A stretch of DNA of 64,000 bases from a virus (Duplodnaviria > Caudoviricetes). The notes under the pieces were generated by a model. It did no database searches. It saw only the letters and a list, made by a program, of their open reading frames with translations, and had not been told where the DNA came from. The stretch's first letter is position 1, and the number at the start of each line of letters is the position of its first letter. Shown in pieces: positions 1 to 64,000 of the stretch. The DNA lies in the IMG/VR virus record IMGVR_UViG_2595698222_000001, positions 12,031-76,030 of that record; one strand, written 5' to 3'. The translations under genes and the position numbers were made by a program.

Positions 1-2
1 CA

Positions 3-194
3 AATAAAGATGGTATTAAGGTCTACACCACCGATATCATGGTTGAAGATCAGGAATTTGCAGATAGCAAGAATGCTTCTTCCGGTGGAGGAAGCCAACC
101 TACGAACACACCGGGAATTTCTGGTTCAATAGTAGGCGATGGTTTTATGAATATTCCAGATGGCGTAGAAGATGAAGGCCTTCCCTTTAACTAA
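3..194 (+). CDS. ssb: single-stranded DNA-binding protein, C-terminal part (truncated by window start)
   Basis: Manual translation NKDGIKVYTTDIMVEDQEFADSK...GFMNIPDGVEDEGLPFN*; acidic LPF tail typical of SSB. Confidence 0.9.
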   Translation, partial: NKDGIKVYTTDIMVEDQEFADSKNASSGGGSQPTNTPGISGSIVGDGFMNIPDGVEDEGLPFN

Positions 195-200
195 TGGGAG

Positions 201-599
201 GTGCTGCATGTGAATAAGAAAAATCAACCAAAGCCTTCCGAGGTTATAAAAAATTTTCTTGATTATCTGGTAAATAGCCAGAAGGAATATCAGGCGGCCT
301 GCACAGAAATGTTTGCTGAAGATAAAAAGGTTCAGGATTTTCTCCATGCTATTGAGTTTGAAAAAGATAGTAAGGTCCGTAGTAAAATAAGCACTAAATT
401 TCATATTAGCAGAAATTTCCGGAGAGCTGCAAAGGACAGATCACTTCAACTTGAGCGAGTTGCAAAATTCTATTCAGATAAGGCTAATAAGCCATTTATT
501 GATAAATTGCGCAGCATGGTTCAGGATCAGAAGAAAGAAGAGGAGTGGCTTGAAAGTGAGCGTGTTTATTATCCCAGAGGAGGTGATCCCGATTGCTGA
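201..599 (+). CDS. phage hypothetical protein
   Basis: 132-aa ORF with GGAGG RBS, in operon after ssb. Confidence 0.7.
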   Translation: MLHVNKKNQPKPSEVIKNFLDYLVNSQKEYQAACTEMFAEDKKVQDFLHAIEFEKDSKVRSKISTKFHISRNFRRAAKDRSLQLERVAKFYSDKANKPFIDKLRSMVQDQKKEEEWLESERVYYPRGGDPDC

Positions 600-1339
600 T
601 TTTGGAGGATACCAGACAGCAAGAGAAAAAACATGATGTTAAGCATGAGTATTTCCGGCGTGTTGGAGTTCATTATAATCGAACTGCATTATATTGTGGG
701 GATTATACTCTCCCTGCGAATCAGAGTGTTTGTATAGATACAAAAAAAGATATTCATGAGCTTATCGGCGATATTCAAGTTAAGCAAATGCCTAAAAAAG
801 AAGTAAAAGATAAAGTTTACGAAATCTGTAAAAATGAGCGAATTTCATTTGATCTTGCTGATGAAATATATCATGCGATATGTGATGATGATGCAGATCG
901 GTTTGCAGAAAAAGATATTAATGAAGTTTGCTATAAATATGCTTTATCTGAAAGCGTAATAGCCTCGTTTCAGGCACTTTATGTTAAAAGACACGGGTTC
1001 TTCCATCGAGGACTTAAAAGGGCGCAGAATAGCAAAATAGGGCTATTTATATTGATTGAGAATGAGGACGGGGTAACTTCTATAGATGATTTGTTCTATT
1101 GGCATAATCCTCGGCTTGATATACTGGTTAATAGTAATCAAATGATTGGTTTCTGCAAAAGTGGTAAGCCCAGATATAAGAAGGTAAGGAAATATCCTTA
1201 TGCGGCTACTGGGGAATGGCTGGCAAAGGCCTGCCTAACTATGGAATTAAAGTATAGCTGTAAGTTTCTTTTTTGCAGCCCGGGGGAATCCGGATCAAAG
1301 ATTTTAGAACTTTTGGGAATTTCCCAGATTAATTATTGA
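593..1339 (+). CDS. ERCC4-like nuclease / putative junction resolvase
   Basis: EDTRQQ...GDY...IDTKKD motifs of the ERCC4 fold; replication-module context. Confidence 0.7.
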   Translation: MLILEDTRQQEKKHDVKHEYFRRVGVHYNRTALYCGDYTLPANQSVCIDTKKDIHELIGDIQVKQMPKKEVKDKVYEICKNERISFDLADEIYHAICDDDADRFAEKDINEVCYKYALSESVIASFQALYVKRHGFFHRGLKRAQNSKIGLFILIENEDGVTSIDDLFYWHNPRLDILVNSNQMIGFCKSGKPRYKKVRKYPYAATGEWLAKACLTMELKYSCKFLFCSPGESGSKILELLGISQINY

Positions 1340-1400
1340 ATTGACTGACCGGAGCTTTTGGTTCCGGTCAGAGAGCTAAATTGACGGGTGGTGTTTTAAT

Positions 1401-1838
1401 ATGGGATGTCCTATTATTCCAACGATACAATGCCAGCTAAATTGTCCGTATCGTGAATGCAAGAAGCAAATTACAGCTGATGAAATGCGGTTGTCAGAGC
1501 GGATTGATATTGAAATAAAGCTTGATCCTCTTCCCGATGACTATAGATCTAGGTGGGCCAGGAATAACTCAGAACGAAATAAGGCTAATAAGCGTAGGCA
1601 TTACATAGAAAATTATGATTCTTATAAGGCAAGAAGAATGGCCTATTATCAAGGCCATAAAGAAGAGATATTGTCGAAGCAGCATGAATATTACCAGAGG
1701 AATAAGGAGCTTATAAATGCACGAGATCGTGACAGAAAGCGTGACAGATGGGCTGAAAATCCGGAGTACTACAGGCAAAAGCAGAGAGAATATCGAGCGA
1801 AAAGGAAAGCAGAGAAATCATTGTCATTGAATACATAA
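1401..1838 (+). CDS. phage hypothetical protein (Cys cluster, basic repeats)
   Basis: 145-aa ORF with CQLNCPYREC and YY..KE repeats. Confidence 0.6.
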   Translation: MGCPIIPTIQCQLNCPYRECKKQITADEMRLSERIDIEIKLDPLPDDYRSRWARNNSERNKANKRRHYIENYDSYKARRMAYYQGHKEEILSKQHEYYQRNKELINARDRDRKRDRWAENPEYYRQKQREYRAKRKAEKSLSLNT

Positions 1839-1951
1839 GGCAATCTTCAGTAAAAAGAGGAAATTGGATTATAAGATATTTAAGGTGAATAAAAAATTCA
1901 TTTAACTAAAAAGCTGAAAACTTTTGAAATTGATTATGGGAGGTTGCGTTA

Positions 1952-2797
1952 ATGACACATAGTTTTGATTCCGAGATAGCAGAGAAATATGGAATACTGG
2001 AAGCTATACTTCTAAATAATATTTATTATTGGATTGAAAAAAATCGAGCAAATGAGCTAAACTTTTTTGATGGAACTTATTGGACATATAACAGCGCAAA
2101 GGCATTTAGTCAATTGTTTTCATACGCCTCTGAAAGACAGATTAATTATGCCTTGAAACATCTGCGTGAAGAAGAAATTCTTCTTGTTGGAAATTATAAC
2201 GAGAAAACATATGATAGAACTTTATGGTATTCCATAAGTGAGTGTGGTCTAGCCATTATAGAGAAAAGAGAAATCAAAAATACGGAAATGTCAAATGGAG
2301 ATAGCAAAAATGTAGAATCCATTTTACAAAATTGTCAAATGGAAATAACAAATTTGTCAGATGGATTTGACACTAATGTAGAACCTATACCAGATATAAA
2401 ACCAGATAATAAACCAAATATAAAACCAAATGATAATACAGTATCTAACGATACTGTTCGCAGCACTGACGTGCAACGTGTCATTGATGCCTGGAATTCT
2501 TTGCCTGGATTAAGCCGCATTACAAAAATTGTTTCCGGTACTCAACGTTACGATTGGTTAAAAGTACGGATTAGGGATTATGGTATTGAAGAAGTGTTAA
2601 GAGCAATTGAAAATGTTCGGAGTAGTCCATTTCTTCTCGGGAGAAGTAAAAGCGGTTGGACCATTGATTTTGATTGGTTTGTAAGGCCGAATAATTTCCC
2701 CAAAGTACTTGATGGTAATTATCTAGATGATAAATCAGCAAGCCAAGAGCCCAATAATCCAGAGTCTCATAATGATGGTGGAGAAACATGGCAGTAG
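1952..2797 (+). CDS. phage replication initiator protein
   Basis: N-terminal HTH-like region, low-complexity linker, C-terminal FDWFVRPNNFPKVLDGNY; precedes primase-helicase. Confidence 0.75.
   Translation: MTHSFDSEIAEKYGILEAILLNNIYYWIEKNRANELNFFDGTYWTYNSAKAFSQLFSYASERQINYALKHLREEEILLVGNYNEKTYDRTLWYSISECGLAIIEKREIKNTEMSNGDSKNVESILQNCQMEITNLSDGFDTNVEPIPDIKPDNKPNIKPNDNTVSNDTVRSTDVQRVIDAWNSLPGLSRITKIVSGTQRYDWLKVRIRDYGIEEVLRAIENVRSSPFLLGRSKSGWTIDFDWFVRPNNFPKVLDGNYLDDKSASQEPNNPESHNDGGETWQ
2289..2385 (+). repeat. iteron-like repeats (putative replication origin)
   Basis: TGTCAAATGGA at 2289 and 2333, TGTCAGATGGA at 2355, TGTAGAA variants at 2311 and 2377; 22-bp periodicity inside the initiator gene. 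Confidence 0.6.
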
Positions 2798-4827
2798 GAC
2801 AGAAGTTGTTTGACCCTGATGAAATCCGAAAAACAATCAATACGATAAAACCTGATGGAGAATTGTTTGAGGTACGGTGTCTTGAAGCAAATGGGCGAAA
2901 AGTTTACAGCGGATATTTTAAATCACCTGAAACCTTAATTGACCAGCTTTGTAGGCTTAATTCTACAGACAGTAATATTTACATAACTCTGGGGTGTGTG
3001 AAAGAAGACTGTTATTCACGGGAGCAACGGGAAAAGTTCGTCATGAACGCAAAGAATACGACTAATGACAATGATATTGTGGGGTATAAATGGCTTTTCA
3101 TAGATGTGGATCCGCAACGGCCGGCCGGAGTTTCCAGTTCTGAAGAACAGTTGCGGAAAGCAAAGGAACGTGGCAATCAGATTTATGTATTCATGAAGAA
3201 TCTTGGATTTAATGATCCGGTAACGGCTTTGAGTGGTAACGGGATTCATCTGCTATATCGGATTCAGATCGCCAATAACGAGGATAACAAGGCACTGATC
3301 AAAAAGTCTCTAGCGGCACTGGATATGTTCTTCAGTGATGACGAACTGAAAATAGATACAACTAACTTTAATCCCTCCCGTATTTGTAAACTGTATGGGA
3401 CCATGGCCAGAAAAGGCAGCAATACAAAGGAGAACCCTCACAGGCTTAGTCATCTGCTTTCTGAGGGGAACCCAGTGCCAACAGATAAGATTTATCTGGA
3501 AAAGCTAACGGCCATGATTCCGGATAAGCAGGAAAAGCCACAGAGGTATAACAATTATAATCCCAAAGATTTTGATTTAGAAGAGTGGCTACAACGGTAT
3601 AATATCCAATATAAAAAGGCTGGCTACAGTGATGGAACTAAATTCATTCTGGACGAATGTCCGTTTGATAGCAACCATAAAGGTAAAGATGCTTGTATCT
3701 TTCAGTCTCGGTCCGGCGGTATTGGATTCCATTGCTTTCACAATTCATGTTCGGATAAGACCTGGCAGGATGTGAGAAAGCTTTTTGAGCCAGACGCTTA
3801 TGAAAAGCGGCAGCAGGAATATGAGCGCAAGATTTATTCACGGTTACCGGTACAGCAACGCCCAGTACAGAGCATTGTGCCGGTCCAAGGGAATCCGGTG
3901 TTTTTCACGGCAAGAAATATTTTAGACCTGCAGGTACCGGAAGAAAGATTCGTGAAAAGTGGAATAGTTGATATTGACAAGAAACTGAGAGGATTAAAAA
4001 AAGGATATGTAACTGTTATGTCTGGCTTAAGAGCCTCTGGAAAATCCAGTGTCATATCTGAAATGGTTTTGGACGCAGTGGAAACTGGAAATAATGCTGC
4101 GGTATTCTCTGGGGAGTTAGCACCAAAGAATTTCATGAGGTGGATGGACCTGCAGGCTGCCGGAAGAGGATATACGGAGCCTACGCAATTTGAAGGATAT
4201 TACAATGTTCCCAGAAAGTATAAGGAGCAGATTGCAGAATGGTTGGGTCAGCATTTCTTCTTGTACAACAACGATTACGGTAATGATTACCGGGCGGTGG
4301 CAGAACAGTTTGAAAAGGCCATTGAGGAAAAGAAGCTGGATTTGCTGATTCTGGATAACCTGATGGCTTTCAATATCCTTTGCCTATCAGATAACAAATT
4401 CGAAGCGCAGACAGCATTTATTCTTGATATGCAGCGGATTGCAAAGAAACACAATGTCCATGTGCTATTTGTAGCACACCCGAGAAAGGCAATGGGATTC
4501 CTCCGGCTTGATGATATATCCGGTACTGCGGACCTGGGAAATGCAGTTGACAATGCCCTGATAGTGCACAGGGTTAATAATGACTTTAAAAGGCTTGGTA
4601 AGCAGATGTTTGGCTGGAATGACAATAACCCGATATTTGAATCCACCAATGTGATTGAAATTGCAAAAGATCGAGACGGCGGCACAATGGATTATTTCGT
4701 TCCGCTACACTACGAAATAGAAACTAAGCGATTGAAAAATTCGCCTGCTGAAAACAAAATCTATGGCTGGAATAAATCTGATGATGGATTCCTGAATGTG
4801 GAGCAGGGCGAGATACCTTTTGATTGA
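2788..4827 (+). CDS. primase-helicase fusion (primase-like N-terminus, Zn-finger, DnaB-like SF4 helicase)
   Basis: FIDVD and SGNGIH primase-like motifs, CPFDSNH..CFHNSC, Walker A SGLRASGKS, LILDNL, VAHPRK, AKDRDG. Confidence 0.85.
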   Translation: MAVGQKLFDPDEIRKTINTIKPDGELFEVRCLEANGRKVYSGYFKSPETLIDQLCRLNSTDSNIYITLGCVKEDCYSREQREKFVMNAKNTTNDNDIVGYKWLFIDVDPQRPAGVSSSEEQLRKAKERGNQIYVFMKNLGFNDPVTALSGNGIHLLYRIQIANNEDNKALIKKSLAALDMFFSDDELKIDTTNFNPSRICKLYGTMARKGSNTKENPHRLSHLLSEGNPVPTDKIYLEKLTAMIPDKQEKPQRYNNYNPKDFDLEEWLQRYNIQYKKAGYSDGTKFILDECPFDSNHKGKDACIFQSRSGGIGFHCFHNSCSDKTWQDVRKLFEPDAYEKRQQEYERKIYSRLPVQQRPVQSIVPVQGNPVFFTARNILDLQVPEERFVKSGIVDIDKKLRGLKKGYVTVMSGLRASGKSSVISEMVLDAVETGNNAAVFSGELAPKNFMRWMDLQAAGRGYTEPTQFEGYYNVPRKYKEQIAEWLGQHFFLYNNDYGNDYRAVAEQFEKAIEEKKLDLLILDNLMAFNILCLSDNKFEAQTAFILDMQRIAKKHNVHVLFVAHPRKAMGFLRLDDISGTADLGNAVDNALIVHRVNNDFKRLGKQMFGWNDNNPIFESTNVIEIAKDRDGGTMDYFVPLHYEIETKRLKNSPAENKIYGWNKSDDGFLNVEQGEIPFD

Positions 4828-4843
4828 GAGGAGGTAATGTATC

Positions 4844-5164
4844 GTGACATTAAGCACTCAAAAGCCAACACGGGAAGAACGTGCGGCTATGACCAAAGAT
4901 GAATTGCTTAGAGCAGTGTGGCTTCTTGATGATGTACTTGAATCTTTAAGGTGGATTCCGATTAAGGAAAGGCAGCCTAAATATGACGGGGAGTATGAAA
5001 CAACTGTAAGGACATTACCTGGATTTAAGGGTGTTTCGCCTGGTGTTGTACAGAATGTCCGAATGGTTTATGTGTCCGGGAAATGGAAAAGCCAATGGTT
5101 TCAGGAAATTCCCTACTATGAGGTATTGGCGTGGCGTGAAGTTGCAGAGCCGTTTAAAGGTTGA
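4844..5164 (+). CDS. phage protein, DUF551-like
   Basis: RWIPIKERQP...VLAWREVAEP pattern. Confidence 0.55.
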   Translation: MTLSTQKPTREERAAMTKDELLRAVWLLDDVLESLRWIPIKERQPKYDGEYETTVRTLPGFKGVSPGVVQNVRMVYVSGKWKSQWFQEIPYYEVLAWREVAEPFKG

Positions 5165-5194
5165 TACATAACCTGCTTAGGCAGAAAGGACAAT

Positions 5195-5620
5195 ATGAAT
5201 ACATATGTGATTACTTTATCAGGATATGATAGGCAGGCAACTGCTTACGGTGAAACGTCGGGAAAGGCTAAGTATAATTCCTACTTAGAAATGGGAGATT
5301 TATTTGATAGCTTTGCTGAATTTTTGCGATTTGTAAAAAGCATAAAGCTGATCCATAAATTCAGACCGTGTGATTTGTTTGGTGATATTGAACAGTTCGA
5401 GCGAATGAAAGAATGTCGTAATATCCCATTCGCTTTTATGGGAATGAAGGTGATTTTAAAATCCAGAAGCAGAGGAAATATTAAAGGAGCCATTGTCGGT
5501 TCAAATGACAGCATGAACTTGGATATCTGCTTTGATGGAACCTGCCATAAAGAGAATTGTCACCCACATTATGAATTGATCTATCTGGATAATAGTGGGA
5601 ACATCGTAGCCGAATTTTAA
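5195..5620 (+). CDS. phage hypothetical protein
   Basis: 141-aa ORF with RBS. Confidence 0.65.
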   Translation: MNTYVITLSGYDRQATAYGETSGKAKYNSYLEMGDLFDSFAEFLRFVKSIKLIHKFRPCDLFGDIEQFERMKECRNIPFAFMGMKVILKSRSRGNIKGAIVGSNDSMNLDICFDGTCHKENCHPHYELIYLDNSGNIVAEF

Positions 5621-5659
5621 TTGGGATTTAAAGAAATCAGGACAGAGAGGAGAAAAGGC

Positions 5660-5956
5660 ATGACAGAATATTTAGCAGAAAGTACCCTTGCAAACATGAG
5701 ATTTGGTTTGTCCATAACAAGACCGGGAATAAATGCAGTAAACGAAAAAATGGCTCTTGAAATAGCTATAAGTGCATTGGAAAAACAAATTCCAGTTAAG
5801 CCCATAGAAGATGGTTCATTTGGGAAATGCCCGGCTTGTGGATATGAATTTAATTCGGAGCTTCTGAGTGAGTACAATTTGAAATACTGCTTAAATTGTG
5901 GGAAGAAGATTCAACTCGCTAAGCAAGGTTTGGAGGTAGACAATGAAAATCATTAA
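5660..5956 (+). CDS. zinc-ribbon phage protein
   Basis: ALEKQIP.KP, CPACG, CLNCG; ATG start after AAAGG preferred over upstream TTG. Confidence 0.65.
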   Translation: MTEYLAESTLANMRFGLSITRPGINAVNEKMALEIAISALEKQIPVKPIEDGSFGKCPACGYEFNSELLSEYNLKYCLNCGKKIQLAKQGLEVDNENH

Positions 5957-6155
5957 GCAAGACGGCAATGTAGTTAAGGGGCACAGTATTGAAATGCAAG
6001 GTTGTGTTATCTACTGTACTCCAGATGATCAGCCAGGTAAATGTGTAGAGTGTGGTAGGTATAGAGATATGCTGCGGACAACAGAAGTGTTTTCAGAAAT
6101 GACCATTGCAGGTTGGAGCTTTAAAAATCCCGAATATGCTATGCCACAAAATTAG
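5943..6155 (+). CDS. phage hypothetical protein
   Basis: 70-aa ORF with GGAGG RBS. Confidence 0.6.
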   Translation: MKIIKQDGNVVKGHSIEMQGCVIYCTPDDQPGKCVECGRYRDMLRTTEVFSEMTIAGWSFKNPEYAMPQN

Positions 6156-6249
6156 AATTTAATGAATTAACGTACATTGAAAACTTAATATTGATAGTTA
6201 GTAAGGGTAGTGGTATTCTATTCATGAAGATTATTTATATAATAGGAGG

Positions 6250-6789
6250 GTGAAGCGATTGGAGCAAATTAAATTACAACTTCCTAAAACATACCATAAA
6301 GAAGCCGCAGAAGATTATAAGAATGAATTCTTCAAATATAATGAATACGTTATTAACGGAAGTGCATTATTTGACCAAATGAAATATGACCAATGGCTTG
6401 TTAACACCACAAATAACAGCAAAGAAAGTACAGTAAGGGCAGATTGGGTGGTAGCAAGTACATTTTTTGCAGTCAGACAGTGCGATAATAAAATTATTGG
6501 AATGATAGATATACGCCATACTTTAAATAACGATTTTTTAATGCAATATGGTGGCCATATAGGTTATTCAGTGAGACCAAGTGAAAGAAAAAAGGGCTAT
6601 GCAACAGCAATGGTTCGGCTGGGGCTTAATTATGCAAAAACACTTGGCCTTAATAAAGTGATGTTGGGGTGTTATGCAGATAACGTTCCCTCAATACAAA
6701 CCATTAAAAAGTGTGGCGGTATATTGACTGAAATAAAACCATATTTGGATGGAAAAACAATTCATATATATTGGATTTATTTACAGTAA
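6250..6789 (+). CDS. GNAT-family acetyltransferase (moron)
   Basis: GGHIGYSVRPSERKKGYAT acetyl-CoA motif; own promoter and terminator. Confidence 0.85.
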   Translation: MKRLEQIKLQLPKTYHKEAAEDYKNEFFKYNEYVINGSALFDQMKYDQWLVNTTNNSKESTVRADWVVASTFFAVRQCDNKIIGMIDIRHTLNNDFLMQYGGHIGYSVRPSERKKGYATAMVRLGLNYAKTLGLNKVMLGCYADNVPSIQTIKKCGGILTEIKPYLDGKTIHIYWIYLQ

Positions 6790-6915
6790 TTCTACTAAAT
6801 GATTACAATATGATTGAATTAAATATGTTAAGAAAACTACTAACTATCAGTATTAAGCTGGTAGTTTTTTAGTGCAGAAATTTAATTAAGCAAACTGAAA
6901 TTTAATGGAGGCTAT

Positions 6916-7434
6916 ATGTTAGATAACAGGTTAAAAGTTTTTGTTGCAGTGTGCGAAACCCGCGGATATCAAAAGGCTGCTGATAAATTATTTATCTCAC
7001 AGCCTGCGGTATCACATCACATACGAAACTTAGAGCAGGAAATGGGAACAAAACTCATTGTATTTAGAAAAGGGCAGCTTAAGTTAATGCAACTCACGAA
7101 ACACGGAGAAATATTATTTAAGTATTGCAAGCAGGTAGTTAAACAAGATAAGCAATTACAAGAGGAATTAGCTCAGAACAAGAATTATGTTCCCCCATTT
7201 GAGCCATATAAAATTATGACAAAATTATATGAGGATCCTGACTACATAATGGGGAAAAGGCTAAGTGAGTTGGTATCATCTATTGCCGAAACTAGATCCG
7301 AAAGGGATCGTCTATATAATGCTTTACGTGATGATCCAGATGTAAGGAAGAAAGTATTTGATAGCGGTCAGCGTAGATTTTATTATTATCACACAGACGA
7401 TGTTAAAAAGTATATTGAAGATATGCGAATCTGA
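6916..7434 (+). CDS. LysR-type HTH protein lacking the usual substrate-binding domain
   Basis: LKVFVAV...AADKLFISQPAVSHHIRNLEQEMG; only 172 aa. Confidence 0.75.
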   Translation: MLDNRLKVFVAVCETRGYQKAADKLFISQPAVSHHIRNLEQEMGTKLIVFRKGQLKLMQLTKHGEILFKYCKQVVKQDKQLQEELAQNKNYVPPFEPYKIMTKLYEDPDYIMGKRLSELVSSIAETRSERDRLYNALRDDPDVRKKVFDSGQRRFYYYHTDDVKKYIEDMRI

Positions 7435-7516
7435 TATTTTGCATAGTTGAAAATCATTGAAAGGAGACCGGAGCGGTGGCCACCGTGACAGGATATCCTG
7501 GCTTCTTTCACAAATA

Positions 7517-10024
7517 ATGGATTATTTAGAGTTTTTGAAAACAAAGATTGAAATTGCAACGGATACAGGATTCGCAGTAGAACGGAGCACTATCAATAAG
7601 GCATTGAAATTTCATCAGGGTGACGCTGTCGCATGGGCTTTGAAAGGTGGTTGCCGAGCGTTATTTGAAAGCTTTGGCCTTGGAAAGACAGTTCAGGAAA
7701 TAGAATTCTGCTATCAGGTAATTAGGAAGTTTGGAGGAAAAGCTCTCATAGTTTGTCCATTGGGTGTTAAACAGGAATTCATAAGGGACGCGCAGAGTAT
7801 TCTCGGTTATGAAAAGCCCATATATGTTAGAAACATGGAAGAGGTTAAGGCTGCAGAAGCTGGTATCCTCATTACCAACTACGAACGAGTACGTGATGGA
7901 GATATAGACCCCAGTTATTTCACGGCAACTTCTCTTGATGAAGCCAGTGTTCTTAGGAGTTTTGGAAGCAAGACTTATCAAACCTTCCTGGATAAATTCA
8001 AAGAGGTTCCTTACAAACTTGTGGCTACAGCCACGCCAAGTCCGAACAAATATAAAGAGCTGATTCACTACGCCGGATATTTGGGAGTTATGGATACCGG
8101 CCAGGCATTGACGAGATTCTTTCAGCGAGATTCTACAAAAGCCAATAATTTAACTTTATATTCGAACATGGAAGATGAGTTCTGGCTTTGGGTAAGCAGC
8201 TGGGCGCTATTCATTACAAAGCCTTCAGATATAAACCTGGATTATTCAGATGATGGATATATTCTTCCGCCTTTAGATGTAAGGTGGCATGAACTTCCGG
8301 TAAATTACGGCGATACTGCAGATAGAGATGGCCAGTTTCAGTTATTTAATGAAGCAGCTGACGGCCTGAAAGAAGCAGCACAGGTGAAACGAGAAAGTAT
8401 TGACCTAAGAACAGCAAAGATGAAAGAGATCCTTGAGTCTGACCCGGAGGATCATTTTATTATATGGCATGACCTGGAAGCAGAGAGACTGGCAATTAAG
8501 AAAGCAGTGCCGGGTGTCGTGGATATTTACGGTTCCCAGGATTATGAAATTCGGGAACAAAGGGTTATTGACTTTTCAGAGGGTTGTTGTCAGTATTTTG
8601 CAACAAAAAAAGAGTTATCAGGATCTGGCTGCAATTTTCAAAAGCATTGTCATAGGGAAATATTCCTGGGGATTGATTACGAATTTAATGATTTTATTCA
8701 GGCCATACATAGGTGCTATCGCTTCCTGCAAAAGGAGCCAGTTATCATTGATATTATCTACATGGAAAATGAGAGAGAAATCAAAGATGTGTTACTGGAA
8801 AAGTGGAAGAATCATAATCACATGGTAGAAAAAATGATTGAGATTGTTAGAAAGTACGGATTGTCGGCGGCTGGGAAAGAAAAACGCTTAGAGCGGAAGA
8901 TGGGAGTTGAAACAGTGAAGGTCAAGGGAAGTAAGTATACAGCAGTTAATGATGATTGCGTAGAAGAAACAAGGCGTATGGAAAGTGATAGCGTTGGCCT
9001 GATTCATACATCAATACCTTTTGGAAACCATTATGAATATTCGGCCAATTATAATGACTTTGGGCATAATCAGGATACGGAAAGATTCTTTGAGCAGATG
9101 GACTTCCTTACACCTGAACTTCTTAGGATCCTGCAGCCGGGAAGAGTGGCGGCAATACATGTTAAGGATCGTATCCTTTTCGGAAACGCTACAGGAACAG
9201 GAATGCCCACGGTAGAACCTTTTCATTCAGATTGTATTAGTCATTATATTAAACATGGATTTCAGTATTTTGGCATGATTACTATTGTTACTGATGTGGT
9301 AAGGGAAAATAATCAGACCTATCGGCTGGGCTGGACGGAGCAATGCAAAGATGGAAGCAAAATGGGAGTGGGTTGTCCAGAATATATTTTACTCTTTAGA
9401 AAACTACCTACTGACAGATCAACGGCTTATGCAGACGTACCTGTGAAAAAGACCAAAGAAGATTATACCAGGGCTCAATGGCAGATAGACGCTCACGGAT
9501 TCTGGAGATCTTCGGGTAATCGCCTTATTAGAAAAGAAGAGTTAGAAAATGTTTCGGTAAAGAATCTTCAGGCTGTTTACCGGAAATATAGCAGGGATCA
9601 TGTTTATGACTATAAAGAGCATGTAGAGCTGGCCAAGAAACTTGATACGGAAGATAAGCTCCCAGCTACATTTATGGTGGTTGCGCCGGGAAGCTGGACA
9701 TGGGAAGTATGGGACGATATCAACCGCATGAGAACTTTGAATACCAGTCAGAGCCGGAGAAGAGCGCAACTCCATGTATGTCCTTTACAGCTGGATATAG
9801 TGGAACGAATTATCAACAGATATTCCAACGAAGGTGACCTTGTAGCAGATCCATTTGCCGGGCTTATGACGATCCCTATGACAGCCGTTAAGATGGGTAG
9901 GCTCGGATATGGAATAGAATTGAATCCGGATTATTTCAGAGATGGCGTTGGGTACCTGCAGGCGGCAGAAGAAGATGTGGATTCCCCGACACTATTTGAT
10001 TTTATGCCAGAGATAATAGCATAA
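7517..10024 (+). CDS. SNF2-like helicase / amino-DNA methyltransferase fusion
   Basis: GLGKT, LDEAS, TATP helicase motifs; TSIPF and DPFAG methylase motifs; ATG at 7517 after structured leader. Confidence 0.85.
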   Translation: MDYLEFLKTKIEIATDTGFAVERSTINKALKFHQGDAVAWALKGGCRALFESFGLGKTVQEIEFCYQVIRKFGGKALIVCPLGVKQEFIRDAQSILGYEKPIYVRNMEEVKAAEAGILITNYERVRDGDIDPSYFTATSLDEASVLRSFGSKTYQTFLDKFKEVPYKLVATATPSPNKYKELIHYAGYLGVMDTGQALTRFFQRDSTKANNLTLYSNMEDEFWLWVSSWALFITKPSDINLDYSDDGYILPPLDVRWHELPVNYGDTADRDGQFQLFNEAADGLKEAAQVKRESIDLRTAKMKEILESDPEDHFIIWHDLEAERLAIKKAVPGVVDIYGSQDYEIREQRVIDFSEGCCQYFATKKELSGSGCNFQKHCHREIFLGIDYEFNDFIQAIHRCYRFLQKEPVIIDIIYMENEREIKDVLLEKWKNHNHMVEKMIEIVRKYGLSAAGKEKRLERKMGVETVKVKGSKYTAVNDDCVEETRRMESDSVGLIHTSIPFGNHYEYSANYNDFGHNQDTERFFEQMDFLTPELLRILQPGRVAAIHVKDRILFGNATGTGMPTVEPFHSDCISHYIKHGFQYFGMITIVTDVVRENNQTYRLGWTEQCKDGSKMGVGCPEYILLFRKLPTDRSTAYADVPVKKTKEDYTRAQWQIDAHGFWRSSGNRLIRKEELENVSVKNLQAVYRKYSRDHVYDYKEHVELAKKLDTEDKLPATFMVVAPGSWTWEVWDDINRMRTLNTSQSRRRAQLHVCPLQLDIVERIINRYSNEGDLVADPFAGLMTIPMTAVKMGRLGYGIELNPDYFRDGVGYLQAAEEDVDSPTLFDFMPEIIA

Positions 10025-10340
10025 GGCAAAGCAAGAGAAGAAAGGAGATAAAAATTTGAAGAATTGGGTTAAATGGGTGAGTGTAGCCGTGGTCGTATTG
10101 TTCGGAATTGGTTTTACAGAATCTCCAATGTGTTTGTGGGCGTTTTTCATTCCGTTTTTAAGTGATTGCTTTTCATAGACAGGAACGGAGGCAAAGTCTT
10201 GAAATATGAATTACATATGCTTTTACGAAAGATAATAATGAGGTGATACGGAAAAGATTGCAATTCGTGTAAGCATTATGATGGAAGCTTTGGTGACGAG
10301 AGCTGCTTTCCCTGTGAACGAAGCATAAAGGCGGTGGGAT

Positions 10341-10715
10341 ATGAACGAAAGTAGAAAATATACGATTTACGCCGTAGATTTTGACGGCACACTTGTAGAA
10401 AGCGTCTGGCCGGGAATCGGTGAGCCGAATCAGGCATTGATTAATCATTTGATTAAAAGACGTAGAGGGGGAAACAAAGTAATTCTTTGGACATGCCGCT
10501 GTGGCAGCCGCTTGGAAGAAGCTGTTTCATGGTGCAGGAATTATGACCTGGAATTTGACGCTGTGAACGAGAACTTATCTGAAATGGTAAAGTTGTTCGG
10601 AAACGATTCACGAAAGATATTCGCTGATGTTTACATAGACGATAAGGCCAAGGTTAAGGCCAAGTATCGCATTCCTTATCAAGGTGGTGAAGATGATGGA
10701 AGAACGCGATCTTAG
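10341..10715 (+). CDS. HAD-family phosphatase-like phage protein
   Basis: AVDFDGT, LWTCR, YIDD motifs. Confidence 0.75.
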   Translation: MNESRKYTIYAVDFDGTLVESVWPGIGEPNQALINHLIKRRRGGNKVILWTCRCGSRLEEAVSWCRNYDLEFDAVNENLSEMVKLFGNDSRKIFADVYIDDKAKVKAKYRIPYQGGEDDGRTRS

Positions 10716-11103
10716 AAAGTACTGGTCCGCCTATACGGACGCATGGAAACTAATGAAAAATCGTCAGATGGTCAAGCAGGAGCATGTGGCACAGATGATA
10801 AAGAAGCATGGGAATCCTGTCATGAGCCGGCTGTTTTGCCTGGTTGTCTGGCAGGAGATTAAGCGGATTAATTCCGGGGGGGCTCCTCTTCAGGACAAGC
10901 AGTATGAAGAATGTCTTACCGGAGCATGGAAGCTGTTTAAGCAGTACAGCGATCCGAATGATACAGAAGAATACTGGAATGGCCTGGTTGATATGATAGG
11001 AGCCATGTCCAAAGAATATGGTAATTGCAGCTTTATAAGTAATGTCCTGATCCATGTAACGCTAGAAGAACTTGAGCGGATTTGGAGATCTAAAAAGCAA
11101 TAA
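10693..11103 (+). CDS. phage hypothetical protein (internal duplication)
   Basis: two TxAWKL repeats; start position uncertain. Confidence 0.6.
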   Translation: MMEERDLRKYWSAYTDAWKLMKNRQMVKQEHVAQMIKKHGNPVMSRLFCLVVWQEIKRINSGGAPLQDKQYEECLTGAWKLFKQYSDPNDTEEYWNGLVDMIGAMSKEYGNCSFISNVLIHVTLEELERIWRSKKQ

Positions 11104-11161
11104 AAAGTGAAAGGAGCCGACCTCCTGCAGGGGTAACGCTATAGCGGGTCCTTTTGAGAAT

Positions 11162-12904
11162 ATGAGAGATTTATTAATAGATTGCTTTGCCGGAGGCGGT
11201 GGGGCAAGCGTTGGGATGGAAATGGCTTTGGGCCGTCCGGTTGATATTGCTATCAATCATAATCCACAAGCTATCAGGATGCACAGAACGAATCACCCTG
11301 ATACGCTTCATTTGACAGAGGATATCTTCAAGGTAGACCTGCAGAAATATGTAAAAGGCCGTCATGTAGCTTTAATGTGGGCCAGCCCAGACTGTACCAG
11401 TCATAGCAAGGCAAAAGGCGGTAAGCCGCGAGAGAAAGGGCTTAGAATTCTTCCATGGGCAGTATATAAACATGCGAAAGCAATTCTGCCTGATGTGATC
11501 CTGATGGAGAATGTTGAAGAGATCCAGCAGTGGGGACCCTTGGATAATGAGGGTTATCCAATAAAGGAGCGTAAGGGAGAGGATTATCAAAGGTTTATTA
11601 CAGCCATGAAGTCACTGGGTTACATATTTGATAGTCGGGAACTGATAGCAGCCGATTACGGAGCTCCCACCACAAGAAAAAGATGGTATGCAGTATTTCG
11701 GAGAGATGGAAAGCCGATTGTCTGGCCGGAACCGACTCATAACAAAAATGGTACTGATGGGTTAAAGAGATGGGAACCTATATGGAAATATCTTGAATTA
11801 ACGGATTTAGGAAAATCTATATTTGGCAGAAAGAAGCCACTGGCAGATAAGACGATGAACCGGATCGCCAGGGGATTGGATAAATTTGTTTTTAATTGCC
11901 CGGAACCGTTTATTGTTCAGGTGAATCATGGGGGAGATAACTTCCGGGGACAGAGCATACATGAGCCTATGCCTACCATAACGCAGAAGCATGGCTTTGG
12001 AACTGTGACACCGTACATTATGCAGATAGGGCAGACTGGATTTTGTACAGAACGCAATCGTTCAGTTGAAGATCCATTGAGTACAGTAGTTACAAACAAC
12101 GAACATTGCCTGATATCGCCAGTTATCACACCCTTCATAGAGAAGTCTTATGGAGGTAATTACAAAGGAGCGGGCAGTGGCATGGATGAGCCAGTACATA
12201 CTATCACTACGGTTGATCATAACCATGTTGTTGCACCACTTTTGATTCAGTATCATTCCGAAACATCAAAATCTGATGTGAGAGGGCAGTCAGTTGACGT
12301 ACCGATAATGACACTGGATACCAGTAACCGTTATGGCTTGGTGGCGGCTTTCCTTACAAAATTCTATAAAACGGGAATAGGTCAGCCTTTATGGGAACCG
12401 ATACATACAATCACAACCAGTCCTGGGCATTTTGGACAAGTCAGTATTCTTGCAATCAGCAAGGAAGAACTGTTGAAGAATGGTGTTGATGAAGAAACAG
12501 CACAGAAATGCACTTGGGTAAGCCAGTTTATCATTAAGTACTACGGTGGTGATGTGTCTGGTGTAAGTTTGGAAGAACCACTTCATACTATTGTGACAAA
12601 AGACAGATTTGCTTTGGTTACGGTCCTTGGTAGTGAATATGTGATTCTGGATATCTTTCTACGTATGTTGAAGGCCGAACCAGAATTGAAATTGGGACAG
12701 GGATTCCCAGAGGATTATATTATTGACCATGATTACGAAGGGAAAAAGTACCCAGTATCTGAACAGGTGGCCCGTATTGGAAACAGCGTTGTTCCCATCG
12801 TGGCTAAAGCGTTGGTTGTGGCGAATTGCTCATATCTGAAAATCGGAGAGCGAATGCCAAACATGAGGATTGATGATAGCCAGGAGCAGCTTAGATTTGC
12901 CTGA
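11162..12904 (+). CDS. DNA cytosine-C5 methyltransferase with long repeated variable region
   Basis: FAGGGG, SPDC, ENV, R.RWY, RIGNSV; repeated PxxTITT units. Confidence 0.9.
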   Translation: MRDLLIDCFAGGGGASVGMEMALGRPVDIAINHNPQAIRMHRTNHPDTLHLTEDIFKVDLQKYVKGRHVALMWASPDCTSHSKAKGGKPREKGLRILPWAVYKHAKAILPDVILMENVEEIQQWGPLDNEGYPIKERKGEDYQRFITAMKSLGYIFDSRELIAADYGAPTTRKRWYAVFRRDGKPIVWPEPTHNKNGTDGLKRWEPIWKYLELTDLGKSIFGRKKPLADKTMNRIARGLDKFVFNCPEPFIVQVNHGGDNFRGQSIHEPMPTITQKHGFGTVTPYIMQIGQTGFCTERNRSVEDPLSTVVTNNEHCLISPVITPFIEKSYGGNYKGAGSGMDEPVHTITTVDHNHVVAPLLIQYHSETSKSDVRGQSVDVPIMTLDTSNRYGLVAAFLTKFYKTGIGQPLWEPIHTITTSPGHFGQVSILAISKEELLKNGVDEETAQKCTWVSQFIIKYYGGDVSGVSLEEPLHTIVTKDRFALVTVLGSEYVILDIFLRMLKAEPELKLGQGFPEDYIIDHDYEGKKYPVSEQVARIGNSVVPIVAKALVVANCSYLKIGERMPNMRIDDSQEQLRFA

Positions 12905-13000
12905 TATAACGTAGAATTAAAGATTTATTGTTCCTTGATAATTGAATATTGATAGTTGGAATGGTATAATTCCTTTATCACTAAAGATGGGGGGAGTATT

Positions 13001-13504
13001 ATGGATTGGAATATATTTTGGGCGGCATTTGGTGCAATAGGGACTACTTTAGGTTCTTTGATAACAGCAAGTGCTGTAGTTATTGCAGTTAAACAGTATA
13101 AGCAACCTTTGATGAAGATTGTAAAAGTAGTGGTGACTTCGGCTGCTATAGTTGATAATTCAGGAAATTATTTAATGTTTTATTGTATAAGCATAAAGAA
13201 TAGAGGTATAAGAACAGTACAAATTAACTCTATAAATATCAAGGGGAATAAGAAAGTGTTGTGGTTAAATAGTACTCAATTTGAATCAGATACTAAAATA
13301 AATCTTCCGGTAAAAATCGAGCCAGAAGAAATCATAGACTTTTTGATTGAAGTGGAAAAATTTAGATTGGAGATAAAAAAAGCTGTTACAAATAAGGTAA
13401 TCAGGAAGAGGGGTAAATTAGTGGTTTTTGTAACAGATTCTCTTGGCGATAAGTATTATTGTAAAACAAATATTAAAATTGCAAGCTTAATAAATTCTCT
13501 TTAA
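13001..13504 (+). CDS. membrane-anchored hypothetical protein (moron)
   Basis: N-terminal hydrophobic helix, low GC, own sigmaA-type promoter and terminator. Confidence 0.7.
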   Translation: MDWNIFWAAFGAIGTTLGSLITASAVVIAVKQYKQPLMKIVKVVVTSAAIVDNSGNYLMFYCISIKNRGIRTVQINSINIKGNKKVLWLNSTQFESDTKINLPVKIEPEEIIDFLIEVEKFRLEIKKAVTNKVIRKRGKLVVFVTDSLGDKYYCKTNIKIASLINSL

Positions 13505-13608
13505 TGTTTGTAACCAACTATCAATATTCGGTAGTTGGTTTTTTGTTGCAAAAAATGAAAGGAGGCTGGAGCTCCTGCAGGGCAAAGTCATGACGGCTCC
13601 TTTCAAAA

Positions 13609-14662
13609 ATGTTTATAAAAGAAGATGATTTGAAACTTAATGAGTGGCAATTTTCACAGCGAAAATATTTGCCATGGGAAACAAAATTGCAACTGACGAA
13701 GACCAGAATACAGGAGTGGTATGATAACTGGGGTGGTCAAGTATATCTCAGTTATTCCGGTGGATTGGATAGTACTGTATTGCTTCATCTGATCCGCAAG
13801 ACTATAGGTGATGATATGCCGGCAGTGTTCTCAAATACAGGCTTGGAGTTCCCCGAAATTGTTCGATTTGCAAGGAAGGCACCTGGAACTTTTAAGGAGA
13901 TAGAACCACGTAATAAAGATGGTAAACGCATCACATACAGGGACGTTATTTTGAGCGAAGGATATCCTCTTGTAAGCAAAGAAACTGCTATGAAAATCAG
14001 GAAGTTACGGCACGGGAATTTATCAGATAGATACCGGAATTACTTGCTGAATGGTGATGAAAGGGGCTCTTTTGGAGTTCTTCCGAAAAAATGGAGATGC
14101 CTCCTGAACGCACCTTTTGATACCTCTGAAAAATGTTGTGATGTGATGAAAAAGAAACCATTCATTAAGTATACAAAAGAAACTGGCCGGGTTCCGTTCA
14201 TTGGAACAACGCAAGACGAGGGATTTGTGAGAGCGCGTCTTTATTCACATACAGGTTGTAATGTGTATGATGGTAAGACAATCAAACCAGCCTATGGGGT
14301 TTTGGACAAAGCAAGACGTATTACGGTATGTCGTTGAGAATGATTTGGAAATATGCTCCGTATACGGTGACATTAAGCAATCTCCCCGTGGCAAATATTA
14401 TCTCACTGGGGAGCAACGGACTGGCTGCATGTTCTGCGCATTTGGAGCCCATTTAGAACCAGAACCTAACCGCTTTCAGCGAATGTCAATTACGCACCCA
14501 GGATATTATCGTTTATGTTTTAAGCCATTGGAGAGCGGCGGACTAGGAATGAGCGTACCGTTGGACTACCTTGGAATCCCGTATGAAACCTGGGAATCAG
14601 TGGGACAGATGAATTTGGCTGACTACCTGAATGAAGAAAGGAATGGACTATGTGGAAAATAA
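13609..14662 (+). pseudogene. PAPS-reductase-family protein, frameshifted near 14285
   Basis: SYSGGLDS PP-loop in ORF 13609-14337; QPMGFWT...RTGCMFC C-terminus in another frame (14261-14662). Confidence 0.75.
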
Positions 14663-14862
14663 AAATTGTTTACAGTGATAAAAGTAAATGCACGTTAACA
14701 GGGAAACACAAGGAAATTCCATTAGAACTGGCACGCCATTACTATAACCAGTATGCGGCAGGGAAGAAGTGTAAAGTTACATACCAGCAATATCCTAAAA
14801 AGGATTTTGCAGAAACGGACTTGTATGAGAAGATTGTGGAACTGGAATCCAGTGAGGAATAG
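14650..14862 (+). CDS. phage hypothetical protein
   Basis: 70-aa ORF with RBS. Confidence 0.6.
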   Translation: MWKIKIVYSDKSKCTLTGKHKEIPLELARHYYNQYAAGKKCKVTYQQYPKKDFAETDLYEKIVELESSEE

Positions 14863-15206
14863 CTGAAAGTGCTTGGGGGGACCGGCAAGGTTTCCCCTGC
14901 CGGTATGAGTATGAAAAAGCTATGCATCTAAAAATCCAACATTCTTAGGAGCACGTTTGTATTATAGCAGATATGAATCAGTTTAGCAGATGTAAAATTT
15001 TACCATTTTCAATTAAAGACAAGAAATAGCCGGGGCATAGACCCCGGTAAAAAAACAACTCTAAAAGAACATACATTCGAATGGTGGATAATAAACAAGC
15101 GGCAGAGTCACCGACCAAAGTTTTTCTACCGCTTCACGCTTAAGGATATTATAAATCAAACTGTCTCCTTAAGCAACTAATTTTTTAGTAAAGGAGATTA
15201 CATATT

Positions 15207-16244
15207 GTGAATGGACAAACTGTTAAAGCACAGGTTATTAATAATATCATTGTTGCCATGGCAGGGCATGTGGCGAAAGAAGTTTTAGACATTCTTCATC
15301 AGGTGGTCATAAAGGAATTTGTTAATGTCAATATGGAGGAGATTACAACTCTTCCGGTAGAATATCAGAATGATATGGATCAAAAAAACAAATACATTAT
15401 TCAGCTTTTCATTGTTAAGAAGAAAATCAAAGATAATACAAAGGAAGCTTACCTTGGTGCGGTAAAACGACTAATTACCCTGATTGATAAGCCATTGGAT
15501 AAAATTGAGGAATCAGATATCAGTTTTTATCTTTCCTGGTATGAGAAGCGAAATGTTAATGTAGGCGGGAAAAAGAATCAAGCAGTGACAGTGAATAATG
15601 AAAGACGGTTCTTATCTGCTTTCTTCACTTGGATGCGGAAGGAAAAGTTAATAGGTGAAAACCCGGTGGAAGCTACTGATCCGCTGAAAACGGTTCGGAA
15701 ACCGATTGATTATTTCAAGCCAGAAGAGATGGCGAAGATGAGAGATGCTTGTAAGAAACCAAGGGAGCGCGCCTTAATAGAAGTGCTACGGAGCACCGGT
15801 GCCAGAGTCGGAGAGCTGGTCGAAATTACTATTGATCAGATAGATTGGAGGACTGGAGATATTGTAATTCTGGGAGAGAAGAATGACAAGTATCAGCCCA
15901 TCTTCTTAGATGACGAAGCTCGATATTATTACCGGCAGTATCTTGACTCCAGGAGTGATGATAGTCCGTTTATGTTTCCTCACTGTAGGGAACCTTATGA
16001 AAAGCTGTCAACTTCCGGTATCCGGAGCATCTTAAAAACCATTGGTAACCGGGCCAAATTGAAATGCCGGGTATACCCTCATAAAATGCGTAAGACACTG
16101 GGAATGAGTCTTAAAAATAAGGGTGTGGACATTGGTACTATTCAGGAGATTTTGAGGCATTCCAGTCCGTCGGTGACAGCTATTTATTATGCTCAGTCAA
16201 CACCGGATACATTAAGAAACGTGAGGGAGAGATGTTCAGCATGA
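15207..16244 (+). CDS. tyrosine recombinase (XerC/D-like)
   Basis: STGARVGEL (R), HKMR (HxxR), LRH (H), TAIYY (Y); SAM-like N-terminal region; only recombinase in window. Confidence 0.9.
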   Translation: MNGQTVKAQVINNIIVAMAGHVAKEVLDILHQVVIKEFVNVNMEEITTLPVEYQNDMDQKNKYIIQLFIVKKKIKDNTKEAYLGAVKRLITLIDKPLDKIEESDISFYLSWYEKRNVNVGGKKNQAVTVNNERRFLSAFFTWMRKEKLIGENPVEATDPLKTVRKPIDYFKPEEMAKMRDACKKPRERALIEVLRSTGARVGELVEITIDQIDWRTGDIVILGEKNDKYQPIFLDDEARYYYRQYLDSRSDDSPFMFPHCREPYEKLSTSGIRSILKTIGNRAKLKCRVYPHKMRKTLGMSLKNKGVDIGTIQEILRHSSPSVTAIYYAQSTPDTLRNVRERCSA

Positions 16245-16603
16245 TGAAAAAAACGGTCAAGGAACAATTAAAGAGTTTGGTAGCGCTTAATGCTGCAATC
16301 TCTGAGGCTGGAGAAGAAATACAAGCTATTCAAAAGGAAATTAATACATATGGGTATGATGAAAAATATTCCTCTGCTTTAAATGATCTGAAGCAGAAAA
16401 CCATCTACCACCGATATCTAAAAGTAAAAAATTATATAAATTTATATGATAAAATAGAAGCTCTGGAAGACGAGCAGGAAAAACGCTTGTTGAGATACCG
16501 GTATTTACGAGGCTGGCGTTGGGAGGCTATTGCTGATAAAATGGGATATTCACTTAGGCAAACTTTTAATATACATAAGAAAGCTCTCCAAAACATTGAA
16601 TAG
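16241..16603 (+). CDS. ArpU/RinA-like transcriptional activator
   Basis: LLRYRYL.G..WEAIADKMGYS sigma4-like HTH. Confidence 0.75.
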   Translation: MMKKTVKEQLKSLVALNAAISEAGEEIQAIQKEINTYGYDEKYSSALNDLKQKTIYHRYLKVKNYINLYDKIEALEDEQEKRLLRYRYLRGWRWEAIADKMGYSLRQTFNIHKKALQNIE

Positions 16604-16711
16604 TATTTGTGCATAGAAGTGCAGTTATAATTTATGATATGCTGACCTTAGAAATTAAAAGGAAAGGAGGCGAAGTTTTCCGGATAAAAGCTGCAGCGAC
16701 TTCTTTCTACA

Positions 16712-17734
16712 ATGAGTTTAACTTTTTTGGACTTTTTTGCGGGCATTGGAGGATTTCGTAGAGGTATGGAATTGGCAGGTCATAAATGTATTGGTTTCTG
16801 TGAATGGGATAAGTTCGCAGTCATGAGCTACACTTCAATGCATTTGATTACAGAAGATCAAAGGCAGCTCCTTCTTCAACTTCCAATAAAACATAGGCAA
16901 AAAGAAATTTTAAAGGAGGAATATCGGAATGGAGAATGGTATGCAAATGACATCAGAACAGTTAATGTCAGAGACCTGCCAAAAGCAGATGTATGGTGTT
17001 TTGGATTTCCCTGCCAAGACATATCTATCGCCGGGAAAAGACTCGGATTCGCTGGAAAGCGTTCAAGTCTGTTTTTCACAGTTACAGGACTTATTAAAGA
17101 CCTTGAAGAAAAAGATAAACCCTCAATGTTATTTATTGAGAACGTTAAAAACTTACTTAGTGTTAATCGAGGACTTGACTTTGCCAAACTTCTCATTGAG
17201 TTGGATGAAATCGGCTACGATGTCGAATGGCAAGTTCTCAATACAAAAGACTTCGGAATTCCACAAAGCCGAGAAAGAGTGTTCATTATTGGATTTCTTA
17301 GAGGAAGAAGCAGAAGAGAAGTATTACCTGTCAGAGGATCAGGTTGCAAAAATAATTTTCCATTATTAAAGCCTAAGAAGTATGGGGACGGCATATTAAT
17401 ACGGGATGTAAATAAAAAAGGTTATTCTTTAGCCGAAGTGGGAGATAGTATAAGTCTTGCTTTTCTTAACAGTAAAACAAAGCGTGGCAGGGTAGGAAAG
17501 GGAAAGGTCCATACATTAACAACTGCATGTAATCAGGCAGTTGTATGTGAAAAGGATAGGACCCCAAAGATTCGAAAACTAACCCCTCGTGAATGTTTTC
17601 GCCTACAAGGTTGGACAGATTATTATTTCGATAAAGCAGCGATAGTTAATAGTGATAACCAACTGTACAAACAGGCTGGTAATGGAGTGACAGTGAAGGT
17701 AATACAGAACATAGCTACTAAATTTCATCATTAA
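16712..17734 (+). CDS. DNA cytosine-C5 methyltransferase
   Basis: FAGIGG, GFPCQD, ENV, PQSRER, LTPRECFRLQG, AGNGV. Confidence 0.92.
   Translation: MSLTFLDFFAGIGGFRRGMELAGHKCIGFCEWDKFAVMSYTSMHLITEDQRQLLLQLPIKHRQKEILKEEYRNGEWYANDIRTVNVRDLPKADVWCFGFPCQDISIAGKRLGFAGKRSSLFFTVTGLIKDLEEKDKPSMLFIENVKNLLSVNRGLDFAKLLIELDEIGYDVEWQVLNTKDFGIPQSRERVFIIGFLRGRSRREVLPVRGSGCKNNFPLLKPKKYGDGILIRDVNKKGYSLAEVGDSISLAFLNSKTKRGRVGKGKVHTLTTACNQAVVCEKDRTPKIRKLTPRECFRLQGWTDYYFDKAAIVNSDNQLYKQAGNGVTVKVIQNIATKFHH
16929..17369 (+). CDS. nested out-of-frame ORF within the C5 methylase (EcoHK31I-beta-like)
   Basis: AAGGAGG RBS 9 nt upstream; ends CSLLDFLEEEAEEKYYLS. Confidence 0.55.
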   Translation: MENGMQMTSEQLMSETCQKQMYGVLDFPAKTYLSPGKDSDSLESVQVCFSQLQDLLKTLKKKINPQCYLLRTLKTYLVLIEDLTLPNFSLSWMKSATMSNGKFSIQKTSEFHKAEKECSLLDFLEEEAEEKYYLSEDQVAKIIFHY

Positions 17735-17791
17735 TAGTATTTCTAAAAATTGTTCTATTGAGATTCTCCAAAACAAGAGGAGGTTTTGTAT

Positions 17792-18547
17792 ATGAATAGT
17801 TTTATTAGCTGGATAGGTGGAAAAAAGTTATTAAGAAAGCAGATTTTAGAGCAGTTTCCGGATCAGACTTCCTATGGACGTTATATTGAAGTTTTTGGAG
17901 GAGCTGGTTGGGTATTATTTTCAAGAGATAAACATGCTCCGTTGGAAGTCTTCAACGATTTGAACGGAGAATTGATCAATTTATACCGGGTGGTAAAATA
18001 TCACCCGGAACCGCTGCAGAAGGAATTGGAATGGCTGCTTATGTCCCGGGAACAGTTCTTTGATGAGTTGAACCGTAATATCAGAGGTATGACCGACATA
18101 CAACGAGCCGCCCGGTTCTTCTGCCTGATCAGGGAGAGTTTTGGTACAGATTGTAAATCTTTTAGAGTAAGTCCGAGAGATATGCAGAAAGCAGTTGATT
18201 ATCTAAAGGAAGTTTCTGGACGATTAAATCGAGTGGTAATTGAGAACCAGGACTTTGAACGGCTGATTAAAACGTATGATAGGCCAGACGCATTATTCTA
18301 TCTGGACCCTCCATATTACGAAGCAGAGAAGTATTATCCGGACCGGTTCAATCCGGAGGATCATGAAAGGCTGTGTAAATGCCTGAGCAATTTAAAGGGA
18401 AGATTCGTTTTATCTTATAACGATTGCCAGCAGATACGTGATTTGTATGAGGGATATACAAGCATTGAAGTTGACAGAATGGACAATTTAGCGAACAAGG
18501 ATAGGAGTAGGAGATACAAGGAGTTAATCATAAAGAATTTCGAATAA
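17792..18547 (+). CDS. Dam-like N6-adenine DNA methyltransferase
   Basis: WIGGK, EVFGGAG, DPPY motifs. Confidence 0.9.
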   Translation: MNSFISWIGGKKLLRKQILEQFPDQTSYGRYIEVFGGAGWVLFSRDKHAPLEVFNDLNGELINLYRVVKYHPEPLQKELEWLLMSREQFFDELNRNIRGMTDIQRAARFFCLIRESFGTDCKSFRVSPRDMQKAVDYLKEVSGRLNRVVIENQDFERLIKTYDRPDALFYLDPPYYEAEKYYPDRFNPEDHERLCKCLSNLKGRFVLSYNDCQQIRDLYEGYTSIEVDRMDNLANKDRSRRYKELIIKNFE

Positions 18548-19079
18548 GGTAAATGATTTTGATCCCCCCGGGTATGCAGAAGTAAATCTGGTATTTTGAA
18601 AATGGAATTCGTAAAATTATTGCTGAAAATCCGAATCAGATTTGAGAGAGATTCCAACTTAGGAGGCCCAGGTGTTTGAAAAACAATCCCCCCGGGTGGG
18701 CGTATTGTAATCTAAGAAATCCGTTTTGAGATTGTGAAATTTTCTATTGAAAGTTCACCTTAAGGTTGTAAAGATTTCCGTTTGAAATCCGCTTCAGATA
18801 ATTGCTTTATTTTTAAAGATTTCAGATTAACCCTGTAAGCGTTTACTGCATGACTTAATCCCAAGCCAAGGCTATATATTTCCACCGTAGACGGCATTAA
18901 AGCAACACATAGCCAACTAACCGCATTGAGAGGGGCAAGCCCATATAAAGGCTATTTGTTGCCATGATAGCATATGCCGGCAGAGACTTCAATGGAAAAA
19001 TCAGAAAGCCGCCAGAACCACCAGAGCGGCGGCCCGCGTTGCGTAGCTCTATCTAACATAAGCTTGTACCTCCTCACTT

Positions 19080-19615
19080 TGATTTTTGCATACCTCAAGC
19101 CGCGCCCGTCCACGTCCTGCCCCGTGGCTTTGTAGGGCGTAGCCTGATCATATGCGGGGTGCTATCGTGCAACCGTTTAAACGCCGGATTACGTCACCGA
19201 GGCGGTGGGTGGTTAATGAGTTACCGGCTTGCGGCAGACTGTAAGCAGGTACATGTCTTTAGCAAGTGCTTTGCGGCCTGATTTCGGGTGGCCGGTCCGT
19301 TGCCCTGTCATTGTAATATGTCCAGGCTTGACACAGCGCAAGCACAATTATAACGGCATTGCTTGTCTTGAGCCGGGGGCGCTTCGTTGCCACCTGAAAC
19401 TCTTTTTGTCCCGTTTGCTGCAGCTGGGCACGGCTTAAATGTAACAGCAACCCGATAATGGATTTTGGACGGATCCTGCGAACCGGTAAAGCACTTGCAA
19501 GGCCTTATACATGGGTGGAAGCCTTGAAAGGTTTTAATCCCATATATGGGAAGATTCCGCTTGTAGGTCGTAAGCCTGCCGCCGATCAGAGCCGGGAAGC
19601 GGAAAGGAAGTTTAA
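19080..19615 (-). ncRNA. candidate large structured ncRNA
   Basis: GC-rich, no convincing ORF, nested long-range inverted repeats; boundaries approximate. Confidence 0.4.
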
Positions 19616-19621
19616 CATTGT

Positions 19622-19972
19622 CTATGCTATATGGTCTAAATAATATTTTTCACATTCTTCAAAAGTGATTTCATGGCGAATACGCTTTAAAAACATATCA
19701 AGTGGCAGGGAATCAAGTACTGTCTCCATCTTAGCGGTGGAGTTTCTTTTTTGCCAATCTTCGATAAAATTTGCTCGCATTGTATCAGATTCATGTTCAA
19801 TTCTTAAAAGGGCTTGTCCTGGTATGCTCTCTGGCTTAACATACCATGTAATATTGCCGCCGTTGGAAATGTGTGCTATATGTTTATTGTCTCCATTGAC
19901 CTCCTTTGCGCTGTTCGCTACTGTCAGGCCATTTCCAAGGTATCCCATCCATAAAGTGAAATTACTCTTCAA
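19622..19972 (-). CDS. phage hypothetical protein
   Basis: 116-aa ORF in leftward operon. Confidence 0.6.
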   Translation of the reverse strand: MKSNFTLWMGYLGNGLTVANSAKEVNGDNKHIAHISNGGNITWYVKPESIPGQALLRIEHESDTMRANFIEDWQKRNSTAKMETVLDSLPLDMFLKRIRHEITFEECEKYYLDHIA

Positions 19973-20079
19973 TTTGTTGCCTTTCTCTCCTTGTCCCTGG
20001 AGGTAGGGAAATAAAAGAACGGCGGCGGACTGAACCGCCCACGGCTAAACCGTAACCGCCTGAATTGGATTTACTGGAA

Positions 20080-20514
20080 TCACTGAACCATGCTTTTAAT
20101 AAAATCATCTATGCTGTGGATCGTGGTGAAATAATTTGCTGGGAAGTGCTGATCTACTAACTTTTTCAGTGCTGATATTGCGCCTTTCAAGGTCTTGTAT
20201 GGTTTGTATAAAGTCCAATAGTCTTGATAATCATTTAATACCTCGGAAAAGTAAAAATCCTTTTGCATTATCACATATTGTCCGTCTTGGGATTTTACCA
20301 TGTAACTATTCTTTATTTCCTCTTCTCTTTCTTTAAGCATAGTCCGATCGCTTTCCTCTTCAACAATTTCAACAGAATTGCATCTCTGGAGGTTGTCAGA
20401 CACAACTCCGATGTTAAAGATCTCCCCTACATAGTAGGCGGTGGCTTCCTGAATGGTCCCGTTAAAGCGTGTTGTTATGCTGTCCCCGTTTTCATAATTT
20501 ACTTTTACTGTCAT
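20080..20514 (-). CDS. phage hypothetical protein
   Basis: 144-aa ORF with AGGAGG RBS. Confidence 0.7.
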   Translation of the reverse strand: MTVKVNYENGDSITTRFNGTIQEATAYYVGEIFNIGVVSDNLQRCNSVEIVEEESDRTMLKEREEEIKNSYMVKSQDGQYVIMQKDFYFSEVLNDYQDYWTLYKPYKTLKGAISALKKLVDQHFPANYFTTIHSIDDFIKSMVQ

Positions 20515-20585
20515 GATGTTATCCTCCTAAAACTTGATAATCCGGCGGTTGCTTTGACGCTACGGCTTGACCGCCGCCGGCTTAA

Positions 20586-20792
20586 TTAGATAATCGCAAT
20601 TCGCCTGTCTCCGTTGTCAAGTACTTTCTGAAGCTTGTCAGACGTGCTGGTTAAGTTCTCCGCTTTGAGATTTAAGAGCTCCTTTTCAAAGGCGCTTGCT
20701 TCAGGTGACGCTGCAGCATTTGCATTGATTGCCGCATTTCTATCAAGCTCTCCAATGATCCATGCAATTTCCGTTGTAGTTAATTTAATCAT
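20586..20792 (-). CDS. phage hypothetical protein
   Basis: MIKLTTTE... start after GGAGG RBS. Confidence 0.65.
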   Translation of the reverse strand: MIKLTTTEIAWIIGELDRNAAINANAAASPEASAFEKELLNLKAENLTSTSDKLQKVLDNGDRRIAII

Positions 20793-20818
20793 TTTGTTAC
20801 CTCCATTTTGGCAATTTT

Positions 20819-20878
20819 CCTCCACTCTGCATTTACCAGGGCTTGTGACCTGCGGAACTTGTCCGGCTGCATTAGAGG
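20819..20878 (-). ncRNA. twister self-cleaving ribozyme (type P1)
   Basis: CCUC-UAA-UGCA-GC-[CGGA/UCCG]-CAGG-UCACAAGC-CCUG-GUAAA-UGCA-GAGUG-GAGG fits twister stems and both pseudoknots. Confidence 0.8.
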
Positions 20879-21085
20879 GGCGGCGGTGGCCGCCTAATAA
20901 GCGAATTTAGAATTAAAGATGATTGACATGTAATGAGATTTTGAAACTCTTACCAGACGAAAGTTCAGGCAACCCACTTGCTGACCTATATAGTAGTGAT
21001 TGCATTTTGAGATTTTGCAGATCCAGATTTTATTTTGATTCCAGTTGTCTACCCTGTGTTCTGTTTTCATGTGGAGCTCCTTTCC

Positions 21086-21421
21086 TTAAGCGAATATGAA
21101 ATTGTAAATCTGACATTTCATGGTAGCTGGCATTAAAAAGGCGTAACTGGTGTGAACTCTCCATCGACAAACTGCACGAGTAGCAATGTAGAGTCGTTTC
21201 CGTTGCTCACTATCAAGTTGTAAGACCTCCATAATCGCCTGAACTGCGCTTTGTGCTCTATCGTGTGACTGATTGGCATATGACAGGTGCTCCTTGCGTA
21301 TTTTCAAACCATCAAAATTTCCGTTGTAAAGTGTCTTCCCAGAATAGCAATAATCGTTGTAACTGCTGTTTTCTTCCTCGACTAAATCAATCAGTCTTTC
21401 AATGTCAATATTCATTTTCAT
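21086..21421 (-). CDS. phage hypothetical protein
   Basis: 111-aa ORF with RBS. Confidence 0.65.
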   Translation of the reverse strand: MKMNIDIERLIDLVEEENSSYNDYCYSGKTLYNGNFDGLKIRKEHLSYANQSHDRAQSAVQAIMEVLQLDSEQRKRLYIATRAVCRWRVHTSYAFLMPATMKCQIYNFIFA

Positions 21422-21461
21422 AATTTCTACCGCCTTTATATTTGTTTTGTAATTGTTTTAT

Positions 21462-21743
21462 TTATTTCCATTTGATACCATTGCTTGAATATTCCAATGT
21501 GTGCAATTCTCCACTTACGAGAAAAGTGATTTCGGAGAGATTTCTATCTATCTTGTAAATGCCGCCTGTTTTCGTTCTGTCGCACCAATTGCAGTATGGA
21601 ATGCCATTGACTAATACTTTGTTAATTCTCTGTGTTTCTTCCATATCTAAGATATTTATAAGTTCCTGAATGTCAGTTAACTTTACATTCTCCTTCAGTT
21701 CAATAAATGTTGTAACTCTCTCGTGACCTTTGATTTTTTTCAT
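21462..21743 (-). CDS. phage hypothetical protein, first gene of leftward operon
   Basis: AAGGAGG RBS; TTGACT-17-TATTAT promoter upstream. Confidence 0.65.
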   Translation of the reverse strand: MKKIKGHERVTTFIELKENVKLTDIQELINILDMEETQRINKVLVNGIPYCNWCDRTKTGGIYKIDRNLSEITFLVSGELHTLEYSSNGIKWK

Positions 21744-21774
21744 GTTGTTCGTTCCTCCTTATGTGTCAATAATA

Positions 21775-21821
21775 TCACTAAAAATAGTGAAAGTCAATAC
21801 ATAAATCACTAATAATAGAGA
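21775..21821. promoter_or_regulatory. operator palindromes in divergent promoter region
   Basis: TCACTA-AAAA-TAGTGA (21775-21790) and TCACTA-ATAA-TAGAGA (21806-21821); third copy at 22150-22165. Confidence 0.65.
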
Positions 21822-21882
21822 ATTATTTTTTGTTGACATTCTACCTAGATTTGATATAGTGTAAATAGAATACTATATTGAG

Positions 21883-22140
21883 GTGATGCCAATGCTGGAA
21901 TATAAGATAGATGTAATTCAAAAACTGAAAGAAGTCGGTATTAATACCACAAAAGCTAAAGAAAGTGGTGTTTTTGGTCAGGCCACAATGAAGAAATTTA
22001 AAGATAAAGATACAAGTATCTCACTCGACAACCTTAATCGTCTTTGTTGCATTCTGGAAATGCAACCAAGAGACATTATAAAATACGTAGAAACGGAAGA
22101 AGATAAAGAAAAAATAATCTCTAAAATCAGGGATAAATAA
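21883..22140 (+). CDS. Xre/Cro-like HTH regulator
   Basis: ISLDNLNRLCCILEMQPRDIIKY HTH signature. Confidence 0.8.
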   Translation: MMPMLEYKIDVIQKLKEVGINTTKAKESGVFGQATMKKFKDKDTSISLDNLNRLCCILEMQPRDIIKYVETEEDKEKIISKIRDK

Positions 22141-22199
22141 GTTGACTATTCACTAATATATGTGATAAAATAAGGTATCGAACGAAAGGAGATACCGGA

Positions 22200-22439
22200 A
22201 TGCAGATAGAGTACAGTAGGCCGGCCGTAAAGTACATTAATTCACAAGATAAGCCGACAAAGAAACGATTAAAAGAAGCTATTGAAAAAATACCCCAGGG
22301 CGATATAAAGAAACTCAAAGGATTAGAAAATGAATATCGCTTAAGGGTTGGTGATTTAAGGGTTTTGTTTACCATTGAAGGAAACATGATAATTATCTAT
22401 GATATCTTACCCAGAGGGCAGGCATATAAGAGAATATAG
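22200..22439 (+). CDS. RelE/ParE-family toxin
   Basis: KKLKG..YRLRVGDLRVLF...PRGQAYK. Confidence 0.85.
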   Translation: MQIEYSRPAVKYINSQDKPTKKRLKEAIEKIPQGDIKKLKGLENEYRLRVGDLRVLFTIEGNMIIIYDILPRGQAYKRI

Positions 22440-22450
22440 GAGGTGCCAGA

Positions 22451-22642
22451 ATGAGCAGAGAAGCATTAAAGAATCTCATTGAATTAGTACCGGAACAGGA
22501 TATAGAAACCCTTTTCCGTGTGATTGTAAAATTTGTTCCTGGGGATATAGCAGATCAGGACGAGATAGAAGCAATAGTTGCGGCGAAAAGAGATATTGAA
22601 GAAAATGGGACAGTTTCACATAAAGACATTAACTGGGATTGA
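22451..22642 (+). CDS. putative antitoxin (toxin-first order)
   Basis: small acidic ORF directly after toxin, followed by terminator. Confidence 0.7.
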   Translation: MSREALKNLIELVPEQDIETLFRVIVKFVPGDIADQDEIEAIVAAKRDIEENGTVSHKDINWD

Positions 22643-23381
22643 TTTAAGGGCCGGCGGTTGCTGGCTCTTTTTTGTGTTCCATGTACGGAGATAAAGAAAA
22701 GCCCTGCATTATCTGCAGGGCTGGACCTCTCCGGCAACCGATTGGGGCAGCCTGCCGGTGGCTGTTATAATACAAATAGCACAAAGAAAAATTCCTGTCA
22801 AGGGTTGATTTCAAAATTCTTTTGTGCTAATCTGAAAAAGCCGAGGGGGCTCTACAAGAAATACTCAAGGGCATATCTTCCGGACATTGAGAATTTATCA
22901 TGATGATTTTATCAGGCAGGCCAAAGAGTTGAAAACACTTTGAAGCCTGCTTTTTGTATGCGAAAATCCGTATATTTTGGCCCAATATATTATAAAATAC
23001 ATATAGACATAAATGTTTATTTATTATATACTCTTAGGCTTTCTGTATCCCCTGAGGTATGTAACTGTATGGGATATATATAGATAAAATAAAGGTTATT
23101 GACAGATATTTTATATTGTGGTATTATCTGGAAAACGATATAAATAAAGCGTGCATGTGCTAGCCTGGTTGGCCTTGACCATATGCAATGTCCCCGTAAT
23201 AGGCGGGAAAGAACCAATGACTTTGAGTCCTTGTGTTGTACGGTATTCACTCCGTATGGCGCGAGGACTTTTTTATTTGGTCCATAAATCGATTTAAAAA
23301 GTGCAGGCAAGAAAACCTCCACGGAACATAGCGGAAACGCTTTAAAGGGTATTAACGAACGTAAAAACGGCATTTAATTCC

Positions 23382-23594
23382 ATGGGTTATAGAACAAATA
23401 TAACTTTGTTAAAGAAATTAGGATTGCGAAGTGATCAGATGCAGGGAATTAGTGATAAATGCAACCGGGATAGTTGCAGGCTCTGTAAGGATGAAAAATG
23501 TACGGATCAGGAGCAGCGGAACGAATGTCTAGATCTGTTGAGCCAAATCATACCAAGTCCAGGTGATCTGGTAGCATTTGCCCTGTCAGATTAG
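23382..23594 (+). CDS. Cys-rich hypothetical protein
   Basis: 70-aa ORF before terS. Confidence 0.4.
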   Translation: MGYRTNITLLKKLGLRSDQMQGISDKCNRDSCRLCKDEKCTDQEQRNECLDLLSQIIPSPGDLVAFALSD

Positions 23595-23732
23595 GATTCC
23601 AAAGTTATGTTATATTAGCTTCTGGGGCTTCAAGAGTATTTACCCAGGCATTAAATATATAAAGCTCTTATATGTGTCTGTATGATGATTATATGATACC
23701 TGTATAAGAGACAGAAAGGAGATATGTAAGTT

Positions 23733-24359
23733 ATGGCTAAGACAGATGATTATACAGTAGATGGCTTTGATATAGAGCTTAATACAGATGATAGAGATAC
23801 AGATGATAGAGATTATATTAATAATATTACAGCTATCATTATGGAGATATCTAATGAGTTTATAAAGAGACATAGTAATATTAATCTATGTTCTTCTCAG
23901 GGATTATCTGAGTTATTAAAAGATATAGGACGTAAGTATAAAGCAGATATTAATAATATAAAAGAATTAGATATACTATGGGATATCTATACAGTTATCT
24001 GTTGTACTTGCAGGATTAAGCCTACATTACTTAGATTCGGTATGATGATAAGTGTAAACAAAGATACGTTTAATAGCTGGTTAAAAGGGGAATATGATGG
24101 TCGGGTCGCTTCTGGTCACTCCGTAACGGCACAAAAATGGAAATCAGAATGCGAATCAAGCTTGTATGATGAGGTAATCCAGACCGGCAACATCGGCTGC
24201 ATGTTCGCCCTAAAAGCCAACTATGGGTACCGTGATAACGTCCAGATCATAGCTTACGATGACAAGGCAGGGAAGCCTGAATATAGCCGGGCAGAGATAG
24301 AAGAGCGTGCCAAGACGGTGAACCTGCTGCCTGAATCAACTGACGAACTACCAGATTAA
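23733..24359 (+). CDS. terminase small subunit (putative)
   Basis: HTH-like PTL..FG...TFNSW and MFALKANYGYRD C-terminus typical of TerS. Confidence 0.7.
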   Translation: MAKTDDYTVDGFDIELNTDDRDTDDRDYINNITAIIMEISNEFIKRHSNINLCSSQGLSELLKDIGRKYKADINNIKELDILWDIYTVICCTCRIKPTLLRFGMMISVNKDTFNSWLKGEYDGRVASGHSVTAQKWKSECESSLYDEVIQTGNIGCMFALKANYGYRDNVQIIAYDDKAGKPEYSRAEIEERAKTVNLLPESTDELPD

Positions 24360-24807
24360 CACTTCAAATATTCTGACAACATCTAAAACCTTCCACACAA
24401 AAGATAAAATTCAATAGCATCCATGCAATGTGCACAGTGTTTCTAGGCGATTTTGTGCAGTATTCATGCCCAACAATACGTTAAACAGTTATTTAACGAA
24501 TAGTTGAAAGGGCAATAGCAAAGAAAAAGACCTAACTTGTGCAATGTGCTTTAAAACATGAAAATAATTTGTGCAATAATACAAGTGATATGGACAAGCA
24601 GAGATTTGCAAGAGATAAGAGGGGCCGGAGGGGGTCTATGGAGAAGCAGTTTAGGGGCCAGTTAGCCGTCCAAGTTCCGATAAAAAACAAAAAGGCTTTC
24701 ACCCACTTAAAGCAAAGTGTTTCGGAGATTTGAGAAAAGGAAATATATTCGCCTGATTCTCAAAAATTTTAAAAAATATAAAAAGGCTTTTCCAGGAGGA
24801 TATATAA

Positions 24808-25257
24808 ATGTTCAATTGTAAATTACTGTTTGCCAAAAGATATAGAGGAACTTTCATGTTTGCCTTTGTAAATTTCAAGACCCAGGAATGCTATGAATGG
24901 TTTTTTCAATTCTCGTTAAAGGATCCATGGTGGATTCCTAAATATGATTCGTATTACCTGAATGATGGTAAGTGGCCGTTAGCCGGCTGGTTGTTTTTCT
25001 ATTTTGGCAGACACACTAGAGGGGCAGTAATCCCATGTGAGCAAAGTGAAATCAGTGAGGGCAAAAAGCCATTGGTTGATAAAGCCGGGAATCTGTATGT
25101 GATTTATAACCTGCCTGAAGAAGAACTGGCCAGGAAATTCCGGCGGACAATTCTCCGATATAACTGTGAAGTTGGGATTGAGAAAGATGGCGATAACGTG
25201 ACAATAATTAATACAGTCCGGTCCAAAAGATGGATTTCAATTTTTCTCAAAAAATAA
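24808..25257 (+). CDS. phage hypothetical protein
   Basis: AGGAGG RBS, 149 aa. Confidence 0.65.
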   Translation: MFNCKLLFAKRYRGTFMFAFVNFKTQECYEWFFQFSLKDPWWIPKYDSYYLNDGKWPLAGWLFFYFGRHTRGAVIPCEQSEISEGKKPLVDKAGNLYVIYNLPEEELARKFRRTILRYNCEVGIEKDGDNVTIINTVRSKRWISIFLKK

Positions 25258-25273
25258 AAAGGCGTTATTTGCT

Positions 25274-25468
25274 GTGAAGAAAAAGTTATATATGGCGGTT
25301 GAAACAGATAAATATGAGTTGCCGCTTTATGTGGCTGATACATCAAGGGAACTGGCCGACTGGTCCGGCTTCAGCATTAACTACGTGCTAAGTGCTATAT
25401 CGCATGATTATGCTGGAAAGAAATCCGGAATGAAGTTTCTGCGGATTGAATTTGATCAGGAAGAATGA
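25274..25468 (+). CDS. phage hypothetical protein
   Basis: YMAVETDKYELP small phage protein pattern. Confidence 0.65.
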   Translation: MKKKLYMAVETDKYELPLYVADTSRELADWSGFSINYVLSAISHDYAGKKSGMKFLRIEFDQEE

Positions 25469-25479
25469 TGCTTGGCTTT

Positions 25480-25777
25480 AAATAGCAATTTAACAAAGTA
25501 TAACTTAGGGTATCACGCACGCAAAGTAATTGATGTTAGCACAATATTAAATAATGTTGCTGATTTAATGGAGGCTGGTTATTATGGTGGCGATCTGGTG
25601 TTACAAGGGTATGCGCCTCCTGACACCTACAATAGTAATTCCTGGGGACTTATACGGTGGGTAGCTGGATCTTCTGGTATAGCTTATTTGCAATTTGTAC
25701 AAGATCGCAGTGCTGCCATTATTACCAGGTCTATTAGTAGGACGGGTAATACGGATACAGGCTGGATATTACATTAA
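25480..25777 (+). other. silent tail-fibre tip cassette 1a (98 aa)
   Basis: starts at AAATAGCAATTT (NSNL); GYY...W..W pattern of fibre knob domains; stop overlaps AAATGATCATTT. Confidence 0.8.
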
Positions 25778-25786
25778 AATGATCAT

Positions 25787-26090
25787 TTAATCCAGTAGCA
25801 CGAATCGAACATAGTAACCAGCATAAATTGCGGCACTTGATTTAATTACGTTAACCTGTAAGGTATTGCAGTCTATCCTCGTTATTCCGTCCATGGTCCG
25901 CAGATCTGACCATGTGCCAGTAGATAACTGTATTTGTGCGGCCAATAGGTATGTATTACCAGATGAACTTCCACTGATGTTAAATAGTTGGTTGGTAGAC
26001 GTATCATTAAATACCCCGGCGGCAGTGCGGATGCGACTTGTGTCAAATTTGTTGTTCAGATTATTACTTACTCCCGCTAAATTGCTATTT
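25787..26090 (-). other. silent tail-fibre tip cassette 1b (100 aa)
   Basis: manual translation NSNLAGVSNNLNNKFDTSRIR...YVRFVLLD*; no start codon. Confidence 0.8.
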
Positions 26091-26104
26091 AAGGAGATCC
26101 ATAA

Positions 26105-26530
26105 ATGAAAGATTATAAGATTTTTATAAACATAACAAAAGAGGTTTTAGATTCCGTGAAACCAGGTGATTTAGTAAAAGTCAACGATTGGAAAAAACCG
26201 TTGAAGGTAATTGCTGTCTCTGATAATTATTTTGTGATGGCAAGGAAATTGTTTGGAGAATGGGAGTATTCGGTTTGTGAAAAGAAACCTTGGGGTGGAA
26301 TAAGATATAACGCAATGATTGGCGGCAAATTTCATATTGGTACAGATGGTTGGGTATTTGGTTCTCCGACATGGATTGATTTTGATTGCGAGGGATATGA
26401 CTTTGATAATTTGGAAGCGTCCCAAGCTTACATAAACTCATTTGAGTTATCAGAGGATAACAGGGATCATTCTTTTATTTCTCCACGCAATGCCGTGCCG
26501 ATAGCCAGTATTTATATTAAGTCAAACTAA
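26105..26530 (+). CDS. phage hypothetical protein
   Basis: AAGGAG RBS directly abutting cassette site. Confidence 0.7.
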   Translation: MKDYKIFINITKEVLDSVKPGDLVKVNDWKKPLKVIAVSDNYFVMARKLFGEWEYSVCEKKPWGGIRYNAMIGGKFHIGTDGWVFGSPTWIDFDCEGYDFDNLEASQAYINSFELSEDNRDHSFISPRNAVPIASIYIKSN

Positions 26531-26636
26531 ACCACGGGTTCCGGCGTGCATGGGAAGCCGGATTAAATGCGGTCAATCAGGTGGTGGCATCTGGGCGTAA
26601 AGCAGCCCGTAACTGAATTTGTGGAGGTAAGTAGAA

Positions 26637-26966
26637 ATGAAAAATTCTAAGGTCATAGCAGCCGATGAAGAAATAATGAAAACTGCTTCAGATACTTTTT
26701 TCAGACAGTTAGTTGAGTGGATGAACAGTGAAAGTATTGAAAACACTGATAGTCTCCAAGATGCTGCTGAGATTGTCCGGAAAGAATTTCTACAGAAAGG
26801 TGACTGGTACAATGCTCTGGTAGATTCCATTGCCCAGTATTTGAGAACCATTCCAGCCAATAAAGGGTTATACAACGTTGCAGAGGAGCTTGCTGATCGT
26901 ATTATCGGAATAGAAAATTTGGAAGGAGATATCCATGGACAAGAAAGAATTGGCAAGGCTCATTGA
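26637..26966 (+). CDS. phage hypothetical protein
   Basis: GGAGG RBS, 109 aa. Confidence 0.65.
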   Translation: MKNSKVIAADEEIMKTASDTFFRQLVEWMNSESIENTDSLQDAAEIVRKEFLQKGDWYNALVDSIAQYLRTIPANKGLYNVAEELADRIIGIENLEGDIHGQERIGKAH

Positions 26967-27327
26967 TGGCCGGGAATATGGCTATGAACCATTCCGGGAC
27001 GTTCGGCAGGCAGCGAAAGAATCTGGTCTGGTTATCGTCAGTGGTGCGTCTGATGACTTGATGGAAATTGACGGCGCTATTTATGATGAGCAGGGTTGTT
27101 TTGAAGGTGGCGTGATATATTTTGACCGTCAAGGTGCATTTGGTAGTGATGGTTATGCTACAAATAAGATTGTAGCCCTCTGGTGCGATAGGTCCGCATT
27201 AGACGAAAACGGAAAAGTTATTACCTGGACGTATAAAACGGATATTCCCCATGAAACTTTTATGATTTATGAGGACGTGGCGCCTTACTGCCGGGGTATA
27301 GTATTTAATTTGGCAGATGTGAAATAG
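26935..27327 (+). CDS. conserved-looking phage protein
   Basis: GASDDLME...WTYKTDIPHETF.IYED..YCRGIVF. Confidence 0.7.
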   Translation: MDKKELARLIDGREYGYEPFRDVRQAAKESGLVIVSGASDDLMEIDGAIYDEQGCFEGGVIYFDRQGAFGSDGYATNKIVALWCDRSALDENGKVITWTYKTDIPHETFMIYEDVAPYCRGIVFNLADVK

Positions 27328-27508
27328 AGGTGAGGGATTTGGTATTTCTGAAATGGATTATTACGGTTTGGCATATATCTATGGCACTATTTATTTGCTC
27401 GACTTCTAGAGGGTTGACTTGGGAAAGGAATAAAGCTGCCGTTATTGGGTTTAGTATTATGGCTATTATGTATGTTCTGGCATTGGTGCCGATTTGGAGG
27501 TGATAGAT

Positions 27509-27814
27509 ATGATGTGTTTCACAGAGCAGCAGAAACAGGAAATTGTACATACAGGAATGCTTGTTGTTGAGTTCAAGAGGTCAGTTGTTAAGGCCAGCGA
27601 AGCCGTGAAAGAGGTATTTGAGTTTGTGAAGGATGTATTGCTGCAGCTGGCAGATAGAACCACTAAAAGGCTACAGGTAATTCATCGGGGATATCAGAAA
27701 TTACCTCTAAAAGAAAAATATAAAGCGGTCCGCAGGCTAGACAAGTGCGGATTCACTGAAAAAGAAATTAACCTGATGGTAGGGGGAACATACCACTGCC
27801 GGAATAATTGTTAG
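27509..27814 (+). CDS. phage hypothetical protein
   Basis: GGAGG RBS before ATG 27509. Confidence 0.6.
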   Translation: MMCFTEQQKQEIVHTGMLVVEFKRSVVKASEAVKEVFEFVKDVLLQLADRTTKRLQVIHRGYQKLPLKEKYKAVRRLDKCGFTEKEINLMVGGTYHCRNNC

Positions 27815-27828
27815 GGAGGAGTTAGAAG

Positions 27829-28083
27829 ATGAAAAACGTAATTGCTATTGTGGTAGCTGGTATTAGCTTTTTATTGTGATTCTACGTTGGTGGCTGGCTC
27901 CTGTTTATACAGCCGATTATATCTGCCGGTCATGCTTTTGACGCCGGTACATTAACTGCAACGATTATTGGCTTGACCATTATCAAGTGTATGCTTGCAG
28001 CTGCTGTGGGTTCAATTATCATTTGGCTTGGATGTACAATAGCTGGGTTCATTCAGCTGATTGGAGGGCGTAAGAGAAAGTGA
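27829..28083 (+). pseudogene. small membrane protein with premature stop
   Basis: MKNVIAIVVAGISFLL*FYVGGWLLFIQP...; in-frame TGA at 27877-27879; frame stays open to 28083. Confidence 0.6.
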
Positions 28084-28367
28084 TTTTTACATATTTCGGA
28101 ATTGTCCTGTTCTTTATCACTGAATGGGCGCAATTCAAAAAGGAACGGCCGACATCAGCTTTCAAGGGCCATGCGTTGTCCTTTGAGGCTGACAGGTCGA
28201 GGCACCCAGTATAGCTGGTGCTAAGCGAAAGATGTGTAACTATAAAATATCTTTGAAATTTTAAATCACTAAGTGCCAAACTTAAAAATTCTTTCGCAGG
28301 CCAATGGCAACGAAGCAATGATGGTAAGTTGCTGAAAAGTCCATCAGAGTGATCAAAATGTACTAAC

Positions 28368-28500
28368 TCCCCATAGCTGAATGCTTGTCAGGGGCCGTCA
28401 CTGGCCCGTGGGGATTTGCCCGGAAACGGGCATTGACGTTTTACTATCCTTTCACCTCATAGCTGTTTGCTGTTAAGGCGGAGCAAATCCGCCGTGAGGT
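28368..28500 (+). ncRNA. two 47-nt tRNA-minihelix-like structured repeats
   Basis: 28368-28414 and 28454-28500: 7-bp closing stem, AGCTG, stacked 5-bp hairpin. Confidence 0.45.
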
Positions 28501-28686
28501 TTTGGAACAGTAAGTCCATGCAGTATGCGTATTGATTCCCATTTTGGAGTGGTCGGTACGCAGCTGGCAGACGTGTCACCTGCAAGGCAGTTCCTAAGTG
28601 AAGTCAAGGCATTTTGCACATTGGAAATTGAATATTGCTGGTTGGTGAGTTATAATATATTCAACACGAATGATTAGGGGGTTTTT

Positions 28687-29694
28687 ATGGACAAGCGATA
28701 TCAGATATTTATAAGTTCAACATTTACTGATTTGAAAGATGAAAGAAAGGCGATTATTGAAGGACTTTTAAATGCAAAGTACATACCTTCAGGCATGGAG
28801 ATGTTTGCAGCTTCTAATGATGAACAATTTAAGTATATAAAGAAAATCATAGATACTTGTGATTATTACGTACTGATTGTAGGGGCAAGATATGGTTCGA
28901 TTAATCCTTCCACAGGTAAAAGTTTTACTGAGCAAGAATATGATTATGCTGTTGAAAAGGGCATTCCTGTATTAGCTTTTCTTCATGATGATCCATACAA
29001 TCTTCCAGCTGAAAAACGAGAAGATGAAAAACGAGAATTATTAGACAAATTTAGAGCTAAAGTATCTAGTGGTCGCTTATGTAAGATGTGGCATACATCG
29101 TCAGAACTGATATCGTCAGTAATTATTAGTCTGGGTGAGGAGGTTGCCGACAACCCGCAAATTGGGTGGACGAGAGGTAATGTTGAAGATAGTACTATAC
29201 TATTGTCTCAACTTAATACTCTTAGGCTGGAGAAAGAGAAAGTTGATAAATCGTTTAAAGAACTAAGAATAAAATATGATGAATTGACAAGAGATAGGGA
29301 AGATTTAGCTTCCGGAAGTGAACATTATGTTATTCTAGGAACAGAAACGATTTACGAATCAGGTGCATACGGAAACCGGAGGAGTAGATCAATATCAAGA
29401 AGTAAATCCTTGTCATGGGATGAAATATTTTCAGCTGTTGGGCCACACTTATTAGCTCCAAAGACCTTACATGGTTTTAAGTCTGATTTAATGTCATCTA
29501 TAAACGCTGCATATGATGCTGGGTTTTCGTTTTTGAATGATGACTGTGTTCAAACAATTAAGATACAGTTATATGCCCTGGGGCTTATTACTGTTTATCA
29601 AGCAAAGCAAACTAGTGGGAGCGTTGTAGAGGGCATTGTTATAACTGAAAAGGGAAAGAAATATTTGACGGAATTAAAAACAATAAAAAAGTAG
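28687..29694 (+). CDS. DUF4062 (TIR-like) domain protein, moron
   Basis: YQIFISSTFTDL..ER, GME.F, CDYYVLIVG.RYG, SFTE.EY. Confidence 0.85.
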   Translation: MDKRYQIFISSTFTDLKDERKAIIEGLLNAKYIPSGMEMFAASNDEQFKYIKKIIDTCDYYVLIVGARYGSINPSTGKSFTEQEYDYAVEKGIPVLAFLHDDPYNLPAEKREDEKRELLDKFRAKVSSGRLCKMWHTSSELISSVIISLGEEVADNPQIGWTRGNVEDSTILLSQLNTLRLEKEKVDKSFKELRIKYDELTRDREDLASGSEHYVILGTETIYESGAYGNRRSRSISRSKSLSWDEIFSAVGPHLLAPKTLHGFKSDLMSSINAAYDAGFSFLNDDCVQTIKIQLYALGLITVYQAKQTSGSVVEGIVITEKGKKYLTELKTIKK

Positions 29695-29755
29695 AAATTC
29701 ACCAACCATCAATATTCGGTGGTTGGTTTTTTATTGCGAAAATGAGGAGGTTGGA

Positions 29756-29965
29756 ATGAATATGGAAAAGAGTCAACCAGTTGTAATATATCGTTGCCGC
29801 CAGTGTGGAATTGAATTTGAAAGAGAAGGGATCCATACCGGAAATTGCAGAGTAAATGGTGTTGATGTTCCGGTTGGGCCAGTTAATGTATATCACTGTT
29901 GTGGTGATGGCATATTTGGCCTGGGCGATTTGATCGGAGGATATGAGGTGAAAAATGAGCATTAG
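29756..29965 (+). CDS. small Cys-containing protein
   Basis: CRQCG, HCCG; GAGG RBS. Confidence 0.5.
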   Translation: MNMEKSQPVVIYRCRQCGIEFEREGIHTGNCRVNGVDVPVGPVNVYHCCGDGIFGLGDLIGGYEVKNEH

Positions 29966-30197
29966 CAGAGTAATTGAATCAATAGAGCGTGATGCATTCA
30001 GCCGCTCCATGAATCTTCCGGAAAATGGATTTGACGGACAGGCGGATGTAAAAGTGTTCCCAGATGGTAGTCGTTGGGCAACGTGCCCATGGTGTGATAA
30101 GAAAGCGATAAAAATACTACCAGAAACTAAAATTCATATGATGCCATATAAATGTAAGAATAGTAAATGCGAAAAAGAGTTTATAATTAATCTCTAA
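29955..30197 (+). CDS. zinc-ribbon protein upstream of terL
   Basis: CPWC...CKNSKC. Confidence 0.65.
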   Translation: MSISRVIESIERDAFSRSMNLPENGFDGQADVKVFPDGSRWATCPWCDKKAIKILPETKIHMMPYKCKNSKCEKEFIINL

Positions 30198-30326
30198 TGA
30201 AATTATTGACAGAACGCATCTATTTATGATAGTCTGAAAGAAGAAAAAGTATAAAGTCTGATTTAAACCAGAGCCTAGTGAGCCTTCGGACCTTTGTTAA
30301 TAAACAGAGGAAGGAGGCTCTTTTTA

Positions 30327-31994
30327 ATGGATTTTCATGAACACAAAGAAATAATCAAAAAGTTAAAGCGGCAGATTGAAACGCCGCCTTCTTACGACAT
30401 TCTGAACATTCTGTTATCAGAACTCCAATATACAATGCAAGATAATCCGGATTTGCCAGTTGAGGACCGGGACTTTATCATGGCCTATTCCGGGTTTATC
30501 AAGAAATGGGCGGTTACAAGGTTTGTCCAGACCATGGAAATTCGCTGGGACGATTTGTACTGGAAAACATTGCATTTTGAAGCTCCTTTTTTGTTTGAAT
30601 CTTATCTGATTTACCTGGAGAAGAACCGGGAAGCAAAAGACCGCTTTTATTTACCGAAACGCAAGCAGCTGAATAAGCATGGCTTGATTCAGGCAATGCA
30701 GGATCTGGAAGATGATAGGTTAGATATCTTAAGTATATCTATGCCGCCAGGGACGCAGAAGACAACCTTGGAGAAGTTCTTTGCATCGTGGGTAATAGGA
30801 AAGCATCCTGATGATTTTAGTTTGTTTTATTCTCACAGTGGGGATATTACGAGAATGTTCTATGACGGCATATATGATATCACTACAAATTCAGATGAAT
30901 ACACTTGGAGCGAGATATTCCCAGATGTGAAACTTGAAAGCACAAATGCCAAGACAGAGACAATTAATTTTAATAAATATAAGCCTTTCCCCAATATTCA
31001 GTGTACCTCCATTGGTTCAAAAAATGCCGGTAAGGTTAGGTGTAACCGGTACTTGTATTGTGATGATCTTATTGGCGGCATTGAAGAGGCTCTGAATAAG
31101 ATCAGATTAGACAAACTCTGGTCTTTGTATAGTGTTGATGGTAAACAGAGAAAGATGGACGGCTGTAAAGAAATTCATATTGCTACAAGATGGTCCGTCC
31201 ATGATGTGATTGGAAGAATAAAGAATTTATATCACAATAGTGACCGGGTGAGATTCATTAAAGTTCCCGATATCGATCCGATTACTGAAGAATCAAACTT
31301 TGACTATGAATATAATGGTTTTTCAGTTGCTTTCTTCAATGATCAGGCACTGGCCATGGATGATATTTCTTATAAGTGTCTATATAAAAGCCAGCCAATT
31401 GAACGTGAAGGCTTGCTATATCATGAAGATGAATTAAGGCGATACTTTAAACTTCCAGAAAGAGAGCCTGATGCTCTTCTTGGTATTTGTGATACGAAGG
31501 ACAAGGGGGCAGATTATATGTTCCTACCTTGCGTGGCCCAGTATGGAAGCGATTATTACTGCTTAGATTGCGTTTGTGATGATAATTCCGACTATGGTGT
31601 TCAGTATGAAAGGTGTTCTCAGATAATAGTGAATAATAAGCTGCAGCAGTGCCAGTTTGAAAGCAATAATGGCGGTAGCCGTGTTGGGTACGAAGTAAAT
31701 AAACTGGTAGAGCAGAAAAACGGCCGTTGCAATATTACCACTAAATTCACTGATAGCAACAAGGAAACGAAGATTATCGTAAATGCGGACTGGGTGAAAA
31801 AGCATGTTTTGTTTAAAGATTCTTCACTCTATAAAGCCAAAAGCGATTATGGTATAATGATGAGTTTTCTGCTTAGCTATTCTGTAAAAGGCAAAAATCC
31901 GCATGATGATGTACCTGATGGTTGGGCGCAGTTTGCATTGTTCACACAGAATATGGGTGGCGCTAAAGTCACAGCTTTTCGAAGACCGTGTTAA
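30327..31994 (+). CDS. terL: terminase large subunit
   Basis: SMPPGTQKT Walker A variant, YCDD Walker B, TRW..D, nuclease CDT.D.G.DY and HDDVPD. Confidence 0.9.
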   Translation: MDFHEHKEIIKKLKRQIETPPSYDILNILLSELQYTMQDNPDLPVEDRDFIMAYSGFIKKWAVTRFVQTMEIRWDDLYWKTLHFEAPFLFESYLIYLEKNREAKDRFYLPKRKQLNKHGLIQAMQDLEDDRLDILSISMPPGTQKTTLEKFFASWVIGKHPDDFSLFYSHSGDITRMFYDGIYDITTNSDEYTWSEIFPDVKLESTNAKTETINFNKYKPFPNIQCTSIGSKNAGKVRCNRYLYCDDLIGGIEEALNKIRLDKLWSLYSVDGKQRKMDGCKEIHIATRWSVHDVIGRIKNLYHNSDRVRFIKVPDIDPITEESNFDYEYNGFSVAFFNDQALAMDDISYKCLYKSQPIEREGLLYHEDELRRYFKLPEREPDALLGICDTKDKGADYMFLPCVAQYGSDYYCLDCVCDDNSDYGVQYERCSQIIVNNKLQQCQFESNNGGSRVGYEVNKLVEQKNGRCNITTKFTDSNKETKIIVNADWVKKHVLFKDSSLYKAKSDYGIMMSFLLSYSVKGKNPHDDVPDGWAQFALFTQNMGGAKVTAFRRPC

Positions 31995-32006
31995 GGAGGA
32001 TTGATT

Positions 32007-32444
32007 ATGAAATTGACGAGGGAATATTTAGCGACTTATACATATCTAGAATCCGAAATTAAGCGTCTCAGGCGCAGGATAAAATACTATGAGAGTAATC
32101 CGTTGACTTCTGAATATGGGATTGTGAAAGGATCCCTGCAGCAATTTCCATATACGGAATGCCATTTCGTAGTTTCAGGGGCAAATGTGAAATCAAATGA
32201 GGAAAGAGAAAAGGCGGTACGTCAGCTCCTAATTGATTTGAAAGGCAATGAACAACTTTTTGAAGATATGAAACTGGAGATAGAGTGTTTTCTTGAAAAG
32301 CTGGGACCGGAACAGCTGGAGATGAAGCAAATTCTGTATTTTCGATATGTTGAACGATGGTCTTATGATGAGATTGCAAGAGAATTAAATTACGATAGAA
32401 CTACTGTTCAAAAGAAAATTGATAGGTTATTAGACTTAATGTAA
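32007..32444 (+). CDS. ArpU/RinA-like late transcription activator
   Basis: ILYFRYVE.WSYDEIARELNYDRTTV HTH. Confidence 0.75.
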   Translation: MKLTREYLATYTYLESEIKRLRRRIKYYESNPLTSEYGIVKGSLQQFPYTECHFVVSGANVKSNEEREKAVRQLLIDLKGNEQLFEDMKLEIECFLEKLGPEQLEMKQILYFRYVERWSYDEIARELNYDRTTVQKKIDRLLDLM

Positions 32445-32560
32445 TATTATAATTGCATACACATAGTTACCTGAAATGTATTCTATGTATTTTAATATTA
32501 TTGGTATTTTATTTATTGGTAATTTGTGATAAAATTAAGCATTATGGGGGGTGCGAACTA

Positions 32561-34021
32561 ATGAAATTAATGGATTATGAATTTGGTTTCGCTGATGCGA
32601 CAAAGGAGTATATAAGGAAACCAGAAATATTTGAAAATGCTTTTTGTGATACAAGAAACATCGTAGAAAAATTGATTGATGGATATGAATTTTTATTGAT
32701 TGGAAGGAAAGGAGTTGGGAAGTCTGCGTATAGTAGCAAGATTCAATCAATAGCTAAACTTTCCAATACTGAATTAATAGCAAAATTAATGAATTTAAAT
32801 GACTTTGAATTTAGCACATTCGCGAAGACGGGAATTGACAACGATGTTTCAGGAACCCAAAAATATAAGAGTTCATGGGATTTTATATTATTGTTTGCAA
32901 TATATAAAGTATTATTTAATGATTTACAAATGACAGAATCTAGTGCCATAAATGATGTAGTGTTTATGCTTGATCAAGCTGGATTCTCTTTGGATAATGA
33001 ATATAAAACTGATATAGTTCGATTAACAAAAATAAAAATGGGTGTTGGAGTAGTTAATTTTGATGCGGAATTCGAAAAGAAATATAACTCATCTCCAAGT
33101 AATTATTTAGAAAGAATTTCAGTTATAACAGAAAAAATGCTGTATGGAATTTCAGATGCATACTTAAATGAAAGAAAAGTTGTAATTATTATAGATGGCT
33201 TAGATGATGTTTTAAGATATAAAAAAAATAAAGCTGAAATAATATCTAGCCTGATTAGAAGTGTAGACTTTTTAAATGACAAGTGTGCTCAATTTCATAA
33301 AAAAATAAAAATAGTATTACTTATTAGAGAAGATATTATTGCCATGTTAAATGATCCTGATCTAAATAAAATAATACAAGATGGTGCTATTATTTTAAAT
33401 TGGAGCAATCGATTAGAGGAATTAAAGAAAATTGTAGACTTACGATTTCAATTATCAGGTATGTCAGAATCGAATGCTCTGAAGTGTTGGGATAAGATTT
33501 TTCCTCCAAAGATTAGGGGCAAAAGCACATGGTTACATGTCCTAGATCATACACTATATAAACCAAGAGATATTTTGCAATTTCTAAAATATTGCCAAAT
33601 GGAATATCCAAATAATGAAACATTATCACTTTCGGATACACAAAATTCTCTCAAGGTATATTCAAATAAATATTTTATCGAGGAAATGAAAAATGAATTG
33701 TCGGGATTTATTGATGAAGAATTGATATATCTAATACCTACTGTATTTAGAAGATTGGGCGGAAGAGCATTTGATTTAAAAGAGATAGTACGTTTATTTG
33801 ACGAACAATGCAATAAATGTGTTACCGAAGATTCAATTAAAACTTTGTTGCTATATTTATTTGATGCTGGTTACATTGGACAGCTTGTATCAAATGGAAA
33901 TAAGAATGGGACAAAGAGATCAGTGATTTTCAAATATCGTAATCCAACGGCAAGAATTGACTATTATCAAAAATTTATAACACATCAAGGTTTGCATAGT
34001 GGTTTAGGTGTAAGATTGTAA
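32561..34021 (+). CDS. P-loop ATPase moron (candidate defence gene)
   Basis: GRKGVGKS Walker A, IIIDGLDD Walker B, PRD motif; low GC. Confidence 0.8.
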   Translation: MKLMDYEFGFADATKEYIRKPEIFENAFCDTRNIVEKLIDGYEFLLIGRKGVGKSAYSSKIQSIAKLSNTELIAKLMNLNDFEFSTFAKTGIDNDVSGTQKYKSSWDFILLFAIYKVLFNDLQMTESSAINDVVFMLDQAGFSLDNEYKTDIVRLTKIKMGVGVVNFDAEFEKKYNSSPSNYLERISVITEKMLYGISDAYLNERKVVIIIDGLDDVLRYKKNKAEIISSLIRSVDFLNDKCAQFHKKIKIVLLIREDIIAMLNDPDLNKIIQDGAIILNWSNRLEELKKIVDLRFQLSGMSESNALKCWDKIFPPKIRGKSTWLHVLDHTLYKPRDILQFLKYCQMEYPNNETLSLSDTQNSLKVYSNKYFIEEMKNELSGFIDEELIYLIPTVFRRLGGRAFDLKEIVRLFDEQCNKCVTEDSIKTLLLYLFDAGYIGQLVSNGNKNGTKRSVIFKYRNPTARIDYYQKFITHQGLHSGLGVRL

Positions 34022-34164
34022 AAAGGGATTCCCCGGACATGCCGGACGGGAATCCCTAAAAGTAGCTACTCTTTCATAGTATATCTTGAATATATATGAT
34101 TTATTCAAAGATTGCAAGTCCTTTTTTTAAAAAGTGATATTTTTTGATTTAGAATTGGTGAAAC

Positions 34165-34204
34165 ATTCCCACAATTCCCATTTCTAATATGATAAAATGA
34201 TATC
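34165..34204 (+). promoter_or_regulatory. late-promoter-like motif, copy 1
   Basis: ATTCCCACAATTCCCATTTCTAATATGATAAAATGATATC; 35/40 identical to 50003-50042. Confidence 0.65.
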
Positions 34205-34239
34205 GTGGTATATAATAAAAAGAAAGCGTTGTCGCAGAG

Positions 34240-34671
34240 ATGACGCTTTTTGTTATGTCTGGAGGTGGGAATTTGACGTTTGAAGGCTGGCTGCTTAAGA
34301 TAAACGAAAAAGTGTTTCCAAATGAATTGATAGCTCTGGAATCATATAAGTGCACGCCGGACCAGATAATGGACCTGGATCCCTACCGAGATGGAAGTGG
34401 AGAACTACATCGAAACGTATTACCGCATACAGCTACGTCCATCGAATTTTCCACCACACATCTACGATTGAGAGATGCTGACAAGTTGAACGGGTTTGTT
34501 CCTCATGGCGTCCGTGTTAAATGTGAAATTGAATATTGGAATCCCAATACGTCCTCGTATAAAGCGGGGGCGTTTTATATTTCCGATATTCCGTATGAGA
34601 TTGTAAATGTTGATGAGAAAAGAAAGGATATACTCTACAAACCGATTAAGATAACTTTAACCGAATATTAA
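34240..34671 (+). CDS. putative distal tail protein
   Basis: size, position before large tail protein, RD..G.LHR motif; start uncertain. Confidence 0.6.
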   Translation: MTLFVMSGGGNLTFEGWLLKINEKVFPNELIALESYKCTPDQIMDLDPYRDGSGELHRNVLPHTATSIEFSTTHLRLRDADKLNGFVPHGVRVKCEIEYWNPNTSSYKAGAFYISDIPYEIVNVDEKRKDILYKPIKITLTEY

Positions 34672-34684
34672 GGAGGTCGGTTCT

Positions 34685-36676
34685 TTGCTGAATATTCCAG
34701 AAGAAATTAAAGCCTTGTACCGAGCAGATAATTTAAGTACTGCCACACAAAGGCATCTGAAGCTTCGGTTCTATGATGGGAAGATTAATCTCCCGGAAGA
34801 TGTTCTTTTTCATAAAGAATCATTACCGGTTGACCAGGAGCCAATATATGTTATTGATAATAGCCAGATAATATCCGAATCCCTTACGATAGAAGAAAAT
34901 TTATGTGCAAGCCCGGACTTGAAATTTGGAGAATGTAATTCAACACAGTTTGATATAGTGGTGGCTGATGTACTACTAGATCTGACCGGGAAAGAATTTA
35001 TACTTACGGTTGAGGTTGGTGGCTATGAAATGGCTATGGGGGTTTACAAAGTAGATAGCTTTGTTCGGGAACAAGCTGATAGGCGGCGTAAGAAAATTGT
35101 TGCCTATGATCGAATGTTGAAATTTGACGTTGACGTGGCGGAATGGTATCAAGGTCTGTCCTTTCCCATGACCTTGAAACAGTTCCGGGATTCACTGTGC
35201 GCGTATGTCGGCGTTACTCAGATCTCCGTGATATTGCCTCTTGACGATATGCAGATTACAAAAACCATTGATCCGGAGCAGTTGGATGGCCGTAAGGTTT
35301 TAATTGCCATCTGTGAAATAAATGGTTGCTTCGGAAACTTTGATAAGATCGGCCGGCTTACATATAAATTTCTGGGTTTTTCAGGTTTGTTTCCGTCAGA
35401 GACTTTATATCCGTCTGATGATTTGTTTCCATCAGAAATGACCAACGCAGAAAATTTGTCACGGTACAAACAGTCTGAAACCTATTATGAGGATTTTGTA
35501 ACAAGACCATTTAACAAAGTGCAGATTCGGCAGGAGGAAGGTGATGTAGGGGTTTCTTACGGGTCGGGAAAAAACTGCTATATTATTCAGGGGAATTATT
35601 TGGTTTATGGTAAGTCAGCAGAAGAACTTCCATCAATTGCGGCAACGGTATATGAGCAGATATCCAGGAGGATATATAAACCAAGTCATATTGTAGGCCC
35701 GGCACTGCCATGGGTGGAGGTTGGCGATGGCATTATTTGCTATACCACCGATGATGTTATTGAAACTTACTGTCTTAAGCGTACTATGAAAGGTATTCAG
35801 GGCATGATGGATACCTATGAATCTCAAGGAAGTAGTGAGCGGGAACAGAGTTTCGGACTTGGTGACCAAATTATTCAACTTGAGGGTAAGGCGGCTGTTA
35901 TTAAAAAGTCTGTGGAAGAAGTATCCGTAAGGGTAACTGACCTGAAAGCAGAAACCGAAGCAAAGTTCGCTATTACCGCTGAACAGATCCTTGCAGAAGT
36001 CACCAGGGCAAAGCAGGCAGAGGCTTCTTTGAGCATCAGGGCGGATCAGATTGCTTTATCCGTGACAAACCTTACCAATGATACTAATTCACGGTTTATG
36101 CAGACAGCCGAACAGATCGCCCTTAAGGTGAGCAAAGGGCAGGTATCTTCACAACTTTCAGTAGAGAGTGATAAGGTTACGATATCCAGCAACCGGCTCA
36201 TTGTAAACAGTACAAATTTTCAACTTGATGGCAATGGAAACGCCACATTTAGCGGAAAGGTTCAAGGTGCGCAGGTTGTAGGTTCTTCAATAAGCGGTGG
36301 TTCAATCAATATAGGTGGCGGTACTTTCTGGGTGGATTCCGGAGGAAATGCAGCTATTAACGCAGGACAAATAAATCTTGGAAGTGTAAATATAAATCCT
36401 AATTATTCTGATCTGGGGGCGTTTAGGGTTACTAGTCAAAGGTATGGAGCAATCTATAGTGCGAACGGTGAAATAGAACTCGTGACAAGTCAAAATGACG
36501 GAACCGGTCCGGCATTAATATTGAAAAGAGGTGGAAATGTATCAACCAGGGTTGGATATGGAAGTATAGTAACTGGAGATATTTGGTTAACTAATCGAAG
36601 TGATTTTTGGGGAGGTTGGACAATAACTGATGAAATAATATTATTACATAATAGGGTTTTTGGAACGAGTTATTAA
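34685..36676 (+). CDS. tail tip / baseplate protein
   Basis: 663 aa; N-terminal hub-like region, coiled coil, Gly-rich beta C-terminus. Confidence 0.7.
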   Translation: MLNIPEEIKALYRADNLSTATQRHLKLRFYDGKINLPEDVLFHKESLPVDQEPIYVIDNSQIISESLTIEENLCASPDLKFGECNSTQFDIVVADVLLDLTGKEFILTVEVGGYEMAMGVYKVDSFVREQADRRRKKIVAYDRMLKFDVDVAEWYQGLSFPMTLKQFRDSLCAYVGVTQISVILPLDDMQITKTIDPEQLDGRKVLIAICEINGCFGNFDKIGRLTYKFLGFSGLFPSETLYPSDDLFPSEMTNAENLSRYKQSETYYEDFVTRPFNKVQIRQEEGDVGVSYGSGKNCYIIQGNYLVYGKSAEELPSIAATVYEQISRRIYKPSHIVGPALPWVEVGDGIICYTTDDVIETYCLKRTMKGIQGMMDTYESQGSSEREQSFGLGDQIIQLEGKAAVIKKSVEEVSVRVTDLKAETEAKFAITAEQILAEVTRAKQAEASLSIRADQIALSVTNLTNDTNSRFMQTAEQIALKVSKGQVSSQLSVESDKVTISSNRLIVNSTNFQLDGNGNATFSGKVQGAQVVGSSISGGSINIGGGTFWVDSGGNAAINAGQINLGSVNINPNYSDLGAFRVTSQRYGAIYSANGEIELVTSQNDGTGPALILKRGGNVSTRVGYGSIVTGDIWLTNRSDFWGGWTITDEIILLHNRVFGTSY

Positions 36677-36739
36677 AATTTGAAGAGAGGTTGAAATTAA
36701 AAGAAAAACTGGATATAATAAGGTTAAGGAGGGGTTAAA

Positions 36740-37297
36740 ATGAAAAATATCATTAGGCTACCACTAATAACAATATTATTAATAACAATATTTTCTTTTA
36801 ATGCATTCGCCATGAATAATGAATACATTGCACCTGAACGGCAAACACCATTAAACGAAAAAAGGAATGAAGATCGTTCACTTGATTTTAGATGGACCTG
36901 GATAAGTGATGATTCATGTGTTCGATTTAGAACAAATGAAAACGTAAATAAAGCTAGAATTGATAAAATGTATGAATTAGGAGCATTGCCACAGTGGGCA
37001 GAAGACGGAAAAGATGGTTATGGAGTTGTTAAAAAACGATATACCTATTCTGGAAAGTGGGTACAAGCTGCAGATGGTATCTGGTCTTTTTTGTTTGATG
37101 ATTACACAATTCCAGTAGGTGTAACACTAATTGATGGCGTACTGTATGCATTTAACACCTATGGAGAACTGAAAGCTGATTATGAGTACTATGATGGTTT
37201 AAAAACTAAGGCAGACGGCTTGGTAAAAGCGGACAGTGCAGAATTTACCCAATGGCTCACAACTCAGTATCTTCCAGAATGTACAAGCCACGAATAA
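36740..37297 (+). CDS. secreted protein moron
   Basis: signal peptide ending AFA; W.FLFDD...YAFN..G cell-wall-repeat-like segment; own promoter and terminator. Confidence 0.65.
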   Translation: MKNIIRLPLITILLITIFSFNAFAMNNEYIAPERQTPLNEKRNEDRSLDFRWTWISDDSCVRFRTNENVNKARIDKMYELGALPQWAEDGKDGYGVVKKRYTYSGKWVQAADGIWSFLFDDYTIPVGVTLIDGVLYAFNTYGELKADYEYYDGLKTKADGLVKADSAEFTQWLTTQYLPECTSHE

Positions 37298-38121
37298 GAG
37301 GTTGCAAGCAAGGAGCAGTAGATTTTCCCCTGCTCCTTTCCTATGTCAAGAAATGAACAGTGGTTTTTAGAGTGAGAGGATTATAATTTGATTAAGTCCT
37401 CGCCTATTCATTATTTGCCATAAATTTAGGGAGATTGATTGAACTGGTTATGAAATCAGAAGGAGCATGTTAATTGCTACGGTCCTAAAACCTGTTTTTC
37501 AACAGACCAGATACAGGATTGTTTTATTAAGGTTCCTATTTACGAACAGTTAACTATGTTCAGTGAAATCATTACAAGATATTAAGGAGGACATACATAA
37601 GTATGAATACATATGTAAAGCTGGAAGTGAAGCAACTATTGACACATCTGTGTTTTGCAAGGACTTTAAAGAAAAAAACATGAAAATATTTCTGTGGCCC
37701 CGAATTGTATCTGTATGCGTTCCATATATCCCAGCGGCTTTATTTTGGAAGTGAAAGAGCATGCAGAAAGGGTTATTATAAGGACTAACCGTGAGTTGAT
37801 TGATAACGATAATGGGGGCTTTTTGTGTTTCTGAAGAGTGATTCAGATAAAAATACAAATGGAGAGCGAGGATTGATTCCTCGCTCCTTTTGTATGCCTT
37901 TTGTATTGCAAAACGTCAAAATACTATTAAATTTAAATTTCAAAAGGCCTTTTGAGTAAAAACTATTTGAAAAACGTATGTTCTTATAGTATGGTCATAT
38001 TGTAAGAATAAATGAAAAAGCTACATTCTAAGTGGCAAGTGGGGTTTGTTAGCGATACTAAATAAACTCAAAAAGCTTTTACACTTACAGAAAATAAAAA
38101 CGCAAAGGAGAAGATATTACA

Positions 38122-38334
38122 ATGATTGATAATGTGAAAAACGTGGAAGAGGCTGTTAAACTGGCAAAACGGACAACTTGCAATGATCTTTTATTTGTTG
38201 CAGGCATGGCAAGGTTTTATAATTGCAAGCCATTGAATATGGAGAGGGACGATTTTCTTCTCTTTTTAAGTACACTTTACCATTATGGAAAGATTCAGGG
38301 AATACGACAGGAACGAGCAAAGAGAAGAAATTGA
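38122..38334 (+). CDS. hypothetical protein
   Basis: AAGGAG RBS; G..QGIRQERA C-terminus. Confidence 0.55.
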   Translation: MIDNVKNVEEAVKLAKRTTCNDLLFVAGMARFYNCKPLNMERDDFLLFLSTLYHYGKIQGIRQERAKRRN

Positions 38335-38783
38335 ATGACAACATTTTAGTGGTTGTCGATTATTTAGCAAAATTAGCTGACAACAATTTTGTGGTGTGTG
38401 GTTATTCCTTTGACTGACCAGAAAACTCTAAGGAATAGTGAAGTGAAGGACATTTTCCCGTCACCGTATTTACTGAAGCGAAAATTCGCCTTAGTAAGCT
38501 CACATCAAAAAGATAGTGGTTAATAATGATAAATATACGGATTTTTAACGATGGACAAATGTCCGTGGTTGATTATTTTAATGGTGAAAGCTAAAGAGTA
38601 CTGGCTTGGAAATGGGTTATGAGGTCAAAAAGATATTTGATGCCAATTACGGTGAGGTAAATACATATCATCGTGAAGTTTGGGAAGCGGTTTATCCCGA
38701 ATATGAAATTTAATAAAGTAATGAGTTTAGAAAGAGCGTCCTTAACCGGACGTTCTTTTTCTACGCCGAAAGGAGGAAATAAC

Positions 38784-39044
38784 TTGAAAAGGGTAATCAC
38801 ATTTACTGAGGAACAGGTAATGCAGATACAGTACATGTTAAATGCCGTCACCGTAACCGGTATCCAGAATGCCAAGCAGGTGGCAGCCATTGCGCAAATG
38901 TTGGAGTTGGGAATGCCGGAGGAAATTAATGAGTCCGCAGAGAGCGAAAAATTTAAAGACGTGTATTCGCCGGTCGATTGGGAAAACCCGCCTGAAAGAA
39001 AGACCACAATCAGTAACGAAAAAAAGAAAGAGGGTGCCAGTTAA
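38784..39044 (+). CDS. small tail-associated protein
   Basis: TTG start after AAGGAGG, coupled to next gene. Confidence 0.55.
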
Positions 39045-39973
39045 TGGCTTATGGACCATATTACTACATAACTGACTGGAAAAATGAACCTTCGCAGGAA
39101 ACACCCATAAACCGTACAAATCTCCTTAAAATTGAGAATGGCATTAAAGAGGCAGATAACCGGATTGTTCAGCTTGATGCCAAGAAGGCAGAGCAGGCCC
39201 TTGTAAACACCCTTGTAAAAGAAATTACCCTGGATACGGATACAGGTATCCTGACCGTGACCCAACAGAATGGAACAGTAACTACTTATGACCTGGCCAT
39301 TGAAAAGGTTGTAGCAAACTTTGACATTAATGATGATAATGAGCTGGTTCTCACCTTGGCAGACGGCACACAGAAGGTAATTGACCTTACCCGGTTTGTC
39401 TATTCCGTGGACAGTACATCTACGATTGCAATGAAAATCCTTAACCGGACTATTACCGCAGAGATCGTTGACGGTTCTGTGACCATGGCTAAATTGGACG
39501 CTTCCATACAGATGGAACTTAGGCAGTACATGCTTGATGCTCAGGCAGCCAGGGATATGTCCCTCCAATATCAGAATAATGCCAAGATCTTCCGGGATCA
39601 GACGGAGGTAATTGCAAACGAGGCCGTAACAGACATAGCTGCAGCCGGGGGCCGTGTAGATGAAACCTTGACAGAGTTTAATTCCCTGCTTATGAACGGG
39701 TATTTCAATGGACCGATGGGGCCGCAGGGGCTACAAGGAAATCAGGGGGCCACGGGGGCCACAGGAGGACAGGGGCCACAGGGGATTCAGGGGATCCAAG
39801 GTCCTCGTGGGCCACAAGGGGAACGAGGATCTGATGCTGTAGTGACGCAGACTAATGGTAATTATATTTTCCAGATACGAGATGGACACTTATATGTGAT
39901 TTACCCAGACTCTTCTTCTGAGCCGCCGCCAGTGCATATTAATGAAGCAGGACATTTTATAGTGACTTTTTAA
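39044..39973 (+). CDS. collagen-repeat tail fibre (proximal) protein
   Basis: W.NEPS..TPIN..NL.KIE.GI N-terminus; Gly-X-Y repeats. Confidence 0.75.
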
Positions 39974-39985
39974 AGGAGGTCAGAT

Positions 39986-41038
<1,053 letters not shown>

Positions 41039-41042
41039 TCAC

Positions 41043-41298
41043 TTATACGATTGTGGTTGTTCCTGTACTGACGTCATTAAACGATCCGTCCGGATTGACC
41101 GTAAATGTGAAATTGCTCAAATATAGGTGGTTATCCCTTATGCCAAGTCTTGTAGCGGTACCTGTGGCAAAATTACGTGATGTAATATATGTTCCGGTAG
41201 CATCGTTATAGATAGTCGATCTTAATGTATTTTCGCTATTAATTAAACTCATAGACTTCTGTACACCACTACCAAACAGTCCAACTAAATTGCTATTT
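41043..41298 (-). other. inverted alternative tail-fibre tip cassette 2b (84 aa)
   Basis: NSNLVGLFGSG...TTTIV*; site at 41287-41298 inverted relative to 40681. Confidence 0.85.
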
Positions 41299-41376
41299 AG
41301 TAGAAAAGAGAAACTTAAAAACTGGTCCCTCATAGGGGCTTATTTTATTGCCTGAATACGGGCGGAAAGGAATCTT

Positions 41377-41805
41377 ATGAGTATTGAAAAAATCAAATTC
41401 GGTGATCAGGTATTCGACCTGGTGCCCGCAGGTGTAGATCTTGTAGATGGTGGAGGAACCATCAAATTTCTGATGGGAGAAAAGCGCTTTGAGGAGATCG
41501 AAACCATCCTGCAGGCCAATAGTACCATCAAGCAGATTGCCCGATCAGGCGATACAGACTGGTCGCGATCTGATCTGGTTTATGGTGATTTTGTATCAAG
41601 AGATGCCAACTATGTAATAGGTACGGCGGATGATGGTGTAACCGTCATTACGGCCGCTGTAATGATTGCCACGTTCCGTACACCAGATTTACGCGAAAGG
41701 GTAACAGCACTGGAAAAAGAAAATGAGAATATCAAAAAGGAAAATGCAGCAATGAAAGAAAGTTTAGGAACTCTGATTTTAAATAACTTAGAGGAGGTTA
41801 AATAA
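41377..41805 (+). CDS. tail-fibre-associated protein
   Basis: position after fibre; C-terminal coiled coil. Confidence 0.6.
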   Translation: MSIEKIKFGDQVFDLVPAGVDLVDGGGTIKFLMGEKRFEEIETILQANSTIKQIARSGDTDWSRSDLVYGDFVSRDANYVIGTADDGVTVITAAVMIATFRTPDLRERVTALEKENENIKKENAAMKESLGTLILNNLEEVK

Positions 41806-41942
41806 TGTTTGATATGCTGAAGTGGTTATACGATGGTGGAAAAGGAAAGTTGACTATCAATGGCCTGGTAAATGCTGTCATAAAGGGCTGGATTACCGAA
41901 GCACAGAAACAGGAGATCATTGGAACAATAGACAGCCAGTAA
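41805..41942 (+). CDS. XkdX-like small protein
   Basis: manual translation MFDMLKWLY...AVIKGWITEAQKQEII. Confidence 0.7.
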   Translation: MFDMLKWLYDGGKGKLTINGLVNAVIKGWITEAQKQEIIGTIDSQ

Positions 41943-41958
41943 AACAGGGAGGGGAGAT

Positions 41959-42624
41959 ATGATACTTGACTTCCAAGTCAACAAGCAAAATTTAATTAGA
42001 GCAGACACCGAACAGCCGGCGGCCCAGAGTATGCAGTATCTTATGTGTCGGTTTACCTTCCAGTCTGATGATTGGGACAGCATGGAAAAGCACGCTGTCT
42101 TTCGGAAATATCTAAGTGATAGCATTGATGCCTATACGCTCCCGTTGAATAGCGAAGGAGTCGCTATGGTTCCGTCAGAAGTTATCACAGCTAGAGGCTT
42201 TGAGGCATCTGTATACGGTTATAATGATGGGCAGCGGATTACCACGAACAAGATATACATTTCGATTCAGGAAACTGGATATGAGCAGGGAAAAGTACCA
42301 AGCGTCCCTGCTCATGATTTATATGAGCAACTCCTTGATGCCATGAAAAAGCAGGTAAATGGTTTGTCTTATGAATCAGGATACATGCAACTCATGGCAG
42401 GGGGGATGTCAATAGGCGAAAGGGTCCGTGTATCAGGAACAAATGAAACCCGGGAAATAGAATTTACTAATGATGGGACCTATATAAAGTGGCGGTATAC
42501 AGATAGCAATGATTGGCAGCAACTGGTAAGCCTTCAGGCAATTACCGGTCCGCAGGGTCCACCGGGGGCAACGCCAGAATTTGAAGTGAGATCGGGGCGC
42601 CTAATCGCAAAGTATAATGAATAA
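41959..42624 (+). CDS. BppU-like baseplate/fibre protein
   Basis: beta-rich N-domain, YIKWRY..W..L, short collagen stretch. Confidence 0.6.
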   Translation: MILDFQVNKQNLIRADTEQPAAQSMQYLMCRFTFQSDDWDSMEKHAVFRKYLSDSIDAYTLPLNSEGVAMVPSEVITARGFEASVYGYNDGQRITTNKIYISIQETGYEQGKVPSVPAHDLYEQLLDAMKKQVNGLSYESGYMQLMAGGMSIGERVRVSGTNETREIEFTNDGTYIKWRYTDSNDWQQLVSLQAITGPQGPPGATPEFEVRSGRLIAKYNE

Positions 42625-42637
42625 GGAAGTGAAAGAA

Positions 42638-43264
42638 ATGGCGGTAAGAGAAGAAGATTTAGGAAGTGTCATCGGCCCTCAGGGCCCTCAAGGAATACAG
42701 GGGGAAGTCGGCCCGACTGGTGCAAAAGGTGATAAGGGCGAAGATGGAGCAAAATGGCTCACAGGTACCTCTGCTCCATCAACTCAAGGTACGAACGGGG
42801 ATTATTATTTAAATACCAGCAACTGGGATGTATATCAGAAAGCATCGGGCACTTGGTCTAAAACAGGAAATATCAAAGGTGCTACAGGTGCCAAGGGTGA
42901 TAAAGGCGATCCGGGTGCGACCGGAGCCCAAGGACCAAAGGGGGATCCTTTTGCTATTGCCAAGACCTATACAAGCGTAGCTGCAATGAATTCAGGATAT
43001 TCCACGGACGGTGTTGGTGTTGGACAGTTCGTAGTGATTGATACCGGAAATGTTGAAGATGTTGACAATGCGAAGTTGTATTTAAAAGGGGTTACTGCCT
43101 ATACCTACATTACGGATATGTCCGGGTCGACCGGCTTAACAGGTCCTCAGGGGCCAAAGGGCGCAACGGGTGCGACAGGCCCTAAAGGCGATAAGGGTGA
43201 TCAAGGGGTATCTCCCATGTTTGAACTTAGAAGCGGGCATTTATTTGCTATCTATCCGGAATAG
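42638..43264 (+). CDS. collagen-like fibre protein
   Basis: DLGSVIGPQG start; Gly-X-Y repeats. Confidence 0.75.
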   Translation: MAVREEDLGSVIGPQGPQGIQGEVGPTGAKGDKGEDGAKWLTGTSAPSTQGTNGDYYLNTSNWDVYQKASGTWSKTGNIKGATGAKGDKGDPGATGAQGPKGDPFAIAKTYTSVAAMNSGYSTDGVGVGQFVVIDTGNVEDVDNAKLYLKGVTAYTYITDMSGSTGLTGPQGPKGATGATGPKGDKGDQGVSPMFELRSGHLFAIYPE

Positions 43265-43304
43265 CAGAGGTTGTGACAATTTATAGAAAGCATGAGGTAA
43301 TTAT

Positions 43305-43526
43305 ATGCCTACAGAAATAATGGTGGCACTTATTAGTTTGGCCGGCAGTGGGGTGGGGGCTTTTATAGGAATCCTGGCATCTGCAAAGCTTACTAATTAT
43401 CGCCTAGAGCAGTTGGAAAAGAAGGTTGACAAACATAATACTGTAATTGAACGCACTTTTAGGCTTGAGGAACAAATGAAAGTTGCAAATCACCGCATAG
43501 CGGATTTAGAGGAAAAAGGAGATTGA
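43305..43526 (+). CDS. holin-like / lysis-associated membrane protein
   Basis: one TM helix plus YRLEQLEKKVDKHN coiled coil. Confidence 0.65.
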   Translation: MPTEIMVALISLAGSGVGAFIGILASAKLTNYRLEQLEKKVDKHNTVIERTFRLEEQMKVANHRIADLEEKGD

Positions 43527-43530
43527 TTAT

Positions 43531-43824
43531 ATGGAACAGATCATGAATTACGTAAAACCGGAACTTATTATTGTAGCGGTGGTGCTGTACTTTCTGGGAA
43601 TGGGCCTTAAGCAGAGCCAGACGGTCAAGGACAAGTACATTCCGCTGGTAAATGGTGCTGTAGGAATCGTTCTGTGCGGCGTATATGTCTTAGCTACCAG
43701 TGCCTGCCAGACTGGGCAGGAAATTGCTATGGCGATATTTACGGCCATTACGCAGGGTGTTCTGGTTGCAGGATTGAGTACATATGTAGATCAGATTATT
43801 AAGCAGTCTAGAAAAACTGAATAA
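43531..43824 (+). CDS. holin
   Basis: three hydrophobic segments, KYIP, AITQG; precedes endolysin. Confidence 0.8.
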   Translation: MEQIMNYVKPELIIVAVVLYFLGMGLKQSQTVKDKYIPLVNGAVGIVLCGVYVLATSACQTGQEIAMAIFTAITQGVLVAGLSTYVDQIIKQSRKTE

Positions 43825-43896
43825 TTGTTGTGATATCACAACTTTTGGGCCTGGGATTATCCTGGGCCTTTTCTATTTGAAAGGAAGGGTAGATTT

Positions 43897-44799
43897 ATGA
43901 AAATCTGTTTAGATGCTGGTCATTATGGAAAATACAATAAAAGCCCTGCTGATGGGCGATATTACGAATCAGACATGGTATGGAAACTTCACTTGATGCT
44001 TAAAAGATATTTAGAGGAGTACGGCATGCAGGTAATTACTACCCGTGTAGATCAGGCAACAGATCGGGCACTCTATGATAGAGGGACAGCATCAGCCGGG
44101 TGTAATCTATTCATTTCTTTGCACAGTAATGCCACAGGCTCCGGATTGAATAATAACGTTGACTATCCGGTATCTTATTGTGCTATCAACGGCAGAGCGG
44201 ACGATATTGGCCTTGCTTTGGCAAAAGCGGTACAAGTTACCATGCAGACCAAACAGGCCGCCAGAATCGAACACAGGGCGGGTAACAACGGGGATTACTA
44301 TGGGGTTCTGCGTGGTGCTTCCGCAGTAGGCACTCCTGCACTTATCCTGGAGCATTCCTTTCACACAAACGCTTCGGTAACTGCCTGGCTCTTAAATAAC
44401 GAAAACCTTGTACGCTTAGCAAAAGCAGAAGCAGACGTTATAGCAGCGCATTTTGGCATTCAGAAGGAAAAGAAATCCGGGTGGAAACAGGAGGACGGCG
44501 GTTGGCGTTTCTACAATGGCGATAACGGGGAATACGTGCGGAATAACTGGCACCATGATATAGAAAAGGACCTTTGGTACTGGTTTGATGGCGCTGGTAT
44601 GATGGTCACAAACACATGGTATCAGTATAAAGGCGGCTGGTATTATCTCAACGCAGATGGTGTTATGCTAAAAGGTACTCTGATCGCAGAATCCGAAAAG
44701 GTTTATTGCCTGGATAGCGAGGGCAAAATGGTTGTGGAACCGGTCATGCTCACGCCGGGACAGGATGGGGCGCTGCAGTACCCGGGGTTGGCAGAGTAA
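43897..44799 (+). CDS. endolysin, N-acetylmuramoyl-L-alanine amidase with cell-wall-binding repeats
   Basis: LDAGH, E, SLHSNA, ILEHSFH; WYWFDGAG.M repeats. Confidence 0.9.
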   Translation: MKICLDAGHYGKYNKSPADGRYYESDMVWKLHLMLKRYLEEYGMQVITTRVDQATDRALYDRGTASAGCNLFISLHSNATGSGLNNNVDYPVSYCAINGRADDIGLALAKAVQVTMQTKQAARIEHRAGNNGDYYGVLRGASAVGTPALILEHSFHTNASVTAWLLNNENLVRLAKAEADVIAAHFGIQKEKKSGWKQEDGGWRFYNGDNGEYVRNNWHHDIEKDLWYWFDGAGMMVTNTWYQYKGGWYYLNADGVMLKGTLIAESEKVYCLDSEGKMVVEPVMLTPGQDGALQYPGLAE

Positions 44800-45091
44800 A
44801 TAAAAAGAGCAAAAGCCTACTGGGATAGACTTTTGCTCTAAGATGCAGAGGCCGCTGCACCTATGTACGATGTGTACACATCTAATAATATGGCTTTATT
44901 AATAATAATATGCTAGGACCAATTAAAAAATTGCTACATATAATATATTGTACGAAGACATTGTACGATCATTTATATAAATCTCCTTTATTTGTAGACT
45001 TCTGTAAGGCGGGTATCCGGAAATTCCGAGCCCGCCTATAAAAGATACTTTGCAATCTGCCAATAACACAGGTGTTTTAATCCTTCAAGCA

Positions 45092-46381
45092 TTAAAAGGA
45101 CAACTTCTGGATGTAATATTGAGTATTAATAATAAACCACATTTGGGTATCAAATCTCATAATAGTCCAGAGAGATAAACCTTGAAGATCATATTCTGCT
45201 ACCAGCCCGGCTCTTGCCTCAAAACTTCTCGCATCATTAAACCACACTAAGTGAAGAATCCCGTCACTATCCATATAATAGAAAAAAGGTGACTGTGCTG
45301 CTTCGTTAAATTGTATTGGTATATTGTTATCTGCTGCAATCTGTATTGCATTATTGTTTGCTATAGCAGTTGCTTCTGTTGCACCCGGAACATAGGGTAG
45401 TGTCCAATCATAACCGAGTGTAGTGATTCCTAAGAATAATAATTCGAGTGGAATAATACTGGTTACGTAGTCTAATAGTTCTCTTAAAACATTAACCGGA
45501 AAAATTGAACTTGGGTAACTATAAAATCTAGCCCAATCATAAGAAGCAAATAGAATCCCATCTACATATCCAGATAATCGTGAATAATCCAACTTTTCAA
45601 AGCTGACAATAGGCCCCTGAATATTCATAATTGGCGTTGTGGTTATTAGTACTCTATAACCTTCAGAACGAAATATAGCTGAAGCCTTTTTAATGTATTC
45701 TACAATACTGTTTATGTTATCCGGTGTAATATCTTCGATATACATATTCACTCCATAATAACCCTTTGTTTTTACCATTTGAAGAATATTATCAATAAGA
45801 CGATCTTGCACAGAAGAGTTATTTAAAATATTCTGAGTTACTTCACGAATAATAGTTCCTTCTTCCGTAATCGTAGAAACAAACATCATGGGCGCAACAC
45901 CATAAGTTTTAGCCAACTGAATTACATCAGAATCGTCAGCAATAGTAATAATTTCTCCTTCACTTGTAGCCCTATAATTGAATATAGTCAAATATGTTAA
46001 AAAAGGGAGCGTTTTTATTAAAACAGATTTATCTATATATGAAAAAGTATAACCACTAGTGGCAATTGTTCTTGTTTTGTTAGTTTGATAGCTTAAGACT
46101 ATCGTTTCACCGGCATACAAAAATTCTCTGTCAGAAAGATAGGGATTATTTCTTAATAAAGCCATTGGCGTAGTACCATGCTGCTCTGCAATACTCTCCA
46201 AAGTATCGCCGGGTTGGACAACATAGAGTGTTTCTGGCTGTACAATCACGATAGTTTGACCAATTGCTAAATTGCCAGGGTTTGTAATTCCGTTTTCCAA
46301 TATTAAACTGTCAACTGGGATTTTATAATAATCTGATATTGATTTTATGGTTTCACCGGGTTGGACAACATGTATGATCAT
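45092..46381 (-). CDS. LysM-LysM-GH18-like spore peptidoglycan hydrolase
   Basis: two HVVQPG/YVVQPGD LysM domains; GH18-like barrel with GYDW; catalytic DxDxE appears degenerate (NMYIE). Confidence 0.8.
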   Translation of the reverse strand: MIIHVVQPGETIKSISDYYKIPVDSLILENGITNPGNLAIGQTIVIVQPETLYVVQPGDTLESIAEQHGTTPMALLRNNPYLSDREFLYAGETIVLSYQTNKTRTIATSGYTFSYIDKSVLIKTLPFLTYLTIFNYRATSEGEIITIADDSDVIQLAKTYGVAPMMFVSTITEEGTIIREVTQNILNNSSVQDRLIDNILQMVKTKGYYGVNMYIEDITPDNINSIVEYIKKASAIFRSEGYRVLITTTPIMNIQGPIVSFEKLDYSRLSGYVDGILFASYDWARFYSYPSSIFPVNVLRELLDYVTSIIPLELLFLGITTLGYDWTLPYVPGATEATAIANNNAIQIAADNNIPIQFNEAAQSPFFYYMDSDGILHLVWFNDARSFEARAGLVAEYDLQGLSLWTIMRFDTQMWFIINTQYYIQKLSF

Positions 46382-46554
46382 GGAATCCCTCAAATGATCT
46401 TATTAATACTATTATATGCTAATCTTACATGTTCATAACATCATAATGTAGATATAATACTAGCGGCCTGGGCGGGCAGCCAGGAGCATACCAAGCCATC
46501 CACTATTGATTTTTCGAACGTTCGTGCCGATTCCAAATACTCCCATATGTTTTC

Positions 46555-46737
46555 CTATCTATTGTAATACTGCTCAAACCATCGTGGTTTTCTCATATAT
46601 TCAGCTTTTTCTTTCGTTTCCTTACCAGACTCCCTAAAAAATCCGCAGCTTGTATGATCGGCTCCGCAACCTTCTTTATCTCTAATGTAATGGGGGCAAT
46701 GGTTAATGTCCTCCGCGAGCCCACAATTTCCTAACAT
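46555..46737 (-). CDS. small Cys-rich protein
   Basis: own GAGGTG RBS; in frame with truncated lexA. Confidence 0.5.
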   Translation of the reverse strand: MLGNCGLAEDINHCPHYIRDKEGCGADHTSCGFFRESGKETKEKAEYMRKPRWFEQYYNR

Positions 46738-46844
46738 GCTAACACCTCGATTGTCTGTTCTGTTAATGGTGGAAATAAAAGGAGGGAAGCACTGTGGCTT
46801 CCCAATTCTTGTTAATGAATGCCTACTCTGAATAATCCAATTGT

Positions 46845-47385
46845 CCATTGAATCGTTTTCTGGTTGCAGGCGGTAATGACTCTTTTCTTTAAAAAACCGT
46901 TTTACTGTAGCCGAGTCATCGACCAGTGCATCAACAATATCCCCATTATGCGCAGTTGCTCGGTATTCTACGATAATCTGATCGCCTTCAAGAATACCTG
47001 CGTTGACCATACTGTTTCCTTTAACTTTTAATATAAAGGTCTCTGCATTTGGAAGTAATTCAGCTGATATGGGATAATAGTTCTCAATGTTTTCCTCTGC
47101 ATAAAGAGGCAGTCCGGCCGCTACGGTTCCGAGGAGCGGAACGTTCACAACCTCCCGGCGTGTCAGCTGGAAACAATCGTCTATGATTTCAATGGATCTT
47201 GGCTTAGTTGGGTCTCTTCTTATGTATCCCTTTTCCTCGAGAATCGACAAATGAGAATGGACGGAAGAAGTTGATTTTAAATTAACTGCTTCACATATTT
47301 CTCGGACCGATGGGGGATAGCCATTCTTTAAGATTGATTTTTTTATATACTCTAAAATTTCCTTTTGGCGTTCTGAAATGTCCAC
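46845..47385 (-). pseudogene. lexA: LexA repressor copy, C-terminally truncated/fused
   Basis: GYPPSVREI wHTH, VAAG cleavage site, GNSM Ser, TVKRF Lys; homology ends at LQPENDSMD. Confidence 0.75.
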
Positions 47386-47506
47386 ATTTAACCCGTCCTT
47401 TATTTTGTTTTACTGATAATAGCATACTTAGATGCAAAAAGCAAACGTTTGTTCGAAAAAGACTATACACGTAAAGTAATTTGTAGTATCATTATAGAAA
47501 AGGTAG

Positions 47507-47824
47507 GTGATTAAGATGATGGATACTATATCCAAGGATTTATATAGTAAAGTTATGAAGGCCCAATATCAGATGATTGAAGCTTTTTTAGATTATGTGA
47601 ACTATGAAGATGAAATAGCAGACGGTTTGACAGGAATGTCATATATATTATTTTGTGAAAACATTCCATTTTCTTTTGATGGGCAATGCATAGCGGTACC
47701 TGATTTTGGATTAAAAATATCTTCTGGAGAAAAAGAGAAATTATATGTTGAATTTGAAAATGTAAAGAAATCCGAATGTTATCCTGCAGAGGTCTATAAT
47801 AAATATTTAGAAAAGAGAAAATAG
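47507..47824 (+). CDS. hypothetical protein
   Basis: 105 aa; stop codon TAG lies inside the cassette site. Confidence 0.6.
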   Translation: MIKMMDTISKDLYSKVMKAQYQMIEAFLDYVNYEDEIADGLTGMSYILFCENIPFSFDGQCIAVPDFGLKISSGEKEKLYVEFENVKKSECYPAEVYNKYLEKRK

Positions 47825-47981
47825 CAATTTGAATAATACGAAATCGGCCCTAACAACTACTCAGGCAAACATCGATACCCGTATTCCGTCTCGAATCGCT
47901 TTCCGATGGAATGATGGAGGAGCCCTACAGCTCTACATAGATGGTGTCTATTATGCATCGATAGAATTTATTGATAAATGA
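47819..47981 (+). other. silent tail-fibre tip cassette 3a (53 aa)
   Basis: NSNLNNTKSALTTTQANIDTRIPSRIAFRWNDGGALQLYIDGVYYASIEFIDK*; stop inside TAAATGATCATTTA. Confidence 0.8.
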
Positions 47982-47985
47982 TCAT

Positions 47986-48301
47986 TTACTGTAGTGTAAT
48001 AGGTGATCTGAGTATGCACCAGAATACTTTTAAACTTTCGGAGGCGAAACTTGGGCTTGTGTTATAGGCCATCAATCTAAATCCAGCTGGGGTTAAAGAG
48101 ACGGCACTTATCTCTACGTCTGCCCACCCAGCCCCCATACCCCCTTTACTTAAAAGTATGGCGTAATTATCATCTGATAGGGGCGTGCCAAACGGGATGT
48201 CATAAATTGCGCTGCCAAGTGGTTGTAATGCGCTTACAGTGTAAGACCAGTGCTGTGCATTTTTTGCCAAATTATTACTTAGGTTATTTAAATTGCTATT
48301 T
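47986..48301 (-). other. silent tail-fibre tip cassette 3b (104 aa, lectin/gp53-like)
   Basis: NSNLNNLSNNLAKNAQHW...IPFGTP...TPAGF...VFWCI. Confidence 0.8.
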
Positions 48302-48370
48302 AATTAATTATGAAGGTAGTAGACAAAATAAAAAAAGACCACTTATAAGCAGTCTTTCTTATCACTTGGT

Positions 48371-48571
48371 TTATGCAATTTGAACATTAACAGCCTGTAA
48401 TCCACGATTACCTTCTGTTACATCAAATGTTACAGACTGACCATCGTCTAAAGACTTATAGCCGTCCATAGCAAGACCTGAGAAATGAACGAAAATTTCG
48501 TTACCCTGCTCGTCAGCGATAAAACCAAATCCCTTTTGTGCATTAAACCATTTTACTGTACCTTTATTCAT
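48371..48571 (-). CDS. cspA: cold-shock protein
   Basis: [18 protein letters not shown]...FVHFS; AAGGAGG RBS. Confidence 0.95.
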
Positions 48572-49075
48572 GAAAGATACCTCCTTAAATATTAATATTG
48601 TATTTTTGCTAAAACTAAAAATCGCATATATATGTAAATCATCAATAGAATAATGACTTACGTATATATGCGAAATCAAGACCTTATTTAAATACCTATC
48701 TATCTTAACACAATGGTTTAAATAAGTCAAGAAAAACTTGCAAAGAAGGCCACATTGAAAAAATCATCAAAAAAAGCACAACGCAAAGCGGGAAAGGTGT
48801 TCCAGGCTTAGAATATTGGGAGATTAGTTTATAAGGTAATCAAGTGATTAGTTAAGTCTCGACTAACCACCAGATACCTTGGGAGATCCACCTTACTGGT
48901 GATTATTTCTATTTTTTATATTTTACTATAAATTCACGTTGGCTTTGCATTAAAACAGATCTTATCTGTGGGGAAAATAATGATGGAAATATTGGTTAAT
49001 ATAGTTGAAATGGTTTTGACATGCTGATAAGGGATGATAATGAATTGCATTTGATAAATGTAAAATGGTTTAGGA

Positions 49076-49570
49076 TCATTGTTCATAGATAAATGGGATA
49101 ACTTCTTCACGCTTAATGTTCAATACATAAGCGAACTCCTCACAAAGTGTTTTTTCAGCATCTTTGAGAAAGCATTCGTCAGAATCCTGTAGTTTCTTGT
49201 CTTTATTTGTGCTTTTTAGCTCTTGTTTACGACTACGCAAAGTTTTTATCATTTCTATAAGTTCGGAACGGTTACCATCTGCAAGAACCTGGCCGTATAA
49301 TTCTTTGCGCTTTCGATTATCCTTTATCCAATTGTGGTCTTTACTCGACAATTTCTTGACTAGAAAGAAAATTTCATCGGCAGAAAGAATGTGGCGAATT
49401 TCAGTTTTTCTTCTGTCACTTATAGCTGAGACGTATAATGTCGAGGCAGTATGGTAAACAGGCTTGAGCACGTAATATGGGCGGATTTTTTCATCCATGC
49501 ACATATCCTGTAATCCGGTAACCCTACAAACACCATGACTTCCGTATATGATGACATCACCTATGTTCAT
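49076..49570 (-). CDS. CarD-family transcriptional regulator
   Basis: IGDVIIYGSHGVC...YYVLKP...EEFAYVL. Confidence 0.85.
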   Translation of the reverse strand: MNIGDVIIYGSHGVCRVTGLQDMCMDEKIRPYYVLKPVYHTASTLYVSAISDRRKTEIRHILSADEIFFLVKKLSSKDHNWIKDNRKRKELYGQVLADGNRSELIEMIKTLRSRKQELKSTNKDKKLQDSDECFLKDAEKTLCEEFAYVLNIKREEVIPFIYEQ

Positions 49571-49775
49571 AATATTTCACCTCTTTCTAATAAAATAAAA
49601 AGTGCGGTTCACTAAAACTGGACTTACGTCCCTGTAAAGCAAACCACACGTTCGATATTTATATTATAGCACAATTGTAGATGAAATGTATACGGTAATT
49701 TACTCCAAAGTTCACGACTATATCATGGGCTTATCTATTTAGTATTTTCCGGAGTGCCGGGAGAAAGGTGGAATT

Positions 49776-49976
49776 ATGAAAGTGTGGAATAGAAAATATG
49801 ATAATGATCACAAAGAACTAGAAGAGAAGATAATGGTAAAAGACCAATATAACAGAATGATGATGATAAGAGTTGCGAAGAAATACAATCTGGACGATCA
49901 GATCAATACAAGAATTGAATTAGAATATCACAGTAGTAAAAATTATGAAGTTTCTATATCGGATCTACTAAATTAA
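49776..49976 (+). CDS. hypothetical protein
   Basis: 66 aa; stop overlaps a lone AAATTGCTATTT site. Confidence 0.5.
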   Translation: MKVWNRKYDNDHKELEEKIMVKDQYNRMMMIRVAKKYNLDDQINTRIELEYHSSKNYEVSISDLLN

Positions 49977-49986
49977 ATTGCTATTT
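49975..49986 (-). repeat. lone cassette-type site without cassette
   Basis: exact AAATAGCAATTT on minus strand; frame closes immediately (NSNLI*). Confidence 0.6.
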
Positions 49987-50002
49987 TAGAATAGACCTCA
50001 AG

Positions 50003-50042
50003 ATTCCCACATTTCCCATTCATAATATGATAATATGGTATC
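50003..50042 (+). promoter_or_regulatory. late-promoter-like motif, copy 2
   Basis: ATTCCCACATTTCCCATTCATAATATGATAATATGGTATC upstream of portal. Confidence 0.65.
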
Positions 50043-50231
50043 AGTGAAAAGTATATCAACATGCGCTTGGCTTCGGCTAGGCGCATTTTTCGTGGGTGAA
50101 ATTATGGAAAAAAGATTTGAAAAGCCAAAGCAAAATAAAAAAGAATCTATCTGGAGAGATAAAAGTGCCAAACACCCAGAAGGCAAATCTTCCAGTGGGA
50201 TGACTTTTAGGGTTAAGAAGGTGATAAGTGG

Positions 50232-51683
50232 ATGAACAAACTCAGTTACATTGATATTTGCAAAGGTGCATTCGGGCGCAAGGTAGCATATACCAGTGTT
50301 TCGACCATTACTTCCGAAAATATTTTGAAAGTAGTTGGTAGGGCGGTTAGTATCCTGAATTATAATAGGCCGTTCATTCGTTATCTTCATGATTACTATA
50401 TGGGGGATCAGCCAATTTTGTACAGGGAAAAGGCAGTGCGCCCAGAAATTAATAATAAGACAGTGGAAAATCATGCTTTGGAAATAGTGCGTTTTAAGGC
50501 AGGTCAGACATACGGTGAGCCTATCCAATACGTGAGCCGAAAAAAAGATGAGAACATTAATAAAGCTGTTGATGCACTTAATGATTACATGAGGGACGCT
50601 CATAAGCAGGCAAGAGATATTGAACTTGGAACATGGCAAAGTTCGGTAGGTACTGCATATAAGGCCACCTTAAAAGCAGGCAAAAACAATCCGGTTCCCT
50701 TCTGGATACACATTCCCACGCCGTTAAATACAATTGTTGTATATTCGCAGGTAGATGGCCGGGATATGCTTTCAATTCAGCAGTTAAAAGACGAAAACGA
50801 GCAACAGTACTATCTTTGTTTTTCCGAAGATAAATACTTCATTATTAAGAATGGCCGGATTACCGATAACAATATTAATGGATTTGGAGGAATTCCTATA
50901 ATAGAATATCCTAATAATCCGGATCGGTTATCTGACATTGAAATCGTAATTACAGCTTTGGATCAGATGAACAAAATGCAGTCTGATCGAATGAATGGCA
51001 TTGAGCAGTTTGTTCAGGCATTTATGCTTTTTAAAAACTGTGAGATTTCAAAAGATGAATTTATAGAAATGAGCCAGTTGGGTGCAATACAGGTTAAAGA
51101 TTCGGGCCAAGCCAATAAGTCAGATGTGAAGCTTATGACTGCTGAACTTAATCAAGAGCAAACTCAGGTATCCAAAGACGATGTATATCGTCAAGTGCTT
51201 GTGGTTGAGGGAATGCCAGATCGTCAGCAAAATACCGGCGGTGATACCGGCCAAGCGGTTTATCTTAGAAATGGTTGGGATTTTGCAGAACAGAGGGCAA
51301 AACTCGATGAACCATTCATTATTGAGGCAGAAAAGAAACATTGTCAAATCGTGCTTAATATCATCAAGCAGACAACCAATGATGTTCCTTTGACAGTAAG
51401 AGATTTTGATGTTAAAATCACTCGAAACTCAACTGACAATATGCTTGTTAAGGCACAGGCATTGGATTATTTATTGAAAAACAAAGTTAACCCATTAATT
51501 GCTTTAACCACTTGCGGTCTGTTTGGAGACCCTGAAAAGGTATGGTTAATGAGTAAACCCTATATGGATACAATATTTAAAACGCAAGAACAATTAGATG
51601 TTGAAGTAGAAAAAGGAAGAGCATATGAATTGCTAAAGAATCAATCGAATAATGCAGTAGCTAAAACAGGAGAAGCCGAATAG
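50232..51683 (+). CDS. portal protein (SPP1-like)
   Basis: YY.G.Q.IL, GEPIQY, IPIIEYPNN; 483 aa. Confidence 0.85.
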   Translation: MNKLSYIDICKGAFGRKVAYTSVSTITSENILKVVGRAVSILNYNRPFIRYLHDYYMGDQPILYREKAVRPEINNKTVENHALEIVRFKAGQTYGEPIQYVSRKKDENINKAVDALNDYMRDAHKQARDIELGTWQSSVGTAYKATLKAGKNNPVPFWIHIPTPLNTIVVYSQVDGRDMLSIQQLKDENEQQYYLCFSEDKYFIIKNGRITDNNINGFGGIPIIEYPNNPDRLSDIEIVITALDQMNKMQSDRMNGIEQFVQAFMLFKNCEISKDEFIEMSQLGAIQVKDSGQANKSDVKLMTAELNQEQTQVSKDDVYRQVLVVEGMPDRQQNTGGDTGQAVYLRNGWDFAEQRAKLDEPFIIEAEKKHCQIVLNIIKQTTNDVPLTVRDFDVKITRNSTDNMLVKAQALDYLLKNKVNPLIALTTCGLFGDPEKVWLMSKPYMDTIFKTQEQLDVEVEKGRAYELLKNQSNNAVAKTGEAE

Positions 51684-51778
51684 CTTTTCTTTTTTATTTT
51701 GGAGCTATCCGTCAAATAGCACAATCCGGCAGGTGCGACCTGCGTTACCAAAAGCGTGGATAGAAGGAGGAAATTATT

Positions 51779-52390
51779 ATGACCAGAGAACAGGCTAAGA
51801 AGAATTTGATAGCATTAGGCGTTGCTGAACCGACCGATGAGCAGATTACGGGTTATCTTAATCAGCACAATGGGGAAGTAAAAAAGGTTCAGGAAGACGC
51901 TGATAAATGGAAGAAAGAGGCTGAAAAGGCCGAAGAGTTACAGGCAAAACTTGACGGGATTGAACAGCAGAACCTTACAGATTTGGAAAAGGAAAAGAAA
52001 GCTAGGGAAGCGGCTGAAAAGAATGCCGCTGATTTACAGAAGCAGCTTACTCAATCTGCTGTAGAAGGTATCTTTGCAAAGGCGAATTTATCAGGAGAAG
52101 AATTTGCTGGAATGATGGGTGCTTTGTCTGCTTTAGATATGGAGGCGGCAAAGACCAGTGCTGAAGCCTTTGTGACTGGAATTTCCAAGCGTGATGAAGC
52201 AAATAAGACACAATGGCAGAAAGAAATATTTGACAAAACACCGAATCCGGGTGCAGGAGATCCACCAGCAAATACAGATCCAGGCAAGAAGAGTGCTGCC
52301 GCCGAATACGCAAAGCAGTATTCCCAGAATAAAAACCCGCAGCCGGTTGCTACACCTATCGCCGGTGCGCAACCGGGAACATTAATTTAA
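51779..52390 (+). CDS. capsid scaffolding protein
   Basis: coiled coil, TPNPG tail, position before capsid genes. Confidence 0.75.
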   Translation: MTREQAKKNLIALGVAEPTDEQITGYLNQHNGEVKKVQEDADKWKKEAEKAEELQAKLDGIEQQNLTDLEKEKKAREAAEKNAADLQKQLTQSAVEGIFAKANLSGEEFAGMMGALSALDMEAAKTSAEAFVTGISKRDEANKTQWQKEIFDKTPNPGAGDPPANTDPGKKSAAAEYAKQYSQNKNPQPVATPIAGAQPGTLI

Positions 52391-52404
52391 GGAGGAATTG
52401 AGAT

Positions 52405-52749
52405 ATGGCTTATATGAAAGTTATTCAGGGAGAAACGCTCCCTAACTTTTTGGAAAGTGCCGTAGGATTGGTACAGAAAACAGAAATGGTTACTCAGGAT
52501 AAAGCAGAAACTGTAGGCACCAAGAAACTGATTTATGGTGGCACAGCATTCCCGGCCAATGATGGGACAGCCACAGGTATTGTATTTGAAACTGTTGACA
52601 TGACTGATGATGAGAAGCGGCCTGCCAGTATAATTAGGGCCGGCAGAATCTATGGGAATAGATTAAAGACCGCATTGTCAGCCGCAGCAAAAACAGCTTT
52701 GGAAGCAAAAGGCTTTGTAATTCTTGATGCTCCCGAAGTTGAATTTTAA
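52405..52749 (+). CDS. head decoration protein (putative)
   Basis: GT.FPAND..A.GI; position before major capsid gene. Confidence 0.65.
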   Translation: MAYMKVIQGETLPNFLESAVGLVQKTEMVTQDKAETVGTKKLIYGGTAFPANDGTATGIVFETVDMTDDEKRPASIIRAGRIYGNRLKTALSAAAKTALEAKGFVILDAPEVEF

Positions 52750-52763
52750 TTGGAGGTGCTAAA

Positions 52764-54083
52764 ATGCCATTTAATGTATTGGACGCTATTAGCGTAGATG
52801 AAAGACTGAATTTTGCCCAGAACTTTGCAGTTGCAAGGCCGACTGTTCTGGATACCATTTTCCCGGATATTAAAACCCAGCATTTTAAAGCGGAGTATTA
52901 TCGATTAATGCAGGGGCAGAACTTGCCGACACCGGCATTTGTACATGCCCTGGATACCGAAGCCCATATTGGTGTCCGCCCAACATTTGAGAAAGTATTG
53001 ACTGAAAAACTTTTCATCAAAGAGAAAATTAATCAGTCAGAGCAGCTTCAGATGTATATTACTAACGGCGTACCTGATGATGACGGCTTAATCAAGTGGG
53101 TATTTGATGATATTGGCCGGCTGTCTGAAAGCGTTGTTACCAGAACCAAAATTGCTAAAGGTCAGTTAATGAGCCGTGGTATCATGAAAATCAAGGAGAA
53201 CAACCTTGATATGGTTATTGATTTTGGAATCCCGGCAGAACAGAAGATTGTTTTTGGTGACTGGTCAGATCCGGAATATGATATCTTCTCTGACTTTCAG
53301 CGAGCGGTAAAGATTCTGAAAGACCAGGGCAAGCTTGTCACTAAAGTGTTGACTTCTGATACACAGATCCAGCGTATGAGAAAAAATAAATCCATTCAGA
53401 CAGCTATTTATGGAGCAATCAATCTTGGTAAACTTGTTACCATGGCCGAGTTACGTTCAATTCTTCTGGAAGAATTCGGATTCTCCCTTGAATCTTGTGA
53501 TGAAAGGTACGCATATGTAAAGGTTGACGGCTCCCGGGCAAACGGACGTTATTTTGATGAGGATAAAGTTACTTTTTATACGGCTAATGCGTCTGGTGGT
53601 GCTGGTGTTGGCCTATGGGGACCTACTCCTGAAGAGGCTGATTATGCAGCGTTCCAGGAAGCATTGCAGAAAATGTATGTAACTGTAACCATGTGGTCTA
53701 CAAAAGACCCGGTGGCTAAATGGACTAAGGCTTCCGGTATGTTTATCCCGGTTCTTCCAGACCCATATGGAATTGTAATTGCCACCGTAGTGACTGGTTC
53801 TGGAACACTTGGAACCCTGACGGTTAATTCTATTGCTGGTACGGCTACGGGTGATACCAAAGTAACTGCTTCCCCAGCAAAGGCAAGCGGAAATTCCTAT
53901 AAGTATAAAGTGGGCGATTCCGCGACCGCTGTAACCTATGGACAGAATGTCCAGACATGGAGTGCTTGGGACGGTAGTGCGGATATTACGGCAGCAACTG
54001 GCAAGGTGATTACCATTGTTGAATGTGACTCCAGCTACAAGGCAGTTAAGGCAGGTAATGCTACGGTAACGGCTAAATCATAA
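52764..54083 (+). CDS. major capsid protein with C-terminal Ig-like extension
   Basis: gpE-like core ending DPV..WTKASG.FIPVL; about 90-aa Thr/Ala-rich beta tail. Confidence 0.8.
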   Translation: MPFNVLDAISVDERLNFAQNFAVARPTVLDTIFPDIKTQHFKAEYYRLMQGQNLPTPAFVHALDTEAHIGVRPTFEKVLTEKLFIKEKINQSEQLQMYITNGVPDDDGLIKWVFDDIGRLSESVVTRTKIAKGQLMSRGIMKIKENNLDMVIDFGIPAEQKIVFGDWSDPEYDIFSDFQRAVKILKDQGKLVTKVLTSDTQIQRMRKNKSIQTAIYGAINLGKLVTMAELRSILLEEFGFSLESCDERYAYVKVDGSRANGRYFDEDKVTFYTANASGGAGVGLWGPTPEEADYAAFQEALQKMYVTVTMWSTKDPVAKWTKASGMFIPVLPDPYGIVIATVVTGSGTLGTLTVNSIAGTATGDTKVTASPAKASGNSYKYKVGDSATAVTYGQNVQTWSAWDGSADITAATGKVITIVECDSSYKAVKAGNATVTAKS

Positions 54084-54100
54084 GAAAGGCGGTGAGGTGA

Positions 54101-54421
54101 GTGGAAATGGAAATCTTGGCTGACATGAGTACATATCTTGGTGACGAAGTAAGCGAACAGGATAATCCGGTTCTGCTCATTCTCATCAATCGGGCAATTC
54201 GTAAGGTGAGTTCCAAGCGTTATCCATATGGGTATACTGACACACAAAAAGAAGCGGCGGTTTCAAAGTACCGGGATACGGTCTTTGACGCTGCTGTTTA
54301 TTATTGGGCGAAGCAGGGAAGTGAGGGGCAGAGCTCGCATTCTGAAAACGGGATTTCCCGGGGATATCAGAATGAAGATGATCTTTATTTTGATGTGGTG
54401 CCTATGGTAAAGACTTTATAA
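54101..54421 (+). CDS. head-tail connector (gp15-like)
   Basis: G.EGQSSHSENGISR motif. Confidence 0.75.
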   Translation: MEMEILADMSTYLGDEVSEQDNPVLLILINRAIRKVSSKRYPYGYTDTQKEAAVSKYRDTVFDAAVYYWAKQGSEGQSSHSENGISRGYQNEDDLYFDVVPMVKTL

Positions 54422-54597
54422 CTTATATTTTAGACGGTGCGTGTCTGGCTAACCTCCCGGCCGGACGCAGGGTGTATGTCAGTAAATGGTGGTGGGCAGG
54501 CATACTTATTATGTCTGGGAGGAATACTTTAATTGAATAACTTCTTTTATTTGCTATCATTATGTTTTATAATGGTTGTGAAAGGAGTGTAGTTCTT

Positions 54598-55152
54598 ATG
54601 GAAAATACATTAAGTGAATTAATAATCAATCTATTAGATGGAAATTTTATTTCAACAATTCTTGGGGTTTTGGCTGGAGGAATAATTACTATAAAGATAA
54701 ATGAATGGACTAATAAAGAAGTAATTAAAATGGAGATAAAAACTAACTTATGGAAGCAGCTTGCTGATTTATTAAATACGGCGGACGATAATATTGTAGT
54801 ATTTAAATCATTAGTACAACGTGAGGATATGCAGTTAATTGATTACATAATCTCTTTTCAAAAACTTATTGATGATTTAGTTAAAATTTTCAAAAAAGTT
54901 AATGATATGCTAATAAATTACGGATTCTTATGCATTGATGTACCTAATATGACTTTGGAACTAAAGGAAATTTTAATAAATATGCAAAATAAAGATATTC
55001 AAAGTATTGAAGAAATAAAAGAAGCTCTAGAAATAGTGAGGAATTCTTTTATATTACTAGGTATTGGATTACAAAAAAGTTTACTGAAGGGTTTATATAA
55101 GAAAAGTGACTATCGAAAATTATTAAAAATCGGAAAGAACGCATCAAATTAA
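54598..55152 (+). CDS. membrane-anchored moron
   Basis: N-terminal TM, low GC, own promoter and terminator within late operon. Confidence 0.7.
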   Translation: MENTLSELIINLLDGNFISTILGVLAGGIITIKINEWTNKEVIKMEIKTNLWKQLADLLNTADDNIVVFKSLVQREDMQLIDYIISFQKLIDDLVKIFKKVNDMLINYGFLCIDVPNMTLELKEILINMQNKDIQSIEEIKEALEIVRNSFILLGIGLQKSLLKGLYKKSDYRKLLKIGKNASN

Positions 55153-55186
55153 GCGTTCTTTTTTATTTCGAATTAGGAGTTGACAT

Positions 55187-55621
55187 GTGAGAGGGTTGAA
55201 GCGTAACCAGAAATCATTATACTATCAGCTTTATTCAGAGCATATCCCGGTTTATGAAACCGATTTGGACGGCAATATCATCTATGATCCAGTGACTGGA
55301 GAACCACTTCGTACTGGTGATTATACTGTAGGGTATGCGGACCCGGTGGAGTTCAGGGCGAGGGTGTCTGCAGCCAGAGGAGAAGCCTCGACTGACCCAT
55401 TCGGTGTGAATACCGAGTACGACAAGACAATAAGTGATTGCAGCATGAAGCTGCCGATTGATGAGTTGTCCGTACTGTATGTAGATAAGAAACCGGAATT
55501 TGACTCTGATGGTAATCTAATGAATAAACCGGACTACAAAGTTGTCAAAGTGGCAGGAGATATCAATTCTACGCTCTATGCTATTAAACAATTGCCAGAT
55601 GGAGGTGCGAAGAATGGTTAA
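55187..55621 (+). CDS. head closure protein (putative)
   Basis: position; FG...YDK; DYKVVKVA. Confidence 0.65.
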   Translation: MRGLKRNQKSLYYQLYSEHIPVYETDLDGNIIYDPVTGEPLRTGDYTVGYADPVEFRARVSAARGEASTDPFGVNTEYDKTISDCSMKLPIDELSVLYVDKKPEFDSDGNLMNKPDYKVVKVAGDINSTLYAIKQLPDGGAKNG

Positions 55622-55967
55622 GTACAAAAAGAAACCAGTGGTATTTGAAGCCTTTAGATTTCAGCTTGATGATGTAATGCCAGACTGGTTCAATGAAAAG
55701 CGTATTAAAAATGAAATTATTACTCATGAAGATGGAACGTGCGATATAAAGACGCTTGAAGGGACTATGAGAGCCGACAAAGGCGATTATGTAATTCTGG
55801 GCGTAAAAGGCGAGATATATCCCTGTAAGCCGGATATATTCGAAGCAACCTATGAAAAAGTTTGGCCTTTATCTTCATTACTAGAAAATCAAAAAACAGA
55901 TGTTGGTTCTATGACTGATGAAGAATGGAAAAAATATCTTAATCGCTTAAAATGTCCAGGAGAGTAA
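55614..55967 (+). CDS. conserved phage protein
   Basis: KYKKKPVV.EA...TLEG.M.A..GDYVI.GV.GEIYPCKPDIF. Confidence 0.75.
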   Translation: MVKYKKKPVVFEAFRFQLDDVMPDWFNEKRIKNEIITHEDGTCDIKTLEGTMRADKGDYVILGVKGEIYPCKPDIFEATYEKVWPLSSLLENQKTDVGSMTDEEWKKYLNRLKCPGE

Positions 55968-56482
55968 TTCGAGGAAACTTTTCCTCAAAAGGAATCCAGG
56001 ACATCATAAACCAACTTAAGCAGTATAAAGCAGACTTGTACCGAAAAGCTGAATTGCTATGTCAACGTTTAGCGGAAGCCGGACAGACAGTTGCCCTGCA
56101 AAGCATTAGTGAATCCCCCTTAGGTAAAACAATTACCCTCTGGGTGGAAATGGAGCCGCGGAAAGACGGTTGCAAGGCCATTCTGGTTGCTACCGGGCAA
56201 ATAAAGTCTAATGACTACGGCACCATTAACACCTTGCTTCTGGTTGAGTTTGGAGCCGGCGCCTTCTATAATCCGTCAGATAATCCGAAAGCCGGAGAGA
56301 TGGGATATGGAATCGGAACATTCCCCGGACAGATCCATGCCTTTGAAGATGGGTGGTACTATTGGGGCGAAGATGAGAAGTGGCACTACACCCATGGTAC
56401 AAAAGCCACAATGCCAATGTATAATGCTTCTTCGGCTATACGGACGCGAGTGGCGGCCATTGCAAAGGAGGTTTTCCAGTAA
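55952..56482 (+). CDS. neck / HK97 gp10-like protein
   Basis: VEFGAG, THG..A.MPMY; position. Confidence 0.65.
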   Translation: MSRRVIRGNFSSKGIQDIINQLKQYKADLYRKAELLCQRLAEAGQTVALQSISESPLGKTITLWVEMEPRKDGCKAILVATGQIKSNDYGTINTLLLVEFGAGAFYNPSDNPKAGEMGYGIGTFPGQIHAFEDGWYYWGEDEKWHYTHGTKATMPMYNASSAIRTRVAAIAKEVFQ

Positions 56483-56865
56483 TGCTTGATATTTCCTCTT
56501 TGGTTTATACCCGGTTGGTGAATGATGAAACACTGAAAAAATATATCAAAGGAAGCGGCACCACTAGGAACGATACACCTTCGGCTTTTCCCTACCTTTA
56601 TTTCAAAAGCCTGGGCCAGCCGACAACAAGCAGTTCTCTGCAGAACAAGCAGTGTGCCATATCTGCTGATTTTGAAATTATTGTATATGATTCCGGATCT
56701 TTCAGCAAGGCAAAACAGTTAATTTTTCTTGCGGCAGATATAATGACAGAATTAGGGTTCACATTAAAATTTGGTCCTCTTGAAGTGGATCGTTCTAATA
56801 CAACAGAAGCATATCGCTGGATTGCAAGGTTTCATAGGACCTATTGCGAGGGTGATTTGATATAA
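56482..56865 (+). CDS. tail terminator protein (putative)
   Basis: P..FPY, position before tail tube gene. Confidence 0.65.
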   Translation: MLDISSLVYTRLVNDETLKKYIKGSGTTRNDTPSAFPYLYFKSLGQPTTSSSLQNKQCAISADFEIIVYDSGSFSKAKQLIFLAADIMTELGFTLKFGPLEVDRSNTTEAYRWIARFHRTYCEGDLI

Positions 56866-56938
56866 AAATAAGAGCAATTAACTTTGAGCTTCGTCTAATG
56901 GTGAAGTTCTTTTTTATGCAAAAAGGAGGATATGACCT

Positions 56939-57430
56939 ATGGCAAAAGCTGTAGATTTATCAACTGCCGGTATCCATGTCGGATATGGGATCGAAACAAC
57001 AACTGGAACAAAGCCCACAACCTTTACTGATCTGCCGAATCCCAAAAGTATTCCTGACTTTAATCCAGAAGTAGGTAGCTATGATGTAACATCTTTGAAT
57101 GATACTATCTGGAAACGTTATATTGATGGGCTGAAAGATCCGGGAGGAGCCCTTGCAATCACGTTTGGTATGTCACAAATGTTCCTGGATATGTGGGAAG
57201 CTCTTTGTGATGAGTATGATACGGCTAAAATATCAAATAAACGTATGTGGCTGGAATTTTATCACCCGAGACTAACAAAGGCTTTTTACTTTACTTGCGT
57301 GCCAGCAAGATTAGGTTGGGCGGCTTCCGACGTTGACAATGCTTGGGATACCAGTATATCTGTTACACCAACCGGAGAAATCGGGTGGGATGATCCTATT
57401 GTTCCAACTGAACCATCGGAAGAACCTTAA
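56939..57430 (+). CDS. major tail (tube) protein
   Basis: DVTSL....KRYIDGLKDPGG. Confidence 0.8.
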   Translation: MAKAVDLSTAGIHVGYGIETTTGTKPTTFTDLPNPKSIPDFNPEVGSYDVTSLNDTIWKRYIDGLKDPGGALAITFGMSQMFLDMWEALCDEYDTAKISNKRMWLEFYHPRLTKAFYFTCVPARLGWAASDVDNAWDTSISVTPTGEIGWDDPIVPTEPSEEP

Positions 57431-57455
57431 TAAAAAGTATGGGAGGTATTAAAAT

Positions 57456-57953
57456 ATGAGGATTTTAACGATTGGCGGTAAGGACTATAATGTGGAATTT
57501 TCCTTTGAAGCTGCAGAGTATAAAGATTGTGTGGACAGTATATTCAAAGTTATTTCTGGCAGTTACATTATGAAGAATGGGCCAACTGATGAGAATGAAA
57601 AGATATCTGTTGCAACGGCCATATTGAATGGTACATCTGATATGGTTTCAGACATTCCCAAAATCGCTGTTACGGCTCTTTATGCCGGCTTGCTGGAAAA
57701 CAATCCGGTGGAAAACGAACAGGCAGCCAAAGCTCTATTTAAGCAGTTTGTCAAGGAGAAACCAGACGATGAGCGTGCTTCATTCTGGGGAATGTATGAT
57801 TTTCTGAGAGACTGCATGGAAGAAGATGGTTTTTTCAAACTCACCGGAATGGACAAGGTAATTGCTCAGATGAGCGAAGCGGCGGAAGAACAGAAGTCCA
57901 AATCCGGGAAGATACCACAGGATCACAAAAGGAAATCAACTTCCACAAAATAA
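57456..57953 (+). CDS. tail assembly chaperone
   Basis: between tail tube and tape measure genes. Confidence 0.7.
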   Translation: MRILTIGGKDYNVEFSFEAAEYKDCVDSIFKVISGSYIMKNGPTDENEKISVATAILNGTSDMVSDIPKIAVTALYAGLLENNPVENEQAAKALFKQFVKEKPDDERASFWGMYDFLRDCMEEDGFFKLTGMDKVIAQMSEAAEEQKSKSGKIPQDHKRKSTSTK

Positions 57954-57967
57954 TCTGGGAACAGTAT

Positions 57968-58312
57968 TTGCCAGAAGCATTAAATATGGGGGTTCCGTAT
58001 GATTTATTCTGGCGGTTAAATCCTCGGAAGCTTCTGCCATTTGTAGAGGCATATCGAAGAAAGCAGCAACAACGTAGTGACGAAATGTGGCTCATGGGCC
58101 AGTATGTTGCTTCAGCTTTGGACGCTACTGTATGTAATGCAATGCCATTTATTAAAAGAAAGTGGAGAGGTAAGTATTTTGAAGAACCAATACGTGTAAC
58201 ACCAAAGACAGAAGAGGAAAAGCGGTCAGAAAGTGAAAAAGCTTTACAAGGGTTCATCTTTGCTGCTGGAACAATGGAAAATGATATGAAACGTAAAAAG
58301 AAAGGCGAGTGA
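57968..58312 (+). CDS. tail assembly chaperone, second part (likely -1 frameshift extension)
   Basis: no good RBS; -1 frame is open across the end of the upstream gene. Confidence 0.6.
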   Translation: MPEALNMGVPYDLFWRLNPRKLLPFVEAYRRKQQQRSDEMWLMGQYVASALDATVCNAMPFIKRKWRGKYFEEPIRVTPKTEEEKRSESEKALQGFIFAAGTMENDMKRKKKGE

Positions 58313-58363
58313 TAGACGAAAATTCACTCGCCTTTTTTTGTATGTGCAAAGGGCGGTGAAACC

Positions 58364-61300
58364 ATGTCAGATGTTATTGATGATTTAAAAGTCCAAATAG
58401 ACGCCAGTACAAATAGTGCTGATGCCAAAATTGATAAATTCATACAAAAGATGATGTCTCTGCAATCTGCCATATCCGGGATTGAAATGTCCGGTGCAAG
58501 TCAGGTGGCCTCTGGCATAAATCAGATTGCTTCATCTATCCAAAGCTTTAATGAACGGACTAAAACTGCGGATTTTTCCAGAATAACCGTAGGGCTTAAT
58601 AAACTGTCGGCGGTTGACGTTCAGGGAGTAAGCAATACCGCTCACGCCATGGAAAGCTTTGCAAATAGTATAAATGGAATTGGTAATCTCAAATTTGATA
58701 CGGAAACTCTGAATAATATTGCAAATTCCATTTCAAAGCTGGGACGTGCTTCGGTTACGGAGGCAACACAGAATCTGGAATTTTTAAAAACCAGTATGGC
58801 AGATTTTGTTTCCGGAATGAACAATGTGGGAAGTCTGAATTTTAATCCGGATTCTCTATATAAACTGGTGTCCTCAATAAGTAGGTTGGGTGGTATTAAT
58901 GCCACACAGGCGGTAAAGAACCTTCCGCAGATTTCAACCTCCCTGCACAGTTTTGTTTCCAGTATGAATTCTGTTGGCGGTGTCACGTTTAATATTGAGG
59001 GACTTAATTCTCTTGTGAACAATATTAGCCACCTTGGTGGGGCAAAAGCTACACAGGCCACAGCAAACCTTAAGCCAATAAAGGACCAGCTTTTAAGGTT
59101 TGTGAGTGGTCTGAACGGGATAGGTGCGCTCAATTTTGATACAAGTGGGTTGGAAAATCTCGTTTCTTCTATAACAAAGCTGGGTGGAAAATCTGCAAGC
59201 AATGCAATTCCTAATATTCAGAACCTTGGAATATCCTTAAGAAATCTGATGGCCACTCTGTCCAGTGCCCCACGGGTCAGCAATAATCTTATTCAAATAA
59301 CAAATGCTCTGGCAAAATTGGCTTCCAGTGGTTCCAAAGTGTCAAGTGCCAGCGTTGCAATGAGTAATGGTTTGAAATCGTACACAGGTCGGACGGGAAA
59401 AGCCATGTTAGGAATAAAGGGGCTTGCAGCGTCTATTGGAATGTTCTACGCCAGATGGTGGGCGGTAATTCGTGGAATGAAAGGTCTATGGAAAGCAACG
59501 GAAGCTTCTATGGACTATATTGAGACATTGAATTATTTTGACGCCGCCTGGGGGCAAGTAGCAGATGCCGGGGTAAAAAACTGGGAGAAGTCTGGCTATG
59601 AATCAGCAGAAGCCTATGCCAAATCATTCAGCAAACGTGCACAGGAATTAACGGGGAAAATGTCCGGCTTCATGGCAGATGAGAATGGGAATTTAAAATC
59701 TACCGGTGCGGTTAGTCTTGGTATTGATCCAGAAAGGCTTATGAATTATCAGGCTACTTTTGGTCAGATGGCTTCCTCTATGGGAGTAGCCTCTGAAACG
59801 GCCCTGCAGCTATCTAACGCTTTAACTATGATAGGTGCAGATCTTGCTTCCGTAAAGAACTTGAATTTCAAAGATGTATGGGAGGATATGGCTTCCGGCA
59901 TGGTCGGCATGAGTCGGACTCTAGATAAATACGGCGTAAATATCCGCAATGTAAATTTGCAAGAAAAATTAAGTGAACTTGGTATTATGGCAAAGGTTTC
60001 GGCTCTAAATCAGCAGGACAAGGCCTTATTACGTGCCATTATCTTATTGGATTCCACTCGGTACGCCTGGGGAGATTTGGCTAGCACTTTAGACGCGCCT
60101 TCAAACCAGTTACGACTTCTACAATCAAATTTTGCGAACCTTGCAAGGACGATAGGGAATTTATTTCTGCCTATTGTTGCCAAGGTTCTTCCTTATATTA
60201 ATGCTCTGGTAATAGCATTACAGCGGTTATTCTCATGGGTCGGCGGACTTTTGGGTATTAAGGTAGGGGATTTCAGCTCTTCTATTGGTTCTGCCGCCAC
60301 AGACTTTGGAGATATGGAAGATGCAGCAGATGGGATTGCAGATAGCACAGGAGATGCAGCGAAAAATACTAAAAAGATGGCAGACAATTTACAAGGTTTT
60401 GATAAATTAAATGTCGTAAGCTCAAAAGATTCTTCTGGTGGTAAAGGTGGTAGTGGCGGCGTCGATGGAGGTTTATTAGATGAAGCTTTTTTGAACTCTT
60501 TGTCCGAATATCAGAAAGTTTGGGAAGCTGCATTTGCAAATGTGGAAAATAGTGCACAGGCAATGGCTGATAAAATTGTAAATGCATTTAAGGTCGGTGA
60601 TTATTACGGTATAGGAAAATACATAGGAGATGGCTTAACAGGGGCTTTAGAAAGTATAAGCTGGTCTGCAGTTTATTCTATTGCGGGTGGATTCGGTACG
60701 GGATTGGCAGAATTTTTAAATAGCCTTATTTCGCCTGAATTGTTTGGGGCAGTAGGTAAGACGATTGCAGGGGCTTTAAATACTGCTCTGTATACCGCGC
60801 TTGCTTTTGGCATAGCTTTTGACTGGACGAATCTGGGATATTCTAGTGCCAATGGAATTAACAATTTTTTCAATACATTTGACTTTGCTTCTGCCGGAGC
60901 GGCGGTTAACGTCTGGGCTAAAGGTCTGTTAGACGCATTAATAGAGGCACTGGATAATATAAACTGGTCTCTAATAGGAACTAAAATTGGAACATTCCTT
61001 GAATCTATAGATTTCATTGAAATAGGTGGAAAAGTAGGGGAAGCAATATGGAAAGCCATAAATGCAGGTATAGAGCTTTGGGGGAGTTCTTTTAAGACAG
61101 CACCTGTTGAAACGACAATGCTTACAGCATTTGGTCTGCTGAAATTCACAGGACTTGGAAAGTTGTTGTCTGGGAAAATAATGCGATCACTGGCTAAAGG
61201 ATTGTCTTTCTCTGGAATTGGAACATTACTAGTAAAAGCATTTCCTAGAAGCACTATTATAACCACGATAACTACAACTATGGCTCAAACTGGTGCTTCT

Positions 61301-62731
61301 TTACCATCAGTATTGTTTGGTGTGATATGGGTACCTATACAGACTTTTTTCACTACAACATTACCTGGATTAATAGGTGGAGCAATAAGTGGTTTAGGTG
61401 CAAGCATTGCCGGTGGAATAGCAGCATTGGCCGCAGCTCTTGGAATAAGCGTAACTGCCGCAGCTGCACTTGTGGTAGGTGTAGTTGTTGCAGCTATAGC
61501 CACAGTAGTATATGCTTTTACACATTGGGATGAAATTAAAGAATTTTGGACAAAGAAAGTTCCTGAATGGTGGAACACTTCCGTGTTGCCTTTTTTTGAA
61601 TCTATTCCAGATAAACTCTCTGCAGTGTGGGATAAGGTAAAGTCTACAGCTACTTCTTCATGGGATAAATTGATTCAATATCTGACTGGCATACCGGGGA
61701 AAATAGGAAATATTGTTACAGACATCGCTGATTGGTTTAATGAATTACCTGGGAAGATTGGATATGCTTTAGGGTATGCTCTGGGAACCATTACAAAATG
61801 GGGCTTAGAAGTAGCAGAATATATGGCTAAGAAAATCCCCGAAATAATAGCTTCTGTGGTAAAATGGTTTTCTGAAATGCCTGGGAAGATATATACTGGA
61901 ATTTCTACCTTTATAACAAATGTTGCAACCTGGGGAACAGAAATTTACAATGCATTTAACCAAAAAGTATCTGAAATAATTGTCGGCACTGTGAAATGGT
62001 TCTCTGAAATGCCCGGGAAGATATACGATACAATAATAAAAATCAAAGAGAAAATATCAACATGGGCCACGAATACCGTATCATTTTTTAAAACAGAGGT
62101 TCCTACTATTGTAGATAAGGTGATAGAATTCTTTGGAGAATTACCGAAGAAAATGGTTACTATAGGCGAAAATGTCATTAAAGGTCTATGGGAAGGTATT
62201 ACGAATTTGACGGACTGGCTGGGAACTGGTATCGCCTCTTTTACTAAAGGCGTAATTGATGGGTTTAAAAAAGGCTTTGATGAACATTCTCCCTCGAAAA
62301 AAGCGTTCCAGATTGGTGATTATTTTACCATCGGAATGATGAATGGTATTGAGGATAAATTTGGTGTAATTTATTCTAAAGTAGATTCTTTTGCTGACAA
62401 ACTAACAGATTATAATATTTCTCTGCCATCAATAGATACCAACGTACAAGTCAGCAGGGAATTCTTTGATATGGTAGATACAAAAGCCTCTGTTTCCTAC
62501 GATACACCTTCTTATGATTTTAAGGCCGGCATATCCGCAGAATTGCATGCAGCGTTATCTGGAATTATTGATTATGAGAAGATGGCAAAGACTATGGCAC
62601 CGATTGTAGCTGATGCGTTAGAGCATGCAGATATAAAAGCAAAGATTGGTCAGCAAGAAGTTTGGAAAAGTACAAAAGATAGTTGGAATCAGGATTATAG
62701 AAAGTTAAAAAAAGCACCAGTACCAATTTGA
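58364..62731 (+). CDS. tape measure protein
   Basis: 1455 aa, Ala/Gly-rich helical repeats with periodic W/F. Confidence 0.9.
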   Translation: MSDVIDDLKVQIDASTNSADAKIDKFIQKMMSLQSAISGIEMSGASQVASGINQIASSIQSFNERTKTADFSRITVGLNKLSAVDVQGVSNTAHAMESFANSINGIGNLKFDTETLNNIANSISKLGRASVTEATQNLEFLKTSMADFVSGMNNVGSLNFNPDSLYKLVSSISRLGGINATQAVKNLPQISTSLHSFVSSMNSVGGVTFNIEGLNSLVNNISHLGGAKATQATANLKPIKDQLLRFVSGLNGIGALNFDTSGLENLVSSITKLGGKSASNAIPNIQNLGISLRNLMATLSSAPRVSNNLIQITNALAKLASSGSKVSSASVAMSNGLKSYTGRTGKAMLGIKGLAASIGMFYARWWAVIRGMKGLWKATEASMDYIETLNYFDAAWGQVADAGVKNWEKSGYESAEAYAKSFSKRAQELTGKMSGFMADENGNLKSTGAVSLGIDPERLMNYQATFGQMASSMGVASETALQLSNALTMIGADLASVKNLNFKDVWEDMASGMVGMSRTLDKYGVNIRNVNLQEKLSELGIMAKVSALNQQDKALLRAIILLDSTRYAWGDLASTLDAPSNQLRLLQSNFANLARTIGNLFLPIVAKVLPYINALVIALQRLFSWVGGLLGIKVGDFSSSIGSAATDFGDMEDAADGIADSTGDAAKNTKKMADNLQGFDKLNVVSSKDSSGGKGGSGGVDGGLLDEAFLNSLSEYQKVWEAAFANVENSAQAMADKIVNAFKVGDYYGIGKYIGDGLTGALESISWSAVYSIAGGFGTGLAEFLNSLISPELFGAVGKTIAGALNTALYTALAFGIAFDWTNLGYSSANGINNFFNTFDFASAGAAVNVWAKGLLDALIEALDNINWSLIGTKIGTFLESIDFIEIGGKVGEAIWKAINAGIELWGSSFKTAPVETTMLTAFGLLKFTGLGKLLSGKIMRSLAKGLSFSGIGTLLVKAFPRSTIITTITTTMAQTGASLPSVLFGVIWVPIQTFFTTTLPGLIGGAISGLGASIAGGIAALAAALGISVTAAAALVVGVVVAAIATVVYAFTHWDEIKEFWTKKVPEWWNTSVLPFFESIPDKLSAVWDKVKSTATSSWDKLIQYLTGIPGKIGNIVTDIADWFNELPGKIGYALGYALGTITKWGLEVAEYMAKKIPEIIASVVKWFSEMPGKIYTGISTFITNVATWGTEIYNAFNQKVSEIIVGTVKWFSEMPGKIYDTIIKIKEKISTWATNTVSFFKTEVPTIVDKVIEFFGELPKKMVTIGENVIKGLWEGITNLTDWLGTGIASFTKGVIDGFKKGFDEHSPSKKAFQIGDYFTIGMMNGIEDKFGVIYSKVDSFADKLTDYNISLPSIDTNVQVSREFFDMVDTKASVSYDTPSYDFKAGISAELHAALSGIIDYEKMAKTMAPIVADALEHADIKAKIGQQEVWKSTKDSWNQDYRKLKKAPVPI

Positions 62732-62737
62732 TTTAAG

Positions 62738-62779
62738 GGCCATAGACTCTTCCAATGTGGATAGCCTATGGCCTTTTTT
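62738..62779 (+). terminator. intrinsic terminator after tape measure gene
   Basis: GGCCATAG/CTATGGCC stem followed by T6. Confidence 0.7.
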
Positions 62780-62791
62780 GTTTTATTATTA

Positions 62792-63074
62792 AAATAGCAA
62801 TTTAACCGCTTTAGGCGATAACCTTGGTGGCAAGAAAACCATTTCCGGGGTCACTGAGGTAACCCTTGATGCCAATGGATACGGCCTAGTTAATTTTGGC
62901 TATGTGTTTGCCAACACCTACACTAATGTTATTATTAGTAACAATACGGGGTTGTATTTCCAGTACGAAATCTACCCTGGAGGTTTTGGCGTGTGGGTAT
63001 TTGATGCAAATGGAACAAAGCTAATTAATACGAAAATCTGGGTCACATGGATAGCTCATGGGACGGCAAAATGA
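62792..63074 (+). other. silent tail-fibre tip cassette 4a (93 aa, gp53-like)
   Basis: manual translation NSNLTALGDNLGGKKTISG...VNFGYVF...VTWIAHGTAK*; stop inside AAATGATCATTT. Confidence 0.8.
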
Positions 63075-63102
63075 TCATTTAATATTTTTTGACAAGTGAT
63101 TC

Positions 63103-63286
63103 TTAAACCAATTTGAAGGCTCCCACATAAATGTCATCTATAAATAATTGAAGTACTCCTGCATCATCCCATCTAATAGATGCCCTGGAGGTTATTCGAT
63201 AATTGAGAGCATTTGTTGTATTATTCAATACAGTATTCGTGTTTTCCAATGCACTAGCATTTGCTTTTAATGCTAAATTGCTATTT
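63103..63286 (-). other. silent tail-fibre tip cassette 4b (60 aa)
   Basis: NSNLALKANASALEN...IRWDDAGVLQLFIDDIYVGAFKLV*; N-terminus matches cassette 2a, C-terminus resembles 3a. Confidence 0.8.
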
Positions 63287-63673
63287 TATCTACATTGTTA
63301 AAAAAAGAAAACGAAATTAAAATATATTGATTTAAAGTAAATAGTAACACACTATACAACAAAACAGAGAAACGCACTGTATTTAAGCCATTTCTCTGTT
63401 ATGTGAAAAAACTGTGAATGAATGGTGTTAGCTTTTTATAAACGATTGTAGACGATTTTTACAACTATAACCGATTATAAATGAATATTCTGTTGTAGTG
63501 TCTGTCGAAGATTCTGCAGTTATCAACGTTTCGTCTTTCCCAGAGGTTGTTTTACCTCTACAAGCGGATACGCTGATGATATAGCACATAATGCTGCTAC
63601 AAATAACTTATTTTTCATATTCATTCCCCATTTCTTTTTGCAGCGCCTGGGGCCGGAGGGAGAAAGGGGAACT

Positions 63674-63847
63674 ATGGGAGAGGTACAAAATAGCTGCGAA
63701 CATTGCAAGACACTGATTGAGTATATTGGTGATATTGATGAAAACAGGGATCAATTAAATTATTGCCCGGTATGCGGTAGAAAAATTAATGAAGAGCTTC
63801 CTGAATGGAAGCAGCACTTAGAAAATCGTTTTGCAAAGGTAATTTAG
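63674..63847 (+). CDS. small zinc-ribbon protein
   Basis: CEHC...YCPVCGRK. Confidence 0.55.
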   Translation: MGEVQNSCEHCKTLIEYIGDIDENRDQLNYCPVCGRKINEELPEWKQHLENRFAKVI

Positions 63848-64000
63848 GATTTTTCTTTCTATTTAAAATGCTATTGCTAAAATAATAGCCAAGGTACAAT
63901 AAAGTACTACTCCATCAATATTCTTATTTCTCCAGCACCACAATGCCATTATCAAATCAAAAAACGTTACAATCACACGTGAAACAACAATAATAGTCAT

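Follow-up and report, generated by a model that had tools for sequence, protein, structure and literature searches.

The 64,000-nt stretch of DNA analyzed here (the window) represents a large prophage from a bacterium of Firmicutes type. The tail-fiber expression locus is a collagen-like gene whose constant part ends at 40680; beyond this point tip cassette 2a continues the frame, joined at the 12-bp sequence AAATAGCAATTT (the A site), which encodes NSNL and forms the joint to the fiber shaft. The window holds nine exact A sites, four on the plus and five on the minus strand, each opening an NSNL cassette frame (Table 1), and among them only the site at 40681..40692 lies in frame inside a long open reading frame, that of the fiber gene. 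With up to one mismatch allowed, 1.74 sites would be expected, and a count of nine was reached in none of 100 shuffles. The whole genome contains 11 copies of AAATAGCAATTT; the two beyond the window (genome positions 150359 and 747105) open no cassette frame. The C-terminal tip of the fiber gene can be exchanged, tips being received at the A site. A query with the fiber shaft returned only collagen look-alikes from the genome contigs, an annotated phage collection yielded nothing but collagen-repeat matches, the single-sequence AlphaFold2 model of tip 2a was unusable (pLDDT 37.5), and an Rfam scan of the window gave no match. The frame that follows pair 2 (41377-41805) encodes an XkdW/YomQ-type tail protein according to weak atlas leads only, with no solved relative.

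The remaining cassettes are silent. Together with 2a they form pairs dispersed over a 37-kb span, at 25.5, 40.7, 47.8, and 62.8 kb, at operon borders. Ratios of dN/dS of 0.06-0.37 were obtained in the 11 of 14 cassette comparisons that yielded a ratio, silent cassettes included; the silent tips are under purifying selection.

Table 1. Features of the window (A site, 5' joint of a tip; B site, palindrome at a pair center)
Feature	Position	Strand	Remark
Xer-like tyrosine recombinase, candidate enzyme	15207..16244	+	345 aa; PF00589 2.8e-29, SAM-like N domain
D12-class adenine methyltransferase	17786-18547		prophage-encoded
Silent tip cassette 1a	25480..25777	+	98 aa after L codon
A site, cassette 1a	25480..25491	+	exact AAATAGCAATTT
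B site, 1a/1b junction	25777..25788	.	exact AAATGATCATTT
Silent tip cassette 1b	25787..26090	-	100 aa; family seen with 4 different partners
A site, cassette 1b	26079..26090	-	exact AAATAGCAATTT
Collagen-like tail-fiber gene, expression locus	39986..41038	+	350 aa; Pfam Collagen, E 3e-13
A site, cassette 2a	40681..40692	+	in frame in fiber gene (L-N-S-N-L)
B site variant, 2a/2b junction	41033..41044	.	GAATGATCACTT
Silent tip cassette 2b	41043..41298	-	84 aa
A site, cassette 2b	41287..41298	-	exact AAATAGCAATTT
Silent short tip cassette 3a	47819..47981	+	53 aa
A site, cassette 3a	47819..47830	+	exact AAATAGCAATTT
B site, 3a/3b junction	47976..47987	.	exact AAATGATCATTT
Silent tip cassette 3b	47986..48301	-	104 aa
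A site, cassette 3b	48290..48301	-	exact AAATAGCAATTT
1673-bp insert with cold-shock and CarD-like genes	48302..49974	.	between two direct A-site copies
Lone A site, without cassette behind	49975..49986	-	reads NSNLI-stop
Silent tip cassette 4a	62792..63074	+	93 aa
A site, cassette 4a	62792..62803	+	exact AAATAGCAATTT
B site, 4a/4b junction	63069..63080	.	exact AAATGATCATTT
Silent short tip cassette 4b	63103..63286	-	60 aa; short class shared with 3a
A site, cassette 4b	63275..63286	-	exact AAATAGCAATTT

The palindrome at the pair centers

A sequence-only reading of this DNA had described cassette pairs that meet at a palindrome, and this holds: AAATGATCATTT or its variant GAATGATCACTT is central in all four pairs of the window. 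Exact AAATGATCATTT occurs four times in the 5.27-Mb genome; three copies are pair centers of the window, each between convergent AAATAGCAATTT sites, and the fourth (genome position 120041) has no cassette frame around it. Matches to this B site with up to two mismatches number 12 in the window versus a chance mean of 10.8, the motif itself being not enriched. What distinguishes B is exactness and position, not abundance.

The same reading placed the stop codons of seven of the eight cassettes in or overlapping the palindrome, which we confirm. Cassette 1a ends with TAA at 25775-25777, cassettes 2a, 3a, and 4a end with the TGA formed by palindrome positions 4-6, and cassettes 1b, 2b, and 3b end with a TAA overlapping the last two palindrome bases; 4b terminates earlier (63105-63103), with another in-frame stop following at B (63081-63079). 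Across cassettes, the stop frames relative to B vary, and cassettes that stop earlier retain B. RNA structure at B was rejected on the basis of 60-nt folds (z = -0.8, -1.3, -1.0, and +0.5 at the four sites), and so was a terminator, the terminator-like hairpin lying instead at 41324-41340, beyond the entire pair 2. Coding, RNA structure, or a terminator do not explain B. A and B have the same AAAT....ATTT arms and a different four-base core, AGCA in A and GATC in B, as had been read from the sequence, and the conserved part of each spans only 12-14 bp. B looks like a putative second recombination site.

Conservation of B was assessed in 36 distinct pairs chosen by their A sites alone, 4 from the window and 32 from 14 other genomes and one viral contig. 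Identical pairs (L154, L064, L060, L259, L262, L266, L269, L277, and L284) were counted once, and L019 and L020 of G009, with A sites 2.9 and 1.6 kb apart and unrelated genes between them, were excluded from all pair counts. B was present at the junction with at most two mismatches in 34 of the 36 pairs, the best match having no mismatch in 15, one in 12, two in 7, and three to four in 2; at most one mismatch was thus observed in 27 pairs versus 0.5% of shuffled controls. The cassettes form 78 families at 60% identity, and the B 12-mer is kept. A metagenome and viral scan for the A-gap-B pattern yielded 30 loci, some of them chance matches (e.g., L281), which were left out of the B statistics because they had been selected for B; in 21 of these 30, found by A and B alone, a second, inverted A site was present. 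A 31-base probe from cassette 2a matched nothing in the metagenomes. Related loci totaling 671,525 bases, with 173 A and 31 perfect B sites among them, contained no hybrid A/B 12-mer; this is the sole evidence for non-cross-reaction and is weak, because hybrids would break cassettes and be lost.

Exchange of single tips among slots and phages

If single cassettes were the units of exchange, relatives should hold re-assorted partners with breakpoints at the sites, as the sequence-only reading had anticipated. A different partner was found in 23 of 27 same-family comparisons, partners being not always inherited together, and homology stops within the palindrome at one end of the unit and at the A site at the opposite end. 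In the comparisons of L004 with L007 and of window pair 2 with L148, the A-to-B unit is 97-98% identical, with 22-31% identity outside both sites. Variants of the outer half-site remain with their own cassette: GAATGA, the half of the variant B at 41033..41044, accompanies cassette 2a in four contexts with three partner halves, and TAATGA is found in two contexts. Breaks therefore probably fall within the central TGATCA, the co-segregation being informative in two cassette families only and the own halves differing in 6 of the 23 comparisons. In a metagenome contig, slot-4 flanks 94-99.5% identical to those of G019 enclose other cassettes, one of them 95% identical to a slot-2 cassette of G019.

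In five related prophages, gene order is the same as in the window, with different cassettes in up to five fixed slots at transcription-unit borders, and none of the five carries an inverted segment between slots. Collinear relatives with differing cassettes fit exchange without net rearrangement. In none of the six prophages compared was a cassette family present twice, which fits reciprocal exchange. In the comparative record, single tips have moved from one slot to another far away and from phage to phage across host species; tips are A-to-B modules, swapped singly without net rearrangement, as the sequence-only reading had proposed.

The sequence behind the lone A site at 49975..49986 recurs in G019, where it is preceded by the A site of a full pair, and the slot upstream of the portal operon originally had this lone site as its right border. 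The 1.7-kb gene block between the direct A copies suggests cargo capture by the same sites.

Within a single population, no B x B event was found in reads or contigs, the data being assembled Logan contigs only. In a low-depth contig of run X5, cassette 3b together with its A site is connected to the 41376-41592 flank, and this contig may represent another strain; likewise, joints or loose ends at 40680, 41041, and 48301/41376 in contigs of public runs may reflect other strains, and such variant contigs were not counted as in-population switching. Ends of draft contigs near A sites in G012 and G015 are equally well explained by repeats.

Candidate enzymes, proposed mechanism, and rival explanations

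The Xer-like gene at 15207-16244 is the sole recombinase gene in the window. It lies at 15.2 kb, not clustered with the cassette pairs, and all its scores against NCBIfam Xer models are below the cut-off. No recombinase adjoins the expression locus, and Pfam and PHROGs searches of 50 window open reading frames revealed no additional one. Among 15 congeners with verified pairs, a 345-aa homolog was found in 7 and only a 191-aa small recombinase in 2; of the 8 in which the 345-aa enzyme was not found (E <= 1e-40; <= 1e-20 for G023, G020, and G005), 6 were, at the thresholds used, missing the 191-aa one too. G000 is without the small recombinase. Relatives encode the 345-aa recombinase, the 191-aa one, or both, and the window recombinase is not consistently linked to the pairs. 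In G024, two A-cassette-B units directly flank a gene for an Xer-like recombinase. The serine recombinase family PF00239 matched five times in the genome, never within the window, and related prophage contigs of G023 carry no serine recombinase; a small serine recombinase of the host, conserved and 203 aa long (genome positions 5112208-5112819), was set aside, its surroundings showing no link to the system.

The sequence-only reading had interpreted the pairs as natural recombinase-mediated cassette exchange (RMCE). Re-assortment, borders at both sites, and collinearity support this in part; enzyme action at B, the identity of the enzyme, non-cross-reaction of A and B, and the order of the two steps are what we infer. 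We put at roughly 0.55 the probability that crossover takes place at both A and B in a conservative, site-specific recombination, with an Xer-like tyrosine recombinase as the most likely enzyme. Tyrosine recombinases need matching spacers, and two incompatible spacers are the basis of engineered Cre/Flp RMCE; the spacer argument, borrowed from Cre/Flp, would apply just as well if the enzyme were a serine recombinase, the central bases being GC versus AT. The core sites of Cre, Flp, and Xer are about 30 bp, much longer than the 12-14 bp found here. A tip module consists of an A site at its 5' end and the palindrome half AAATGA at its 3' end, and two modules stored tail to tail give AAATGA-TCATTT. 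A x A inversion would join the shaft to another tip, and B x B recombination would re-pair cassettes. If B x B recombination followed A x A inversion, the intervening segment would be turned back, and therefore one tip would be swapped, net, between two slots or phages with genome order unchanged. It is tempting to speculate further, although with less than even confidence, that one small Xer-like recombinase acting on minimal, non-cross-reacting 12-bp sites, a directional A and a palindromic B, moves tips singly among five slots, the expression site, and co-resident phages and restores gene order, with the direct-A insert as a case of cargo capture.

Among the alternatives, the one that survives best, although we regard it as unlikely, holds that B is an element conserved at the junction for some other purpose, as a binding site of a dimeric DNA-binding protein, a Dam-type GATC mark, or a two-frame stop module serving both strands, and that re-assortment arose by rare short-homology recombination through general or phage recombinases and persisted through selection for new tips. 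Because B is the only sequence common to the pairs, breaks at B are also expected from any such homology-dependent event. B supplies TAA and TGA on both strands, in which most cassettes end, the prophage encodes a D12-class adenine methyltransferase (17786-18547) and B contains GATC, and the lack of a recombinase consistently linked with the pairs is in keeping with this explanation. However, stops need three bases, not a palindrome of 10-12 bases kept across 15 genomes, and cassettes that stop earlier keep B nonetheless. The outer eight bases are common to A and B, which points to one recognizing protein. Moreover, twelve bases are very short for RecA-type exchange, and units of 97-98% identity end cleanly at both sites.

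Considerably less probable is a role of B as a nuclease cut site, where a break would initiate gene conversion of the copy-and-paste type, with silent donors as templates for the expressed tip, as happens when pilins or mating types are switched. The palindrome TGATCA is of the type cut by restriction-type nucleases, and remote silent donors with a single expression site resemble antigenic-variation layouts. Copy-and-paste, however, predicts duplicate cassettes, contrary to the single occurrence of every family in the six prophages; no nuclease gene lies beside the pairs among the frames scanned, and repair homology on the B side would be only about 12 bp. Hardly credible is a palindrome that merely represents overlapping stop codons or a relic of the common descent of the pairs, because, even though seven of eight window cassettes end in or on it, C-terminal residues and frames relative to B vary between cassettes, and the 12-mer is kept although the cassettes themselves form 78 families, and it far exceeds its frequency in the shuffles (27/36 versus 0.5% with at most one mismatch).

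Relation to known systems

Phage host range is set by fiber tips, and the switching systems known so far invert entire segments within a single block. In the comparative record of the prophages described here, tip exchange has exact borders, formed by two 12-base sites, and leaves the remaining genome untouched. If driven by an enzyme, such exchange would account for the usefulness of silent tips far from the fiber gene and might provide very small orthogonal recombination sites for genome engineering.

In the R64/IncI shufflon, the tyrosine recombinase Rci acts at sfx sites on the C-terminal segments of pilV. As in that system, short repeated sites connect the constant portion of one gene in frame with alternative C-terminal segments, segments are kept as convergent pairs between inverted sites, and a tyrosine recombinase is likely. 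Unlike the shufflon, a single block beside rci, the pairs are scattered along 37 kb at the borders of operons, and no recombinase gene lies beside the expression locus. We know of no crossover site in the shufflon where two convergent segments meet. The invertases Gin (Mu), Cin (P1), and Min (p15B) are serine recombinases with sites of about 26 bp and an enhancer. With these the present system shares a constant fiber part fused to alternative, convergently arranged tips and host-range switching; it differs in that neither the window nor the related contigs of G023 encode a serine recombinase.

Integron cassettes (IntI, attI/attC) are promoterless, bounded by sites, move singly, and are expressed at one site, and all of these features recur in the tip cassettes. 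In contrast to integrons, there are no long imperfect palindromes of the attC type and no array behind a promoter, and the cassettes are gene fragments fused in frame and stored tail to tail. An integron was rejected, integrase models scoring 53 bits against a cut-off of 265 and B being 12 bp with no structure signal.

The available parts of the report on the Rin shufflon of Bifidobacterium prophages describe a receptor-binding protein with variable C-terminal genes, an 11-bp asymmetric repeat before each variable gene, and a predicted invertase that is an armless Xer-like tyrosine recombinase (PMC6109161). Tip variation in a prophage, a short repeat per cassette, and an Xer-like candidate enzyme are thus, as far as that account goes, common to both. 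The Rin cassettes form a cluster bounded by the constant gene and rin, whereas those studied here are dispersed, and Rin as described in those parts has no second palindromic site between cassettes and no remote storage (PMC6109161). A full-text literature search with three 12-mers retrieved no bacterial or phage paper, and keyword searches yielded no account of a central site between convergent tip cassettes, although the supplementary tables of PMC9881135 may list such loci.

If an enzyme drives it, the system would be nature's equivalent of engineered cassette exchange. As in RMCE with lox or FRT, a cassette lies between two sites with shared arms and different cores, and the swap of the cassette only is the comparative pattern seen here. 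Unlike the engineered version, it would be natural, its candidate sites measure 12-14 bp versus 34 bp, and B is a perfect palindrome and therefore directionless.

The fibre gene and its A sites

The window is part of a large prophage in a Firmicutes-type genome, and 12 kb upstream of the window there is a probable integrase; besides the genes listed in the table, its phage genes include a LexA-like repressor and four DNA methyltransferases. ORF 39986-41038 encodes a collagen-repeat protein, within which the A site, the 12-mer AAATAGCAATTT, lies in frame and reads L-N-S-N-L. Eight more exact copies lie in one orientation or the other, each beginning an NSNL frame that lacks the upstream gene part; the arrangement thus comprises one expression site, seven silent tips in four tail-to-tail pairs, and one lone A site. 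The nine copies compare with 1.74 expected (0 of 100 shuffles reached nine), and the two further copies among the 11 of the whole genome have no cassette frame. Purifying selection acts on the silent cassettes (of 14 cassette comparisons, 11 yielded a dN/dS ratio, which was 0.06-0.37).

In two related loci, L018 (G029) and L017 (G033), the end of the fibre shaft near 280-335 carries three heptad-like repeats, (I/V)NSNLDN, which place tandem A sites 21 bp apart and thus make the A site part of a natural coding repeat of the shaft. In the window, the minus strand at 45092-47385, between the lysis genes and pair 3, encodes a LysM and GH18 protein and a LexA-like repressor; this region is variable among related prophages. 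The roughly 1.3 kb at 37300-38600 contains no ORF longer than 102 aa and gave no match in Rfam; similarity to related prophages ends at 37297 and resumes near 38734.

Features of the window and of related loci
Feature	Position	Remark
Palindrome B, exact (AAATGATCATTT)	25777-25788, 47976-47987, 63069-63080	
Palindrome B, variant (GAATGATCACTT)	41033-41044	
Stops of 2a, 3a, 4a		TGA inside palindrome
Stops of 1b, 2b, 3b		TAA over palindrome's last two bases
Stop of 1a		TAA over palindrome's first base
Stop of 4b	22 bases before palindrome	second in-frame stop on palindrome
Terminator-like hairpin	41324-41340	after whole pair
Slot 1	after gene 24808-25257	
Slot 2		expression site
Slot 3	upstream of portal operon	43-base repeat recurs at 50000
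Slot 4	after tape-measure gene	
Slot 5	directly upstream of 43-base repeat at 34162	empty in window
43-base repeat	34162-34204, 50000-50042	86% identical; heads two late operons
Sigma-like proteins	16232-16603, 32001-32444	
Repeated bracketing elements	6159-6206, 12917-12964; 6839-6880, 13513-13554, 29701-29742	
GNAT acetyltransferase	6250-6789	
DNA methyltransferases (n=4)	7457-10024, 11162-12904, 16712-17734, 17786-18547	SNF2 fused to N6/N4 methylase, two C5 methylases, one D12 Dam-like enzyme
345-aa tyrosine recombinase	15207-16244	Xer-like
191-aa tyrosine recombinase	L026:2224-2796 (G023 contig 42)	on the opposite strand; distance to slot 1 about 1.5 kb
Terminase	30294	
Amidase endolysin	43897	
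SPP1-type portal	50232	
Capsid protein	52764	
Candidate tape-measure protein	58364-62731	1455 aa; from size and position after capsid genes; no significant Pfam match

A conserved palindrome between paired cassettes

The sequence-only reading placed the palindrome B at the centre of each pair, with the stop codons of seven of the eight cassettes in or overlapping it and a second in-frame stop of 4b there; both the positions and the stops agree with it. B is not enriched as such, since 12 matches with at most two mismatches in the window compare with a chance mean of 10.8; its position is the non-chance feature. Exact B occurs four times in the 5.27-Mb genome, and the three copies within the window each lie midway between a convergent pair of A sites; the fourth (genome position 120041) has no cassette frame around it. 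B contains GATC, so that its methylation is conceivable.

Of 36 genomes sampled from the same genus, 35 contain the A 12-mer, and many of the matches form convergent pairs 400-900 bp apart (0-3 per genome for a reversed-pattern control). Selection by A sites only gave 36 distinct pairs: the four of the window and 32 more, spread over one viral contig and 14 other genomes; two loci of genome G009 with A sites kilobases apart were excluded as non-pairs. The best match to B had no mismatch in 15 pairs, one in 12, two in seven, and three or four in two, while shuffled cassette sequences came within one mismatch in 0.5% of cases. In 34 of the 36, that is, in every pair having B, it lay at the junction of the two cassette ends. 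Conversely, viral and metagenome collections were searched for an A site followed, after 246-276 bases, by the B core; at 21 of 30 loci a second A site lay inverted at the expected place, and some of the other nine are chance matches. These comparisons, drawn from kin rather than independent genomes, indicate that B is conserved well beyond the window's genome.

Single cassettes as mobile modules

Comparison of related prophages indicates that the tips are A-to-B modules moving one at a time, with borders that are sharp at the DNA level. Cassette Z is 98% identical from A to B in two prophages of G023, against 29% upstream of A and 23% beyond B. Likewise, the expressed cassette 2a shares 97% identity with a cassette of G015 that is silent and inverted (29% and 26% outside), and the flanking phage genes are just 71-79% identical. 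Our family census, resting on 98 cassettes from 49 distinct pairs, yielded 78 families at 60% identity, 15 of them with more than one member. Re-assorted partners, which the sequence-only reading proposed to look for in relatives, were frequent: the partner belonged to a different family in 23 of 27 same-family comparisons and was the same in four (from two pair types), and families X, Y, and Z were seen in all three pairwise combinations.

The same reading expected breakpoints exactly at the central TGATCA. The outer half GAATGA accompanies family X in four contexts with three different partner halves, and TAATGA accompanies family Z in two; since outer bases stay with their own cassette, these breaks fall within TGATCA. 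These two families are the only really informative ones; a cassette's own half matched exactly in 17 of the 23 re-assorted comparisons, and that of the partner in six. By our own reasoning, recombination confined to A sites cannot split a pair, whose two cassettes have no A site between them.

Cassette pairs occupy five recurring places (table), and one family can occupy different slots in different phages. In a metagenome contig the slot-4 flanks are 94-99.5% identical to G019, yet other cassettes lie inside, one of them 95% identical to a slot-2 cassette of G019. The prophages of G019, G023 (contig 42), G015, G027, and G035 are all collinear with the window, and none of the five has an inter-slot segment in opposite orientation, consistent with traffic that leaves the intervening genome without net rearrangement. 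A 43-base repeat directly follows a cassette pair in relatives, which sets the slots at transcription-unit borders; possibly the repeat serves the phage's sigma-like proteins as a promoter.

A 1,673-bp block (48302-49974), which carries genes for a cold-shock protein and a CarD-like protein, is flanked by two direct A copies (48290-48301, 49975-49986) and looks like a circle inserted at an A site; in G019 the block is missing, and the pair's A site adjoins the same downstream sequence. ORF 32453-34021 (522 aa, weak STAND/AAA NTPase matches), in a stretch of low GC (0.30), sits where G015, G027, and G023 contig 42 have a cassette pair; it may be a defence gene that took the place of a slot. Promoter-like and terminator-like repeats bracket small inserted genes, such as the GNAT acetyltransferase, and the promoter-like element also stands upstream of a gene inserted beside B of a pair in G010 (L014). 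Metagenome contig L279 (1-7607) directly connects a cassette pair, and the genes following pair 2, with DNA that shares 94% identity with the host flank lying 12-16 kb upstream of the window; some 53 kb of the prophage is missing from this element.

Candidate mechanism, enzymes, and known systems

The view we slightly favor, at a probability of about 0.55, makes A and B crossover sites of two kinds, both used in conservative site-specific recombination. The near-palindrome A is directional because of its one asymmetric position; B is a perfect palindrome, as it must be if any cassette is to join any other tail to tail. Inversion by A x A would fuse the shaft to another tip, B x B between the same two slots would turn the segment back, and the net outcome would be the swap of one tip. 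The logic that different cores would not cross-react comes from Cre and Flp, and it would be equally valid for a serine enzyme (central GC versus AT). No A/B hybrid 12-mers occurred in 671,525 bases of related loci, which lends weak support to non-cross-reacting A and B.

The sole recombinase gene in the window encodes a 345-aa Xer-like tyrosine recombinase, whose orthologues of at least 85% identity occur in 8 of 36 congeners; three more congeners have homologues at 43-45%. A different, 191-aa tyrosine recombinase, presumably about the size of FimB/FimE-type invertases, adjoins slot 1 in several relatives (G023, G015, G018, G019, G025, and G012) and was found in 8 of 36 congeners (E <= 1e-15); no homologue was found in the window's genome, and the window has a 450-bp gap at its place. 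At the thresholds used, the 15 congeners with verified pairs included seven with a 345-aa homologue, two with only the 191-aa enzyme, and six with neither. The G024 genome encodes a 340-aa Xer-like recombinase (27-28% identity with the window's enzyme) directly between two A-cassette-B units with perfect B sites. The pattern across congeners ties no one recombinase consistently to the pairs; the acting enzyme is probably of the Xer-like kind, a candidate link. The units flanking the G024 gene (L168, G024:C1:3602500-3605500) are near-identical copies of a single A-cassette-B unit, and their partner cassettes begin with the variant motifs LNSDL and LNNKL, so that other A-site classes may exist.

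Switching was looked for in assembled contigs of public sequencing runs. In run X5, a contig at depth 6.9 (main contigs, about 120-160) joins B, cassette 3b, and its A site to flank 41376-41592; another contig departs from the window at 41041, inside B; and in run X9 the start of cassette 2a is inverted beside the same flank, as in G015. Other strains can account for all of these, and they give no firm evidence of switching. Foremost among the alternatives, though unlikely, is that B is a conserved but passive junction and that recombination at short homology occurs there on rare occasions. That B is a nuclease site driving gene conversion is improbable: cassettes would be copied, and no family is duplicated within one prophage, which fits reciprocal exchange better. 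Least probable of all, stop codons only would suit the roughly three quarters of cassettes that end with the TAA or TGA offered by the consensus T-AAATGATCATTT-A on either strand, but the remaining cassettes stop earlier and retain B nonetheless, last residues vary, and ends fall in three different frames relative to B. Together with 60-nt folds around the four sites that were no better than shuffles, and the only terminator-like hairpin following a whole pair, these observations indicate that neither coding nor RNA accounts for B.

The R64 shufflon and the fibre switches of Mu, P1, and p15B likewise have convergent tip pairs between inverted short sites. The closest layout is that of the Rin shufflon of bifidobacterial prophages (PMC6109161), whose sites measure 11 bp and whose predicted tyrosine invertase is armless. 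A literature search, with supplements outside its scope, returned nothing on the motifs or on such a central site. What is new in this prophage is a second, conserved site in the middle of each pair, together with borders of single cassettes there and storage in dispersed slots at operon borders.
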